From assembly GCA_951406725.2 (NCBI GenBank), contig OX597814.1, forward strand, positions 134,602,001 to 134,666,000: a stretch of 64,000 nucleotides of DNA, given 5' to 3'. The DNA comes from Octopus vulgaris. Its lineage: Eukaryota. Made by a program: the position numbers and the translations under genes. Shown piece after piece: positions 1-64,000 of this stretch. Under the pieces are notes generated by a model, which was not told where the DNA came from, did not search any database, and saw only the letters and a list, made by a program, of their open reading frames with translations. Position 1 is the stretch's first letter, and every line of letters begins with the position of its first letter.

Positions 1-1757
1 CCCATTTTTGCCTATTCATTTGTTATATACATAGTAAGAATGTTCGTTTTTATTTTCTTAACACCTTTTGCTTTATTTTCTTAACACATATATTTTAGTA
101 TAAATTTGTGATTGTAAATATATTGTACTTTACTGTTGCGTGCTAGTGTTTATTCATCTCTTTACTATTTGATTGCTAGTTAACTATATTATTACTTTAT
201 AAAATTGTGTTCCCTTTCAGCATTGTGAAATTATTACTAAGTTGTTTGTTGGTTATTTGTTGAGCACAGTTTTGTATGTATGTTTCTCTTGTTGTTTTTT
301 TTATTTGGTTTCCTTGTAGTGCAAAAAGCTTAAGCTAGCAAAGTACAGTAAGTAAGCAGTTTATTTATTTGATATAAAATGTCCTGTATTCTTTGCAACA
401 TGCTTTCTATATTTGACACAGAATCTGTAGGTCAAAGAAACAGATAGTTGGACTTGAAAAGACAGAAGGAATGAATTTCTGGCTGGTACAACAGCATTTT
501 TGCCTATTTATTATTGAGTTGTTTGTTGGTTATTTATTGAGCACAGTTTTGCCTGTGTCTTTTTGTTGTTTTTTCTGTTTCCTTTCCTTGCAGTCAAAAA
601 AAGCTTAAGCTAGCAAAGTACAGTAAGTAAGCAGTTTAGTTCTTTGATATAAAATGACCTGTATTGTTGTTTGGAACATGCTTTCGATATTTGACACACA
701 ATCTGTAGGTAAATGAAACAGGATGTTGGACTTGAAGAGACAGAAGAAATGAAATTTTGGTTGGTACGACCCCATTTTTGCCTATTCATTTGTTATATAC
801 ATAGTAAGAATGTTCGTTTTTATTTTCTTAACACCTTTTGCTTTATTTTCTTAACACATATATTTTAGTATAAATTTGTGATTGTAAATATATTGTACTT
901 TACTGTTGCGTGCTAGTGTTTATTCATCTCTTTACTATTTGATTGCTAGTTAACTATATTATTACTTTATAAAATTGTGTTCCCTTTCAGCATTGTGAAA
1001 TTATTACTAAGTTGTTTGTTGGTTATTTGTTGAGCACAGTTTTGTATGTATGTTTCTCTTGTTGTTTTTTATTTGGTTTCCTTGTAGTGCAAAAAGCTTA
1101 AGCTAGCAAAGTACAGTAAGTAAGCAGTTTATTTATTTGATATAAAATGTCCTGTATTCTTTGCAACATGCTTTCTATATTTGACACAGAATCTGTAGGT
1201 CAAAGAAACAGATAGTTGGACTTGAAAAGACAGAAGGAATGAATTTCTGGCTGGTACAACAGCATTTTTGCCTATTTATTATTGAGTTGTTTGTTGGTTA
1301 TTTATTGAGCACAGTTTTGCCTGTGTCTTTTTGTTGTTTTTCTGTTTGCTTTACTTGCAGTGAAAAAAAGCTTAAGCTAGCAACGTACAGTAAGTAAGCA
1401 GTTTAGTTCTTTGATATAAAATGACCTGTATTGTTGTTTGCAACATGCTTTCGATATTTGACACACAATCTGTAGGTAAAAGAAACAGAACGTTGAACTT
1501 GAAGAGACAGATGAAATGAAATTCTTGTTGGTACGACCGCATTTTTGCCTATTCATTTGTTATATACATAGGAAGAATGTTCGTCTTTGTTTTCTTAACA
1601 CCTTTTGCTTTATTTTCTTAACACATATATTTTAGTATCAATTTATGATTGTAAAGATATTGTACTTTACTGTTGTGTACTAGTGTTTACTAATCTCATT
1701 ACTATTTGATTGCTATTTAACTATATTATTACTTTATAAAATTGTGTTCCCTTTCAG

Positions 1758-1788
1758 CATTGTGAAATTATTATTGAGTTGTTTGTTG
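1758..1788 (+). other. Putative micro-exon A of the monomer (exemplar copy, 31 nt)
   Basis: tgttccctttcag|CATTGTGAAA...TGTTTGTTG|gtaata, with a TACTAAT branch-like motif ~70 nt upstream. The donor is weakened (gttatt) or lost in many other copies. Confidence 0.4.
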
Positions 1789-1855
1789 GTAATATGTTGA
1801 GCACAGTTTTGCTTCTGTGTTTCTGTTGTTGTTTTTCTGTTTGCTTTCCTTGCAG

Positions 1856-1884
1856 TGAAAAAAAGCTTAAGCTAGCAAAGTACA
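1856..1884 (+). other. Putative micro-exon B of the monomer (exemplar copy, 29 nt)
   Basis: ~40-nt T-rich tract ending ttccttgcag|TGAAAAAAAGCTTAAGCTAGCAAAGTACA|gtaagt. The acceptor is consensus and the GTAAGT donor is perfect; both are retained in essentially all copies. Confidence 0.6.
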
Positions 1885-1968
1885 GTAAGTAAGCAGTTTA
1901 GTTCTTTGATATGAAATGAACTGTATTGTTGTTTGCAACATGCTTTCGATATTTGACACAATCTGTAG

Positions 1969-2023
1969 GTAAAAGAAACAGAAAGTTGGACTTGAAGAGA
2001 CAGAAGAAATGAAATTCTTGTTG
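1969..2023 (+). other. Putative micro-exon C of the monomer (exemplar copy, 55 nt, purine-rich)
   Basis: tttgacacaatctgtag|GTAAAAGAAACAGAAAG...GAAGAGACAGAAGAAATGAAATTCTTGTTG|gtacga. A GAA-rich island in T-rich flanks; splice sites weaker than exon B. Confidence 0.4.
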
Positions 2024-5000
2024 GTACGACCGCATTTTTGCCTATTCATTTGTTATATACATAGGAAGAATGTTCGTCTTTGTTTTCTTAACACCTTTTG
2101 CTTTATTTTCTTAATACATATATTTTAGTATCAATTTATGATTGTAAAGATATTGTACTTTACTGTTGCGTACTAGTGTTTACTAATCTCATTACTATTT
2201 GATTGCTATTTAACTATAGTATTACTTTATAAAATTGTGTTCCCTTTCAGCATTGTGAAATTATTATTGAGTTGTTTGTTGGTAATATGTTGAGCACAGT
2301 TTTGCTTCTGTGTTTCTGTTGTTGTTTTTCTGTTTGCTTTCCTTGCAGTGAAAAAAGCTTAAGCTAGCAAAGTAAAGTAAGTAAGCAGTTTAGTTCTTTG
2401 ATATAAAATGACCTGTATTGTTGTTTGCAACATGCTTTCTATATTTGACACACCATCTGAAGGTAATAGAAACAGATAGTTGGAATTGAAAGGACAGAAG
2501 CAACAAAATTCTGGCTTGTACAACTGCATTTTTGCGTATTCATTTGCTATATACATAGTAAGAATGTTCGTCTTTATTTTCTTAAAACCTTTTGCTTTAT
2601 TTTCTTAACACATATATTTTAGTATCAATTTATGATCGTAAAATGTATGGTAAATGACTGTTGCGAGCTAGTCTTTATTCATCTCTTTACTATATTATTG
2701 CTAGTTAGCTATATTATTACTTTATAAAATTGTGTTCCCTTTCAGCATTGTGAAATTATTACTGAGTTGTTTGTTGGTTATTTGTTGAGCACAGTTTTGT
2801 ATGTATGTTTCTCTTGTTTTTTTTATTTGGTTTCCTTGCAGTGCAAAAAGCTTAAGCTAGCAATGTACAGTAAGTAAGCAGTTTAGTTATTTGATATAAA
2901 ATGTCCTGTATTGTTTGCAACATGCTTTCTACATTTGACACAGAATCTGTAGGTCAAAGAAACAGATAGTTGGACTTGAAAAGACAGAAGGAATGAATTT
3001 CTGGCTGGTACAACAGCATTTTTGCCTATTTATTATTGAGTTGTTTGTTGGTTATTTATTGAGCACAGTTTTGCCTGTGTCTTTTTGTTGTTTTTCTGTT
3101 TGCTTTCCTTGCAGTGAAAAAAAGCTTAAGCTAGCAACGTACAGTAAGTAAGCAGTTTAGTTCTTTGATATAAAATGACCTGTATTGTTGTTTGCAACAT
3201 GCTTTCTATATTTGAAACACCATCTGTAGGTAAAAGAAACAGACAGTTGGACTTGAAAGGACAGAAGCAACAAAATTCTGGCTTGTACAACTGCATTTTT
3301 GCGTATTCATTTGCTATATACATAGTAAGAATGTTCGTCTTTATTTTCTTAAAACCTTTTGCTTTATTTTCTTAACACATATATTTTAGTATCAATTTAT
3401 GATCGTAAAATGTATTGTAAATGACTGTTGCGTGCTAGTGTTTATTCATCTCTTTACTATTTGATTGCTACTTAACTATATTATTACTTTATAAAATTGT
3501 GTTCCCTTTCAGCATTGTGAAATTATTACTAAGTTGTTTGTTGGTTATTTGTTGAGCACAGTTTTGTATGTATGTTTCTCTTGTTGTTTTTTTTATTTGG
3601 TTTCCTTGCAGTGCAAAAAGCTTAAGCTAGCAAAGTACAGTAAGTAAGCAGTTTAGTTATTTGATATAAAATGTCCTGTACTGTTTGCAACATGCTTTCT
3701 ATATTTGACACAGAATCTGTAGGTCAAAGAAACAGATAGTTGGACTTGAAAAGACAGAAGGAATGAATTTCTGGCTGGTACAACAGCATTTTTGCCTATT
3801 TATTATTGAGTTGTTTGTTGGTTATTTATTGAGCACAGTTTTGCCTGTGTCTTTTTGTTGTTTTTCTGTTTGCTTTACTTGCAGTGAAAAAAAGCTTAAG
3901 CTAGCAACGTACAGTAAGTAAGCAGTTTAGTTCTTTGATATAAAATGACCTGTATTGTTGTTTGCAACATGCTTTCGATATTTGACACACAATCTGTAGG
4001 TAAAAGAAACAGAACGTTGAACTTGAAGAGACAGATGAAATGAAATTCTTGTTGGTACGACCGCATTTTTGCCTATTCATTTGTTATATACATAGGAAGA
4101 ATGTTCGTCTTTGTTTTCTTAACACCTTTTGCTTTATTTTCTTAACACATATATTTTAGTATCAATTTATGATTGTAAAGATATTGTACTTTACTGTTGT
4201 GTACTAGTGTTTACTAATCTCATTACTATTTGATTGCTATTTAACTATATTATTACTTTATAAAATTGTGTTCCCTTTCAGCATTGTGAAATTATTATTG
4301 AGTTGTTTGTTGGTAATATGTTGAGCACAGTTTTGCTTCTGTGTTTCTGTTGTTGTTTTTCTGTTTGCTTTCCTTGCAGTGAAAAAAAGCTTAAGCTAGC
4401 AAAGTACAGTAAGTAAGCAGTTTAGTTCTTTGATATGAAATGACCTGTATTGTTGTTTGCAACATGCTTTCGATATTTGACACAATCTGTAGGTAAAAGA
4501 AACAGAAAGTTGGACTTGAAGAGACAGAAGAAATGAAATTCTTGTTGGTACGACCGCATTTTTGCCTATTCATTTGTTATATACATAGGAAGAATGTTCG
4601 TCTTTGTTTTCTTAACACCTTTTGCTTTATTTTCTTAATACATATATTTTAGTATCAATTTATGATTGTAAAGATATTGTACTTTACTGTTGCGTACTAG
4701 TGTTTACTAATCTCATTACTATTTGATTGCTATTTAACTATAGTATTACTTTATAAAATTGTGTTCCCTTTCAGCATTGTGAAATTATTATTGAGTTGTT
4801 TGTTGGTAATATGTTGAGCACAGTTTTGCTTCTGTGTTTCTGTTGTTGTTTTTCTGTTTGCTTTCCTTGCAGTGAAAAAAAGCTTAAGCTAGCAAAGTAA
4901 AGTAAGTAAGCAGTTTAGTTCTTTGATATAAAATGACCTGTATTGTTGTTTGCAACATGCTTTCTATATTTGACACACCATCTGAAGGTAATAGAAACAG

Positions 5001-8000
5001 ATAGTTGGAATTGAAAGGACAGAAGCAACAAAATTCTGGCTTGTACAACTGCATTTTTGCGTATTCATTTGCTATATACATAGTAAGAATGTTCGTCTTT
5101 ATTTTCTTAAAACCTTTTGCTTTATTTTCTTAACACATATATTTTAGTATCAATTTATGATCGTAAAATGTATGGTAAATGACTGTTGCGAGCTAGTCTT
5201 TATTCATCTCTTTACTATATTATTGCTAGTTAGCTATATTATTACTTTATAAAATTGTGTTCCCTTTCAGCATTGTGAAATTATTACTGAGTTGTTTGTT
5301 GGTTATTTGTTGAGCACAGTTTTGTATGTATGTTTCTCTTGTTTTTTTTATTTGGTTTCCTTGCAGTGCAAAAAGCTTAAGCTAGCAATGTACAGTAAGT
5401 AAGCAGTTTAGTTATTTGATATAAAATGTCCTGTATTGTTTGCAACATGCTTTCTACATTTGACACAGAATCTGTAGGTCAAAGAAACAGATAGTTGGAC
5501 TTGAAAAGACAGAAGGAATGAATTTCTGGCTGGTACAACAGCATTTTTGCCTATTTATTATTGAGTTGTTTGTTGGTTATTTATTGAGCACAGTTTTGCC
5601 TGTGTCTTTTTGTTGTTTTTCTGTTTGCTTTCCTTGCAGTGAAAAAAAGCTTAAGCTAGCAACGTACAGTAAGTAAGCAGTTTAGTTCTTTGATATAAAA
5701 TGACCTGTATTGTTGTTTGCAACATGCTTTCTATATTTGAAACACCATCTGTAGGTAAAAGAAACAGACAGTTGGACTTGAAAGGACAGAAGCAACAAAA
5801 TTCTGGCTTGTACAACTGCATTTTTGCGTATTCATTTGCTATATACATAGTAAGAATGTTCGTCTTTATTTTCTTAAAACCTTTTGCTTTATTTTCTTAA
5901 CACATATATTTTAGTATCAATTTATGATCGTAAAATGTATTGTAAATGACTGTTGCGTGCTAGTGTTTATTCATCTCTTTACTATTTGATTGCTACTTAA
6001 CTATATTATTACTTTATAAAATTGTGTTCCCTTTCAGCATTGTGAAATTATTACTAAGTTGTTTGTTGGTTATTTGTTGAGCACAGTTTTGTATGTATGT
6101 TTCTCTTGTTGTTTTTTATTTGGTTTCCTTGCAGTGCAAAAAGCTTAAGCTAGCAAAGTACAGTAAGTAAGCAGTTTAGTTATTTGATATAAAATGTCCT
6201 GTACTGTTTGCAACATGCTTTCTATATTTGACACAGAATCTGTAGGTCAAAGAAACAGATAGTTGGACTTGAAAAGACAGAAGGAATGAATTTCTGGCTG
6301 GTACAACAGCATTTTTGCCTATTTATTATTGAGTTGTTTGTTGGTTATTTATTGAGCACAGTTTTGCCTGTGTCTTTTTGTTGTTTTTCTGTTTGCTTTA
6401 CTTGCAGTGAAAAAAAGCTTAAGCTAGCAACGTACAGTAAGTAAGCAGTTTAGTTCTTTGATATAAAATGACCTGTATTGTTGTTTGCAACATGCTTTCG
6501 ATATTTGACACACAATCTGTAGGTAAAAGAAACAGAACGTTGAACTTGAAGAGACAGATGAAATGAAATTCTTGTTGGTACGACCGCATTTTTGCCTATT
6601 CATTTGTTATATACATAGGAAGAATGTTCGTCTTTGTTTTCTTAACACCTTTTGCTTTATTTTCTTAACACATATATTTTAGTATCAATTTATGATTGTA
6701 AAGATATTGTACTTTACTGTTGTGTACTAGTGTTTACTAATCTCATTACTATTTGATTGCTATTTAACTATATTATTACTTTATAAAATTGTGTTCCCTT
6801 TCAGCATTGTGAAATTATTATTGAGTTGTTTGTTGGTAATATGTTGAGCACAGTTTTGCTTCTGTGTTTCTGTTGTTGTTTTTCTGTTTGCTTTCCTTGC
6901 AGTGAAAAAAAGCTTAAGCTAGCAAAGTACAGTAAGTAAGCAGTTTAGTTCTTTGATATGAAATGACCTGTATTGTTGTTTGCAACATGCTTTCGATATT
7001 TGACACAATCTGTAGGTAAAAGAAACAGAAAGTTGGACTTGAAGAGACAGAAGAAATGAAATTCTTGTTGGTACGACCGCATTTTTGCCTATTCATTTGT
7101 TATATACATAGGAAGAATGTTCGTCTTTGTTTTCTTAACACCTTTTGCTTTATTTTCTTAATACATATATTTTAGTATCAATTTATGATTGTAAAGATAT
7201 TGTACTTTACTGTTGCGTACTAGTGTTTACTAATCTCATTACTATTTGATTGCTATTTAACTATAGTATTACTTTATAAAATTGTGTTCCCTTTCAGCAT
7301 TGTGAAATTATTATTGAGTTGTTTGTTGGTAATATGTTGAGCACAGTTTTGCTTCTGTGTTTCTGTTGTTGTTTTTCTGTTTGCTTTCCTTGCAGTGAAA
7401 AAAAGCTTAAGCTAGCAAAGTAAAGTAAGTAAGCAGTTTAGTTCTTTGATATAAAATGACCTGTATTGTTGTTTGCAACATGCTTTCTATATTTGACACA
7501 CCATCTGAAGGTAATAGAAACAGATAGTTGGAATTGAAAGGACAGAAGCAACAAAATTCTGGCTTGTACAACTGCATTTTTGCGTATTCATTTGCTATAT
7601 ACATAGTAAGAATGTTCGTCTTTATTTTCTTAAAACCTTTTGCTTTATTTTCTTAACACATATATTTTAGTATCAATTTATGATCGTAAAATGTATGGTA
7701 AATGACTGTTGCGAGCTAGTCTTTATTCATCTCTTTACTATATTATTGCTAGTTAGCTATATTATTACTTTATAAAATTGTGTTCCCTTTCAGCATTGTG
7801 AAATTATTACTGAGTTGTTTGTTGGTTATTTGTTGAGCACAGTTTTGTATGTATGTTTCTCTTGTTTTTTTTATTTGGTTTCCTTGCAGTGCAAAAAGCT
7901 TAAGCTAGCAATGTACAGTAAGTAAGCAGTTTAGTTATTTGATATAAAATGTCCTGTATTGTTTGCAACATGCTTTCTACATTTGACACAGAATCTGTAG

Positions 8001-11000
8001 GTCAAAGAAACAGATAGTTGGACTTGAAAAGACAGAAGGAATGAATTTCTGGCTGGTACAACAGCATTTTTGCCTATTTATTATTGAGTTGTTTGTTGGT
8101 TATTTATTGAGCACAGTTTTGCCTGTGTCTTTTTGTTGTTTTTCTGTTTGCTTTCCTTGCAGTGAAAAAAGCTTAAGCTAGCAACGTACAGTAAGTAAGC
8201 AGTTTAGTTCTTTGATATAAAATGACCTGTATTGTTGTTTGCAACATGCTTTCTATATTTGAAACACCATCTGTAGGTAAAAGAAACAGACAGTTGGACT
8301 TGAAAGGACAGAAGCAACAAAATTCTGGCTTGTACAACTGCATTTTTGCGTATTCATTTGCTATATACATAGTAAGAATGTTCGTCTTTATTTTCTTAAA
8401 ACCTTTTGCTTTATTTTCTTAACACATATATTTTAGTATCAATTTATGATCGTAAAATGTATTGTAAATGACTGTTGCGTGCTAGTGTTTATTCATCTCT
8501 TTACTATTTGATTGCTACTTAACTATATTATTACTTTATAAAATTGTGTTCCCTTTCAGCATTGTGAAATTATTACTAAGTTGTTTGTTGGTTATTTGTT
8601 GAGCACAGTTTTGTATGTATGTTTCTCTTGTTGTTTTTTTTATTTGGTTTCCTTGCAGTGCAAAAAGCTTAAGCTAGCAAAGTACAGTAAGTAAGCAGTT
8701 TAGTTATTTGATATAAAATGTCCTGTACTGTTTGCAACATGCTTTCTATATTTGACACAGAATCTGTAGGTCAAAGAAACAGATAGTTGGACTTGAAAAG
8801 ACAGAAGGAATGAATTTCTGGCTGGTACAACAGCATTTTTGCCTATTTATTATTGAGTTGTTTGTTGGTTATTTATTGAGCACAGTTTTGCCTGTGTCTT
8901 TTTGTTGTTTTTCTGTTTGCTTTACTTGCAGTGAAAAAAAGCTTAAGCTAGCAACGTACAGTAAGTAAGCAGTTTAGTTCTTTGATATAAAATGACCTGT
9001 ATTGTTGTTTGCAACATGCTTTCGATATTTGACACACAATCTGTAGGTAAAAGAAACAGAACGTTGAACTTGAAGAGACAGATGAAATGAAATTCTTGTT
9101 GGTACGACCGCATTTTTGCCTATTCATTTGTTATATACATAGGAAGAATGTTCGTCTTTGTTTTCTTAACACCTTTTGCTTTATTTTCTTAACACATATA
9201 TTTTAGTATCAATTTATGATTGTAAAGATATTGTACTTTACTGTTGTGTACTAGTGTTTACTAATCTCATTACTATTTGATTGCTATTTAACTATATTAT
9301 TACTTTATAAAATTGTGTTCCCTTTCAGCATTGTGAAATTATTATTGAGTTGTTTGTTGGTAATATGTTGAGCACAGTTTTGCTTCTGTGTTTCTGTTGT
9401 TGTTTTTCTGTTTGCTTTCCTTGCAGTGAAAAAAAGCTTTAAGCTAGCAAAGTACAGTAAGTAAGCAGTTTAGTTCTTTGATATGAAATGACCTGTATTG
9501 TTGTTTGCAACATGCTTTCGATATTTGACACAATCTGTAGGTAAAAGAAACAGAAAGTTGGACTTGAAGAGACAGAAGAAATGAAATTCTTGTTGGTACG
9601 ACCGCATTTTTGCCTATTCATTTGTTATATACATAGGAAGAATGTTCGTCTTTGTTTTCTTAACACCTTTTGCTTTATTTTCTTAATACATATATTTTAG
9701 TATCAATTTATGATTGTAAAGATATTGTACTTTACTGTTGCGTACTAGTGTTTACTAATCTCATTACTATTTGATTGCTATTTAACTATAGTATTACTTT
9801 ATAAAATTGTGTTCCCTTTCAGCATTGTGAAATTATTATTGAGTTGTTTGTTGGTAATATGTTGAGCACAGTTTTGCTTCTGTGTTTCTGTTGTTGTTTT
9901 TCTGTTTGCTTTCCTTGCAGTGAAAAAAGCTTAAGCTAGCAAAGTAAAGTAAGTAAGCAGTTTAGTTCTTTGATATAAAATGACCTGTATTGTTGTTTGC
10001 AACATGCTTTCTATATTTGACACACCATCTGAAGGTAATAGAAACAGATAGTTGGAATTGAAAGGACAGAAGCAACAAAATTCTGGCTTGTACAACTGCA
10101 TTTTTGCGTATTCATTTGCTATATACATAGTAAGAATGTTCGTCTTTATTTTCTTAAAACCTTTTGCTTTATTTTCTTAACACATATATTTTAGTATCAA
10201 TTTATGATCGTAAAATGTATGGTAAATGACTGTTGCGAGCTAGTCTTTATTCATCTCTTTACTATATTATTGCTAGTTAGCTATATTATTACTTTATAAA
10301 ATTGTGTTCCCTTTCAGCATTGTGAAATTATTACTGAGTTGTTTGTTGGTTATTTGTTGAGCACAGTTTTGTATGTATGTTTCTCTTGTTTTTTTTATTT
10401 GGTTTCCTTGCAGTGCAAAAAGCTTAAGCTAGCAATGTACAGTAAGTAAGCAGTTTAGTTATTTGATATAAAATGTCCTGTATTGTTTGCAACATGCTTT
10501 CTACATTTGACACAGAATCTGTAGGTCAAAGAAACAGATAGTTGGACTTGAAAAGACAGAAGGAATGAATTTCTGGCTGGTACAACAGCATTTTTGCCTA
10601 TTTATTATTGAGTTGTTTGTTGGTTATTTATTGAGCACAGTTTTGCCTGTGTCTTTTTGTTGTTTTTCTGTTTGCTTTCCTTGCAGTGAAAAAAAGCTTA
10701 AGCTAGCAACGTACAGTAAGTAAGCAGTTTAGTTCTTTGATATAAAATGACCTGTATTGTTGTTTGCAACATGCTTTCTATATTTGAAACACCATCTGTA
10801 GGTAAAAGAAACAGACAGTTGGACTTGAAAGGACAGAAGCAACAAAATTCTGGCTTGTACAACTGCATTTTTGCGTATTCATTTGCTATATACATAGTAA
10901 GAATGTTCGTCTTTATTTTCTTAAAACCTTTTGCTTTATTTTCTTAACACATATATTTTAGTATCAATTTATGATCGTAAAATGTATTGTAAATGACTGT

Positions 11001-14000
11001 TGCGTGCTAGTGTTTATTCATCTCTTTACTATTTGATTGCTACTTAACTATATTATTACTTTATAAAATTGTGTTCCCTTTCAGCATTGTGAAATTATTA
11101 CTAAGTTGTTTGTTGGTTATTTGTTGAGCACAGTTTTGTATGTATGTTTCTCTTGTTGTTTTTTTTATTTGGTTTCCTTGCAGTGCAAAAAGCTTAAGCT
11201 AGCAAAGTACAGTAAGTAAGCAGTTTAGTTATTTGATATAAAATGTCCTGTACTGTTTGCAACATGCTTTCTATATTTGACACAGAATCTGTAGGTCAAA
11301 GAAACAGATAGTTGGACTTGAAAAGACAGAAGGAATGAATTTCTGGCTGGTACAACAGCATTTTTGCCTATTTATTATTGAGTTGTTTGTTGGTTATTTA
11401 TTGAGCACAGTTTTGCCTGTGTCTTTTTGTTGTTTTTCTGTTTGCTTTACTTGCAGTGAAAAAAAGCTTAAGCTAGCAACGTACAGTAAGTAAGCAGTTT
11501 AGTTCTTTGATATAAAATGACCTGTATTGTTGTTTGCAACATGCTTTCGATATTTGACACACAATCTGTAGGTAAAAGAAACAGAACGTTGAACTTGAAG
11601 AGACAGATGAAATGAAATTCTTGTTGGTACGACCGCATTTTTGCCTATTCATTTGTTATATACATAGGAAGAATGTTCGTCTTTGTTTTCTTAACACCTT
11701 TTGCTTTATTTTCTTAACACATATATTTTAGTATCAATTTATGATTGTAAAGATATTGTACTTTACTGTTGTGTACTAGTGTTTACTAATCTCATTACTA
11801 TTTGATTGCTATTTAACTATATTATTACTTTATAAAATTGTGTTCCCTTTCAGCATTGTGAAATTATTATTGAGTTGTTTGTTGGTAATATGTTGAGCAC
11901 AGTTTTGCTTCTGTGTTTCTGTTGTTGTTTTTCTGTTTGCTTTCCTTGCAGTGAAAAAAAGCTTAAGCTAGCAAAGTACAGTAAGTAAGCAGTTTAGTTC
12001 TTTGATATGAAATGACCTGTATTGTTGTTTGCAACATGCTTTCGATATTTGACACAATCTGTAGGTAAAAGAAACAGAAAGTTGGACTTGAAGAGACAGA
12101 AGAAATGAAATTCTTGTTGGTACGACCGCATTTTTGCCTATTCATTTGTTATATACATAGGAAGAATGTTCGTCTTTGTTTTCTTAACACCTTTTGCTTT
12201 ATTTTCTTAATACATATATTTTAGTATCAATTTATGATTGTAAAGATATTGTACTTTACTGTTGCGTACTAGTGTTTACTAATCTCATTACTATTTGATT
12301 GCTATTTAACTATAGTATTACTTTATAAAATTGTGTTCCCTTTCAGCATTGTGAAATTATTATTGAGTTGTTTGTTGGTAATATGTTGAGCACAGTTTTG
12401 CTTCTGTGTTTCTGTTGTTGTTTTTCTGTTTGCTTTCCTTGCAGTGAAAAAAAGCTTAAGCTAGCAAAGTACAGTAAGTAAGCAGTTTAGTTCTTTGATA
12501 TAAAATGACCTGTATTGTTGTTTGCAACATGCTTTCGATATTTGACACACCATCTGTAGGTAAAAGTATCAGAAAGTCGGACTTGAAGACACAGCAGAAA
12601 TGAAATTCTGGTTGGTACGACCGCATTTTTGCCTATTCATTTGTTATATGCATAGGAAGAATGTTTGTCTTTGTTTTCTTAACACCTTTCGCTTTATTTT
12701 CTTTACATATATTTTAGTATAAATATATGATTGTAAAATATTGTACTTTACTGTTGTGTACTAGTGTTTACTAATCTCATTACTATTTGATTGCTATTTA
12801 ACTATATTATTACTTTATATAACTCTGTTCCCTTTCAGCATTGTGAAATTATTATTGAGTTGTTTGTTCCTTATTTGTTGAGCATAGTTTTGTTTGTGTG
12901 TTTCTGTTGTTGTTTTTCAATTTGGTTTCCTTGCAGTGAAAAAAAGCTTAAGCTAGCAAAGTACTGTAACTAAACAGTTTAGTTCTTTGATATAAAATGA
13001 CCTGTATTGTTGTTTGCAACATGCTTTCTATATTTGACACACCATCTATAGGTAAAAGAAACAGATAGTTGGACTTGAAAGGACAGAACCAATAAAATTC
13101 TGGCTTGTACAACCGCATTTTTGCCTTTTCATTTGCTATATACATGGCAAGAATGTTCGTCTTAATTTTCTTATAACCTTTGGCTTTATTTTCTTAACAC
13201 ATATATTTTAGTATCAATTTATGATCGTAAAATTTATTCTAAATGACTGTTGCGTGCTAGTGTTTACTCATCTCATTATTATTTGATTGGTAGTTAACTA
13301 TGTTATTACCTTAAAAATTTGTGTTCCCTTTCACCATTGTGAAATTATTATTGAGTTGTTTGTTGGTTATTTATTCAGCACAGTTTTACCTGTGTCTTTT
13401 TGTTGTTGTTTTTCTGTTTGCTTTCCTTGCAGTGAAAAAAAGCTGAAGCTAGCAAATTACAGTAAGTAAGCAGTTTAGTTCCTTGATATAAAATGACCTG
13501 TATTGTTGTTTGGAACATGCTTTCGATATTTGACACACAATCTGTAAGTAAATGAAACAGAAAGTTGGACTTGAAGAGACAGAAGAAATGAAATTTTGGT
13601 ATGACCCCATTTTTGCCTATTCATTTGTTATATACATAGTAAGAATGTTCGTTTTTATTTTCTTAACACATATATTTTAGTATAAATTTGTGATTGTAAA
13701 TATATTGTACTTTACTGTTGCGTGCTAGTGTTTACTCATCTCTTTACTATTTCATTGCTAGTTGACTATATTATTACTTTATATAACTCTGTTCCTTTTC
13801 AGCATTGTGAAATTATTATTGAGTTGTTTGTTGGTAATATGTTGAGCACAGTTTTGCTTCTGTGTTTCTGTTGTTGTTTTTCTGTTTGCCTTCCTTGCAG
13901 TGAAAAAACGCGTAAGCTAGCAAAGTATAGTAAGTAAGCAGTTTACTTCTTTGATATTAAATGACCTGAATTGTTGTTTGCAACATGTTTTCGATATTTG

Positions 14001-17000
14001 ACACCCAATCTGTAGGTAAATAAAACAGAAAGTTGGACTTGAAGAGACAGAAGTGAAATTCTGGTTGGTACGACCGCATTTTTGCCTATTCATTTGTTAT
14101 ATACATAGTAAGAATGTTTGTCTTTATTTTCTTAACACCTTTTGCTTTATTTTCTTAACACATATATTTCAGTATCAATTTATGATTGTAAAAATTATTG
14201 TACTTTACTGTTGCGAACTAGTGTTTACTCATATCATTACTATTTGATTGCTAGTTGACTATATTATTACTTTATAAAATTGTGTTCCCTTTCAGCATTG
14301 TGAAATTATTATTGAGTTGTTTGTTGGTAATATGTTGAGCACAGTTTTGCTTCTGTGTTTCTGTTGTTGTTTTTCTGTTTGCTTTCCTTGCAGTGAAAAA
14401 AAGCTTAAGCTAGCAAAGTACAGTAAGTAAGCAGTTTAGTTCTTTGATATAAAATGACCTGTATTGTTGTTTGCAACATGCTTTCGATATTTGACACACA
14501 ATCTGTAGGTAAAAGAAACTGAAAGTTGGACTTGAAGAGACAGAAGAATTGAAATTCTTGTTGGTACGACCGCATTTTTGGCTATTCATTTGTTATATAC
14601 ATAGGAAGAACATTCGTCTTTGTTTTCTTAACACCTTTCGCTTTATTTTCTTAACACATATATTTTAGTATCAATTTATGATTGTAAAGATATTGTACTT
14701 TACTGTTGTGTACTAGTGTTTACTAATCTCATTACTATTTGATTGCTATTTAACTATATTATTACTTTATATAACTCTGTTCCTTTTCAGCATTGTGAAA
14801 TTATTATTGAGTTCTCTGTTGGTTACTTATTGAGCACAGTTTTGCCTGTGTCTTTTTGTTGTTGTTTTTTCTGTTTCCTTTCCTTGCAGTCGAAAAAAGC
14901 TTAAGCTAGCAACGTACAGTAAGTAAGCAGTTTAGTTCTTTGATATAAAATGACCTGTATTGTTGTTTGCAACATGCTTTCTATATTTGAAACACCATCT
15001 GTAGGTAAAAGAAACAGATAGTTGGACTTGAAAGGACAGAAGCAACAAAATTCTGGCTTGTACAACCGCATTTTTACCTATTCATTTGCTATATACATCT
15101 TAAGAATGTTCGTTTTTATTTTCTTAAAACCTTTTGCTTTATTTTCTTAACACAGATATTTTAGTATCAATTTATGATCGTAAAATGTATTGTAAATGAC
15201 TGTTGCGTGCTAGTGTTTATTCATCTCTTTACTATTTGATTGCTAGTTAACTATATTATTTCTTTATAAAATTGTGTTCCCTTTCAGCATTGTGAAATTA
15301 TTACTGAGTTGTTTGTTGGTTATTTGTTGAGCACAGTTTTGTATGTATGTTTCTCTTGTTTTTTTTTATTTGGTTTCCTTGCAGTGCAAAAAGCTTAAGC
15401 TAGCAAAGTACAGTAAGTAAGCAGTTTATTATTTGATATAAAATGTCCTCTATTGTTTGCATCATGCTTTCTATATTTGACACAGAATCTGTAGGTCAAA
15501 GAAACAGATAGTTGGACTTGAAAAGACAGAAGGAATGAAATTCTGGCTGGTACAACAGCATTTTTGCCTATTTATTATTGAGTTGTTTGTTGGTTATTTA
15601 TTGAGCACTGTTTTGCCTGTGTCTTTTTGTTGTTTTTCTGTTTGCTTTCCTTGCAGTGAAAAAAAGCTTAAGCTAGCAACGTACAGTAAGTAAGCAGTTT
15701 AGTTCTTTGATATAAAATGACCTGTATTGTTGTTTGCAACATGCTTTCGATATTTGACACACAATCTGTAGGTAAAAGAAACAGAAAGTTGGACTTGAAG
15801 AGACAGAAGAAATGAAATTCTTCTTGGTACGACCGCATTTTTGCCTATTCATTTGTTATATACATAGGAAGAATGTTCGTCTTTGTTTTCCTAACACCTT
15901 TTGCTTTATTTTCTTAACACATATATTTTAGTATCAATTTATGATTGTAAAGATATTGTACTTTACTAATCTCATTACTATTTGATTGCTATTTAACTAT
16001 ATTATTACTTTATATAACTCTGTTCCTTTTCAGCATTGTGAAATTATTATTGAGTTGTTTGTTGGTTATTTATTGAGCACAGTTTTGCCTGTGTCTTTTT
16101 GTTGTTGTTTTTTCTGTTTCCTTTCCTTGCAGTCAAAAAAAGCTTAAGCTAGCAAAGTACAGTAAGTAAGCAGTTTAGTTCTTTGATATAAAATGACCTG
16201 TATTGTTGTTTGCAACATGCTTTCGATATTTGACACACCATCTGTAGGTAAAAGAAACAGATAGTTGGACTTGAAAGGACAGAAGCAACAAAATTCTGGC
16301 TTGTACAACCGCATTTTTGCCTATTCATTTGCTATATATATAGTAAGAATGTTCGTCTTTATTTTCTTAAAACCTTTTGCTTTATTTTCTTAACACATAT
16401 ATTTTAGTATCAATTTATGATCGTAAAATGTATGGTAAATGACTGTTGCGTGCTAGTGTTTATTCATCTCTTTACTATTTGATTGCTAGTTAACTTTATT
16501 ATTACTTTATAAAATTGTGTTCCCTTTCAGCATTGTGAAATTATTACTGAGTTGTTTGTTGGTTATTTGTTGAGCACAGTTTTGTATGTATGTTTCTCTT
16601 GTTGTTTTTTTTATTTGGTTTCCTTGCAGTGAAAAAAGCTTAAGCTAGCAAAGTACAGTAAGTAAGCAGTTTAGTTATTTGATATAAAATATCCTGTATT
16701 GTTTGCAACATGCTTTCTATATTTGACACAGAATCTGTAGGTCAAAGAAACAGATAGTTGGACTTGAAAAGACAGAAGGAATGAATTTCTGGCTAGTACA
16801 ACAGCATTTTTGCCTATTTATTATTGAGTTGTTTGTTGGTTATTTATTGAGCACAGTTTTGCCTGTGTCTTTTTGTTGTTTTTCTGTTTGCTTTCCTTGC
16901 AGTGAAAAAAAGCTTAAGCTAGCAACGTACAGTAAGTAAGCAGTTTAGTTCTTTGATATAAAATGACCTGTATTGTCGTTTGCAACATGCTTTCGATATT

Positions 17001-20000
17001 TGACACACAATCTGTAGGTAAAAGAAACAGAAAGTTGGACTTGAAGAGACAGAAGAAATGAAATTCTTGTTGGTACGACCGCATTTTTGCCTATTCATTT
17101 GTTATATACATAGGAAGAATGTTCGTCTTTGTTTTCTTAACACCTTTTGCTTTATTTTCTTAACACATATATTTTAGTATCAACTTATGATTGTAAAGAT
17201 ATTGTACTTTACTGTTGCGTACTAGTGTTTACTAATCTCATTACTATTTGATTGCTATTTAACTATATTATTACTTTATAAAATTGTGTTCCCTTTCAGC
17301 ATTGTGAAATTATTATTGAGTTGTTTGTTGGTAATATGTTGAGCACAGTTTTGCTTCTGTGTTTCTGTTGTTGTTTTTCTGTTTGCTTTCCTTGCAGTGA
17401 AAAAAAGCTTAAGCTAGCAAAGTACAGTAAGTAAGCAGTTTAGTTCTTTGATATAAAATGACCTGTATTGTTGTTTGCAACATGCTTTCGATATTTGACA
17501 CACCATCTGTAGGTAAAAGAAACAGAAAGTCGGACTTGAAGACACAGCAGAAATGAAATTCTGGTTGGTACGGCCGCATTTTTGCCTATTCATTTGTTAT
17601 ATGCATAGGAAGAATGTTTGTCTTTGTTTTCTTAACACCTTTCGCTTTATTTTCTTTACATATATTTTAGTATAAATTTATGATTGTAAAATATTGTACT
17701 TTACTGTTGTGTACTAGTGTTTACTAATCTCATTACTATTTGATTGCTATTTAACTATATTATTACTTTATATAACTCTGTTCCCTTTCAGCATTGTGAA
17801 ATTATTATTGAGTTGTTTGTTCCTTATTTGTTGAGCACAGTTTTGTTTGTGTGTTTCTGTTGTTGTTTTTCAATTTGGTTTCCTTGCAGTGAAAAAAAGC
17901 TTACGCTAGCAAAGTACTGTAAGTAAACACTTTAGTTCTTTGATATAAAATGACCTGTATTGTTGTTTGCAACATGCTTTCTATATTTAACACACCATCT
18001 GTAGGTAAAAGAAACAGATAGTTGGACTTGAAAGGACAGAAGCAATAAAATTCTGGCTTGTACAACCGCATTTTTGCCTATTCATTTGCTATATACATAG
18101 CAAGAATGTTCGTCTTAATTTTCTTAAAACCTTTGGCTTTATTTTCTTAACTCATATATTTTAGTATCAATTTATGATCGTAAAATTTATTCTAAATGAC
18201 TGTTGCGTGCTAGTGTTTACACATCTCATTATTATTTGATTGGTAGTTAACTATGTTATTACCTTATAAACTTGTGTTCCCTTTCACCATTGTGAAATTA
18301 TTATTGAGTTGTTTGTTGGTTATTTATTCAGCACAGTTTTACCTGTGTCTTTTTGTTGTTGTTTTTCTGTTTGCTCTCCTTGCAGTGAAAAAAAGCTGAA
18401 GCTAGCAAATTACAGTAAGTAAGCAGTTTAGTTCCTTGATATAAAATGACCTGTATTGTTGTTTGCAACATGCTTTCGATATTTGACACACAATCTGTAG
18501 GTAAAAGAAACAGAAAGTTGGACTTGAAGAGACAGAAGAATTGAAATTCTTGTTGGTACGACCGCATTTTTGGCTATTCATTTGTTATATACATAGGAAG
18601 AACATTCGTCTTTGTTTTCTTAACACCTTTCGCTTTATTTTCTTAACTCATATATTTTAGTATCAATTTATGATAGTAAAGATATCATACTTTACTGTTG
18701 TGTACTAGTGTTTACTAATCTCATTACTATTTGATTGCTATTTAACTATATTATTACTTTATATAACTCTGTTCCCTTTCAGCATTGTGAAATTATTATT
18801 GAGTTGTTTGTTCCTTATTTGTTGAGCACAGTTTTGTTTGTGTGTTTCTGTTGTTGTTTTTCAATTTGGTTTCCTTGCAGTGAAAAAAAGCTTAAGCTAG
18901 CAAAGTACTGTAAGTAAACAGTTTAGTTCTTTGACATAAAATGACCTGTATTGTTGTTTGCAACATGCTTTCTATATTTGACACACCATCTGTAGGTAAA
19001 AGAAACAGATAGTTTGACTTGAAAGGACAGAAGCAATAAAATTCTGGCTTGTACAACCGCATTTTTGCCTATTCATTTGCTATATACATAGTAAGAATGT
19101 TTGTCTTTATTTTCTTAACACATATATTTTAGTATCAATTTGTGATTGTAAAGATATTGTACTTTACTGTTGCGTGCTTGTGTTTACTCATCTCTTTACT
19201 ATTTCATTGCTAGTTGACTGTATTATTACTTTATAAAATTGTGTTCCCTTTCAGCATTGTGGAATTATTATTGAGTTGTTTGTTGGTAATATGTTGAGCA
19301 CAGTTTTGCTTCTGTGTTTCTGTTGTTGTTTTTCTGTTTGCATTCCTTGCAGTGAAAAAAAGCGTAGGCTAGCAAAGTACAGTAAGTAAGCAGTTTACTT
19401 CTTTGATATTAAATGACCTGAATTGTTGTTTGCAACATGTTTTCGATATTTGACACCCAATCTGTAGGTAAAAAAAACAGAAAGTTGGACTTGAAGAGAC
19501 AGAAGTGAAATTCTGGTTGGTACGACCGCATTTTTGCCTATTCATTTGTTATATACATAGTAAGAATGTTCGTCTTTATTTTCTTAACACCTTTTGCTTT
19601 ATTTTCTTAACACATATATTTCAGTATCAATTTATGATTGTAAAAATAATTGTACTTTACTGTTGTGTACTAGTGTTTACTCATATCATTACTAGTTGGA
19701 CTTGAAAAGACAGAAGGAATGAATTTCTGGCTGGTACAACAGCATTTTTGCCTATTTATTATTGAGTTGTTTGTTGGTTATTTATTGAGCACAGTTTTGC
19801 CTGTGTCTTTTTGTTGTTTTTTCTGTTTCCTTTCCTTGCAGTCAAAAAAAGCTTAAGCTAGCAAAGTACAGTAAGTAAGCAGTTTAGTTCTTTGATATAA
19901 AATGACCTGTATTGTTGTTTGCAACATGCTTTCAATATTTGACACAGAATCTGTAGGTAAAAGAAACAGAAAGTTGGACTTGAAGAGACAGAAGAAATGA

Positions 20001-23000
20001 AATTCTTGTTGGTACGACCGCATTTTTGGCTATTCATTTGTTATATACATAGGAAGAACATTCGTCTTTGTTTTCTTAACACCTTTCGCTTTATTTTTTA
20101 ACTCATATATTTTAGTATCAATTTATGATAGTAAAGATATCGTACTTTACTGTTGTGTACTAGTGTTTACTAATCTCATTACTATTTGATTGCTATTTAA
20201 CTATATTATTACTTTATATAACTCTGTTCCTTTTCAGCATTGTGAAATTATTATTGAGTTGTTTGTTGGTTATTTATTGAGCACAGTTTTGCCTGTGTCT
20301 TTTTGTTTTTGTTTTTTCTGTTTCCTTTCCTTGCAGTCAAAAAAAGCTTAAGCTAGCAAAGTACAGTAAGTAAGCAGTTTAGTTCTTTGATATAAAATGA
20401 CCTGTATTGTTGTTTGGAACATGCTTTCGATATTTGACACACAATCTGTAGGTAAATGAAACAGGATGTTGGACTTGAAGAGACAGAAGAAATGAAATTT
20501 TGGTTGGTACGACCCCATTTTTGCCTATTCATTTGTTATATACATAGTAAGAATGTTCGTTTTTATTTTCTTAACACATATATTTTAGTATCAATTTGTG
20601 ATTGTAAAGATATTGTACTTTACTGTTGCGTGCTAGTGTTTACTCATCTCTTTACTATTTCATTGCTAGTTGACTATATTATTACTTTATAAAATTGTGT
20701 TCCCTTTCAGCATTGTGGAATTATTATTGAGTTGTTTGTTGGTAATATGTTGAGCACAGTTTTGCTTCTGTGTTTCTGTTGTTGATTTTCTGTTTGCTTT
20801 CCTTGCAGTGAAAAAAAGCTTAAGCTAGCAAAGTACAGTAAGTAAGCAGTTTAGTTCTTTGATATAAAATGACCTGTATTGTTGTTTGCAACATGCTTTC
20901 TATATTTGACACACAATCTGTAGGTTAAAGAAACAGAGAGTTGGACTTGAAGAGACAGAAGAAATGAAATTCTTGTTGGTACGACCGCATTTTTGGCTAT
21001 TCATTTGTTATATACATAGGAAGAACATTCGTCTTTGTTTTCTTAACACCTTTCGCTTTATTTTCTTAACACATATATTTTAGTATCAATTTATGATTGT
21101 AAAGATATTGTACTTTACTATTGTGTACTAGTGTTTACTAATCTCATTGCTATTTAACTATATTATTACTTTATATAACTCTGTTCCTTTTCAGCATTGT
21201 GAAATTATTATTGAGTTGTTTGTTGGTTATTTATTGAGCACAGTTTTGCCTGTGTCTTTTTGTTGTTGTTTTTTCTGTTTCCTTTCCTTGCAGTCAAAAA
21301 AAAGCTTAAGCTAGCAAACTACAGTAAGTAAGCAGTTTAGTTCTTTGATATAAAATGACCTGTATTGTTGTGTGCAACATGCTTTCTATATTTGAAACAC
21401 CATCTGTAGGTAAAAGAAACAGATAGTTGGACTTGAAAGGACAGAAGCAACAAAATTCTGGCTTGTACAACCGCATTTTTACCTATTCATTTGCTATATA
21501 CATAGTAAGAATGTTCGTCTTTATTTTCTTAAAACCTTTTGCTTTATTTTCTTAACACATATATTTTAGTATCAATTTATGATCGTAAAATGTATTGTAA
21601 ATGACTGTTGCGTGCTAGTGTTTATTCATCTCTTTACTATTTGATTGCTAGTTAACTATATTATTACTTTATAAAATTGCATTCCCTTTCAGCATAGTGA
21701 AATTATTATTGAGTTGTTTGTTGGTTATTTGTTGAGCACAGTTTTGTAAGTATGTTTCTGTTGTTGTTTTTTTTATTTGGTTTCCTTGCAGTGCAAAAAG
21801 CTTAAGCTAGCAAAGTACAGTAAGTAAGCAGTTTATTATTTGATATAAAATGTCCTCTATTGTTTGCAACATGCTTTTTATATTTGACACAGAATCTGTA
21901 GGTCAAAGAAACAGATAGTTGGACTTGAAAAGACAGAAGGAATGAAATTCTGGCTGGTACAACAGCATTTTTGCCTATTTATTATTGAGTTGTTTGTTGG
22001 TTATTTATTGAGCACTGTTTTGCCTGTGTCTTTTTGTTGTTTTTCTGTTTGCTTTCCTTGCAGTGAAAAAAAGCTTAAGCTAGCAACGTACAGTAAGTAA
22101 GCAGTTTAGTTCTTTGATATAAAATGACCTGCATTGTTTTTTGCAACATGCTTTCGATATTTGACACACAATCTGTGAAAGTTGGACTTGAAGAGACAGA
22201 AGAAATGAAATTCTTCTTGGTACGACCGCATTTTTGCCTATTCATTTGTTATATACATAGGAAGAATGTTCGTCTTTGTTTTCTTAACACCTTTTGCTTT
22301 ATTTTCTTAGCACATATATTTTAGTATCAATTTATGATTGTAAAGATATTGTACTTTACTGTTGTGTACTAGTGTTTACTAATCTCATTACTATTTGATT
22401 GCTATTTAACTATATTATTACTTTATATAACTCTGTTCCCTTTCAGCATTGTGAAATTATTATTGAGTTGTTTGTTCCTTATTTGTTGAGCACAGTTTTG
22501 TTTGTGTGTTTCTGTTGTTGTTTTTCAATTTGGTTTCCTTGCAGTGAAAAAAGCTTAAGCTAGCAAAGTACTGTAAGTAAGCAGTTTAGTTCTTTGATAT
22601 AAAATGACCTGTATTGTTGTTTGCAACATGCTTTCTATATTTGACACACCATCTGTAGGTAAAAGAAACAGATAGTTTGACTTGAAAGGTCAGAAGCAAT
22701 AAAATTCTGGCTTGTACAACTGCATTTTTGCCTATTCATTTGCTATATACATAGCAAGAATGTTCGTCTTAATTTTCTTAAAACCTTTGGCTCTATTTTC
22801 TTAACTCATATATTTTAGTATCAATTTATGATCGTAAAATTTATTCTAAATGACTGTTGCGTGCTAGTGTTTACTCATCTCATTATTATTTGATTGGTAG
22901 TTAACTATGTTATTACCTTATAAAATTGGGTTCCCTTTCACCATTGTGAAATTATTATTGAGTTGTTTGTTGGTTATTTATTCAGCACAGTTTTACCTGT

Positions 23001-26000
23001 GTCTTTTTGTTGTTGTTTTTCTGTTTGCTTTCCTTGCAGTGAAAAAAAGCTGAAGCTAGCAAAGTACAGTAAGTAAGCAGTTTAGTTCCTTGATATAAAA
23101 TGACCTGTATTGTTGTTTGCAACATGTTTTCGATATTTGACACCCAATCTGTAGGTAAAAAAAATAGAAAGTTGGACTTGAAGAGACAGAAGTGAAATTC
23201 TGGTTGGTACGACCGCATTTTTGCCTATTCATTTGTTATATACATAGTAAGAATGTTCGTCTTTATTTTCTTAACACCTTTTGCTTTATTTTCTTAACAC
23301 ATATATTTCAGTATCAACTTATGATTGTAAAAATAATTGTACTTTACTGTTGTGTACTAGTGTTTACTCATATCATTACTATTTGATTGCTAGGTGACTA
23401 TATTATTACTTTATAAAATTGTGTTCTCTTTCAGCATTGTGAAATTATTATTGGGTTGTTTGTTGGTAATATGTTGAGCACAGTTTTGCTTCTGTGTTTC
23501 TGTTGTTGTTTTTCTGTTTGCTTTCCTTGCAGTGAAAAAAAGCTTAAGCTAGCAAAGTACAGTAAGTAAGCAGTTTAGTTCTTTGATATAAAATGACCTG
23601 TATTGTTGTTTGCAACATGCTTTCGATATTTGACACACAATCTGTAGGTAAATGAAACAGAAAGTTGGACTTGAAGAGACAGAAGAAATGAAATTCTTGT
23701 TGGTACGACCGCATTTTTGGCTATCCATTTGTTATATACATAGGAAGAACGTTCGTCTTTGTTTTCTTAACACCTTTCGCTTTATTTTCTTAACACATAT
23801 ATTTTAGTATCAATTTATGATTGTAAAGATATTGTACTTTACTGTTGTGTACTAGTGTTTACTAATCTCAATACTATTTGATTGCTATTTAACTATATTA
23901 TTACTTTATATAACTCTGTTCCTTTTCAGCATTGTGAAATTATTATTGAGTTGTTTGTTGGTTATTTATTGAGCACAGTTTTGCCTGTGTCTTTTTGTTG
24001 TTTTTTCTGTTTCCTTTCCTTGCAGTCAAAAAAAGCTTAAGCTAGCAAAGTACAGTAAGTAAGCAGTTTAGTTCTTTGATATAAAATGACCTGTATTGTT
24101 GTTTGCAACATGCTTTCTATATTTGACACACCATCTGTAGGTAAAAGAAACAGATAGTTGGAATTGAAAGGACAGAAGCAACAAAATTCTGGCTTGTACA
24201 ACCGCATTTTTGCCTATTCATTTGCTATATACATAGTAAGAATGTTTGTCTTTATTTTCTTAACACCTTTTGCTTTATTTTCTTAACACATATATTTTAG
24301 TATCAATTTATGATCGTAAAATGTATTGTGAATGACTGTTGCGTGCTAGTGTTTATTCATCTCTTTACTATTTGATTGCTAGTTAACTTTATTATTACTT
24401 TATAAAATTGTGTTCCCTTTCAGCATTGTGAAATTATTATTGTGTTGTTTGTTGGTTATTTGTTGAGCACAGTTTTGTATGTATGTTTCTCTTGTTGTTT
24501 TTTTTATTTGGTTTCCTTGCAGTGCCAAAAGCTTAAGCTAGCAAGGTACAGTAAGTAAGCAGTTTAGTTATTTGATATAAAATGTCCTGTATTGTTTGCA
24601 ACATGCTTTCTATATTTGACACAGAATCTGTAGGTCAAAGAAACAGATAGTTGGACTTGAAAAGACAGAAGGAATGAAATTCTGGCTGGTACAACAGCAT
24701 TTTTGCCTATTTTTAATTGAGTTGTTTGTTGGTTATTTATTGAGCACAGTTTTGCCTGTGTCTTTTTGTTGTTTTTCTGTTTGCTTTCCTTGCAGTGAAA
24801 AAAAGCTTAAGCTAGCAAAGTACAGTAAGTAAGCAGTTTAGTTCTTTGATATAAAATGACCTGTATTGTTGTTTGCAACATGCTTTCGATATTTGACACA
24901 CAATCTGTAGGTAAAAGAAACAGAAAGTTGGACTTGAAGAGACAGAAGAAATGAAATTCTTGTTGGTACGACCGCATTTTTGGCTATTCATTTGTTATAT
25001 ACATATGAAGAACGTTCGTCTTTGTTTTCTTAACACCTTTCGCTTTATTTTCTTAACACATATATTTTAGTATCAATTTATGATTGTAAAGATATTGTAC
25101 TTTACTGTTGTGTACTAGTGTTTACTAATCTCATTACTATTTGATTGCTATTTAACTATATTATTACTTTATATAACTCTGTTCCCTTTCAGCATTGTGA
25201 AATTATTATTGAGTTGTTTGTTCCTTATTTGTTGAGCACAGTTTTGTTTGTGTGTTTCTGTTGTTGTTTTTCAATTTGGTTTCCTTGCAGTGAAAAAAAG
25301 CTTAAGCTAGCAAAGTACTGTAAGTAAACAGTTTAGTTCTTTGATATAAAATGACCTGTATTGTTGTTTGCAACATGCTTTCTATATTTGACACACCATC
25401 TGTAGGTAAAAGAAACAGATAGTTGGACTTGAAAGGACAGAAGCAACAAAATTCTGGCTTGTACAACCGCATTTTTACCTATTCATTTGCTATATACATA
25501 GTAAGAATGTTCGTCTTTATTTTCTTAAAACCTTTTGCTTTATTTTCTTAACACATATATTTTAGTATCAATTTATGATCGTAAAAAGTATTGTAATTTA
25601 CTGTTGCGTACTAGTGTTTACTCATCTCATTACTATTTGATTGCTAGTTAACTATATTGTTACTTTATAAAATTGTGTTCCCTTTCAGCATTGTGAAATT
25701 ATTATTGAGTTGTTTGTTGGTTATTTGTTGAGCACAGTTTTGTTTGTGTGTTTATGTAGTTGTTTTTCTGTGTGCTTTCCTTGCAGTGAAAAAAGCTTAA
25801 GCTAGCAAAGTACAGTAAGTCTGCAGTTTAGTTCTTTGATGTAAGATGACCTGCATTGTTGTTTGGAACATGCTTTCTATATTTGACACACAATCTGTAG
25901 GTTAAAGAAACAGAGAGTTGGACTTGAAGAGACAGAAGCTGGTAGGACCGCATTTTTGCATATTCACTAATGTTCAAAGCCACTTTAATATATAGTGATA

Positions 26001-27351
26001 GAAGCAAGTTTTACATGAAAGCAAAAGAGAATTTTTTTTTAAACACAAGTGGGTTTTTTTAACAGTTTTCGCATTAGTGTTTCTCTTTTTCCATCTTCAC
26101 CAGATACAAAATGATGACATGAAGAATCCTAGATAGTGTCATTCAGATAAGAGAACTTTTATTGTATTTAGCTGAAAGTAATAGCCTGTGTATGTTTCTG
26201 AGTATTTTATTCATTGACAGACGTGCTGAATGTTGGAAGAAAATTGAGTATGTAAGGAATCAACTCTTTTTGTCTTTGCCCCAATTCCTGTCTCTGGCTA
26301 AGATCTCAAGACTTTTCTTGTGTTTAATTTCCCTGTGCAACTGATTTTATGTAGATTGTTGTTTTTCTTCTTTCACTGTGGCATTTTTGAATCTTGATAT
26401 GAACATAGTAAGAATTTTCCCCTATCGTAACTATTGAAATTAATAATTGCAGTTGTGTTTGGCTACTTTAAAAAATGTTTACTTGCAATGTAGGGAAACT
26501 AAATCGGAAATAGTATAGTTGCTTTTTGAGTAATGTTATGGGCAGTGTTTTGGAAAATGTGCTTTGTTCGTTTCTCACCAGATATTCAGATAATGAAATT
26601 GGAAAGCGTCTCGATACGTGTGTAAAATTGAAGATAGCAGCTATGCGATTTACGAGGTAGGTCATTGTTTCCGCATATGATGGTAAAGAGAATAACATTT
26701 TAACATGTATGTGTAGAGGTCAACTGTGAATGTAAGAATTGTTTCTTGTGTGTAGAAACTACGTACTTTTACTGTGCGTGCATATGTTTGTATGTTTCTG
26801 TCATTGGCAGATGTGATGACATGAAGAGGACTGGATAAGACAACAGCACTAAGATAAGCCTTATTACTTCAATTCTGTTTAGTGGTTTTTCTGTAGATAT
26901 TTGGATGAAGATTATGCTAAATGTAATGTTTAAATTTGATTATTTGGTAAGTATGGAAAATGCTGGAGATAAGTAATTGCATAGAGAGTTGATGATATTT
27001 TGTGTTGGTTGCAAACATTTCTCTTCGTAGGTTTTGGAATTATTGAAAAATGCTCTGTAAGTGCTTACAGTTACCTACCGTATTACTGTAATGTTAAATT
27101 TTAAAAGATTGATTGGATAAATTTAAGGCCGAACTGTTTGTTTTTTTATGCATGTCATTCTTTGACAGATGCAAAAGCTCTACAGGAAAAGTAGGACTTC
27201 CAATAAGATAAGAGAAAAGTTTGTTTGTAGTTATATAACTTTGTTTCATCTGTGTGTTGTATGTATGAAAAACGCTGCACGTTGTAAGAGGGTCAAGAGT
27301 TTGAGTGATCTCTGAATAAGTGGTACGTTTTGTTTTCTTTTTATGATGCTT

Positions 27352-27830
27352 CATTTTCTTAACACATATTTTAGTATCAATTTATGATCGAAAAAAGTAT
27401 TGTAATTTTCTGTTGTGTACTAAGGTTTACTTATCTCATTACTATTTGATTTCTTGTTAGCTATGTTATTACTTTATAAAATTGTGTTCCCTTTCAGCAT
27501 TGTGAAATTATTATTGAGTTGTTTGTTGGTAATTTGTTGAGCACAGTTTTGTTTGTGTGTTTCTGTTGTTGTTCTTCTGTTCGCTTTCCTTGCAGTGAAA
27601 AAAGCTAAAGCTAGTAAAGTACAGTAAGTAAGCAGTTTAGTTTTTTGATGGAAGATGACCTGTATTTTTGTTTGCAACATGCTTTCTATATTTGACACAC
27701 AATCTGTAGGTAAAAGAAATTGATTGTTGAACTTGAAGAGACAGAAGCAATAAAATTCTGGCTTGTACGACTGCATTTTTGCCTATTCATTTGATATGAA
27801 CATAGAAAGAATGTTCCCCTTTATTTTCTT
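27352..27830. repeat. Orphan diverged satellite monomer
   Basis: Same sequence as the array monomer (ccctttcagcattgtgaaatt..., ttccttgcagtgaaaaaagct...gtacagtaagt, aatctgtaggtaaaag) embedded between unique modules. Confidence 0.93.
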
Positions 27831-28290
27831 TGGCAGATGTGATGACATGAAGAGGACTGGATAAGACAACAGCACTAAGATAAGCCTTATTACTTCAATT
27901 CTGTTTAGTGGTTTTTCTGTAGATATTTGGAGGAAGATTATGCTAAATGTAATGTTTAAATTTGATTATTTGGTAAGCATGGAAAATGCTGGAGATAAGT
28001 AATTGCATAGAGAGTTGATGATATTTTGTGTTGGTTGCAAACTTATCTCTTCGTAGGTTTTGGAATTATTGAAAAATGCTCTGTAAGTGCTTACAGTTAC
28101 CTACCGTATTACTGTAATATTAAATTTTAAAAGATTGATTGGATAAATTTAGTGCCGAACCGTTTGTTTTTTTATGCATGTTATCTTTGACAGATGCAAA
28201 AGCCCTTCAGGAAAAGTAGGACTTCAAATAAGATAAGAGAAAGGTTTGTTTGTAGTTTATATCACTTTGTGTTTCATCTGTGTGTTTTAA

Positions 28291-29373
28291 CCTTTTCGTT
28301 ACTATATTTCTGACCAAAATACACCCCTTATGTGTTTCAATTAATTTCTAACATAATCATAAATTTAGTCTGGTTTCATTAAACAACTATAACTTTTTTA
28401 TTTATCAGTATATTAACGTGAATTTTGGAAGATAATTTAATGAAATGTTCTCAACCAATTCTATACTATAATTTTTGTCACAAAGTAACTCTAATTGCAG
28501 GTAGATACAGGTAAATTCAACAAAATATAAAATTATTAAAATTTTGTTCAAACATCGCTATAGAAAATGGGTTATTAGCTAATATTCAATTGGGTATACA
28601 ACAAAATTTTACGATAGAATTTGTTATTCTGGGTAACTTTCTGATACCCATAATAATATTTATGGCAAAATAGTCTTAATTTCATTTAAAGTTATGGGAA
28701 ACCACTAACTATCCTTTCTTTCGCTTTGTTTACATTTAGCATAGCGGTTCGTTTCCACCGTAATGATTTCAAATAGGCTCATTCGAAAAAGTAAAAAGAA
28801 ATAGTCTAAGGCTTTACTCTTCTGGGAAAGTCTGTGGCTTGGTCCAGTTTCTTCAGAAAAATCACCGAAAGAAACGGTTTTTAAATTTTTACTCCATTCA
28901 GGTGCCAATTCATTTTCTTTATCGCTGTCGGAGCTCTCGGATTCACTGTTTTCACTTTCGGAAAATGAAACAGATTCATTATCAAATACCACGTGTTTTT
29001 TTTTTTCAGTCATAGAGTTAGATTTATGAAGGTCTTCAGTAGAAAATCCTTCGAATTCTGACTCGCTGCTTGAGATAATGAAATTCGTATCCATCTTTTG
29101 TCAGAATTACAAATTTTGAAAACACAATAGGAACATATTTCGGAAAAAAATCTCCCAAAATTCACGGAATTAAAATTACACTTCGATTGTTGTACAAAAC
29201 TGTATTTGAACTGTTTACGAAGTATAATACGTGTTTTCATGAATGTACTAAAGAGATTTGCTCTGATATTCTCATTTAAATATGAATAGGTAAATACGGG
29301 CGGGTTTGGGCGGTTTGGTCACATTAACCAAAATTTTTTTTGGGCAGCTTTGGGCGGTTTGGTAACGAAAGGG
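28291..29373 (-). mobile_element. Internally deleted piggyBac transposon
   Basis: TTAA on both sides (28287-90, 29374-77); TIRs CCTTTTCGTTAC / GTAACGAAAGGG (1 mismatch); subterminal GGGCGGTTTGG repeats at ~29298-29362. Confidence 0.9.
28705..29094 (-). pseudogene. Truncated piggyBac transposase N-terminus (129 aa)
   Basis: Acidic Ser/Glu-rich N-terminus followed by F..ETGP...LDYFFLLF...LFEIITVETNRYA, typical of PGBD-type transposases; the DDD domain is absent. Confidence 0.85.
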
Positions 29374-31325
29374 TTAAGAGGGTCAAGAATTTGGAAAATG
29401 TGCTTTGTTCGTTTCTCACCAGATACTCAAATGATGAAATTGGAAAGCTTCTCGATTTGTTTGTGAGATTAAAGATAGCAGCTATGCAGTTTACACGGTA
29501 GGTCATTGTTTCAGCACATGAAGTTTAAGAAAATATGATTTGAACTTGTGTTTGTAGAGCGAAACTGTGAACATAAGTGCTAAATTGTTTCTCGTTTGTA
29601 AAATCAACTTACTATAACTGTGTGTGCACATGCTTACCTACCTTATTACTTTAATGTTAGGTTTTAAAAGATTGATTGGATAAATTTAGGGCCGAACCAT
29701 TTGTTTTTTGTTCATTATTGTTTGACAGATGCAAAAGCTGTCCAGGAAAGTAGGACTTCCAATAAGATAAGAGAAAAGTTTGTTTGTCATTAATATCCAT
29801 TTTTGTTTCATCTGTGTATGGTATGTATGAAAAATGCTGCGAGTTGTAATTTGGACACTAATTTGAGTGATCTCTGAATTAGTGGTACGTTCCGTTTGCT
29901 TTTATGATGCAATATTTTCTTAACCCATATATTTTCATATTACAATTTATGTATGAAAAAAATATTGCAATTTGTTGTGGCTTCCTAGTATTTACTCATC
30001 TCATTACCATGTGATTGCTAGTTCACTATATTATTACTTTTGTATTAAAACAATTAGAAATTAAAACAAATAGTAATTATTAATTAAAACAAATAGTAAT
30101 TGAATGCAAAAGGCTCTTTTCTTCAGGAAAAAAGTATTGTTTAGCAATAAATCCTAGAATGTTCTATTGAGACATGAGAACTTCATGGCATTTAGCTGAA
30201 AGTAATAACTCTTATATGTGTGTCTATGCCTTTGTATTTTATTCATTGGCAAATGTGTTGGATAACAGATGAAAATTCAATGGATTAGCTATCAGCTCTT
30301 TTTGTTTTCCCTGTTTGTCTTTCCTCAACATCCAAAGACTTGTATTTACCTACACAACTGATTTAACAGTGACTGTTTTACCCCTTCAGCTGTGTCATTT
30401 TGCAGTTTGGATATGAACAGAGTAAGCATGTTTCATTGTTATAACTATTGAAATTAGTAATGTTTACTTGCAATGTAGGATAGTAAAAGGAAAATGGTAT
30501 AGTGGCTTTTTGTGTAAACGTTGTTGTCAGTATTCTGGAAAATGTGCTTTATTTGTTTCTCACCAGATATTTAGATGATGAAATTGGAAAGTGTCTTGGT
30601 ACATGTCGCAGATTGAAGATAGGTAGGTTATTGCTTTCGCATATTAAGGTAAAGAAAATATCAGTTGATAGATGCAAAAGCCCTCCAGGAAAAGTACGAC
30701 CGCCAGTAAAATTAAAGAAAAACTTTGTTTACAGTTAATGTCCATTTCTTTTTCACCTGTGTATTGTATGCTTGGAAATATAACTATTATAAAGATAACT
30801 TTAAATTTCACATGTACAGATTTTGTATGTTCTAATTTGCCTGTGTGAAGGTTTCATCTCCTTTTTTTTTTTTTGTCCCTTGTAGTATTTATTTTTGCTT
30901 TGAGATGAAGATAGATTTTGTTATGAAATTTTACTGTTCGGTTCATACCTGTTATTGGTAATATTTTACATTGCCTATTCTGCCTTGGTTGCGTAAATAC
31001 TCTGTTCACAGAAAAAAACCTGACGGAAATGTATGAAGATGTTGAAGACTGTTAATATTGTCATGGAGTTACATTCAGTGAATTAGTGATTGGAGACTAA
31101 TTCTGTTGGTAAGTCTGGATTTTATGTATTCAGTGTATGTGAATTTCTCTACCCTTGAAGCACTTTTTCCTTTCTCCCTTTTTAGTGTTAAATATTTTGA
31201 GCAAAATTTAGCTTCATGCTGTGGAATATCAAATGTTTGATCTCATTAGAAAAAAATCCCAAAGAAAATGCTGTTGTGGATACATAAGCTTTGAAAATTA
31301 GGGCTTTTGGTTTCATTAACAAAGT

Positions 31326-31528
31326 ATTTAGAAATGATTTTCTTATGAGGCTTCCTCATTAAATAAAGTTGCAAGAGGTTTGAGTTTTGCATTATCTTGT
31401 CTAGGATGAATATAACAAATATGTACATTTAGAAATGATTTTCTTATGAGGCTTCCTCATTAAATAAAGTTGCAAGAGGTTTGAGTTTTGCATTATCTTG
31501 TCTAGGATGAATATAACAAATATGTACA
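31326..31528. repeat. Direct tandem duplication, 2 x 101 bp
   Basis: ATTTAGAAATGATTTTCTTATGAGG...ATATGTAC starts at 31326 and again at 31427. Confidence 0.95.
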
Positions 31529-33520
31529 GCAATACAAATAACCAAAGAAATCAAGCTTTGAAAAGAGCCCTCCATAAATTATGTCTCTGAAAGAATAAAG
31601 AAATCTTTACAAGAAAGGAAAGGTGTTTTGAGAGTAAGAGTTACTTTGTTGTTAATCAAACTGTTTAAATATTTTTTAGGTGTATTAAATATTTTGTACT
31701 CATTTTCTCTCTTCTGATGAATTTTTTATAAGATTTTATATACTTTTAATAATGTATGTGTGAAAACACCACCATGTGTGTATAAATTTTGTGCTGGTGT
31801 GTGACATGATTTGGGTGTTGCTTTGTGTGTTCAATTCTTTTATTATGTGGTGTGTTGTCTGTAAGCAACACTTCAAGGATTGACACATTTCATGCTACCT
31901 TAGTCCACTCAGCAGAACATGAGGACCAGCAAATAGCAGATATGCCTCTGTTTAGTGGGTATAGTTTGTTACTCATCTGCAGATTAATTTTTTGTATTAA
32001 AAATTATATTTACTACTTAATGTCAACTTTAGAATACTGAAGATTAGCAAGAAATACATATTTCCTGTTTGATTTTACTAATATTTTTGAAAGTATTTAA
32101 AAAAAAATTTATTTTCTATTTGTAACAACTCCTTTTTCTAGGTAGGTTGAACAATTGTTTAAAAGTTGCCCTGTACTGATGTGATCAATCACTTGAAGTT
32201 AATTATAATTTTGCAGCAATAGATTGGCAGTTATGGCCTCCAGTGTCTTCTGGTAAACTTTCACTTACTGTATTTTATAAATGCTAATTAAAATTTGCAT
32301 TTTTTTTTAATTAGCTGCTTTTTTTTCACTTCTGTTAAGTAGCTTATTTCAAATGATGTTTCTATATAAAATTTCCTTCTCTAACTATACAGTAGACTTT
32401 GACTTGCACAAATTTTCTTTTATTTGTCTAGGATGAATTTAATAATCGCACATAATGATGGAATGGCAAAAGAACTTGAGCTCAAAAAGAATTCTCATCA
32501 AAATTGAAGTTTCCAAATGAAATATTATTCCAAAGGAAAAACAGTCAGAAATTGATAAAATTATCTGTTGAAATTAAGAAGTTTTTCTTGTGATCACAAG
32601 AAGCTCATTATCATTAAAATGTCAGTTATTTCACTTGCTAATTAAATTGTACTACTGAAACAAAATTTATGAAATACATTGTGGATATATACAAACAAAA
32701 TAATTGAGTGGTCTGGAAATGATAATAACTCACAAACGTAAAAGAGAAACATCAAAAAGTGCCAAACAAATATTTTAATTTTATTTTATTTATTGAAATT
32801 GTACAAGTGATGAAACTATATGAAAACTGAAAAAATTGCATTGGCATATTTACTTATCAAATCTTCTGTAGGCATCTGGATAGTGGTAATATACTCCATA
32901 TTTGACAAAACACTCATACTATTATGAATATAATTGTCTGTGTTTTAAATGGCTATCATGCATCTATAAAAAAAAAGATTCAGATGTAATTATTTATCAA
33001 ATCTTATGAAAAGCTTAATATGGCAATGTCTACTGAAAACCACCCTTACAGAGATTACTCTGCAGAGAGTAATCTCCCCTATCTTGTATCAGTAAAAATG
33101 TTTGTTTTAAGACATTTACTAATTAACATCCAAAATAAATAGTGCTGTTTATGATGTAAAGATAATTTTTTATGCTTAAAAATACAATTCTTGTATTCTT
33201 TTGGTGGTTTTAGTCTTTGGTATGTTTATTTTTATTGATCTCTCCCAAGATAACCAGGTGTAAGATGTGACAATCAATGTGGGATAAACGATATTTTTGT
33301 CCAATGCACTGACCCTATCATCCAATGTCAGTATACATGCACATATATAATTTTGTTCATGTTCTGTGGTGATGTGGATTAGACGGTTCAACAGTATCTG
33401 AGGGGCCTGAGATTCTCAGCTTAAGCGTGGTGTGTGTGTGTGTATATATATGTTACCATGTGTGTATCGTTGGCAATTTTTTTCCCTCCGTCTTCCCTTC
33501 CTTGGATCTTTGCTTTTTCT

Positions 33521-33557
33521 ATGTTTCTGACGAAGAGCTCTGCTCGAAACATTAAAT
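33521..33557 (+). ncRNA. Minimal hammerhead ribozyme-like motif (Penelope type), probably decayed
   Basis: CTGACGA-A-GAGC(TCT)GCTC-GAAA-CATTA: core boxes and stem II are present; stem III would be the palindrome AACGTT after one CpG-type reversion. Confidence 0.55.
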
Positions 33558-33689
33558 CCTCCTTTTTTTCCTTTCCTGAGCGTCCAATAACACTATACTT
33601 GTTCAACATCCTCGCGTTGTTGTGTTTTCTCTTTGAGTTAACTATATAAGTAACTTGCACGGACTCCGGAAATACATCTGCCATCACCA

Positions 33690-34154
33690 GAGAAAACAAA
33701 GCAACTACCCCCAGCGACTTGCCTGACCTTTCATTGGACAAAAGCTACCTACCTGCCATTCTATTGGACACTGGCTAAACATCACTGCTGATATTTTTGT
33801 ATAAATAGACATCATAAATCGCTGTAAGAGCAGTTGGCTTTTTGGCAGTCGACTGATGTAAATCGTGTCCCTCTCGCCTGCCACGCTCGCCACTCACGCC
33901 GCCTCGAACCTTTGTACTGCTATTTCACGCCTGAAATAAATTGCTGTATAAACTTACACCTCTTGTCTGCTCGTCATTTCAACTACTGCTTTCGTCTGTC
34001 CAGTTTTGCTGATTACGACCACAGTCCTTTTCAGGGCTAATTCAAGTCTGATCTGAATGCGATAACAGTCCTTTTTAGGACTATTCTTGGATCGGATCTA
34101 ATTGCGATAACCATCCTTTTAAGGGCTACTCTCAGATCAGACCAGAAGTAGTGG
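33690..34154 (+). mobile_element. LTR-like fragment with internal 3 x ~45-bp repeats
   Basis: Two ATTGG boxes, TATAAATAG, AATAAA, repeats ACAGTCCTTTT..GG at ~34021, 34065 and 34110; ends ...CGCTACA before (TA)n. Confidence 0.4.
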
Positions 34155-35539
34155 CCAAGAATCGTACCCGCTACATATATATATATATATATGACTGTAT
34201 GCCCTTCCTAGAGCTAACCACTTTGCAGAGTGTACTGGGTGCATTTTTTGTGGCACAAGTACTACTGAGGTCACAATGTAACTTGCAACACTAAAGAGCT
34301 CTCAACTGAGTGGGAGGATAGTAGAGAAGGTTACTTTATGCTAGGTGTTGAGAAGTTCAAAGTATGATGGAACAGGAATTACTTTGTTTTAGAAGAGATA
34401 CATGCATGCAATTTCTACCAATGGTAAAAGACACCTACTCTAAATGTCGTGTTGGAGGAATGGTTCATAACGGTCATTGCAAAACTAACTTCTTAACCAC
34501 CAGCCATCCTCATATTTTATATACAAAATTAAAATTTTAATAAAATGTATTGCAAACCAGAAAGTGTGAAATAAAGCAAAAAATGAGAAATATAAAATTT
34601 GAATGCATGTGCAACAAACAAGGAGTCGAAATCTTAAAAGTAATTTAATTACCTTCGAAAGTATTGTTTGGTTGAAAACGTCATTATTTAATGTTGGTGT
34701 AGGTGCCTACAATTTCATGTTAATAATTTCATATATTTGTGTAATTTTCTCACAGTATTTTCAATATGATAAGAGAAAGAAACTGTCAATCTGGTATTTG
34801 AAACTAGTTGCTGCAGTTCTTGCTATAATGTAGCACCTGTCTTGGATGCAGTGGTAGTCCTTCAAATAAAGCTGTTGTAACTAAAATTTTTCAGCAAAAG
34901 TTGCCAATAACACTTGCAAAACATTGATTGATTGGTCTGTTAAATTTTCATAAATAAATATATAACCAATAAAAGAGAAAGCAGATACTTATTTGAGGCA
35001 GTGTTTTATGCAACCAGCTGTTTTCCCTGTCATCAACCTTTAACTGTTTTTCAAGTAAATAGTTAAATAGAAATATTCATCTAATTTTCCAAACTGTTGA
35101 GCTACAGAACAGTGTCCATTTGAAATGTCGACGCTATTTTTTGCTCAAGTGATCTCATGTAAACAGTGGAAACGACAATTTCTCACAGCCACACAAGTAT
35201 GTGTGTGTGATATATATATATATATACACACATACACACACAGGGTGCCCAAAACGTTTCGCCCAATTCTTATTTTGAAAACTATTGTAGGTTTTTCAAT
35301 TAATTTTATTGTATAGAACAATTGTCTGTCTCCTTGTTGTAAATCTTTGTGTTACCACGTGTAGCAATCCCGATTGAAAACATGCCACTCTACTTCGTAA
35401 GGATAATTGTAAATACATCCCGAATTCTAGAAAAACCATACACACAGTTTTATATATCAGCACGCACCACATATGAATATATACACAAAACGAATTTAAA
35501 TCATACTTTCTTCTTCACTGATGCACTGCAGTGAGTATC

Positions 35540-38500
35540 GTGCGCATATTATAAACATACCAACCATTGACTCCTTACATCTCTTGATTGTACATATAAT
35601 TGTATCTTTTTCATTCACACATACAATGAGGAAAGTGGGAACAGTTAACAACAAAAAATAAGATCTTTATCTCCCTAACAAGTGCGCACATTATAAACAC
35701 ACCAACCATCGACTCCTTACATCTCTTGATTGCACATATAGTTGTATCTTTTTGTATACACACATACTACAATGAAGACAGCGGAAACAGCTAACAACAA
35801 AAAATAAAACATATTTATCTCCCTGACAAGTGTGCTATATCTTCACGTCCTTATTTTTTCTTTTCTTTGTTTGCCTTTGTACTACGGTACGGATGGGCAG
35901 AGGGAACAAAACTTCCACGGTATCATCTGTGGATGAGCTGTGCAACAAAACTGGTCGCTGTCCTAAAATAGAGCATTGCCCGGCAAATCACATCTGTCAT
36001 CTATGCACAAAACTCAAAAATTCCTTCTGAAATAGATGGGTTGAATGCAGTAAATGTGTTTCAATCTGCTTTCAAGGTGCCACAAACTTTCAAAAGATCC
36101 CAGGTCAAAAAAAAAGGACACCATACTTCTATAATGGATAAACTCTCGAAAGAAATGGTCCAGCTACCAAACTGGTCATTTCAGTGCCTGACTTGTGTCC
36201 CCTGCTACCATTACTGCTGAACAGCAACAATGAAGTCCGACAACCGTGTCTTCCTCTGCCATTGCTGCTGAACAGCAAAAACCGAACTACTATGTCTCCC
36301 AAAACCAGTTCTGTTGATGAAGAACAACAACAAAAATTAAAGCTGCCCGTGTCTTCCTCTCCTGTCACTCTTCAACAACAGCAACAAAAATCGGCCATTC
36401 CTGTTGAAGAACATCAACAAAAACTTAAGACGCCCGTGTCTTCCTCCCCTATTGCTCTTCAACAACAAAAATTGATCATTCCAGCCGAAATACATCAGCA
36501 GGAACAAAAGCCAACCATGCCTTCCTCTCCCGATACTTCTCAACATCAACAAAAATCGACCATCAGCACAGAAGTTGCGGAAATTAGACAAATGATTTCT
36601 GCTTTAAGCCGCGAAATAGGAGGAATCAAAACCAGCGTCTGTGCAAAACCTCACAATGAGGGGTCGTATCGGAGTGCCTTGCTCAACAATTTACCCATAG
36701 CTCTTACGGAACCTTGACGCATTTAGGAAGTCACTGAATCAACCATTCATGAGGTAATTGCCATCAGAGTATCGGAAGACGTGGTAGATCTACAGGCCTT
36801 TACTGGCAACACTTCTAAGGACCTAAGCTGTGTTCCTCCAAAAAGGGCTTTCTGCCTTGGCCGACCAGGATCCAAACCCAGATTGATTAGGCTGATGTTT
36901 TCAAACTCTACTGAGGCGTGGGCATACCATCTAGCTGCTGATAGGCTCAGTGCGCAAACAGAATTACCTTTAGGACACGTCCTGGCCTGCCACCTGATGT
37001 ATACCCAAAGCTAAGATCTGTAGCTTCCCTAAATCGCAACTCAGTGCCACAGGAAAGTTTTAGCCTACGTGATGATGGGCAAATATGGAAATTCATCAAG
37101 TCTGGTGAGTCGTGGATAAGGAATATCAGTTGGTCTGAGCAAACTGCACCCACAATAACTGGCAATACAAAAATCGTGGGAAACTAAACAAGAACAATCA
37201 GCCATCCCCTGTATGTCATCACCATCTGAAATCCAGATACAAACTGTTGTCCTTAAATGCCCATAGTTTATGCAACAAGGTACATCTTTTTGACTCATGT
37301 CAAAAGTATCGACCTAGATTTCATCACAGTCACAGAAACATGGGCACATTCTGCACTCAGTGATGGGGTTTTCAGCATAGCTGGCTACAACCTGTTCCAC
37401 AAAGACCGCATTAATCGCTGTGGTGGGGTGTGATGGTTTATGTTCGATCAAATCTATTGGCAATTCCCTGTGATAATTTGAACCAATCTCAGCAGGGAGT
37501 ATTTCTCTGCAATATACACATGACCATCTGAACACTTCTACTTGGAGTTGTTTACTGCCCCCCAAATTATCATCAAGACACACAACTTTTTGATATCCTC
37601 AGAGCTGCTGCCATGAAAACAGCCACTTTTGTTTATATTGCGGGGGGCTTCAATTTCCCTGAAATTGACTGGGAGGCCTTCCGTTGGCTGCAAAGTGCAG
37701 ATGATTTCCTTGAATTGGTACTGAATTCAAACTGGTCCCAAGTCGTTACCTCCCCCACAAGGGGTAACAACACTTTGGATCTGCTATTTACAGCTTCTCC
37801 TGAAACAATTATTAGTGTCACTACTGAAGAACCTTTAGGTGACTCTGATCATTCCATGATCATGGCCAACTTGTCTCTGATTGGTTGTAACAAAAACCAC
37901 AACCATCTTCAAACTGCCCGCTTTGACTGGAATAAAGCAGACTGGAGCTCTTACTGTACCGAGCTGCGACGCCCAAACTGGTTCAAATTTTATGCCTCTG
38001 GAGATGTGAACACTATACTTCAGAACATTCTTAATTCAATATGGGCGGCATGTGCGGCATCAGTACCACGCAAGCACAAAAACCACCTGATAGTGCAATT
38101 TGGGAGACTGCAGATGTCCGACTTGCCAGGAAAGAATGCCGTAAGGCTGAACAGGAATACAAATTGCACAAATCAGAGATCAACAGGAAAAAGCACAATA
38201 GATCAGCCAACCATCTCAAGCAGGTGACAAAGGTAGTGCTTGAATTTGAACAGCACATAGCAACCAACCCTGACAGCAAAGTGTTCTGGAAGTATGTACA
38301 TTCAAAGCAGAGACCTCACTCTCCAGTTGGTCCCCTTCGCAATCCCCACACGGCAGATTACTGGCAATCCCAAAGAATATGCAGAAATCATTGCTGGATG
38401 CTATGCAGGCATCTTTACTATCAAAGATCAAAATGTTCCATCTCCATCACCTCTGACACCGGCCTTTATAACTACTATGAAATTTACACCAGCATTGCTA

Positions 38501-39872
38501 CAATGCTACCTTAAGAATAAACGGAACTATGCCTCTCCAGGTCTCGAGAAAACTGCCAGAGAAACCCTCTGGAACTTCTGGAAGTCTCACAGCCTCATCC
38601 AGCCATCACAATTTGGATTTATTCCTAACTCCAGCTGCTGTAATCAACTCATCGAGTTTCTTGACATTACCTAAATCACTGATCGCGGATCCTGAGTGGA
38701 TGTTGTTTACCTGGACTTTGCTAAGGCTTTTAATTCTGTGCCACACAAAAGACTTATGGTGAAATTCTCTGCAATGGGTGTAAGAGATGATCTCTATAAC
38801 TGGTTGAAGTCCTTCATTATTGGCCGAAAAGAGGTTGTCACAGTTCTAGGACAGCACTCTTCATTCTATGAGATGACATCTGGTGTACCACAGGGATCTG
38901 TTCTTGGCCCCCTTTTATTTGTTGCATGTGTTAAAATAAAGAAGACAGATTCTGTACACTATAGATCTCTATTGCAATCAGACCTGGACACAATGCAGCA
39001 GTGGATCATGGACTGGCAACTCAAGCTGGCTGTGGACAAATGTACCACCATGCATTTTGGGAGGAAAAACCCAGCGTCTACTTACTCCCTCAACAACACT
39101 AATCTCAAAAGTCTTCTTGTGAACGTGACCTGGGCATTATTGTTGACAGCGATTTGCGTTGGACAAAGCACATTGCTAAAATTGCCAAGAAGGCTGAGGG
39201 CGTCTTAGCATCACTCACCAAGTCCTTTGTGAGCTGCTCTCCGGCTATCTATCTGCAGCTTTATATAGCTATGGTGCAACCTCACCTGGAATTTGCATCA
39301 CCGGTCTCGAACCCCTATCTTGCCCAGGATATTAATTGTCTGGAAGCCATTCAGTGACATGCAACCAAGAGAATACCTTCCATCAGGCATTTGCCATATT
39401 CTGAACGCCTTACTTCCCTGGGCATGGATACATTGAAACTCTGACGTCTGGCAGCTGATTTGGCAGACACCCATAAAATTATTAACCGTCTTACAAACAA
39501 TAACTCTGAGCACCTTTTCAAACTCCACCTGTCTAACACCCGTGGACATGTTTACAAAGTCAGAAAACAGCACAGCTCCCATGACTTTCAGAAACATTTT
39601 TTCACACTACGAGTTGCTGAAGCATGGAACAAACTGCCAGCATCAGTTGTTAGTTGTCAGAGCACTGCATCCTTCAAAACTTCCATGCTTCCTGAGATTC
39701 GCCAACACTACACCTGATTTTCTCCCCTCCATACACACACAAGCATGTATCTGACTCATACACTGTTCACTTTCTAGACATTTGTACATTACTGCATATG
39801 CTTTATATGCACTTTTGACAAGTTGTGGTGCACCTGAGCACTGTATACAATAATTTCATTATTATTATGATG
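35540..39872 (+). mobile_element. Near full-length degenerate CR1/L2-clade LINE (5' UTR tandem repeat, ORF1 remnant, APE-RT ORF2 remnant)
   Basis: 2 x ~142-bp repeat at 35540-35832; Cys-rich and Gln-rich ORF1 pieces; ORF2 fragments GGFNFPEIDW/PTRGNNTLDL, YLDFAKAFNSVPH, SGVPQGSVLGPLLF, RGHVYK..FFTLRVAEAWNKLP; (ATT)n tail; many frameshifts and stops. Confidence 0.9.
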
Positions 39873-40183
39873 ATGAATAATAACTACAAATGAAACAATG
39901 ATACAACAATGATAACTATGCTTCCAACTGCTCACCTTTTTCATCAGATGATGCAGTAGCGGGTCATCCCAATGTGGGTGCGTTGTTTACAGACCCGGTT
40001 GTTTTGAACTTGTTAATGAGTGACTGTTCCTGCCCTGAACTACATGAATATGAAATTCTTCATTGAGGTGATGACTTGCCTCAGCTACATTTGGGTCCAC
40101 ACTGATAGTGATGTCGGACAGCAGCAATTTGTTGATTCCAATTCAGTCTAAAAGACAAACCTGCAATAATACAATAAAATGTA

Positions 40184-42291
40184 CATCATCATCATCATTT
40201 AACATCCGCTTTCCATGCTAGCATGGGTTGGACGGTTCAACTGGGGTCTGGGAAGCCAGAAGGCTGACCAGGCCCAGTCTGATCTGGCAGTGTTTCTACA
40301 GCTGGATGCCCTTCCTAACGCCAACCACTCCGTGAGTGTAGTGGGTGCTTTTTACGTGCCACCGGCACAGGTGCCAGACGAGGCTGGCAAATGGCCATGA
40401 TCGGATAGTGCTTTTTACGTACCACTGGCACGGGGACCTGACAAAGCTGGCAACGGCCTCGGTCAGATGGTGCTTTTTATGTGCTACCGGCACGGAGGCC
40501 AGTCGGGCGGCACTGGCTACGGCCACGTTCGGATGGTTCTCTTACGTGCCACCGGCACTGGTATCACAGCTACAAATTCCATTGATGTTGATAGATTACG
40601 ATTTTGATTTTCACTTGCCTCAACAGGTCTTCACAAGTGGAGTTTTGTGTCCCAAGAAGGAAAGGAATGCATAAGTGGGCTGGCTACATGCCAGGTGTAG
40701 GCCACGGGATTATGGCCTCACTTGTCCTGCCGGGTCTTCTCATGCACAGCATACTTCCATAGGTCTCGGTCTCTAGTCATTTCCTCGGTGAGACGTAAAG
40801 TTCAAAGGTCATGCTTCACCACCTCGTCCCAGGTTTTCCTGGGTCTACCTCTTCCACAGATTCCCTCAACCGCTAGGGTGTAGCACTTTTTCACACAACT
40901 ATCTTCATCCATTCTCGCCACATGACCATACCAACGCAAACGTCTCTCTTGCACACCACAACTGATGCTTCTTAGGTCCAACTTTTCTCTCAAAGTACTT
41001 ACACTCTGTCGAGTATGAACACTGACATTACACATCCATCGGAGCATACTGGATTCATTTATTGCAAGCTTCTGCATATCCTCAGCAGTCACGGCCCATG
41101 TTTCACTGCCATGTAGCATAGCTGTTCGTACACATGCGTCATACAATCTGCCTTTTACTCTGAGCGAGAGGCCTTTTGTCACCAGCAGAGGTAAGAGCTC
41201 TCTGAACTTTGCCCAGGCCATTCTTACTCTAGCAGTTACACTTTCAGCGCACCCATCCCCGCTGCTGACTCAGTCACCTCGGTAACGGAAACTATCAACT
41301 ACTTCTAGTTTTCCCCCTGGAAAGTGACGGAAGTTGTTTTCTGCAGATTTTCAGTGTTTATTGCGCCTGAGCATCTGCCGCATACAAAAACTATTTTCCT
41401 AGTTAGCCTTCCTTTGACATTGCTGCACCTCTTATGTGTCCATAGCTTACATTTGGTGCATCTTATAGAGTTTCTACCGACGCCTTTTCTACAGATCGAG
41501 CAGGGCCATCTACCTGAGGGTGTTTGTGATTTGTCTACCTTCCTACTTATTAGAACTTTGGTTTTACCTAGGTTGACTCTAAGGCTCTTCAATTCTAATC
41601 CTTGCTTCCACACCTGAAACCTCTCCTCCAGTTCTGATAGTGACTAAGCAATTAGGGCAAGGTCATCAGCATAGAGGAGCTCCCAGGGGCAACCTGTCTT
41701 GAATTCCTCCATTATTGCTTGGAGGACTATGATAAATAGGAGGGGGCTGAAGACTGAACCTTGGTGGACCCCTACCTCTACCCGGAATTCTTCACTGTAC
41801 TCGTTGCCAACCCTCACCTTACTAACAGCGTTCCTGTACATGTCTCGTACAGCTCTCACTAACCATTCATCTATCCCTAGTTTCCTCATTGACCACCAGA
41901 TAAGGGATCGGGGGACCTTGTCAAAGGCTTTCTCCATGTCGTCGAAAGCCAGGTACAGAGGTTTATCTTTGGCTAGGTATTTCTCCTGCAGCTGTCTTAC
42001 CAGAAATATGGCATCAGTGGTGCTTTTCCCTGGCATGACTCCAAACTGCATCTCGTCCAAGTTAACTCTCTCTCTAATCAGTTGGGCTATGACCCTCTCC
42101 GTAACCTTCATTACCTGATCCAACAGCTTGATACCTCTGTAATTACTTGTATCTAGGGCGTCACCTTTACCTTTGTAGCAGTTGACTATTATGCTGCTAC
42201 ACCAGTCATTGGGAATGACTCCTTCGTGTATCACCTGGTTAACTATACGGGTGACTAGGCTATAGCCGACACTGCCAGATATTTTGAGCAT
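40184..42291 (-). mobile_element. 5'-truncated RTE-clade LINE
   Basis: ORF 41644-42372 has RT motifs (NYRGIKLL, QFG, DMEKAFDKV, GVHQGS, LLYADDL); C-terminal pieces at 41305-41613 and 40802-41221 (RRLRWYGHV, GRPRKTW); (ATG)n tail at 40184. Confidence 0.95.
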
Positions 42292-42544
42292 AATAAAATA
42301 AAAATCGGGTGAAACTCTCTGGACACACTGTATATATAATGAGCTTTCATAGAATTTGTCTGCCAGTGGCATTTTCTCAAAGTGTTATGCATTCAGGCTG
42401 AATTTAAAGTTCTTAACCCCACACAGCCATACCTGTGACTCAATGGACAAAAACATAAATAGGAAAAATAAAATTGTAGGAATTGTGTTAGTACATTTAA
42501 ATATTGCTTTGGCCTCATATACTTGCATTTTTCATTAAAATGTT

Positions 42545-42914
42545 AGGAGTGGCTGTGTGGTAAGTAGCTTACTTACGAACCACATGGTTCCAGATTCAGT
42601 CCCACTGTGTGGCACCTTGGGTAAATGTCTTCTACTATAGCCTCGGGCCAACCAAAGCCTTGTGAGTGGATCTGGTAGACGGAAATTGAAAGAAGCCTGT
42701 CGTGTATATGTATGTGTGTCTGTGTTTGTCCCCCCAACATGGCTTGACAACTGATGCTGGTGTGTTTATGTCCATGTAACATAGCAGTTTGGCAAAAGAG
42801 ACCAATAGAATAAGTACTAGGCTTACAAAGAATAAGTCCTGGGGTCGATTTGCTCAACTAAAGGTGGTGCTCCAGCATGGCCCCAGTCACATGATTGAAA
42901 CAAGTAAAAGAGTA
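42545..42914 (+). mobile_element. tRNA-derived SINE (octopus-type)
   Basis: Head TGGCTGTGTGGTAAG..GGTTCCAGATTCAGTCCC with pol III A/B-box-like motifs, CACCTTGGG core, tail GGTGCTCCAGCATGG...GAAACAAGTAAAAGAG. Confidence 0.85.
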
Positions 42915-43129
42915 TATAATAACACATAAAACTTAGAGATTTCTCAAATTGGTGCCAACTACTCTTAGCCATCACTGCAACTAGTTTCAAAAATGAACTT
43001 GAAAGTTATCTCATATTCCATCCAAAAGAACACGTGTGAGAAAAAGTATCATAGATTTATTTCATTTGCATTGTAATCAATATGGAAAAATTAAAAAAAA
43101 TATTTATAAACAAGTGTTTATCAAGGGTG

Positions 43130-46076
43130 AATCGAAGTAAAGCAGATACCCCCGACAACGATGCTATCTCTGATACCCCTTATTCTGCTTGTTCCCTAAT
43201 TCCTGCCCCTCAAACTTCACAGCTCAGCATTGTCTATACAAACTCATGCTCCTTATTTCCAAAGTTCAGCGAACTATTTACACTGGCCATGCGTGATTCC
43301 CCTGATGTGATAGCTATCACCGAGACTTGGCTGACTCCAGCAGTAAAGGACTCGGAAATCCACCTACAGGGCTACACTCTCTTCAGATGTAACAGAGAAA
43401 AAAGGTGAGGTGGAGGTGTTGCTGTGTATGTTAAATCTGATCTCAAACTGTCCAGCTGTATTCTACCCACTAATGCTCAACCTACAACAAAATTCGATGC
43501 TGTCTATTGCAAGCTGAGCCTATCCGGGTTTTGCCTGCCCGTGATAGCTGTCTACAGACAGCCTCTTGCTGACCCCCAGGACGATGCTCATTTACTCGAA
43601 GCACTAAGATTCGTTTCATCTTCTCATGAATGTTTGATATTAGGTGACTTCAATGTTCCCACGATCGACTGGCCCGCATCAATTTGTACATCATCTTCCC
43701 GGTTCGACCAGGCCCTTCTTGACGTGGCTGAAGATTGTTTTCTATCGCAACATGTTGAATCTCCGACAAGGCATCAGTCTGGGCAGCAATCATCTATGCT
43801 GGATCTGGTATTCTCCCGCTATCCAAGATAAGTGTCAGGCTTATCTGTGTGTGCCCCTCTTGCCAAGAGTGATCACGTGGTCCTGAAGTTTGACATGCAC
43901 ACAACTTTTCCTATGCCCACGACTACTTCACTGCCATGTAGAGTTTTCTCTGCAATCAATCTTGAAATTGTAACCGAGGCTTCTGGACTGGTGATCCCTG
44001 ATGATGATGTCCTCAGTTAACGAACTATGGTCGTCCCTCAAATCATATGTAATCTGGTTGACTGACCAAGCAGTTCCCGTTGGGCTTCCCAAGAAGAAAA
44101 AACAAACCCTGGGTGATGCAGAAGGTCAAACAAAAACTTCGACTCAGAGATATTGCTTGGGCTGAATTCAAAAATCAAGATTTGACTGCAGCTTTTGAGG
44201 TGTACAAAACTCAACAAGACCGAGCTGTGAAAATTGAAAAGGAAGAACGCTTCAGATATGAATATAGAATTGCGGCAAACGCCAGTCACAATCCAAAAAC
44301 CTTCTTGCCCATGTCCAACAAAATTCCCGCTTGAACAACCAAATTGCAACGTTGATAGACTCAACAGGCGTATTGATTGAGGACCCTTATCAGCAGAGTC
44401 AGTTATTTGCCGAGGCTTTTTCGACAATTTTCAAACAAGATGATGGTCGTGAACCCCCTCCATTTGATAGTTCGGTTCCTCCAATGCCTAGATTGGTCAT
44501 CACTCGTGACGAAGTCGAATGCGTTATTCAAGGCCTCGATGTCAACAAGGGTCATGGCCCTGACGGCATACACCCACAGGTTATCAAAGCATTGGCTCGG
44601 TCATCTGCGAACCTTTAACGCTTCTATTCAATGTCATTGGCGACAGATGTTGTACCTGCGGACTGGAGAAAAGCAATAATCTGCCCGATTTTTAAGAAAG
44701 GGAGCTGCGAAGACCCACTTAACTACCGACCAGTTTCCCTTACTTCAATAATCAACAAGATGTTCGAAGCCATCCTCAAAAGTATGTTGCTCCACCTCCA
44801 AAACACAGCCTCTATCTCTGATTCCCAACACGGCTTCGTGCCGAAGAGATCATGCTTGACCAACTTACTGGTAATGGAAGAATTGGTGACGCGTATCCTG
44901 GATGATGGTGATGCTGTTGACCTCATTTTATTGGACTTTGCCAAAGTTTCTGACTCGGTTAACCACCGCCTATTACTTGTCAAGCTTCAAGCATATCATT
45001 TCCATCCTGAGATTGTACAATGGGTTGGTGCCTTCCTCTCAGATCGCTCCTTCCAAGTCCAAGTTAATGGTTCGCTGTTCGACATCTCCAGTGCGAGCAG
45101 TGGCGTGCCTCAAGGTTCAGTGCTTTGGCCGTTATTGTTTTTAGTCTTCATCAGTGACTTGCCCGACGACCTCACACAACACACCCTTCTATTTGCCGAC
45201 GATGTCAAACTGGTCGCTATTCGCAGTGATATAGATGAACTTCGTCGATGCCTCCACCAAGTTTGGAGATGGTCAAACGAATGGGACCTGTGTCTGAACG
45301 TGTCAAAGTGCTGTCATCTGCCAGTTGGCTCCTCTCCTGCAACTTAACTTGATTTCGAGCCGGGTCGTCTGCTGCTGGAGAAGACAGACCGAGTAAAGGA
45401 CCTAGGTATCTTGATGGATTCTTCCTTTTCGCCTTTGGCCTAATGCGTCCATGCTGCCAACAAAGCACATGGAGTTCTGTTTTTGATTCGATGGTCATTC
45501 GGAATGCTCACGGCAGCCATATTCCTACCGCTCTATGTCACACTGGTGAGACCCATATTGGAGTACAAGATTCAAGCCACTTCTTATCTCCTCAAAGACA
45601 TACATCATCTTGAAAGAGTCCAGAAGCTGGCTACCTGCATGGTTCTTGGTCTCAAGAATTTGTCTTATGAAGAAAGGCTGAAGATGCACGACCTTTTTTC
45701 TCTTGAAAAATGACACCGCCGTGGTGATCTCATTCTCACTCACAACATCATAAGCGGAAAGTGTAACCTCTTGAAAGAGCTGTTCTTCACTCCTGCTCCA
45801 GAGCATGGGCTACAGGGTCACTCCAAAAAGCTCTATCTACAACAATTTGATCTCAATCGAAGGAGAGGGGCTTTCTCCGTCCAGGTTGCGGATCCGTGGA
45901 ATAAGCTGCCGGATGAGATAGTGAAGTTGCTGACGACCGCTCGGTTCAAAGTTTCTCTTGACCGGAAATGGCCAAACTCTTTGTATGACCATCCTCCCTG
46001 TACATAACTCCCTGTCCCCCTACATGGCCTTGCTTTTGCTTTTTGAGCCAATCAAAATTAAATTAAAATTAAAAAA
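43130..46076 (+). mobile_element. Second CR1/L2-clade LINE, ORF2 (APE + RT) pseudogene
   Basis: DVIAITETWL, ILGDFNVPTIDW, SDH, GPDGIHP, NYRPVSLTS, LDFAK, GVPQGS, LFADDVKL; A-rich (AAATT)n tail; interrupted by stops and frameshifts. Confidence 0.93.
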
Positions 46077-46564
46077 GTGTGCCACATATCTTAATAGGAA
46101 TAAAATATAAAAAATAGGTTTGTTCTCTTTATAAATTGAGGATGTGTATTTTTGTAAATTGTTTTACTAAATTATAAAGTTTGTTGATGGCAAAGCTTCA
46201 AGAAAGTTAACTACTAAAAATCATTTGTGTTTTTGGGTTTGAGAAAGCAGGGCTGACTTGGTGCTAAGCATCATCATCAAGTGTACAAAGAGACTAATGA
46301 TTGTCTGCATTGGCAAAAATCAGTTTATGAAATAAACCGTATCTCTTACTCATAAGCTATTGATTTATCTTCTTACCATCCACTTTATCAGATAGTTTGA
46401 AGTGGATTTTCTATGACTTTATTCCCTTATTGCCAAACTTCACCTGTTTCCAGATAAGTTAATATTTCCTCATGGCCTGACATGTTTTTGCAGAATATTG
46501 GAAAAGAATGTCACTGCTAGTATGACTGACATTCATTTACATCTATCACGATATATGTGCATGG

Positions 46565-46712
46565 AAAAGACACCCAGTACACTTCGTAAAATGGTTGGCA
46601 CTAGGAAGGGCATCCAGCTATAGAAACTAAGCCAAAATAGATGCCTGGAGTAGCTCTCTGGTCAAACCGTCTAACCTATGCCAGCATGGAAAGCAGACAT
46701 TAAATGATGATA
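46565..46712 (+). mobile_element. RTE 3'-end fragment
   Basis: GGTTGGCACTAGGAAGGGCATCCAGC...CCAGCATGGAAAGCAGACATTAAATGATGA matches the reverse complement of 40190-40345. Confidence 0.8.
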
Positions 46713-46724
46713 TACACACATGAA

Positions 46725-46868
46725 AGGTTTATTTTTTAATTGCCCTCTATCAAATCCACACACAGCTTTGGTTGGCCTCTAGCTGCATAGGAGACACTTG
46801 CCAAGTTGCCACACAGTTGGACAGAAAAAAACCATGTGGTTTGGAAGCCAACTTAACCACACAGCCAA
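46725..46868 (-). mobile_element. Degenerate SINE head
   Basis: Diverged reverse complement of the 42545 SINE 5' part (...TTAACCACACAGCCA). Confidence 0.65.
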
Positions 46869-47222
46869 GCCTGTAATTTAGTAAAGAGAAAAATGCTTTG
46901 TATTTCTACATAAAGCACGGCAAGAAACATTTATTTCAAGGAAGTTGAATTTTAAAGCAAGTTTTGTAATTGAAACTTTGCATTCACAAATGTTTATGAT
47001 GCCTTGCAAACAACTTGCACATGCAAGTGCTACCAGTCAAAAACTCCACATACTGGAAGCCAGCAAGGTATGGGGTCATCAGGAGAGAATGTGCACCATT
47101 TTGGGGCCTACCTCTCGAAGGCAGCAATCCGGACCAGCCCCCCTCACTGATATGAGGCCCCGCTTGCTAGATCAGCTGGTTATCAAATAAAGCTCAATAT
47201 TCGTCTAGCCATCGCTCATTGT

Positions 47223-47425
47223 CTCTTTTTAACCAAATCCAGAGGACAAACAAGGACAGACAAACGGATTAAGTCGATTATATCGACCCCAGTGCGTAAC
47301 TGGTGCTTATTTAATTGACCCCGAAAGGATGAAAGGCAAAGTTGACCTCGGCGGAATTTGAACTCAGGATGTAACGGCAGACGAAATACGGCTACGCATT
47401 TCGCCTGGTGTGCTAACGTTTCTGC
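47223..47425 (-). mobile_element. tRNA-derived SINE with Meta-domain-like core
   Basis: The minus strand reads GAGTTCAAATTCC (B box) then TTTGCCTTTCATCCTTTCGGGGTCAATTAAATAAGCACCAG. Confidence 0.8.
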
Positions 47426-47429
47426 CTTA

Positions 47430-47900
47430 CACCAATCCTCTACTACAGTTTCCTTGTGCCACAATTGTCGGAGTAGGACGAAAAGCTTCTTTTGCAGACA
47501 ATTGCAATATTTATAGACTTTATATGAGATGCCATCACCTCCTGGGGCACTCTTGCTCTAGCTTTTCTTACGAAATCATTCACCTCTCTCCCTGATGTCC
47601 CCAATCTGGAATTCGATATCAGGTCCTGAGAGATGATTTAGTGGCTGGTTATGGTGTGGATCGCTGTAGGTTTCTTTGATATGAGCGTCCAAATCTTCTT
47701 TTGTGCATGATAAAGAACCACTCTTCGGTTCAGTGAACAGCTTCTTAGTAAACCTGTACGGGTCCTTCAGAAACTGCCCCTGAGTCTTTTTACCCTCCTT
47801 TTGACGCTCATATTGGCAGATATGTCGTTGCACATAACGACATTTCCTTTTCAAATCGTTATACAGCAGCGCGAGGCCAGGTTTCTCATCCTGTGAGGTA
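47430..47900 (-). mobile_element. Fragment of an RLE-type non-LTR retrotransposon (HERO/R2-superfamily-like)
   Basis: QFLKDPYRFTKKLFTEPKSGSL...HIKETYSDP, followed in another frame by a SAPG.DGISYKVYK-like RT domain-0 motif. Confidence 0.6.
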
Positions 47901-47964
47901 TTGCGTTATATACAAATAGAAAGCATTTCTCTTAAGAAGGTAATTTATTTATGAAATAACTTTG

Positions 47965-48803
47965 TATTAGCTCATCCCATAAATAATGTGGTTTTTATAT
48001 ACTTTTTATTTTTCAAAATTAAGATTAAAGTTCTTTTTTAATCTAAAATATACTCTCCATTTTCTACGAGGCTCTTCCATCTATCTGGTAGATCTGCAAG
48101 GCCTCTCTTCCAAAATTCACTTGTCCATGATGAAAAATTGTCCTCCAGTACTGTTCTGATCTCATCTACTGAATTCATATTTTTTCTGTTCAAATTATTT
48201 TGAAGACTGTGGAATAAATAATAATTAGATGGGGCAATGTCTGGCAAATATGGTGGGTGGAGCATCATTTCCCTGAGCATTATCCTGATGGAAGAACACC
48301 TTTCGTCTTGAAACAAAAGATGGTTGTTTTTCTTCCTAGTGCTGGTGTCAATGAATGGTTGAAATGACCAAATCCAAGCTAGTTCCTCAACAGTTATGAT
48401 GAGATTTGAAAGATGTCCTCATCAGGCTCTACAGATCTTCCAGGACTAGGCTCTAGTTTCCGGCTCGGAATTTCTGGAACCACTGTTGACACTGGCTTAC
48501 ACTAATTGTCCAATCCCTATATACTGCATTAATATTCCTTGCACTTTCTGTTGCATTGTTGCCTTTATTGAACTCATAAAGCAAAATATGCCGAATATGC
48601 TCCTTTGTCACTTCCATTATAGCTTTGAAAAAATAACTGTTAAAATTTGACTGCATTCTTCGAAACTTGCACAAAGAATAAGTACAAGGTAAAATTACTA
48701 CCTGCTTTTATTACAAGTTGATGTAGGTAGTTTATCCTATTCTCCTCCGACTTTTAGTTCATGCAATTGAAAAAAGCTGCATTATTTATAGGACGACCCA
48801 ATA
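47965..48803 (-). mobile_element. Internally deleted mariner
   Basis: TA-flanked imperfect TIRs (TTAGCTCATCCCATAAATAATG / CATTATTTATAGGACGACCCAA); ORF pieces EHIRHILLYEFNKG..QWFQKFRAGN and HPPYLPDIAPSNYYLF. Confidence 0.9.
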
Positions 48804-48934
48804 TTTGACTTAACATCATTCAAGCATATAAACTACAGATGTATAAATATTAGTTATAAACATAACTTCATATTTTTCTTGGTAATGGAGTGGCAGGCAA
48901 AAATGCCTTGCAATATTAAGTCACACCCCTGGAG

Positions 48935-49150
48935 GTGATGAGCTGGCAGAATCATTAGCATGCTGGGCAAAATGCTTAGTAGCATTTCATCTATCTTTAT
49001 GGTCTGAGTTCAAATCCTGCTGAAGTTCACTTGGCCTTTCATCCTTTTGGGGCTGATAAAATAAATACCAACAAACACTGGGGTTAATGTAATCAACTTA
49101 CCCTCTCTCTGAATTTGCTGGCCTTGTGCCAACATTTGGAATCAATATTA
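48935..49150 (+). mobile_element. tRNA-derived SINE with Meta-domain-like core
   Basis: GAGCTGGCAGAATC..GAGTTCAAATCC..GGCCTTTCATCCTTTTGGGGCTGATAAAATAAATACC. Confidence 0.75.
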
Positions 49151-49384
49151 AGTCCTGACTCACTGTATTCTCAGATGAATTCCCCTCTCTTTTTTTTTTT
49201 TTTTCACAAAGTGTTAATAAAATAGAGTACTGGTTAAGTTTTGGGATGAAATTGACTATGCACCTTTCTACAAAATTTGTAACCTGCCTTTGTAAGAAAT
49301 CAATATATTTCAAAATAATTTGCTCTCCTATGAAAGGTTCTTCTGTACATTACTGCTACTATAACTATTACCTCCACTTCAATA

Positions 49385-49897
49385 TCTATATATATAAAAC
49401 TGTAGTTGTGTGAGTGTCTGTCCCCTTCGATTTAGATTCCTAACTACTCCCACATTTTGCGGTGCAGTTTAACCAAATTCGGGTATCTTATAGTCGTAAT
49501 TCATATTGAGCCCGTCTGGCTATTAGCGCGCGTCTACGATGAGTCTACGATTTTAAAAATAATTTAACATCATTTTTTATTCCATTTTAATGCATAATTT
49601 TTCGTGTGTCGATGGTGGCGGAGTTGGCGTCCATGGTCACACCTGCACATGTTTGCTTCTCCCCCTTTTTCCCTCCCTTGTGAAGCTGTGGGGAAGGGAG
49701 TGTAAGGAAATCAACGTGGTAAAGCATTGTCAAGGAGACCACCGTTCTTTTAGAACAATGACTTCATGGCTTGAAGACACCAAAACAGAAATGGCTAAGA
49801 AAGCCCGAATTGGCATCTATAAGGGAAGTAACTCTCTAAAAATGCGTATATAGTTATTTCCCTTACAAACCCGAGCAACGCCGGGCGATACTGCTAG
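49385..49897 (+). mobile_element. Non-autonomous Helitron
   Basis: A|TCTATATATATAAAA start; 3' hairpin CCCG-AGCAACGC-CGGG followed by CTAG|T; inserted between A and T with no TSD. Confidence 0.85.
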
Positions 49898-49991
49898 TTA
49901 CAAATATTTCTTTTTCCATAAAAATGTTTCTGATTTAAGCACAAAGCTAGCAACTTTTAAAGAAACAATGTGAGTTGACATTGCCTCCTAC

Positions 49992-50275
49992 TATCAGGCT
50001 GAGTAAAAAGTAACATTTTGAAACATGAAATTCATCATAATATATTTCAACAATGCAGAAATTTTATTCATCAAAGTAAGTACCATTACAATCAACACAT
50101 TTTTTCCAATGAGTTACAAGTTTGTTTTTTCCGGTAACATAAAAATCTGGAGTTCTGGAGCTGATGAACTCTTTGAACACACTTTCAGCATTGGTTTGAT
50201 TTTTGAACCCCTTTTCTTGCAGGAACCCAAGGTGCTTGAAAATGTAGTAGTCGGTAGGAGAAAGGTCTGTGGAAT
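49992..50275 (-). mobile_element. Mariner transposase 3' fragment
   Basis: Minus-strand translation gives DLSPTDYYIFKHL..FLQEK...WKKCVDCNGTYFDE. Confidence 0.7.
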
Positions 50276-50799
50276 AAAAAAAATCTGCAAAGTGTGTTGC
50301 AGACTCTCTTCATTTTTTTCAGAAAAACCCTTACAGTAAACTGAAAATACAGTGGAATTTGATTTAACCTCTCCTTTATGCTTGAGACTGGCTGCAGGTT
50401 TTATAAGGCGTGCTGAGTATTTTTATTCAAGAATTATATTTTTAAGGTGCTTCATATCTCTCATGAGAGCTGATATCTTGGGCCATACTGTTTTTATCGT
50501 ATGTAATAATTTGAACATTCTTTTCTTAATACTGCATGGTTGGGGAGATTCATGATATAAGTAATTCAGTAACAGTTGGTTTCCAATACACTAATGTTCT
50601 GACATTTACATCTGTCCTGTGCAAAGAATGGTGTCTGGTTGTTGCTTTCTTTCTCCAGGATAAACTGAATTGATAAATGTAGTGATTTCATATGGTCTAA
50701 CAAATGTCCTCTTAATGGTATCAAGACATCTCATCCATGTGAGTTTCCGTGTTGTACATTCTTCATAATTTGAAGTATTTCATGGAGCTATTAGCCACT

Positions 50800-51400
50800 C
50801 CTGATGACAATTGTGAACCTATAAACATCCTTCCAACCTGCTAGATTTTATTTTTGTTCTGAAGTACAATGTTAGCATCTTTAAAATGTTTATCAGTTGA
50901 TACATTTGTGGATCCACAGAGACTAGTCTGATACTGACAACTGACAATGCCTCATCTGTTGGAACCATTGTAAAGAGACTCACAACATCAAAGCTGATCA
51001 TTTGACAGAACATGATTAGTATACTTTGTTCTATGAAGTGTACTGAATTTTCCACAAAAAAATGTTCAGCCACAAGGAATTTTATCAAGGATGTTAATCA
51101 GGAAATGACTCAGATGATGACTTCTGAGTCGACAAGTGACAACTCATAAATATGTAATCTTTAAGGAAGTTGTATATATTTTATAGCTTACTATGATATT
51201 TCATAAGTTGTGTGTAATGATAGTTAGCAAGACTGTTCTTGTTGACTACTGCTATCTTCTGTAGGACTGACAATTTGTATTGTGTCAATGTAATTTGGCT
51301 TTCTGTAACATTTTTATTACATACATAAGAATCTTCAATTATCAATATATTCTAATCTTTCCTTGGCCACTGTATGATTATTGTCTACAAGTAGAATTAT
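50800..51400 (-). mobile_element. Penelope-like RT remnant
   Basis: ORF 50819-51088 contains VENSVHF...MISFDVVSLFTMVPTDEAL, the PLE RT motif. Confidence 0.7.
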
Positions 51401-51969
51401 ATTACTTGCTTATATCATGTTTATTATGACATTTTCTAAACATATATCCACTTAGGAAACTAGGTGGCCTTCATCAATACATTTCAAGTTCTCCATCTTC
51501 ATTCTTCTTTTTTTTTTTTTTGGCAATTTTGTTACTTTGATTAGCTTTTTAATTAAGTTACAAGGTCTAAGAAAGAAATCTGCTTGGTGGTAGGAGCAAG
51601 CTATAGCCCTTTGTTCAGCATTGATTTTCTTAACTTTCTTTCACAAAGAAAATAACTAGCATCATCATCATCAAGGCACACACATGCATGGAGACACACG
51701 TTGCCAAATGACAATGACTTTATTGTGGATCATGACCTCACAGACATGCCAGGAAGCATTCTGGTGGATTTCAGCACACACACAAAGATTATAGCTCTGG
51801 TTCTTGAAATGAGGAGGGAACAATGCTCTTGTGGTTCTGTGAGGCAAAGAACTTATGGATCTGCAACACTAACCACACATACACACACATGTGTGTTTAA
51901 TTATTTTTTTATAAAGCCAAAACAATACAAGTTATAAAAAATACAGGTTAATGATCATTACCTTTTCCT

Positions 51970-52880
51970 TGTATGTCAATATTTCAAGGTTAGGACCCCT
52001 TTTTCAGGATGTCTTTGGAGAAATGGTGTGGCGAGCTGACTTTTCTGCTTTGTTGTGTATGAAGGGTTGCTTTGCATTGTTAAAGCAGCAAATCAAATGT
52101 ATTCAGTTTGGTTCTGTTGCTAATATGCAGGCTGGTCTTGCTAATTAAGTTGGCTTCTTTTATTCTCAAGTTCCCAGTGTTTCTTTCTGTAGATTCAATG
52201 GAAACTTGGATGTCTTGAGTGTAGCATTTCTGTAGATGTTTTTTGATGGAAGACGCATGAGCATAGAGGTGTTCTTTAATCTGCATGTTTATTTGTTTGA
52301 TGATACTTCTGATGTAGAATTCATTACATTCACTACTCATGATTTTATACACCATATAAGACTGCAGACATAAACTTTCACCCATTGATTGGGCCGTTGG
52401 CCAATGTACACATGGCATTGTTTTGTCGTGGCTTGTTTTTGTTAGGAACCATCTCTGAGAAGGTTCAGGGTGTCTCAGTTAAACATTCAATCTCTTCCTC
52501 CAGATCACATGGTTTGCAGCAGTTGTTTTTGTGTTAAAATGTAACAGTTTCAGAACACACTTTATCCTTGGGTGTATAAGTTTTGATAGTCTGGTGATAT
52601 TCTGCCATTTAGTGAAAGAGAATGGATAGCCATTCTCCATCAGGACTTTTGGAATTGTATGGTGTTGGTCTTTTTGTTTCTTGTCTTGCTGCATTTACTG
52701 CAAATCCTATGAATCTCATTTCTAATGCAGGCCATTTTAGCTCTAATTGACAGGGATGAATTATAATGCACAAACAGGCACCCTGCATGCTGCTTTTCTG
52801 TAAAAGTTAGTGGGGACAGATTTATTTTCTGTGAATTCAAAATTTAGCAGAAATAAGGAACCAATGTTCAAATTTTATTT
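51970..52880 (-). mobile_element. Penelope-like element 3' part (RT C-terminus, GIY-YIG remnant, hammerhead-like end)
   Basis: VHYNSSL, LMENGYP, MVYKIMSSECNEFYI...IKEH...LRIKEA; minus-strand CTGAAAA-AGG..CCTT-GAAATATT at ~51978-52007. Confidence 0.75.
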
Positions 52881-52894
52881 TTCTATTGAATTTA

Positions 52895-53512
52895 ATGTCT
52901 GTTGTCCATGGGTTGGACGGTTTGACTGGGACAGGTAAGCTGGAAGGCTGCACCAGACTCCAGTCTGATTTGGCAGGGTTTTTTACAACTGGATGCCCTT
53001 TCTAATGCCAACCACTCTGAGAGTGTAATGGGTGCTTTTACATGCCACTGGCACCAGTGTCATTTGTGTTACACTAGTATTTGCCATGACCGTGATTTTG
53101 CTCAGCTTGATGGGTCTTCTTCTCAAGCATGATATAATACCAAAGGTCTTGGTCATTGTCTTCGTGAAGCCCAAGACTTGAAAGGAACTCAGCCACTTTG
53201 CCTCCATGAGGCCCAACACTCAAAAGGTGCTCTTTATGTGCCAGTTACATGATACCAGCATCGGCCATGACTATGATTTCACTTGGCTTGACGGGTCTTC
53301 TCAAGCACAGCATATTGCCAAAGGTCTTGGTCACTAGTCATTGCCACTGTGAGGCTCAAAGTTCGAAGATCATGCTTCACTACTTCGCCTCATATCTTCC
53401 TGGGTCTACCTCTACCACAAGTTCCCTCCACAGTTAGAAATTAGCACTTCTTTACACAGCTGTCCTCGTCCATACACATCACATGACCATACCAGCACAT
53501 CTCGCTTGCACA
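52895..53512 (-). mobile_element. Degenerate RTE 3' fragment
   Basis: Diverged copy of 40200-40950 (CATGGGTTGGACGG, GGATGCCCTT, ACATGACCATACCA). Confidence 0.85.
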
Positions 53513-54061
53513 CCTTCTTCAGTTGTCCCTGTTTCAACTACTCTGCATTTCAAAGGTAAGGACAAGGCGCGACTATCTCTCTCCCTCTCGTTCTTCATCC
53601 TTTCTGGTTTTCTCCTCCACCCTTCCCTATTCTCCTCTCCTCTTCACCGTTCCCTCTCTCTCACTCCTCCTCCTCCTCGACTCTCTCGTGGCTGACACGT
53701 GACGAAAGAGAATCTACCTTTCTATCCACAACCTTTGTAAAGACAAAACGCGCTTACACTGTCTCCTTTATAAGCCCGTCTTCCTAAGCATTTATAATTA
53801 TTTTTCTATCGTCTTGGCTTAACAGCCCTCACTGTTTGTTTTTACTGTTTTGTTCTCATTGTTCTATTTTTACTGTTTTTACTTTTTTATTGTTTTCACT
53901 GTTTTGTTCTCACTATCCTGTTCTTGTTACCACTTTCACCCTCCACAAAAAATCCCAAATTTCATTTAATTTGCTTTGCGGGAAGGACTGTTTCAACAGA
54001 GTCGCGTCTTGTCCTTACCTTCGAAACATGGAGTAGTTGAAATAGGGACAACTGAAGAAGG
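53513..54061. mobile_element. Foldback/MITE-like element with ~60-bp terminal inverted repeats
   Basis: CCTTCTTCAGTTGTCCCTGTTTCAACTACTC..AAGGTAAGGACAAGGCGCGACT (53513-53574) is inverted at 54000-54061. Confidence 0.75.
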
Positions 54062-54334
54062 GGAATATTTTTTATGTTGTATGTCTCGCTTCTCTATTTG
54101 TTTTCTTTTCATTGTTCGAAAAAAATGTTTGTTTCTATGTTTTTGTTTTTTCTTTTCTCATTGTGTTCAACAATTTTTTGATGTCCTGTACCCATATATG
54201 CATGTATATATACATATATATGAAGGTATGTACATATATGTGTGTATATATGCATATATTTATGTAATATTTATATTATTATATGATTGAACACCAACAT
54301 CCTTTTCCAAGTAAGTTTTAACTATATATATATA

Positions 54335-55632
54335 TACAGGGGGGGGGGAAAGAAACCAGGCTTTTGCAATATTATTTTATTCACCAAGTTTTATATGTTT
54401 ACACTTTTACTGCCTTCAAAGTATTCTCCATTTGAAGCAATGCCTCAGTCCAAATGCATTTTCCACTGTTCAAAGCAGTTCGGGAACTCTTGCAAAGTGA
54501 TGTTTGTTAACGTCTCTGTCGTTTTTTTCTTCACCTTTTCTACATCTGCAAAACGTTTTCCTTTAAAGATATTTTTCATTCAGAGGAATGAAAAAAAAGT
54601 TGCATGGGGCAAGATCAGTGGAATAGGGAAGATAGGTAAGCGGAGTCATGCCATTTTTGTTTAAAAACTGTCTCACACTCAAAGCAGTGTGCACAGGCAC
54701 ATTGTGATGAAACCACCACTCTCAACTTGCCACAGGTTGGGGCGTTTTTGTCTCAGTGTTTCGCTGCATCTTGAAAATGCTTCAAAACTGCTAAGTTAAA
54801 TGTCTGGTTAACAGTTTGACCAGGAGGAATGAATTCTGTGAGGACAATTCCTTTTGCATTGATGAAACAAATCAGCTTCACCTTGACATTGGACTTCACC
54901 TGATGCACTTTTTTGGCTTGTGGTGACATCAAATGGGTCCATTGACTTGATTGCTGCTTTGTTTCCAGGTCATAGCTGTAGCAGCAACTTTCGTCACCAG
55001 TAATGACCTTTGAAAAGAGGTCTGGATCAACTTTCAACTGTTCTTTCAGTTCATGACATGCATTCAGTCATGACTGCTTTTGATCTTCTTTGAGTAAGCA
55101 AGGCACAAATTTTGCTGTACCTCTTGTCATTTGCATTTCCTCACTCAGGACACACCAGTCATATAAACAATTTCGTCAATTGTTCAACAACAGTTTTCCA
55201 AGATCAGTTCATGAATTTTCATTTCTTCAGGAGGTTGACGGTGGCCCTGAATGAGGTTGGTCTTCAAGTGACAAGTGACCATTCCTAAAGCGTAAAAACC
55301 ACTCATAAACTTGTGTTTTGCTTATGGTAGCATCCTTGTAAACTGTTTGAGGCATGACAACTGTTTCAGCTGCTGCTTTCCCCAGCAGAAAATAGAATTT
55401 CACAGAAGCATGCTGTTCCTTCATTTCAGCCATTGCAAAAATCGACAAACAGGGGAGAAGCACTGCAAAACAAAGACACACCACATGGCAATGTGATTCC
55501 AGTGGATAACACCGGCTGACAGGTTGATGCCTGAGGGTCACATCAAGTGACTTCTATAGGCGGAGCCTGAACTACAACAAGTGTGTCCCACAGAGAGCAT
55601 TTCCAGTTACTTTTAGGCATCTTCCTCTATAT
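54335..55632 (-). mobile_element. Degenerate mariner transposon, near full length
   Basis: KEQHASVKFYFLLGK..QVYEWFLRFRNG..EDQPHSGPPST (HTH) and VITGDES..YDLETKQQSSQW; flanked by TA runs. Confidence 0.9.
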
Positions 55633-55635
55633 ATG

Positions 55636-56340
55636 TGTAGTGAATCTTGCATGCATGAAGTGGATTCAATCCACCACAGCCAAATTTAAATTAACGCTGC
55701 TACAGAACTTTTCCCACGATGGAACAATGGTTTTTCTCTGACAGCAGTATTTACATTTTCCAGATGCTTTTAGCTAGGCTGAAATAATATCTTCACCATT
55801 TGACCCTTTCTAACCTCTTCTACTTTACCAAAAGCTAGAATAGAGATAACAAGACCACCAACTAAATCTATTGTTCTCAATGGTATGTCTATCTTTCTGG
55901 ATAGTTATATAAGCAAGCATACCACAAGTAAAAATCAGTTAGTCACTGTGGTGACAACAAAGTCTAGCTGACCAGCTAGAACATTGGTCAGAGGGAGAAA
56001 TGAAGTTTACTGCCAGCAACTGTGAGACAACATTCCACACTACACAATTCTCTCTAGCTCTAATTCTGTCCCTTACAACGTCATTCTATCTCTCTCGGTA
56101 ATTACTACTACTAAACAATGAAGAGGACATAAGCACAAACTTTACTTCGCATGCTTTGGATTTACCATAACCTGTCCGTCGAGGCAAGGTAGTTGTAACA
56201 TAACGGTAAATATATATTTCCTTAAAACATCATGCATTGTTCATTTTTCACATCCTACAACATACAACTGCTCTCTCTGATAAATCATAATATCGTTAGC
56301 TAATAAATTTCTACTGTTACAATTGGTGACCCTCGACTTG
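55636..56340 (+). mobile_element. LTR with primer-binding site
   Basis: TGTAG start; AATAAA then ...GTTACA (56321); TGGTGACCCTCGAC at 56324 is approximately complementary to the tRNA-Trp 3' end. Confidence 0.6.
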
Positions 56341-56387
56341 AACCAAAGACTTTGTCGTTACAACTAATTGCCATTACATATGCTTAT

Positions 56388-56625
56388 CTATGTGTGTGTG
56401 TGTCTTTGTGTCTGTGTTATCCCTCACAATAGTTTGACAACCAGTGTTGGTGCGTTTACATCCCCCATAACTTTGTGGTTCAGCAAAACAGATCGATAAA
56501 ATAAGTGCCAGGCTTAAAAATAAAAGAAAGTACTGGGGGTAATTCACTTAACTGAAAATTCTTCAAGGTGGTGCTTCAGCATGGCTGCAGTCTAATGATT
56601 GAAGCAAGTAAAAGATAAAAGATAC
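56388..56625 (+). mobile_element. SINE 3' portion
   Basis: Same tail as 42710-42912 (GGTGGTGCTTCAGCATGGCTGCAGTC..GAAGCAAGTAAAAGAT). Confidence 0.8.
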
Positions 56626-57090
56626 ACACACACACACACACGTATAACATGATGGAAAAACTCGTATGATGATCACTTTGCATGGACTATGACTAAGTAT
56701 GCAATTCAGTTTTTGTTGGACCTCAGTCTAGTGGATGACACATTTACATTTCAAAGACAACATAAGTTTGTGCTATTTTTATATTCTCTTATCTAGAATT
56801 TGTTTAAAAATACAGCATGTTGCACATATATATCATCATATCTTACCTATCATATAATAACATGAAGCATTGAACTTTAAATTCATGCTACCTACATTTC
56901 TCAGCATTAATTTTTTCAGCTTGTGATCCAGTAACTATTGTACCTATCTATTCAGGTGTGTGTGTGTATCTGTGTTGGTTTGTATATCTTTTGTTGTCCT
57001 TTGCTAGACATGAGTAAAAAGAAACATATCGCTTATAAGCTTCATCTTCAGTTTCAGAAGATCACACTGTTATCGCATTGCCAGGACTGC

Positions 57091-58950
57091 ATCTAGTAAC
57101 ATATGGTTTGCCCAGGGCACTTTTCGATGATGAAGGTGGCATTATAGGCGTTGGTAGAGGCAAAGGTGTCTCTGTAGGTGAATGTGTTGTCAAAAGTGCA
57201 TAGGTGGGTGTGGCAGCAGTGTCATCAAAAGATGTAGACACCTCAAAATGTGCTTTTTTTAGTCAGTCCACAGAAACGGTCTCTGTACGACCATTTACCT
57301 CGATGGGGAAAACTTTGGGTGTGTGAGAAAGTACACAGAAAGGTCCTTTATAAAGAGAAACAAGAGGTCCCTTGACAGAGTTGTCTCGAACAAAAACATG
57401 CAACCAAGAGTCCATATCCGGTGGGACATGAGAGGGTGGAGATTGTTCCTTGGAAACCATGGGTGGAAGATTTGAAAAATAAGTACGAAGTCTGGCGACA
57501 TAATATGCCGGATCAGGGAGCTGTAAAGTGTCTGGCACCAACATCGTACTAGGCAATGCCAGTGTGGTACCACACAGTAGCTCTGCAGAAGAAAAACTCA
57601 GGTCTGTCTTGACAGCAGCACGACAACCAAGAAGCACAATTGGCAGAAATTCAGTCCAAGACTAGATCTGCAGAGGCATGATGAGCAGCCTTGAGCTGTC
57701 TATGGAACCGTTCAACTAATCAATTGGAAGCTGAATAATAACTGGTAGTGTGAATGTGATGCACACCTAGAATACATGACAATTCACCAAATAACGAAGC
57801 TTCAAACTGACGTCCACAATCAGTGGTTAATCTGGACGGAACTCTGAAATGAGAAATCCAGTTAGAAACAAAAGCTCGAGCAACAGACTCAGCAGAAATA
57901 TCTGCTATTGGAATGGCTTCGGGCCAGCGGGAGAAGCGATCGACACTGGTTAAAAGATAAGAAAACCCGCGACTCATAGGCCGCGGTCCAGATCAATATG
58001 CACTTGACGAAAACGGGCCTCCATAGGAGGAAAATGTCTGAGCAGGGCACAAACGTGCCATTGAATCTTGGACCGTTGGCACTTGGAGCAAATGCGTGTC
58101 CAAGAGGTAATAGTGCGATGCATTTTCAGCCAGTCTGTCAAGGGACCTCTTGTTTCTCTTTATAAAGGACCTTTCTGTGTACTTTCTCACACACCCAAAG
58201 TTTTCCCCATCGAGGTAAATGGTCGTACAGAGACCGTTTCTGTGGACTGACTAAAAAAAGCACATTTTGAGGTGTCTACATCTTTTGATGACACTGCTGC
58301 CACACCCACCTATGCACTTTTGACAACACATTCACCTACAGAGACACCTTTGCCTCTACCAACGCCTATAATGCCACCTTTATCATCGAAAAGTGCCCTG
58401 GGCAAACCGTATGTTACTAGATCAGGCAGAACTGTTCACTGGCCCAAGAAACTTTCAAAAACAATTTGTATTTGACATTCTCTTTTTCTCCTGATCAATT
58501 TCATGTTTTTACTCTTGGACATTTTGTTAAGAAAAAAAAACAACTTTGTGCATGTTATTATTATTTTTTTTTTTGCATTCACAGTTATTTCTGTTGTCAT
58601 ATTGTGTGCCACATCTGGGTGATCGGTAGCCATCTTGTTTTCTGGATCCACTACAATCTTTCGTACTCGATGGGGAGCCTTGTAGTGACACCATTTTGGA
58701 AGTCTTCAGCATGCATGTGCAGAGTTGGATTCTTCTGGGAGGCCTGCCAGAAGATCCCTCATGCACAAATGCAGAGAACTAGTAGCAGCAAAACTTCTCA
58801 TGTATCGCGCTCTCTCGAAGCTGACAGTCGAATAGAATGGACGCATTCTCACAACTCTCCCTAGCTGTCATCACGTGTCGATGCTACACTATGCTAGAAT
58901 GAGGCAGGATTTGGTTCACACCACTTAACTACAGTGACTAGCTCCATGGC
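57091..58950. mobile_element. Rearranged Ty3/gypsy remnant: inverted integrase, duplicated 3' segment, PPT and start of 3' LTR
   Basis: Minus strand YLLTSVDRFSRWPEAIP, TTDCGRQFE, TTSY, LYKGPF; plus-strand copy continues to TRSGR; GGGGAGCC-TGTAGTG at ~58672-58687. Confidence 0.88.
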
Positions 58951-59159
58951 TACCGGTTCACCCTGAAGGATATATATATATATATACAAATTGAGATAGG
59001 GGTTGTAAATGCAACCCTGCATATACATATATACATATCCAAGTATGCACCTGCGTGCTCATATGTGTAATAAAAACATACATCTGTACATCCACCCACG
59101 ATCATACCTATATGTACAAAAACATACATATGTACACATACACATTTTCACACACCTAC

Positions 59160-59472
59160 AGAGGTTACTATTAATTTAGAATAAGTTTATTAATTATAAA
59201 TTAAATTAATTATAGATTAGTAAGTGCCAAATAAACAAAAATAAATAATTAAATAAATAAATATGAATATATATATATATATCCATGTATAGATAAATAG
59301 ATAAATAAAATGGAATACAAATTAAGGGGGGCACAAAGATAAACCTAATATAGTAAGTATAAGTGGATAGAGGTTACTATTAATTTAGAATAAGTTTATT
59401 AATTATAAATTAAATTAATTATAGATTAGTAAGTGCCAAATAAACAAAAATAACTAATTAAATAAATAAATA

Positions 59473-59503
<31 letters not shown>

Positions 59504-59590
59504 CCATGTATAGATAAATAGATAAGTAAAATGGAATACAAATTAAGGAGGGCACAAAGATAAACCTAATATAGTAAGTATAAGTGGATA
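59160..59590. repeat. Tandem duplication, 2 x ~210-220 bp, AT-rich
   Basis: AGAGGTTACTATTAATTTAG...AAGTATAAGTGGATA at 59160 and 59369; the copies differ mainly in (TA)n length. Confidence 0.95.
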
Positions 59591-60431
59591 CGCCGGAGTG
59601 CACCCAGAGTGTGCAGATATATATTTAAATATATATATGTGTGTGCGAAAGTTCCCTGACACAGTATAGGAAAGTGTATTAATATTTATGCGTATATGTG
59701 GATGTGCGTGTGAGTGTGTGTGTTAGTGTTAGACACTGCTGCCTGTACTGATTTGTCTATAAGCCATGCGATGACAGACATGCACTCTGAAATTTATTGA
59801 ATGTGTAGAGATGTGTCGGGGTGTATTCATGTGTATGTGCATGTGTGTGTGAGTTTCTGTGTGGATGTGTGGGTTTAGGGTTAGATGTGGATGTGTATGT
59901 TTTGCTTGTGCGGTGTGGTGGAGGTCGGGCGGCTCTCAATTGACCAACCGTGAGGAAGATAATGATAATTTTAAATTCAAATCCAATAGTGTATTTATGT
60001 CATAAGGAAAATTACTAACTGGAACCCGGACATACATATATACCGCTCTGGATCCTAATGTAAGCGTTATTAATAATATTATGAATGATAATAATGGTAA
60101 CATTAATGGTATTGACAACGATAATGATTGCTAACTTTAATGACGCTTTAGAAATTATTATGAAGTAATATAATGTACTATTGACTATGTATATTTGCAT
60201 CTAGGTAGTAACTTGTGTATGTTTATTATCACAATATTAAGTTGAAAAACTGGGACATTGAATGTGGAACACATATATATGTTTACTAATTTATATTTAT
60301 TTATATCATTATGTATATGTATATTTTTATATGTGTAAGAGTGTGAGTATATGCACTCATATGTATATGTATATGTTGTATTATGGGTATGCACCCACAC
60401 CCATGTGGGTATATATGTAGACTGATTTATA

Positions 60432-60569
60432 TTACATAATCTCCGAAGAGGCCTTATGATATTTTTGTAAATGTCTCATTTATATCTATATATTGACCAA
60501 CCATAAAGGGCTAATATTGGTAAAATGAGACATACTTATCTACATGGTCGAAACAGCTGTAAGATGTAA
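60432..60569 (+). ncRNA. Type I hammerhead ribozyme (Penelope/retrozyme-like) with extended stem II
   Basis: TTACAT(AAT)CT-CCGAAGA-GGCC...GGTC-GAAA-CAGCTG-TA-AGATGTAA: stem I, core variant, stem II with inner ATGTCTCATTT/AAATGAGACAT pairing, and palindromic stem III. Confidence 0.7.
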
Positions 60570-60794
60570 TCTATACTTATATTTATATTTACTTATATTT
60601 ATATTCTCTTTTATATATATTCTACTTATTATACAACATTACTCTTTTATGTACATTCCTTTATGTACACTGATTTGTTCTGCTTTTTATATTTAACACT
60701 ACAGTCTCTTATGTGGTGGTTTAATAAAGTATGTGATTGAGTATCATCTGGTAATTGATATTTGATTTAGATGTATTTCTCCATTTTCTTATCT

Positions 60795-60796
<2 letters not shown>

Positions 60797-60836
<40 letters not shown>
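60797..60836. repeat. (TA)n microsatellite
   Basis: About 20 TA units. Confidence 0.95.
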
Positions 60837-60839
<3 letters not shown>

Positions 60840-61129
60840 CGAATCCAGAAAAATAAAAATATTTATGTTGTTGAAGATATTCGAAGTCTTGGCTTTTCCT
60901 TCGACAAATAATTTAATGTAAGGGATGAGACCTACACCCCTCAAGTGTTACAGACCTTTCATCCTTTGTTACACCACTTTATTTATTAGCTTGCATATAA
61001 TCTCACTATATTTCTTATGTATCTGTTATTTACCCTGGACACACTGTATGGAATTTCTCTTGCCTTCTTGTACAGTCCTTTCCCTGATACTATAAAGGTT
61101 CTGATTTTCTAATTACTTACTAAATCTTT

Positions 61130-61680
61130 TGTCTCTGTAAAGTTTACTTTAAAGCCCTTCAGTTCCAGGTTTTGCTTCTAAATCTGGAATTTTTGCTTCA
61201 ATTCCTCGATAGCTTTTGCAATGAAGGCTGTCAATATATAGGAGATCCCAAGAGCAGCCAGTCTTAAATTCCTCTATTATGGCTTTGAGGATTCTAATGA
61301 ACAGGAGAGGACTGAGCCATGATGAAGCCCTACTTGTACACTGAATTCGTCACGGAGTTCATTGTTGACTGAACCTCTATACATGGATTGCACTGCTCTC
61401 ACAAAGCTTTCGATTTACTCTTAGTTTCCTTAACAATCACCAGATCTCAGAGTGTGATACTCTGTCAAAAATCTTCTCTTGATCAAGTATTACTCCTAGC
61501 TATGTTTTTCTTCTGAAATACTTTCACTCAGAATATAACATCAGAAGTACCTCTTCCTAGGCTGAAGCTGAACAGCATCTCACCCAGATTAAACCTGTTA
61601 CAAATCAGTTTTGAAATAACACGTTCTGTAACTTTCATAACCTGTTCTAACAGTTCTATACCTCTGTAGTTTCCTCTCAC
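61130..61680 (-). mobile_element. Highly decayed RTE RT fragment
   Basis: Recognisably similar to 41580-42140 (GGAGATCCCAAGAGCAGCC, AACAGGAGAGGACTGAG, ATACCTCTGTAGTT). Confidence 0.7.
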
Positions 61681-61689
61681 ACTTATACA

Positions 61690-62130
61690 TATAAATTGTT
61701 AAAAAATTTTGGTTTCTTCACCACCATTGAAACACATCTTGAAACAGTCAATTTTTTTCACGTAACCTTGAACCTATAATACTCCACTCACAAATCATTT
61801 ATGAAACCCACTGAATGACTATAATATATAACTAATTCCTCAAGCCACTAAATTAGTAATTTAGAGAACAATGTTTCACTGGGACTATCAGTTCTTTCTT
61901 CTAATGAGTGTATTCAATGATATTTCTAGCACGATACTTGTGCTACTGGTGGATGCTGCAAAAAAGTCAAATCCATCTGGAAGACAATGACAAACCCCAC
62001 TGGAAAAGAGAAAAAAAAAGGAACTGAAACAGTAACAAAGTCTGCTTGAATCTACCATTCCAAATATTTCTTTAAACAATTAAATACACACTTCCTAACA
62101 ACAAGCAAATATCGCATTCTGGTAAATCAT
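61690..62130 (+). mobile_element. Decayed Penelope-like RT fragment
   Basis: Approximate translation VNFF.VTLNL...FMKP....YI..SSSH resembles the PLE FLDVTLNL..Y.KP..SNHP region. Confidence 0.4.
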
Positions 62131-62409
62131 AAAAGTCACACCATCATCAATGCACATATATAAATGTGCTTATGTAAGTATAAGATTACTGGTGATATGT
62201 GTGTGTATGTGAGTCAATGCAGGTATTTAATGTGTGTGTATATTTGAGTGTACATGTATGTATGTATATATGTATGTATGTCATTATTCAGTTTATTTAA
62301 AGATTTCTTGCCAATAGAGAAAGGATCAGTTTTTAACCTAGATCCAAGGCTCCTTCATTGGAATTTCAACAAAAACAACAGGGTATTTTTGTTTGTATGT
62401 ATATATGTC

Positions 62410-64000
62410 AGGTCACTTTCGAGTGCTACTGGTAACATGTAACCCAGTACAACCTGTTGCATGGTCGGGTCGTCGGTGACTAAACTGGCAACCCCACCAA
62501 GCTTGCTTGGTGAGGAGGGTGTTTATTGGACACCCTGCGGGATGAAAAACAAAACCCGTCAAAGGGCGGAGGACCTCTTGAGAGTCAACGGCCATCCAAT
62601 AAATGTTAGCACGGGTACACAGAAATTCCAGGATGGTGCCCGGCATGCTGAAAGACCACTGGGAGTGAGGTGCCCCTCAGCTTTTGTTAAAGCATGTCTC
62701 TAGGAGAAGGTCACTCTGATATAAAACCAGATATGCAGGGAATGGCATTGGACATTTTGGGGATCTTTGGTTTGTGCTAGAGATCACGGCGCTCCCACAT
62801 CCCTGAGCCTGTGACTCATATTGGCACCAGACATCATGCTCTGGCTTGTCTCTGGATAATGTCAATAAAGTGGAGAGGGTCTGTGAGGTGTTGTGCAAGC
62901 CTTATTGAACCTAAAACTCTGCACAGGCATTGCCGACCTCTGCTCGATATGTGCATTTTTTTTTCTATATATATTTATCTTATTTTTAGTATATATTTTC
63001 TTCATTTTTAGTATATATTTTAATTTTTTTTATTCAGAAGTCCTGCAGCGATGGGAAGGTGATGAAGCATGCAGACCTGACGGGTTGGAAGCATGTAGTC
63101 AGCGACCAGCACGTAGGCAGCCTATGCTAGATATAAAGTCGTCTCCTTGTTGCCCAAGACAGCAGTAGGATTCGGTTGCTGCATGGGTGTCTGAGCAGCT
63201 CCATTTGGAGAGGGCACTGCTCACCCGGAGACCGGGGAGGTTCTAGAAAAGGTGAACCAAAAATTGCCTGTCTTTCCATATCTGATCAGTTTAGTGCGAC
63301 TGATGGATGTCCACCCTGCGCTCGAAAAACAAAGAGTCTTTTATCTATAAAATCTGGACGGAACTTAAACATTTCATGTTGGAATGTGCGCACTCTGTTG
63401 GACAACAAGAGTGATTGCAGGCCTGAAAGATGCACCGCACTTGTTGCTCATGAGCTGAACCATTATAAAATTGATATAGCTGCACTCTCAGAGACTCGTA
63501 TAGAAGGTGATGGTCAGCTTGATGAAGTAGGAGATGGATACACCTTTTTTTGGAAAGGAAGGCAGAAGGAGGAGCGCAGAGAGGCTGGTGTTGGTTTTGC
63601 AGTCCGATCTGATATCCTTAAGAAGTTGGAAGAGCTCCCTGTTCGTATAAATGAATGTATAATGACGCTATGGTTGCACTTGAAAGGTAAGCGGTTTGCT
63701 ACTTTAATAAGTGCCTATGCACCTACTTTGACTAGCTGTGATGAAGATAAAACAATCTTTTATACCCAGCTGAGAGCCATACTTAGAAAAATCCCCAATT
63801 CTGATAAAGTCATTCTACTGGGGGATTTTAATGCCAGGGTTGGAACAGACTGGCAAACATGGAACTCTCTAGGACGTTTTGGAGTAGGGAAAATGAATAG
63901 CAATGGTCTCACGCTACTGGAGCTTTGCGAAGAACATGGACTTTACATTGCAAGCACTCATTTTGTGCACAAAGGTGATCACACAACAACATGGATGCAT
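62410..64000 (+). mobile_element. RTE (BovB-like) LINE: 5' UTR and start of ORF, continuing past the window end
   Basis: GC-richer structured leader, then an AP-endonuclease domain. Confidence 0.88.
63137..64000 (+). CDS. RTE endonuclease/RT ORF, 5' part (open to the window edge; start codon not defined)
   Basis: Manual translation shows no stop for 288 codons: CWNVRTLLD, DIAALSETR, GVGFAV, ISAYAPT, ILLGDFNARVG, NSNGLTLLELC, TTWMH. It is absent from the ORF track, probably because it is truncated by the window edge. Confidence 0.85.

Follow-up and report, generated by a model that had tools for sequence, protein, structure and literature searches.

A single-locus tandem array of exon- and intron-like blocks that may lie within a long, mostly unspliced nuclear RNA

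The 64,000-nucleotide stretch of DNA analyzed here (the window; negative positions lie upstream of its start) opens inside a tandem array of exon- and intron-like blocks, for which we see about an even chance that it lies within one plus-strand non-coding transcript of ~53 kb, likely mostly unspliced and likely retained in the nucleus. The repeated splice signals would be more likely to retain the RNA in the nucleus than to build a 200-exon transcript. In the preliminary description, the array had been taken for a repeat-built RNA spliced from more than 100 exons; its non-coding nature, single locus and exon/intron-like descent are supported, as probably is its transcription, whereas the splicing of more than 100 exons is not. 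The accompanying view that the array is not an inert satellite is probably right and is supported indirectly.

Architecture and origin of the array

The blocks of 31, 29 and 55 nt described between GT..AG segments of 67, 84 and 227 nt were confirmed, the exemplar coordinates being exact to the base. The extent first assigned to the array is correct within the window, whereas its true start lies at about -8340, 8.3 kb further upstream. The whole array thus spans ~34 kb with ~77 units; 59 B anchors lie in 1–25960 and 77 overall, including one orphan at 27.6 kb.

1..25960 in the window, plus strand: tandem array of ~493–495-nt (A-B-C) and ~275–279-nt (B-C) monomers
1370..11990, plus strand: young six-monomer higher-order repeat with a period of about 2525 nt and 0–0.4% difference between copies
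1758..1788, plus strand: exon-like block A, 31 nt; weak donor and a good acceptor, which short monomers have lost by deletion
1856..1884, plus strand: exon-like block B, 28–30 nt; T-rich tract and TTGCAG on the 5' side, GTAAGT on the 3' side
1969..2023, plus strand: exon-like block C, 55 nt; GAA/purine-rich, donor moderate to weak

In the 58 aligned window monomers (two of the 76 anchor-to-anchor pieces were unusable, one being double-length and the last lacking an end), the signals of block B are near-invariant, as had been claimed: GTAAGT is present in 57, TTGCAG in 56, and the acceptor AG and donor GT in all 58, with a second overlapping GTAAG 4 nt downstream of GTAAGT. The T-rich tract before B (66% T across the final 44 nt) and the GAA-richness of block C (six of the monomer's nine GAA; 73% purine) were likewise reproduced. 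Block C keeps its acceptor AG in 56/58 and its donor GT in 58/58, the donor being weak in about half of the copies (GTACAA in 31/58), and block A keeps a donor GT in 53/58, again weak (GTTATT in 36, GTAATA in 16), and an acceptor AG in 41/58, with 14 deleted and three changed to AC. The short form of 275–279 nt without the A acceptor accounts for 16 of the 75 measured monomers. Block B is 28, 29 or 30 nt long in 24, 45 and 4 of 73 parsed copies and is therefore not frame-locked. Because the monomers, with a mean pairwise divergence of 8%, are not independent, all these copy counts amount to one observation.

The array is restricted to one locus and one strand: a 25-nt monomer word has 33 exact matches across the 2.8-Gb genome, every one of them at the array locus and on the plus strand, and a metagenome scan with this word gave 0 matches. 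This single 34-kb locus argues against the suggested link to centromere function and against a centromeric satellite, which would form large arrays on many chromosomes, collapsed arrays elsewhere in the assembly being possible. The array arose by deletion from an older ~2-kb unit that carries additional exon-like blocks; the shortened unit was then amplified by unequal crossing-over. Copies of this parent unit follow the array:

25690..27830, plus strand: older ~2-kb parent-unit copy; A-B-C plus further exon-like blocks, including a 75-nt block at 26582–26656
27827..28289, plus strand: duplicate of 26801–27261, 96% identical
28287..29377, minus strand: DNA-transposon remnant of 1.1 kb, inserted in a parent-unit copy; terminal inverted repeats 16 nt long, enclosed by TTAA
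29390..30778, plus strand: two more partial parent-unit copies, 74–86% identical, carrying the 75-nt block

The first of these copies terminates in the orphan monomer (27329–27830), and a further paralog lies 9.7–7.9 kb upstream of the window. In the partial copies, the 75-nt block is found at 29423–29497 and, in a 56-nt form, at 30567–30622. The transposon remnant, presumably piggyBac-like, gave no Pfam match, and contigs of presumed-RNA runs enter both of its ends. The array also contains an internal duplication of 22.3 kb; its 2.5-kb higher-order repeat reflects either recent unequal crossing-over or, in part, an assembly effect.

Contigs of presumed-RNA runs and splicing

Public runs were sorted by their total contig letters, the transcriptome-sized ones being RNA by guess and none on record as RNA. 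Of the 20 runs containing locus words, 18 have 43–115 million contig letters and come from seven studies (P1–P5, P7 and P8) with three organism labels; since these totals are far below what a 2.8-Gb genome would need at the observed depths, the runs were guessed to be RNA. Four listed runs, of which three belong to organism D and the fourth to organism A, contain next to no locus words, which is not proof of absence. The 18 transcriptome-sized runs contain fractions of 0.42–0.62 of the words of 24400–32600, against 0.52–0.54 in the two genome-sized runs, although wholly exonic 31-mers make up only 983/8171 (12%) of this region under a deliberately generous exon call. Such equal shares would be impossible for exon-only RNA, and a spliced-only product is thus not supported.

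Contigs were mapped over 1.9 kb in three of the 18 small runs and in one genome-sized run; of the 450 contig pieces, 32 were examined, along with some of the loose ends.

25390..27320, no strand assigned: contig-mapped stretch; 30/30 bins covered in 4/4 runs, no GT..AG joint

The mapped small runs have contig totals of 75–99 million letters and a contig depth of about 48–100 on near-single-copy sequence. Contigs cross predicted exon–intron borders, for example in run X10 (25390–25681, 25724–25888 and 25881–26591) and in run X5 (26723–27125). None of the seven joints in the three presumed-RNA runs is GT..AG, nor was any such joint seen around the 75-nt block, which is long enough to anchor one. 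Six of the seven have genomic look-alikes among the paralogs, and the remaining one (25519–25776, run X1 only, ends TT..GC) is probably a deletion allele. These contigs thus show no exon–exon junction, and with introns crossed by contigs and too high a word share for exon-only RNA, the RNA of more than 100 spliced exons in the preliminary description is not supported. Contigs reveal neither the strand and level of a transcript nor where it starts or ends, and they lose rare forms; chains of 29–31-nt exons are near the joining limit of the contig alignment (shortest side 27); as contigs prove presence and never absence, a minor spliced isoform is possible. Contig depth in the array exceeds that of the flank by about 2–18-fold in the small runs and about 15–100-fold in the genome-sized run, with no enrichment in exon bins, and was left unused as evidence because it cannot rank parts of a gene. 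Counts of A>G versus T>C (24/17, 22/16 and 19/20 in the small runs, 15/13 in the DNA-sized run) gave no signal of RNA editing.

The proposed comparison of splice-site conservation with neighboring bases yielded at most a weak effect. Within the array, conservation of the six splice dinucleotides exceeds that of the remaining AG/GT only marginally (P 0.057). In the old paralogs, hand-picked sites are kept in 27/30 cells versus 260/398 for the background (P 0.001), these sites having been chosen after the paralogs were inspected, and top-scoring sites in 17/19 and 13/14 (P 0.02 and 0.07), with no such trend on the minus strand (6/10, 5/7); objective score thresholds of 0 and 1.5 gave no effect on the paralogs (P 0.19–0.61). 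The weight matrix, built on approximate frequencies, gave the B donor a score of no more than 2.5 bits and failed to distinguish a single monomer from shuffles. The better-kept strong sites in the old paralogs fit real splicing, present or past.

The predicted transcript and its alternatives

The claim that the array is non-coding was upheld. A profile search of 1.84 billion representatives and word searches found no protein relatives (0 matches each), Pfam gave 0 matches on 76 short frames, and the longest stop-free run in in-silico spliced arrays (seven exon combinations) is 35–89 aa over 2–8 kb. Among 150 of the 159 long flank frames, Pfam matched only transposon, C2H2 zinc-finger and RING domains and weak hits, those within 20 kb of the array being mobile-element pieces only. 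A snoRNA host gene was ruled against by Rfam (0 matches in 23000–34000 and none in the upstream array part; H/ACA snoRNAs are covered through Rfam only) and by a scan for C/D rRNA guides of at least 10 nt against the genome's own 18S/5.8S/28S, which found none in the monomer and chance-level matches in the flanks (11 on plus versus 14 on minus). A miRNA cluster or mirtron array was ruled against by folding: the monomer has z of -0.64 and -0.12, its best 90-nt hairpin (-20.5 kcal/mol) is no stable miRNA-type hairpin, and the intron-like pieces (z -2.1 to +0.6) lack end-to-end mirtron pairing.

The promoter-like CpG step and the strand skew reach beyond the array. CpG observed/expected is 0.72–1.20 in seven consecutive kb, from -23 to -16 kb, and mostly 0.04–0.5 from -16 kb through 33 kb, the transposon remnant excepted; since 18% of the 1-kb segments across the 262 kb examined are CpG-rich, the promoter assignment is tentative. 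The plus strand carries an excess of T and G from about -11 kb to about 32 kb. Within the array, GTRAGT occurs at 2.24 per kb on plus and 0 on minus (about 0.5 outside). AATAAA is found eight times on plus and 182 times on minus. These biases are largely due to composition and the copying of one unit. The plus strand, already taken as the sense strand, is the likelier one.

31326..32500, plus strand: candidate 3' end region; T/G skew fading at about 32 kb, AATAAA at 31362, 31463 and 31594, exact 101-nt tandem duplication at 31326–31528

In the predicted mechanism, transcription would start in the CpG-rich stretch 23–16 kb upstream of the window and end near 31.5–32.5 kb. Blocks of only 29–55 nt, with weak donors in A and C, may be too poorly defined for splicing, and the repeated U1 sites, together with the scarcity of AATAAA on plus, would favor polymerase read-through and tethering of the RNA, with a putative nuclear hold exerted by the U-rich tracts and the ~77 copies of the U1-type site. 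Proteins of the U1/U2AF/PTB/TIA/ELAV type might assemble on the RNA as on a multivalent scaffold. A further speculation, which we regard as quite unlikely, is that octopus-type cephalopods produce this ~53-kb RNA abundantly as an architectural RNA of the nucleus. Its ~77-fold amplified cassette, left unspliced, would then bind U1 snRNP, U2AF, SR and U-rich-binding proteins as a polyvalent decoy or scaffold, and array copy number would tune splicing-factor availability. If the locus encodes such an RNA, FISH, pull-down and knock-down would have a single-copy target whose repeat units can be counted, and the locus would be a clean case of a satellite derived from an exon–intron cassette; the open-access literature, supplements excluded, yielded no MALAT1/NEAT1/hsr-omega-type abundant architectural lncRNA in cephalopods.

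Against the mostly unspliced transcript stands, as a rather unlikely alternative, a truly spliced lncRNA of up to ~210 micro-exons, whose slowly spliced, intron-retaining precursor would account for the contigs, the spliced form being scarce or short-lived in the manner of snoRNA-host-type transcripts. The exact exon/intron anatomy, with introns of 67–227 nt, and the kept paralog sites speak for it, whereas the joints, the word shares, the null results at objective thresholds and the choice of sites after the fact speak against it; were it correct, few known lncRNAs would match this one in exon number. It is also conceivable, although unlikely, that the locus is the remnant of a gene that once encoded a repetitive protein in symmetrical 75-nt exons and has lost its frame while its promoter still fires, the array being neutrally amplified and the RNA a functionless by-product. 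Consistent with this are the 75-nt block, stop-free in one frame across three full-length paralogs and the 56-nt form, the turnover resembling that of a neutral satellite, the tolerated transposon insertion and the weak site conservation; the missing protein relatives, the short stop-free runs and the presence of locus words in runs of seven studies with at least two organism labels are harder to reconcile with it. A transcribed pseudogene would chiefly exemplify gene pieces turning into a satellite.

A one-strand small-RNA precursor, either piRNA-cluster-like or a host of unknown snoRNAs, miRNAs or mirtrons, appears very improbable: the length, U-richness (42% T), apparent lack of splicing and single strand would suit it, as would the repeated exon–intron units characteristic of SNHG14- and C19MC-type hosts, whereas the Rfam, guide, folding and mirtron-pairing results are all negative and the locus is transposon-poor, leaving this part of the original proposal without support. 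Most improbable of all is an inert satellite whose splice-like words arose by chance in T-rich DNA and which the small runs carry as DNA. The RNA status of those runs is a guess from size, one monomer scores no better than shuffles, and the turnover is satellite-like; however, this reading sits poorly with continuous cover at such depth on near-single-copy sequence in such small runs, with locus words in seven studies, and with a CpG step and skew that continue outside the array.

Comparison with known systems

Xist, Rsx, roX, hsr-omega and NEAT1_2 are long, tandem-repeat-rich, non-coding RNAs, and the mostly unspliced transcript predicted here would share these features and a plausible role as a protein scaffold, whereas the array locus has no Rfam match, including to ENE or mascRNA. 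SNHG14 (SNORD115/116) and C19MC consist of units of a short non-coding exon plus intron in dozens of tandem copies at one locus, a layout resembled by the array's exon-like and intron-like units; the array's units, however, measure 0.3–0.5 kb, no snoRNA or miRNA was found in their intron-like parts, and no splicing was seen. Octopus Zmast and Zfest, compared here by description, are sex-specific long non-coding transcripts, probably from the same animal group, located on Z (chr16), whereas the array lies on the 225.7-Mb contig C1 (bioRxiv 10.1101/2024.12.09.627507), hence on a chromosome of another rank if the genome is indeed that of an octopus-type cephalopod, as its size, its 2.64-kb 18S gene and its repeat content suggest. 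The word 'repeat' appears once in that paper.

In FIRRE/Firre, compared by layout only and with no homology claimed, the RRD repeat overlaps 7/13 human and 11/23 mouse exons (PMC4820808). As in the array, the repeats are confined to one locus and overlap exon(-like) blocks, and repeat-based nuclear retention of FIRRE provides the principle proposed here; FIRRE, however, is demonstrably spliced with dispersed repeats, whereas the array comprises ~77 head-to-tail units including intron-like parts, with no joint seen (PMC4820808). U1 motifs keep unspliced RNA on chromatin in mammalian cells (bioRxiv 10.1101/310433), and Malat1 and intron-retaining NXF1 resemble the predicted transcript in bearing many U1-type sites in RNA that is unspliced there. 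The mammalian 7-nt motif includes an exonic G, whereas the B site of the array lacks it, the U1 core motif with this G (GGTRAG) being absent from the array (bioRxiv 10.1101/310433). In further contrast to Malat1 and NXF1, the array owes its U1-type sites to an exon cassette that was amplified in tandem.

Anatomy and descent of the array

The exemplar blocks A, B and C (1758–1788, 1856–1884 and 1969–2023; 31, 29 and 55 nt) and the 67-, 84- and 227-nt GT..AG segments have exactly the coordinates and lengths of the preliminary description, and the near-universal signals that it ascribed to block B are borne out among the 58 aligned window monomers (AG and GT 58/58, TTGCAG 56/58, GTAAGT 57/58), with B itself varying from 28 to 30 nt. 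In the same monomers, block C keeps its AG in 56 and its GT in 58, and block A its GT in 53 and its AG in 41 (14 deleted, 3 mutated); donor context is weak in A (GTTATT, GTAATA) and in about half of the C copies (GTACAA).

The array starts ~8.3 kb upstream of the window and comprises 77 B anchors, one an orphan at 27.6 kb (bare kb positions are window coordinates, negative ones upstream). Long (~493–495 nt) and short (~275–279 nt; 16/75) monomers alternate, with a mean pairwise divergence of 8%, a higher-order repeat of six monomers (2525 nt) in near-identical copies, and an internal duplication of 22.3 kb. In the 2.8-Gb genome (227 contigs; the array's contig, C1, 225.7 Mb), a 25-nt word from the monomer has 33 exact matches, every one at this locus on the + strand, and BLAST-type searches, whose counts are lower bounds, returned local paralogs only. 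The monomer is an older ~2-kb parent unit shortened by deletion; the parent unit has further exon-like blocks, one of 75 nt.

-9.7 to -7.9 kb and 25.7–27.8 kb: parent unit, full copies
27.8–28.3, 29.4–30.0 and 30.15–30.8 kb: parent unit, partial copies
28287–29377: 1.1-kb element flanked by TTAA and bearing terminal inverted repeats of 16 nt, interrupting one parent-unit copy

This element, which we take to be piggyBac-like, carries a 131-aa acidic/serine-rich frame on the - strand and had no Pfam match. At 31326–31528 lies an exact 101-nt tandem duplication with AATAAA in each copy, the motif recurring in diverged form at 32413–32445.

Proposed transcription unit and surroundings

CpG observed/expected is 0.72–1.20 over 7 kb (-23 to -16 kb) and under about 0.5 most of the way from there to 33 kb, and T and G are in excess on the + strand from about -11 to 32 kb. 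We infer from this profile and skew a promoter, a methylated body and ~53 kb of + strand transcription, a reading weakened by the CpG-rich state (observed/expected reaching 0.7) of 18% of the 262 kb examined, counted kb by kb. AATAAA occurs 8 times on + versus 182 on -, and GTRAGT at 2.24 per kb in the array versus about 0.5 outside.

A near-perfect 100-nt hairpin (L002:2036–2138; about -43 kcal/mol on -, -34 on +) lies inside this upstream CpG-rich stretch, ~18 kb before the window; it gave only sub-threshold miRNA matches in Rfam and could be either a candidate miRNA gene or a mobile-type small element made of inverted repeats. An unrelated tandem array of ~15 kb, CpG-rich and with strong C-over-G skew, starts directly after a 100-N assembly gap and extends from L006:9416–10000 across L005 into L004, at some 50.6–36 kb before the window. 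On the 3' side, 36142–47905 is dense in decayed LINE endonuclease/RT and mariner-like pieces, as judged by eye from frames. The nearest recognisable genes, with 150 of 159 frames searched, are C2H2 zinc-finger frames 91–97 kb upstream and a weak RING match 99 kb from the window start (L numbers denote flanking stretches with their own coordinates).

L010:3075–4370 and L010:8255–9358, + strand: two single-frame multi-finger C2H2 zinc-finger genes, 91–97 kb upstream
L014:5101–5388, + strand: start of RING-finger frame, in a CpG-rich stretch 99–102 kb from the window start
L004:4669–7952, L014:316–2529 and L003:80–886: LINE-type reverse transcriptase frames, PHD finger adjoining the RT domain; two are long open frames of 807 and 738 aa

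Nature of the putative RNA

The cassette had been described as having stops in every frame, and seven combinations spliced in silico indeed leave stop-free runs of only 35–89 aa. One frame of the 75-nt block is open across its paralogs; its profile found 0 matches among 1.84 billion representatives, and neither word searches nor a Pfam scan of 76 short frames gave a match. The proposal of a small-RNA precursor drew no support from Rfam (no match in array or 3' flank), from a C/D guide scan against the genome's own rRNA (chance-level matches, 0 in the monomer) or from monomer folding (no better than shuffles), and we hold it very improbable; as far as testable, the locus appears to be neither coding nor a small-RNA host. 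The 18S (2.64 kb) and 28S (4.9 kb) rRNA genes on L021, a stretch of contig C20, far exceed the Rfam model lengths, and further 18S copies lie on C1, C5 and C28.

The interval 24400–32600 is present in 20 of 24 listed public runs, none of them recorded as RNA. The 18 small runs (43–115 million contig letters each; 7 studies, organism labels A and B) contain 0.42–0.62 of its words versus 0.52–0.54 in two genome-sized runs, shares that exon-only RNA cannot explain because just 12% of its 31-mers are wholly exonic, even under a generous exon call. Contigs were placed on 25390–27320 from three small runs (three studies) and one genome-sized run; all four cover 30/30 bins, with contigs of 167–726 nt spanning predicted exon-intron borders.

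Of the hugely multi-exonic spliced RNA proposed earlier, the splice-like anatomy stands, but actual splicing finds no support: 0/7 contig joints in this interval are GT..AG, in contigs that are RNA by guess, give neither strand nor level and lose rare forms, the view covering 32 of 450 pieces and exons of 29–31 nt being near the joining limit of contig placement. Six of the seven joint rows have a paralogous arrangement in the genome and one has none; the four proposed junction words are, as predicted, without match in the 264 kb of genomic DNA examined. Splice dinucleotides were expected to outlast their neighbours, and within the array the trend is in that direction at P 0.057 (six dinucleotides intact in 96.5%, versus 88% of other AG and 86% of other GT). 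In older paralogs, hand-picked sites, chosen with the paralogs already known, are kept in 27/30 cells versus 260/398 (P 0.001); top-class sites chosen by score alone are kept in 17/19 (P 0.02) and in 13/14 (P 0.07), with no excess at two lower score thresholds (P 0.19–0.61) or on the - strand. These figures hint weakly at splicing of the parent unit, past or present; a truly spliced array RNA with dominant precursor seems rather unlikely, a transcribed pseudogene without function unlikely, and an inert satellite scarcely credible.

The likeliest reading, to which we give about an even chance, is a spliced-type ancestral unit amplified inside a non-coding gene, whose RNA would now be largely unspliced read-through, aided by scarce + strand AATAAA and dense donor-like sites, and kept nuclear by U1 and by proteins that bind U-rich tracts.

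Relation to known loci

Listed titles and abstracts on lncRNA, tandem repeats, snoRNA hosts and dosage compensation in octopus or cephalopods and on satellite lncRNAs in molluscs describe no such locus, nor do passages of PMC13282606, PMC9712504, PMC9115989, PMC9699675 and 10.1101/2024.12.09.627507, the last of which has Zmast and Zfest as Z-linked, Z being chr16; annotations or supplementary files may well carry the array locus under an anonymous lncRNA entry. We file it with the repeat-built lncRNAs as a putative, unproven member. The retention principle has been shown for mammalian lncRNAs (10.1101/310433) and repeat-based retention for Firre (PMC4820808). For the array both would apply by analogy, and its donor-like sites differ from the strongest U1 motif in having no exonic G.

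Follow-up and report, generated by a model that had tools for sequence, protein, structure and literature searches.

The nuclear hsr-omega RNA of Drosophila is a long non-coding RNA believed to bind hnRNPs, with a ~280-bp tandem array at its 3′ end; that array is not known to be an exon-intron module. The non-coding FIRRE locus is made of local repeats (RRD and R0–R11, 67–804 bp) overlapping exons and introns, and an exonic repeat, spliced in 7–11 times, was shown to retain the RNA in the nucleus (PMC4820808). In amphioxus, the ‘mirage’ minisatellites of Adh3 and of the globins BflGb6 and BflGb9 are described as tandem exon-intron boundaries with units of 10–160 bp, in few copies inside coding genes, that evolve in concert within the cluster and keep AG/GT dinucleotides that are seemingly unused (PMC3087553). 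Exon stuttering on avian dot chromosomes is a local expansion of once-unique exon-adjacent sequence, polymorphic between individuals, and consists of incomplete exon copies within the introns of coding genes that are GC-rich (PMC12954441). Finally, Zmast, a male-specific Z-linked Octopus lncRNA, is reported in the accessible text of a preprint as an 18-kb locus with one exon of 7,098 nt and a second part of 2 kb set apart from it, and no repeat array is described there (10.1101/2024.12.09.627507).

Here, we analysed a window of 64,000 nucleotides of Octopus vulgaris (GCA_951406725.2, contig OX597814.1, positions 134,602,001 to 134,666,000). Our preferred reading, for which we estimate a probability of about 0.55, is that it contains the 3′ part of an intron-retaining, repeat-built lncRNA, that a module of this locus gave rise to the adjoining 493-bp satellite, and that the RNA would be a nuclear repeat scaffold. 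Such an RNA would resemble hsr-omega as a long non-coding RNA including a tandem array, and FIRRE as a non-coding locus of local repeats overlapping exons and introns; unlike FIRRE, to which it has no sequence relationship, it has its repeats arranged head to tail in a satellite containing a higher-order repeat, and the contigs showed no splicing of repeat exons. As in the mirages, boundaries with AG and GT are repeated in tandem and seem unused, but instead of a short unit over one boundary we found a 493-bp unit with several boundaries, comprising two or three whole exon-like pieces, in ~60 copies over at least 26 kb of non-coding DNA. The expansion of once-unique exon-adjacent sequence recalls avian stuttering, whereas here whole multi-exon modules of an AT-rich non-coding locus are involved. 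With Zmast the locus would share an Octopus lncRNA having a ~7-kb continuous block and splice junctions.

Architecture of the Locus

Four diverged duplicates, 67–96% alike, make up the mosaic at 26–31 kb together with a single orphan monomer of 493 bp and an inserted piggyBac element (Table 1). The array monomer contains the exon-like pieces B (28–30 nt) and C (52–55 nt), whose exon status is predicted only, and a weak A. On the plus strand, a nucleotide skew (G>C, T>A) extends across the array and the U units and is absent over the piggyBac element and at 34.5–64 kb. The five upstream units of the preliminary description (D, F, H, I and J) are all present at the coordinates given there, flanked by AG and GT; that the region itself is duplicated four-fold had been overlooked. 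Splice sites turn over between duplicates, the D acceptor being lost in U4 and the E acceptor in U1. The promoter and the 5′ end of the transcription unit lie beyond the window. No look-alike of the locus repeats was found among the scanned windows, and the literature search returned no published description of the locus, a question on which the supplementary files of the Zmast preprint may be informative.

Table 1. Coordinates of the features in the window.
Feature	Position	Strand	Remarks
493-bp satellite array	1..25966	+	starts before window; ~60 B-C modules, including short forms of 273 bp
Higher-order repeat, 2,524 bp	1357..11453	+	four copies at least 99.8% identical to query copy
Unit U1	26100..27351	+	module series D-E-F-G-H-I-J
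Exon-like D	26221..26251	+	bridged unspliced, X9 contig 25969-26830
Exon-like F, 75 nt	26582..26656	+	strong sites; paralogues at 29423 and 30567; bridged unspliced
Exon-like H	26897..26946	+	bridged unspliced, X7 26555-27016 and X5 26723-27125
Exon-like I	27031..27056	+	bridged unspliced, X5 26723-27125
Exon-like J	27169..27190	+	four paralogues; bridged by none of the contigs listed
Orphan monomer	27352..27830	+	match 27329-27830, up to 88%; ATTTTCTT at both ends; putative sister lineage of array
Unit U2	27827..28289	+	young duplicate (95.7%) of 26801-27261 (G-H-I-J)
piggyBac-type transposon	28287..29377	-	internally deleted; TTAA-ended 16-nt inverted repeats
Unit U3	29390..30040	+	F and J modules and long-intron relic; 81-84% to U1
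Long-intron relic, in U3	29913..30040	+	84%
Unit U4	30150..30778	+	older duplicate of D-E-F-J (67-78%), with splice-site turnover
Segment N	31012..31108	+	donor after 31108 joined to 31506 in X5; predicted acceptor 31012 bridged unspliced
Exact 101-bp tandem duplication	31326..31528	+	includes exon K acceptor; absent from X1 and X10 contigs
Exon K	31506..31633	+	joined upstream (X5) and to 32432 (X1, X5); old duplicate of L start
Segment O	32142..32252	+	donor after 32252 joined to 32432 in X1, X5, X10
Last exon L, at least 1.1 kb	32432..33542 at least	+	runs into multi-copy repeats near 33468

Probable Local Origin of the Satellite

It is likely, judging from the sequence comparisons, that the satellite arose locally, from the module series of this locus. 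The orphan monomer and the long-intron relic announced in the preliminary description are both real, and two duplicates, 84% identical over 405 bp, have in common the point where the J flank meets the long intron. At three sites the orphan has the state of the outgroup modules E1 and E4, found in none of 45 array copies, and at one further site that of the relic, found in none of 44. These outgroup sites favour a tree in which the 45 array copies together have the orphan as their sister, and this supports a local origin, as had been proposed. Against our reading, 10 sites of the relic segment group the relic with the array and 4 group it with the orphan. In an unrooted tree built on 425 nt, the orphan groups next to monomer 25541 and to the clade of long plus short forms (89/94), which fits the sister position only if the tree is rooted on the orphan; rooting on the relic leaves its place without resolution. 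The suggestion that the orphan is the ancestor itself did not hold, as it has 6 private changes in 128 bp and its right end is truncated by a young duplication. Two further resemblances are not significant: the likeness of TGCAAAAGC..AAAGTA to exon B, linking B and J, has a score reached by 133 of 200 shuffles, and GTACGACCGC, compared with the exon C donor, is the sole GC-rich 10-mer in common with the array, yet 9% of shuffles yield one. The tandem unit appears to be copied from adjoining exon-intron sequence, with B and C as predicted exons, and a further source copy may lie upstream of the array, whose 5′ end is beyond the window.

On these grounds, an old multi-exon unit would have undergone repeated internal duplication, of which copies 67%, 82% and 96% alike are observed. 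A ~480-bp segment bounded by the microhomology ATTTTCTT would then have been duplicated head to tail, and unequal exchange could have produced the ~60 modules and the 2.5-kb higher-order repeat now present. One sister copy, as the outgroup sites suggest, would have been kept single downstream, with the piggyBac insertion coming afterwards. For most satellites the sequence of origin can no longer be found, whereas this locus has older paralogues next to a lone sister monomer, an array with a heterogeneous edge and a higher-order repeat at 99.8%; with these in one place, each step leading from duplicated exons to a satellite can be given a date and a root. The locus likely offers a view, seldom available, of how a gene’s own parts become a satellite.

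Splice Sites and Transcript Evidence

Stretches of the locus are contained in 20 of the 24 public runs listed; none of these runs is recorded as RNA and their RNA nature was guessed, so that the joints come from likely, unconfirmed RNA. Three of the 15 joints listed (25 in total) are alternative GT-AG joints, 31108>31506, 31633>32432 and 32252>32432, found in contigs of X1, X5 and X10 from three studies. The 3′ sites of the preliminary description exist, each one base off: the exon spans 31506–31633 and the first base of the last exon is 32432. A transcript end at ~32.4–32.8 kb is contradicted by contigs running unbroken over 32432–33542 (X5) and 32432–33596 (X1). AATAAA motifs stand at 33134 and 33935. 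Coverage at 34527–35027, nil in three of four runs and 0.03 in X5, was given no evidential weight. The donors used at 31108 and 32252 had been overlooked.

Upstream of 31108, none of the joints listed from seven RNA-like runs is a splice joint, although contigs drop rare forms and cannot show the absence of a splice form. Unspliced contigs bridge four of the five named mini-exons (D, F, H and I), as well as the J copy at 28194–28215. Splice joints were seen in the contigs at the 3′ units and were lacking at the upstream mini-exons, and the view of the latter as working exons is not supported.

The array, too, showed no splice joint; over array and upstream mini-exons together, none of five joints from three runs is one, in contigs that lose rare forms. 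The depth of the array relative to the unique part is ~1.05 in X9 and 0.44 in X7 against 11.8 in the DNA-like run X17, contig depth being a poor measure and the organism labels differing between X9, X7 and X17. For both reasons, a single transcript through the whole array can only be supposed. The splice dinucleotides of the array are near-invariant, intact in 60, 60, 58 and 60 of 60; sites fully intact in the array amount to 3/4 versus 7/32 (p = 0.057), a conservation that is only borderline.

With an approximate scoring matrix, we counted on the plus strand 13 acceptors (3.8 expected; reached by 0 of 200 dinucleotide shuffles) and 3 acceptor-donor units (0.2 expected; 1 of 200). Strong donors showed no enrichment (5 versus 3.7 expected; 64 of 200). 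The minus strand is also enriched (acceptors 8 versus 3.1, donors 8 versus 2.4, units 4 versus 0.1), because chance sites were multiplied by the duplicated modules. The motif GTA[AG]G is biased towards the plus strand (26 versus 9; downstream, per equal length, 7.4 and 9.6). A minus-strand gene was rejected, since most of its sites are a handful of motifs repeated along with the duplicated modules and no CT..AC joint is among those listed.

In tallies of contig differences, A>G changes had no clear excess over T>C, as RNA editing would give. An on/off, sex-like reading of X14 and X24 (0.57 versus 0.03 of words, one study) was dropped because the depth of X14 is only 2–5; the nil coverage of X24 over the unique part was given no evidential weight.

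Coding Potential and Alternative Explanations

In all four isoforms modelled on the observed joints, the longest ATG frame is 58 aa. The absence of a frame above 58 codons, as in a FIRRE-like lncRNA of local repeats, together with nested exon-intron-like duplicates and GT-AG joints only at the last three introns, makes it likely that 26–33 kb is the 3′ part of an intron-retaining lncRNA.

The strongest competitor, still rather unlikely, is a decaying protein-coding micro-exon gene, that is, a transcribed pseudogene with fossil splice sites, an RNA without a role and an array grown by neutral expansion. The copies F1, F3 and F4 are open in one common frame with pN/pS of 0.43–0.6, and the best exon path gives 136 aa against 89 ± 20 in shuffles (reached by 1 of 60), a contrast inflated by a shuffle control that breaks the relatedness of the paralogues. 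The turnover of splice sites between duplicates and the unspliced contigs over the mini-exons would also suit a pseudogene. On the other hand, all six X9 differences within F, read by hand, alter the amino acid of the common frame, searches with 77 protein candidates gave no homologue at E<=10, and the splice dinucleotides of the array have hardly changed. Pfam matched nothing in the four scanned non-transposon frames of the region and the Atlas gave no usable match; the single profile match, P0003, was discarded as an artefact (eight 3.7-bit repeats, no tblastn match to the window).

Zmast, or a similar sex-specific Z-chromosome RNA acting in dosage compensation, is a somewhat less probable candidate and a special case of the lncRNA that we prefer, so that their odds overlap. 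Xist, Rsx and roX are repeat-built RNAs. They are named as parallels in the accessible text of the Zmast preprint, and the unique part of our locus, 7.0–7.6 kb, is close to the 7,098-nt exon (10.1101/2024.12.09.627507). The same text makes no mention of a repeat array in its 18-kb locus, whereas ours exceeds 33 kb (10.1101/2024.12.09.627507); contig depths of 10–100 seem low for a transcript of ~990 TPM, depth being a poor measure. No Z-linked marker gene was recognised by eye among the 122 ORFs past 25.9 kb, 12 of which were scanned. A bolder proposal, and an improbable one, is a sex- or chromosome-regulating nuclear octopus RNA (Zmast or a sibling) with a satellite repeat domain of exon-intron modules bearing intact, unused splice sites; it would be a multivalent scaffold for splicing factors made from the exons of a former gene, an independent Xist/Rsx-like route in progress.

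We also doubt that the locus is the 3′ UTR or the last introns of an upstream protein-coding gene, in which the array would be a large mirage or exon-stutter expansion. Such a gene could have its 5′ end beyond the window, and the array is under-represented in RNA-like runs, like an excised intron. Alternative introns far 3′ of a stop codon, however, usually trigger decay, and among the ORFs of 25.9–64 kb the family or homologue matches are transposon pieces, with no coding exon recognised. Both mirages and stuttering are known in coding genes (PMC3087553; PMC12954441).

Least probable is a regulated micro-exon gene fully spliced only in a tissue, sex or stage outside the sample, with introns kept in the sampled tissues: AG and GT are intact in the units D, F, H, I and J as well as in almost every array copy, and contigs are blind to rare forms, but no joint listed upstream of 31108 in seven RNA-like runs is a splice joint and the chain of all 17 candidate exons gives an ATG frame of just 50 aa.

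Micro-exon genes of the schistosome MEG type have frame-preserving micro-exons that form a single open frame; this type was rejected, as exon lengths are mixed modulo 3, B varies from 28 to 30 nt and shifts the frame, B plus C has stops in every frame in 47 of 50 parsed modules, and the chained frame is short. In hosts of intronic miRNA or snoRNA clusters, of the C19MC or SNORD116 type, every repeated intron holds a hairpin or box RNA that is conserved; this type was rejected too, as no conserved hairpin and no Rfam match was found. Array monomers at 24.8–26.0 kb had no folding window with z below −2.5, and the consensus fold, at −5.4 kcal/mol, has 1 of 20 pairs changed on both sides.

Possible Role of the RNA

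Under the lncRNA reading, the locus would be transcribed from the plus strand, with 26–31 kb mostly unspliced and the last introns alternatively removed, as the contigs of probable RNA indicate. By analogy with FIRRE, the many unused splice-like sites and U-rich tracts could retain the RNA in the nucleus and might bind splicing factors or hnRNPs in multiple copies, and it is this likeness that leads us to propose a scaffold role. If the RNA is nuclear and functional, the locus would show the assembly of a repeat scaffold RNA from splice-site modules; if it is Zmast, it would supply a repeat domain absent from the accessible account of this candidate cephalopod dosage-compensation RNA (10.1101/2024.12.09.627507). 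Without either result, the locus illustrates a known process with unusual clarity.

A separate observation concerns the piggyBac insertion, which had been overlooked. The frame at 28708–29100 matches the DDE transposase family PF13843, with 37% identity to a PF13843 protein (E 1e-8), and TTAA ends, terminal inverted repeats and transposase, the marks of a piggyBac element, are all found within 28287–29377.

Organization of the region downstream of the array

The region at 26-33 kb was assembled by repeated internal duplication, as indicated by its self-BLAST mosaic (see Table) together with the links among its exon-like modules. When 300 module pairs, including six modules with slightly shifted ends, were scored against architecture-keeping shuffles, direct paralogues were prominent (z 9-43); weaker links were observed for the module at 26105 and modules F, G, H and D (z 4.5-7), and between the last two exons, K and L (z 5.6). 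The preliminary description had reported a whole orphan monomer and a long-intron relic here, and both are present (27329-27830, 88%, and 29913-30040, 84%, by self-BLAST). Two further resemblances did not hold: that of exon-like piece B of the monomer to module J was insignificant (133/200 shuffles reached the score), and the GTACGACCGC proposed to match the donor of piece C was found in common in 9% of shuffles as well.

Repeats and duplications of the window
Feature	Position	Remarks
493-bp satellite array	1-25966	starts before the window
2,524-bp higher-order repeat	1357-11453	four copies, at least 99.8% identical
Duplication	26801-27261 and 27827-28289	95.7%, self-BLAST
Duplication	26549-26789 + 27071-27475, copied at 29390-30040	81-82%, self-BLAST
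Duplication	26125-26700, copied at 30150-30666	67%, self-BLAST
piggyBac-type element	28287-29377	TTAA-ended inverted repeats; frame 37% identical to PF13843 transposase
Broken LINE fragments	36142-39700, 40800-42400, 43055-46000, 63137-64000	endonuclease or reverse-transcriptase frames
Mariner-like pieces	~48.0-48.7, 50.1, 54.8-55.5 kb	by eye
Integrase-like fragment	57.3-58.0 kb	by eye

Some differences were observed between the window and contigs of public sequencing runs (X1 to X17, run type guessed). An exact 101-bp tandem duplication at 31326-31528, which includes the exon K acceptor, is missing from X1 and X10 contigs; it may have been copied very recently by this duplication process, or else have arisen in assembly. 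At 30148, X1, X5 and X10 contigs carry ~56 extra bases absent from the window. The X9 contig over 25969-26830 shows 38 letter differences and 7 gap positions in 855 (~5%), compared to 13 in 659 for X17, and represents either a strongly diverged allele or another, unseen paralogue of duplicate unit U1 located elsewhere.

Origin of the satellite

In units U1 and U3 alike, the monomer's long-intron part comes after the same J flank. Over 405 bp the two units agree at 84%; since array copies are on average 91% alike, this linear context predates most of the array. In the array, matches to the higher-order repeat fall to 87-95% closer to the 3' edge. The region had been proposed as the ancestral locus of the array. 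Within it, the orphan appears to be a sister of the array: GATATGAACA is common to the orphan and modules E1 and E4, but occurs in 0/45 array copies (three sites, outgroup comparison), and one relic base is common to the orphan and found in 0/44 copies. The orphan is probably not the ancestor itself, having six private changes in 128 bp; in the same stretch, 10 sites group the relic with the array and 4 with the orphan, and trees alone gave no rooting of the orphan. On sequence comparison, it is best read as the unamplified sister of the array. Its right end was truncated by the young U2 duplication, and in X1 and X5 contigs an orphan-like end runs on into an array junction, so the orphan may formerly have had neighbours. 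ATTTTCTT lies at both orphan ends and within the 23-bp junction duplication of the array. The satellite probably started by microhomology-initiated duplication, followed by unequal exchange.

Splice signals and contig evidence

The splice-like sites named for 26-33 kb are present in the sequence. Scored with an approximate matrix, plus-strand acceptors exceeded shuffles (13 vs 3.8; 0/200 reached), but strong donors did not (5 vs 3.7; 64/200). Since the minus strand was likewise enriched, largely because of duplicated motifs, this test is weak. GTA[AG]G occurs 26 times on the plus and 9 on the minus strand. In the array, splice dinucleotides are intact in 60/60 (B acceptor, B donor, C donor) and 58/60 (C acceptor) modules; among 21 non-redundant copies, 3/4 are fully intact vs 7/32 other AG/GT (p=0.057). 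The C acceptor, TGTAG|GTAAAA (25403-25411 and copies), has a donor-like motif directly after it, and TCTAG|GTAGGT at 32141 resembles this arrangement; both are possible recursive-splicing points.

The stretch is contained in 20/24 listed runs, none recorded as RNA. On 21000-36000, runs X1, X5 and X10 from three studies yielded 25 contig joints, and at least three, among the 15 listed, were GT..AG: 31108>31506 (X5), 31633>32432 (X1, X5) and 32252>32432 (X1, X5, X10). These introns also occur unspliced. Two alternative joints into acceptor 32432 fix the plus strand and give the pattern expected of alternative splicing, the run types being guessed. A long hairpin (31266-31345; z -5.6) is predicted within the intron that separates the 31108 donor from exon K.

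Splicing of the upstream micro-exons, which had been anticipated, was not found in contigs: 0/5 joints on 24790-28285 were GT..AG (X9, X7, X14, DNA-like X17), and the mini-exons are crossed unspliced in X5 (26723-27125, 29758-31109), X9 (25969-26830, 27858-28285) and X7 (26555-27016). As contigs drop rare forms, minor splicing may still occur. The ratio of array to unique-part depth, a poor measure, was 1.05 (X9), 0.44 (X7) and 11.8 (X17); the low values could stem from 3' bias, from excision or from a start close to the end of the array. Over 24790-25960, the long-intron part of the monomer was ~5- to 20-fold scarcer in X9 than the B-intron-C part, relative to the DNA-like run. X1 and X9 share a joint at 25519>27585 that is not GT-AG and suggests that some monomers are without the long-intron part.

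Nature of the transcript

The locus presents duplications, an array, joints and no long frame: the longest ATG frame was 58 aa in four isoforms modelled on the joints and only 50 aa when 17 candidate exons were chained, and in 47/50 parsed modules every frame of B+C is interrupted by stops. We consider it somewhat probable (about 55%) that it produces a plus-strand long non-coding RNA, which would retain upstream introns, splice the last ones and, by analogy, act as a scaffold; like the FIRRE repeat (PMC4820808), it may keep the RNA in the nucleus and bind splicing factors multivalently. Counter to this, a single common frame is open in F1, F3 and F4, with pN/pS of 0.43-0.6. In addition, the best free exon path reached 136 aa vs 89+-20 (1/60 shuffles), a control that overstates the contrast. 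A transcribed pseudogene is unlikely; homology searches of the locus frames found no protein homologue. A single profile match was rejected as a repeat artefact. Identity with Zmast, an 18-kb locus with a 7,098-nt exon and ~990 TPM in males, would overlap with the non-coding reading and is rather doubtful; the available part of the preprint (10.1101/2024.12.09.627507) mentions no repeat. That the region is UTR or intron belonging to a coding gene further upstream appears still less plausible, and full splicing confined to some tissue is improbable.

This repeat-built locus of exon-intron modules is a real feature and a variant form of a known process. It is similar in origin to mirages (PMC3087553) and exon stuttering (PMC12954441), and in build to FIRRE; however, its 493-bp unit is not of mirage size and the contigs, unlike those expected of a FIRRE-type RNA, show no splicing of its repeat exons, placing it in neither class. 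Our literature search found no description of the locus, which supplementary files could contain.

Downstream repeats and the 3' end

Past 34 kb transposon fragments alone were recognised (122 ORFs beyond 25.9 kb listed, by eye; 12 Pfam-scanned); Pfam matched these frames only at 41647-42384 and 63137-64000, the other labels being by eye. The 3' end, previously suggested near 32.4-32.8 kb, lies further downstream, as the last exon is unbroken to 33542-33596 in contigs; multi-copy repeats at 33468-34250, SINE-like and then LTR-like (labels guessed), may provide it. Within this block lie an AATAAA (33935) and, at 34003-34136, a set of three 45-bp repeats. Neither a conserved RNA structure nor an Rfam match was found. 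At 33026-33052 the last exon carries a perfectly paired stem of 11 bp closed by a 4-nt loop (window z -6.7), ~80 bases 5' of an AATAAA at 33134.
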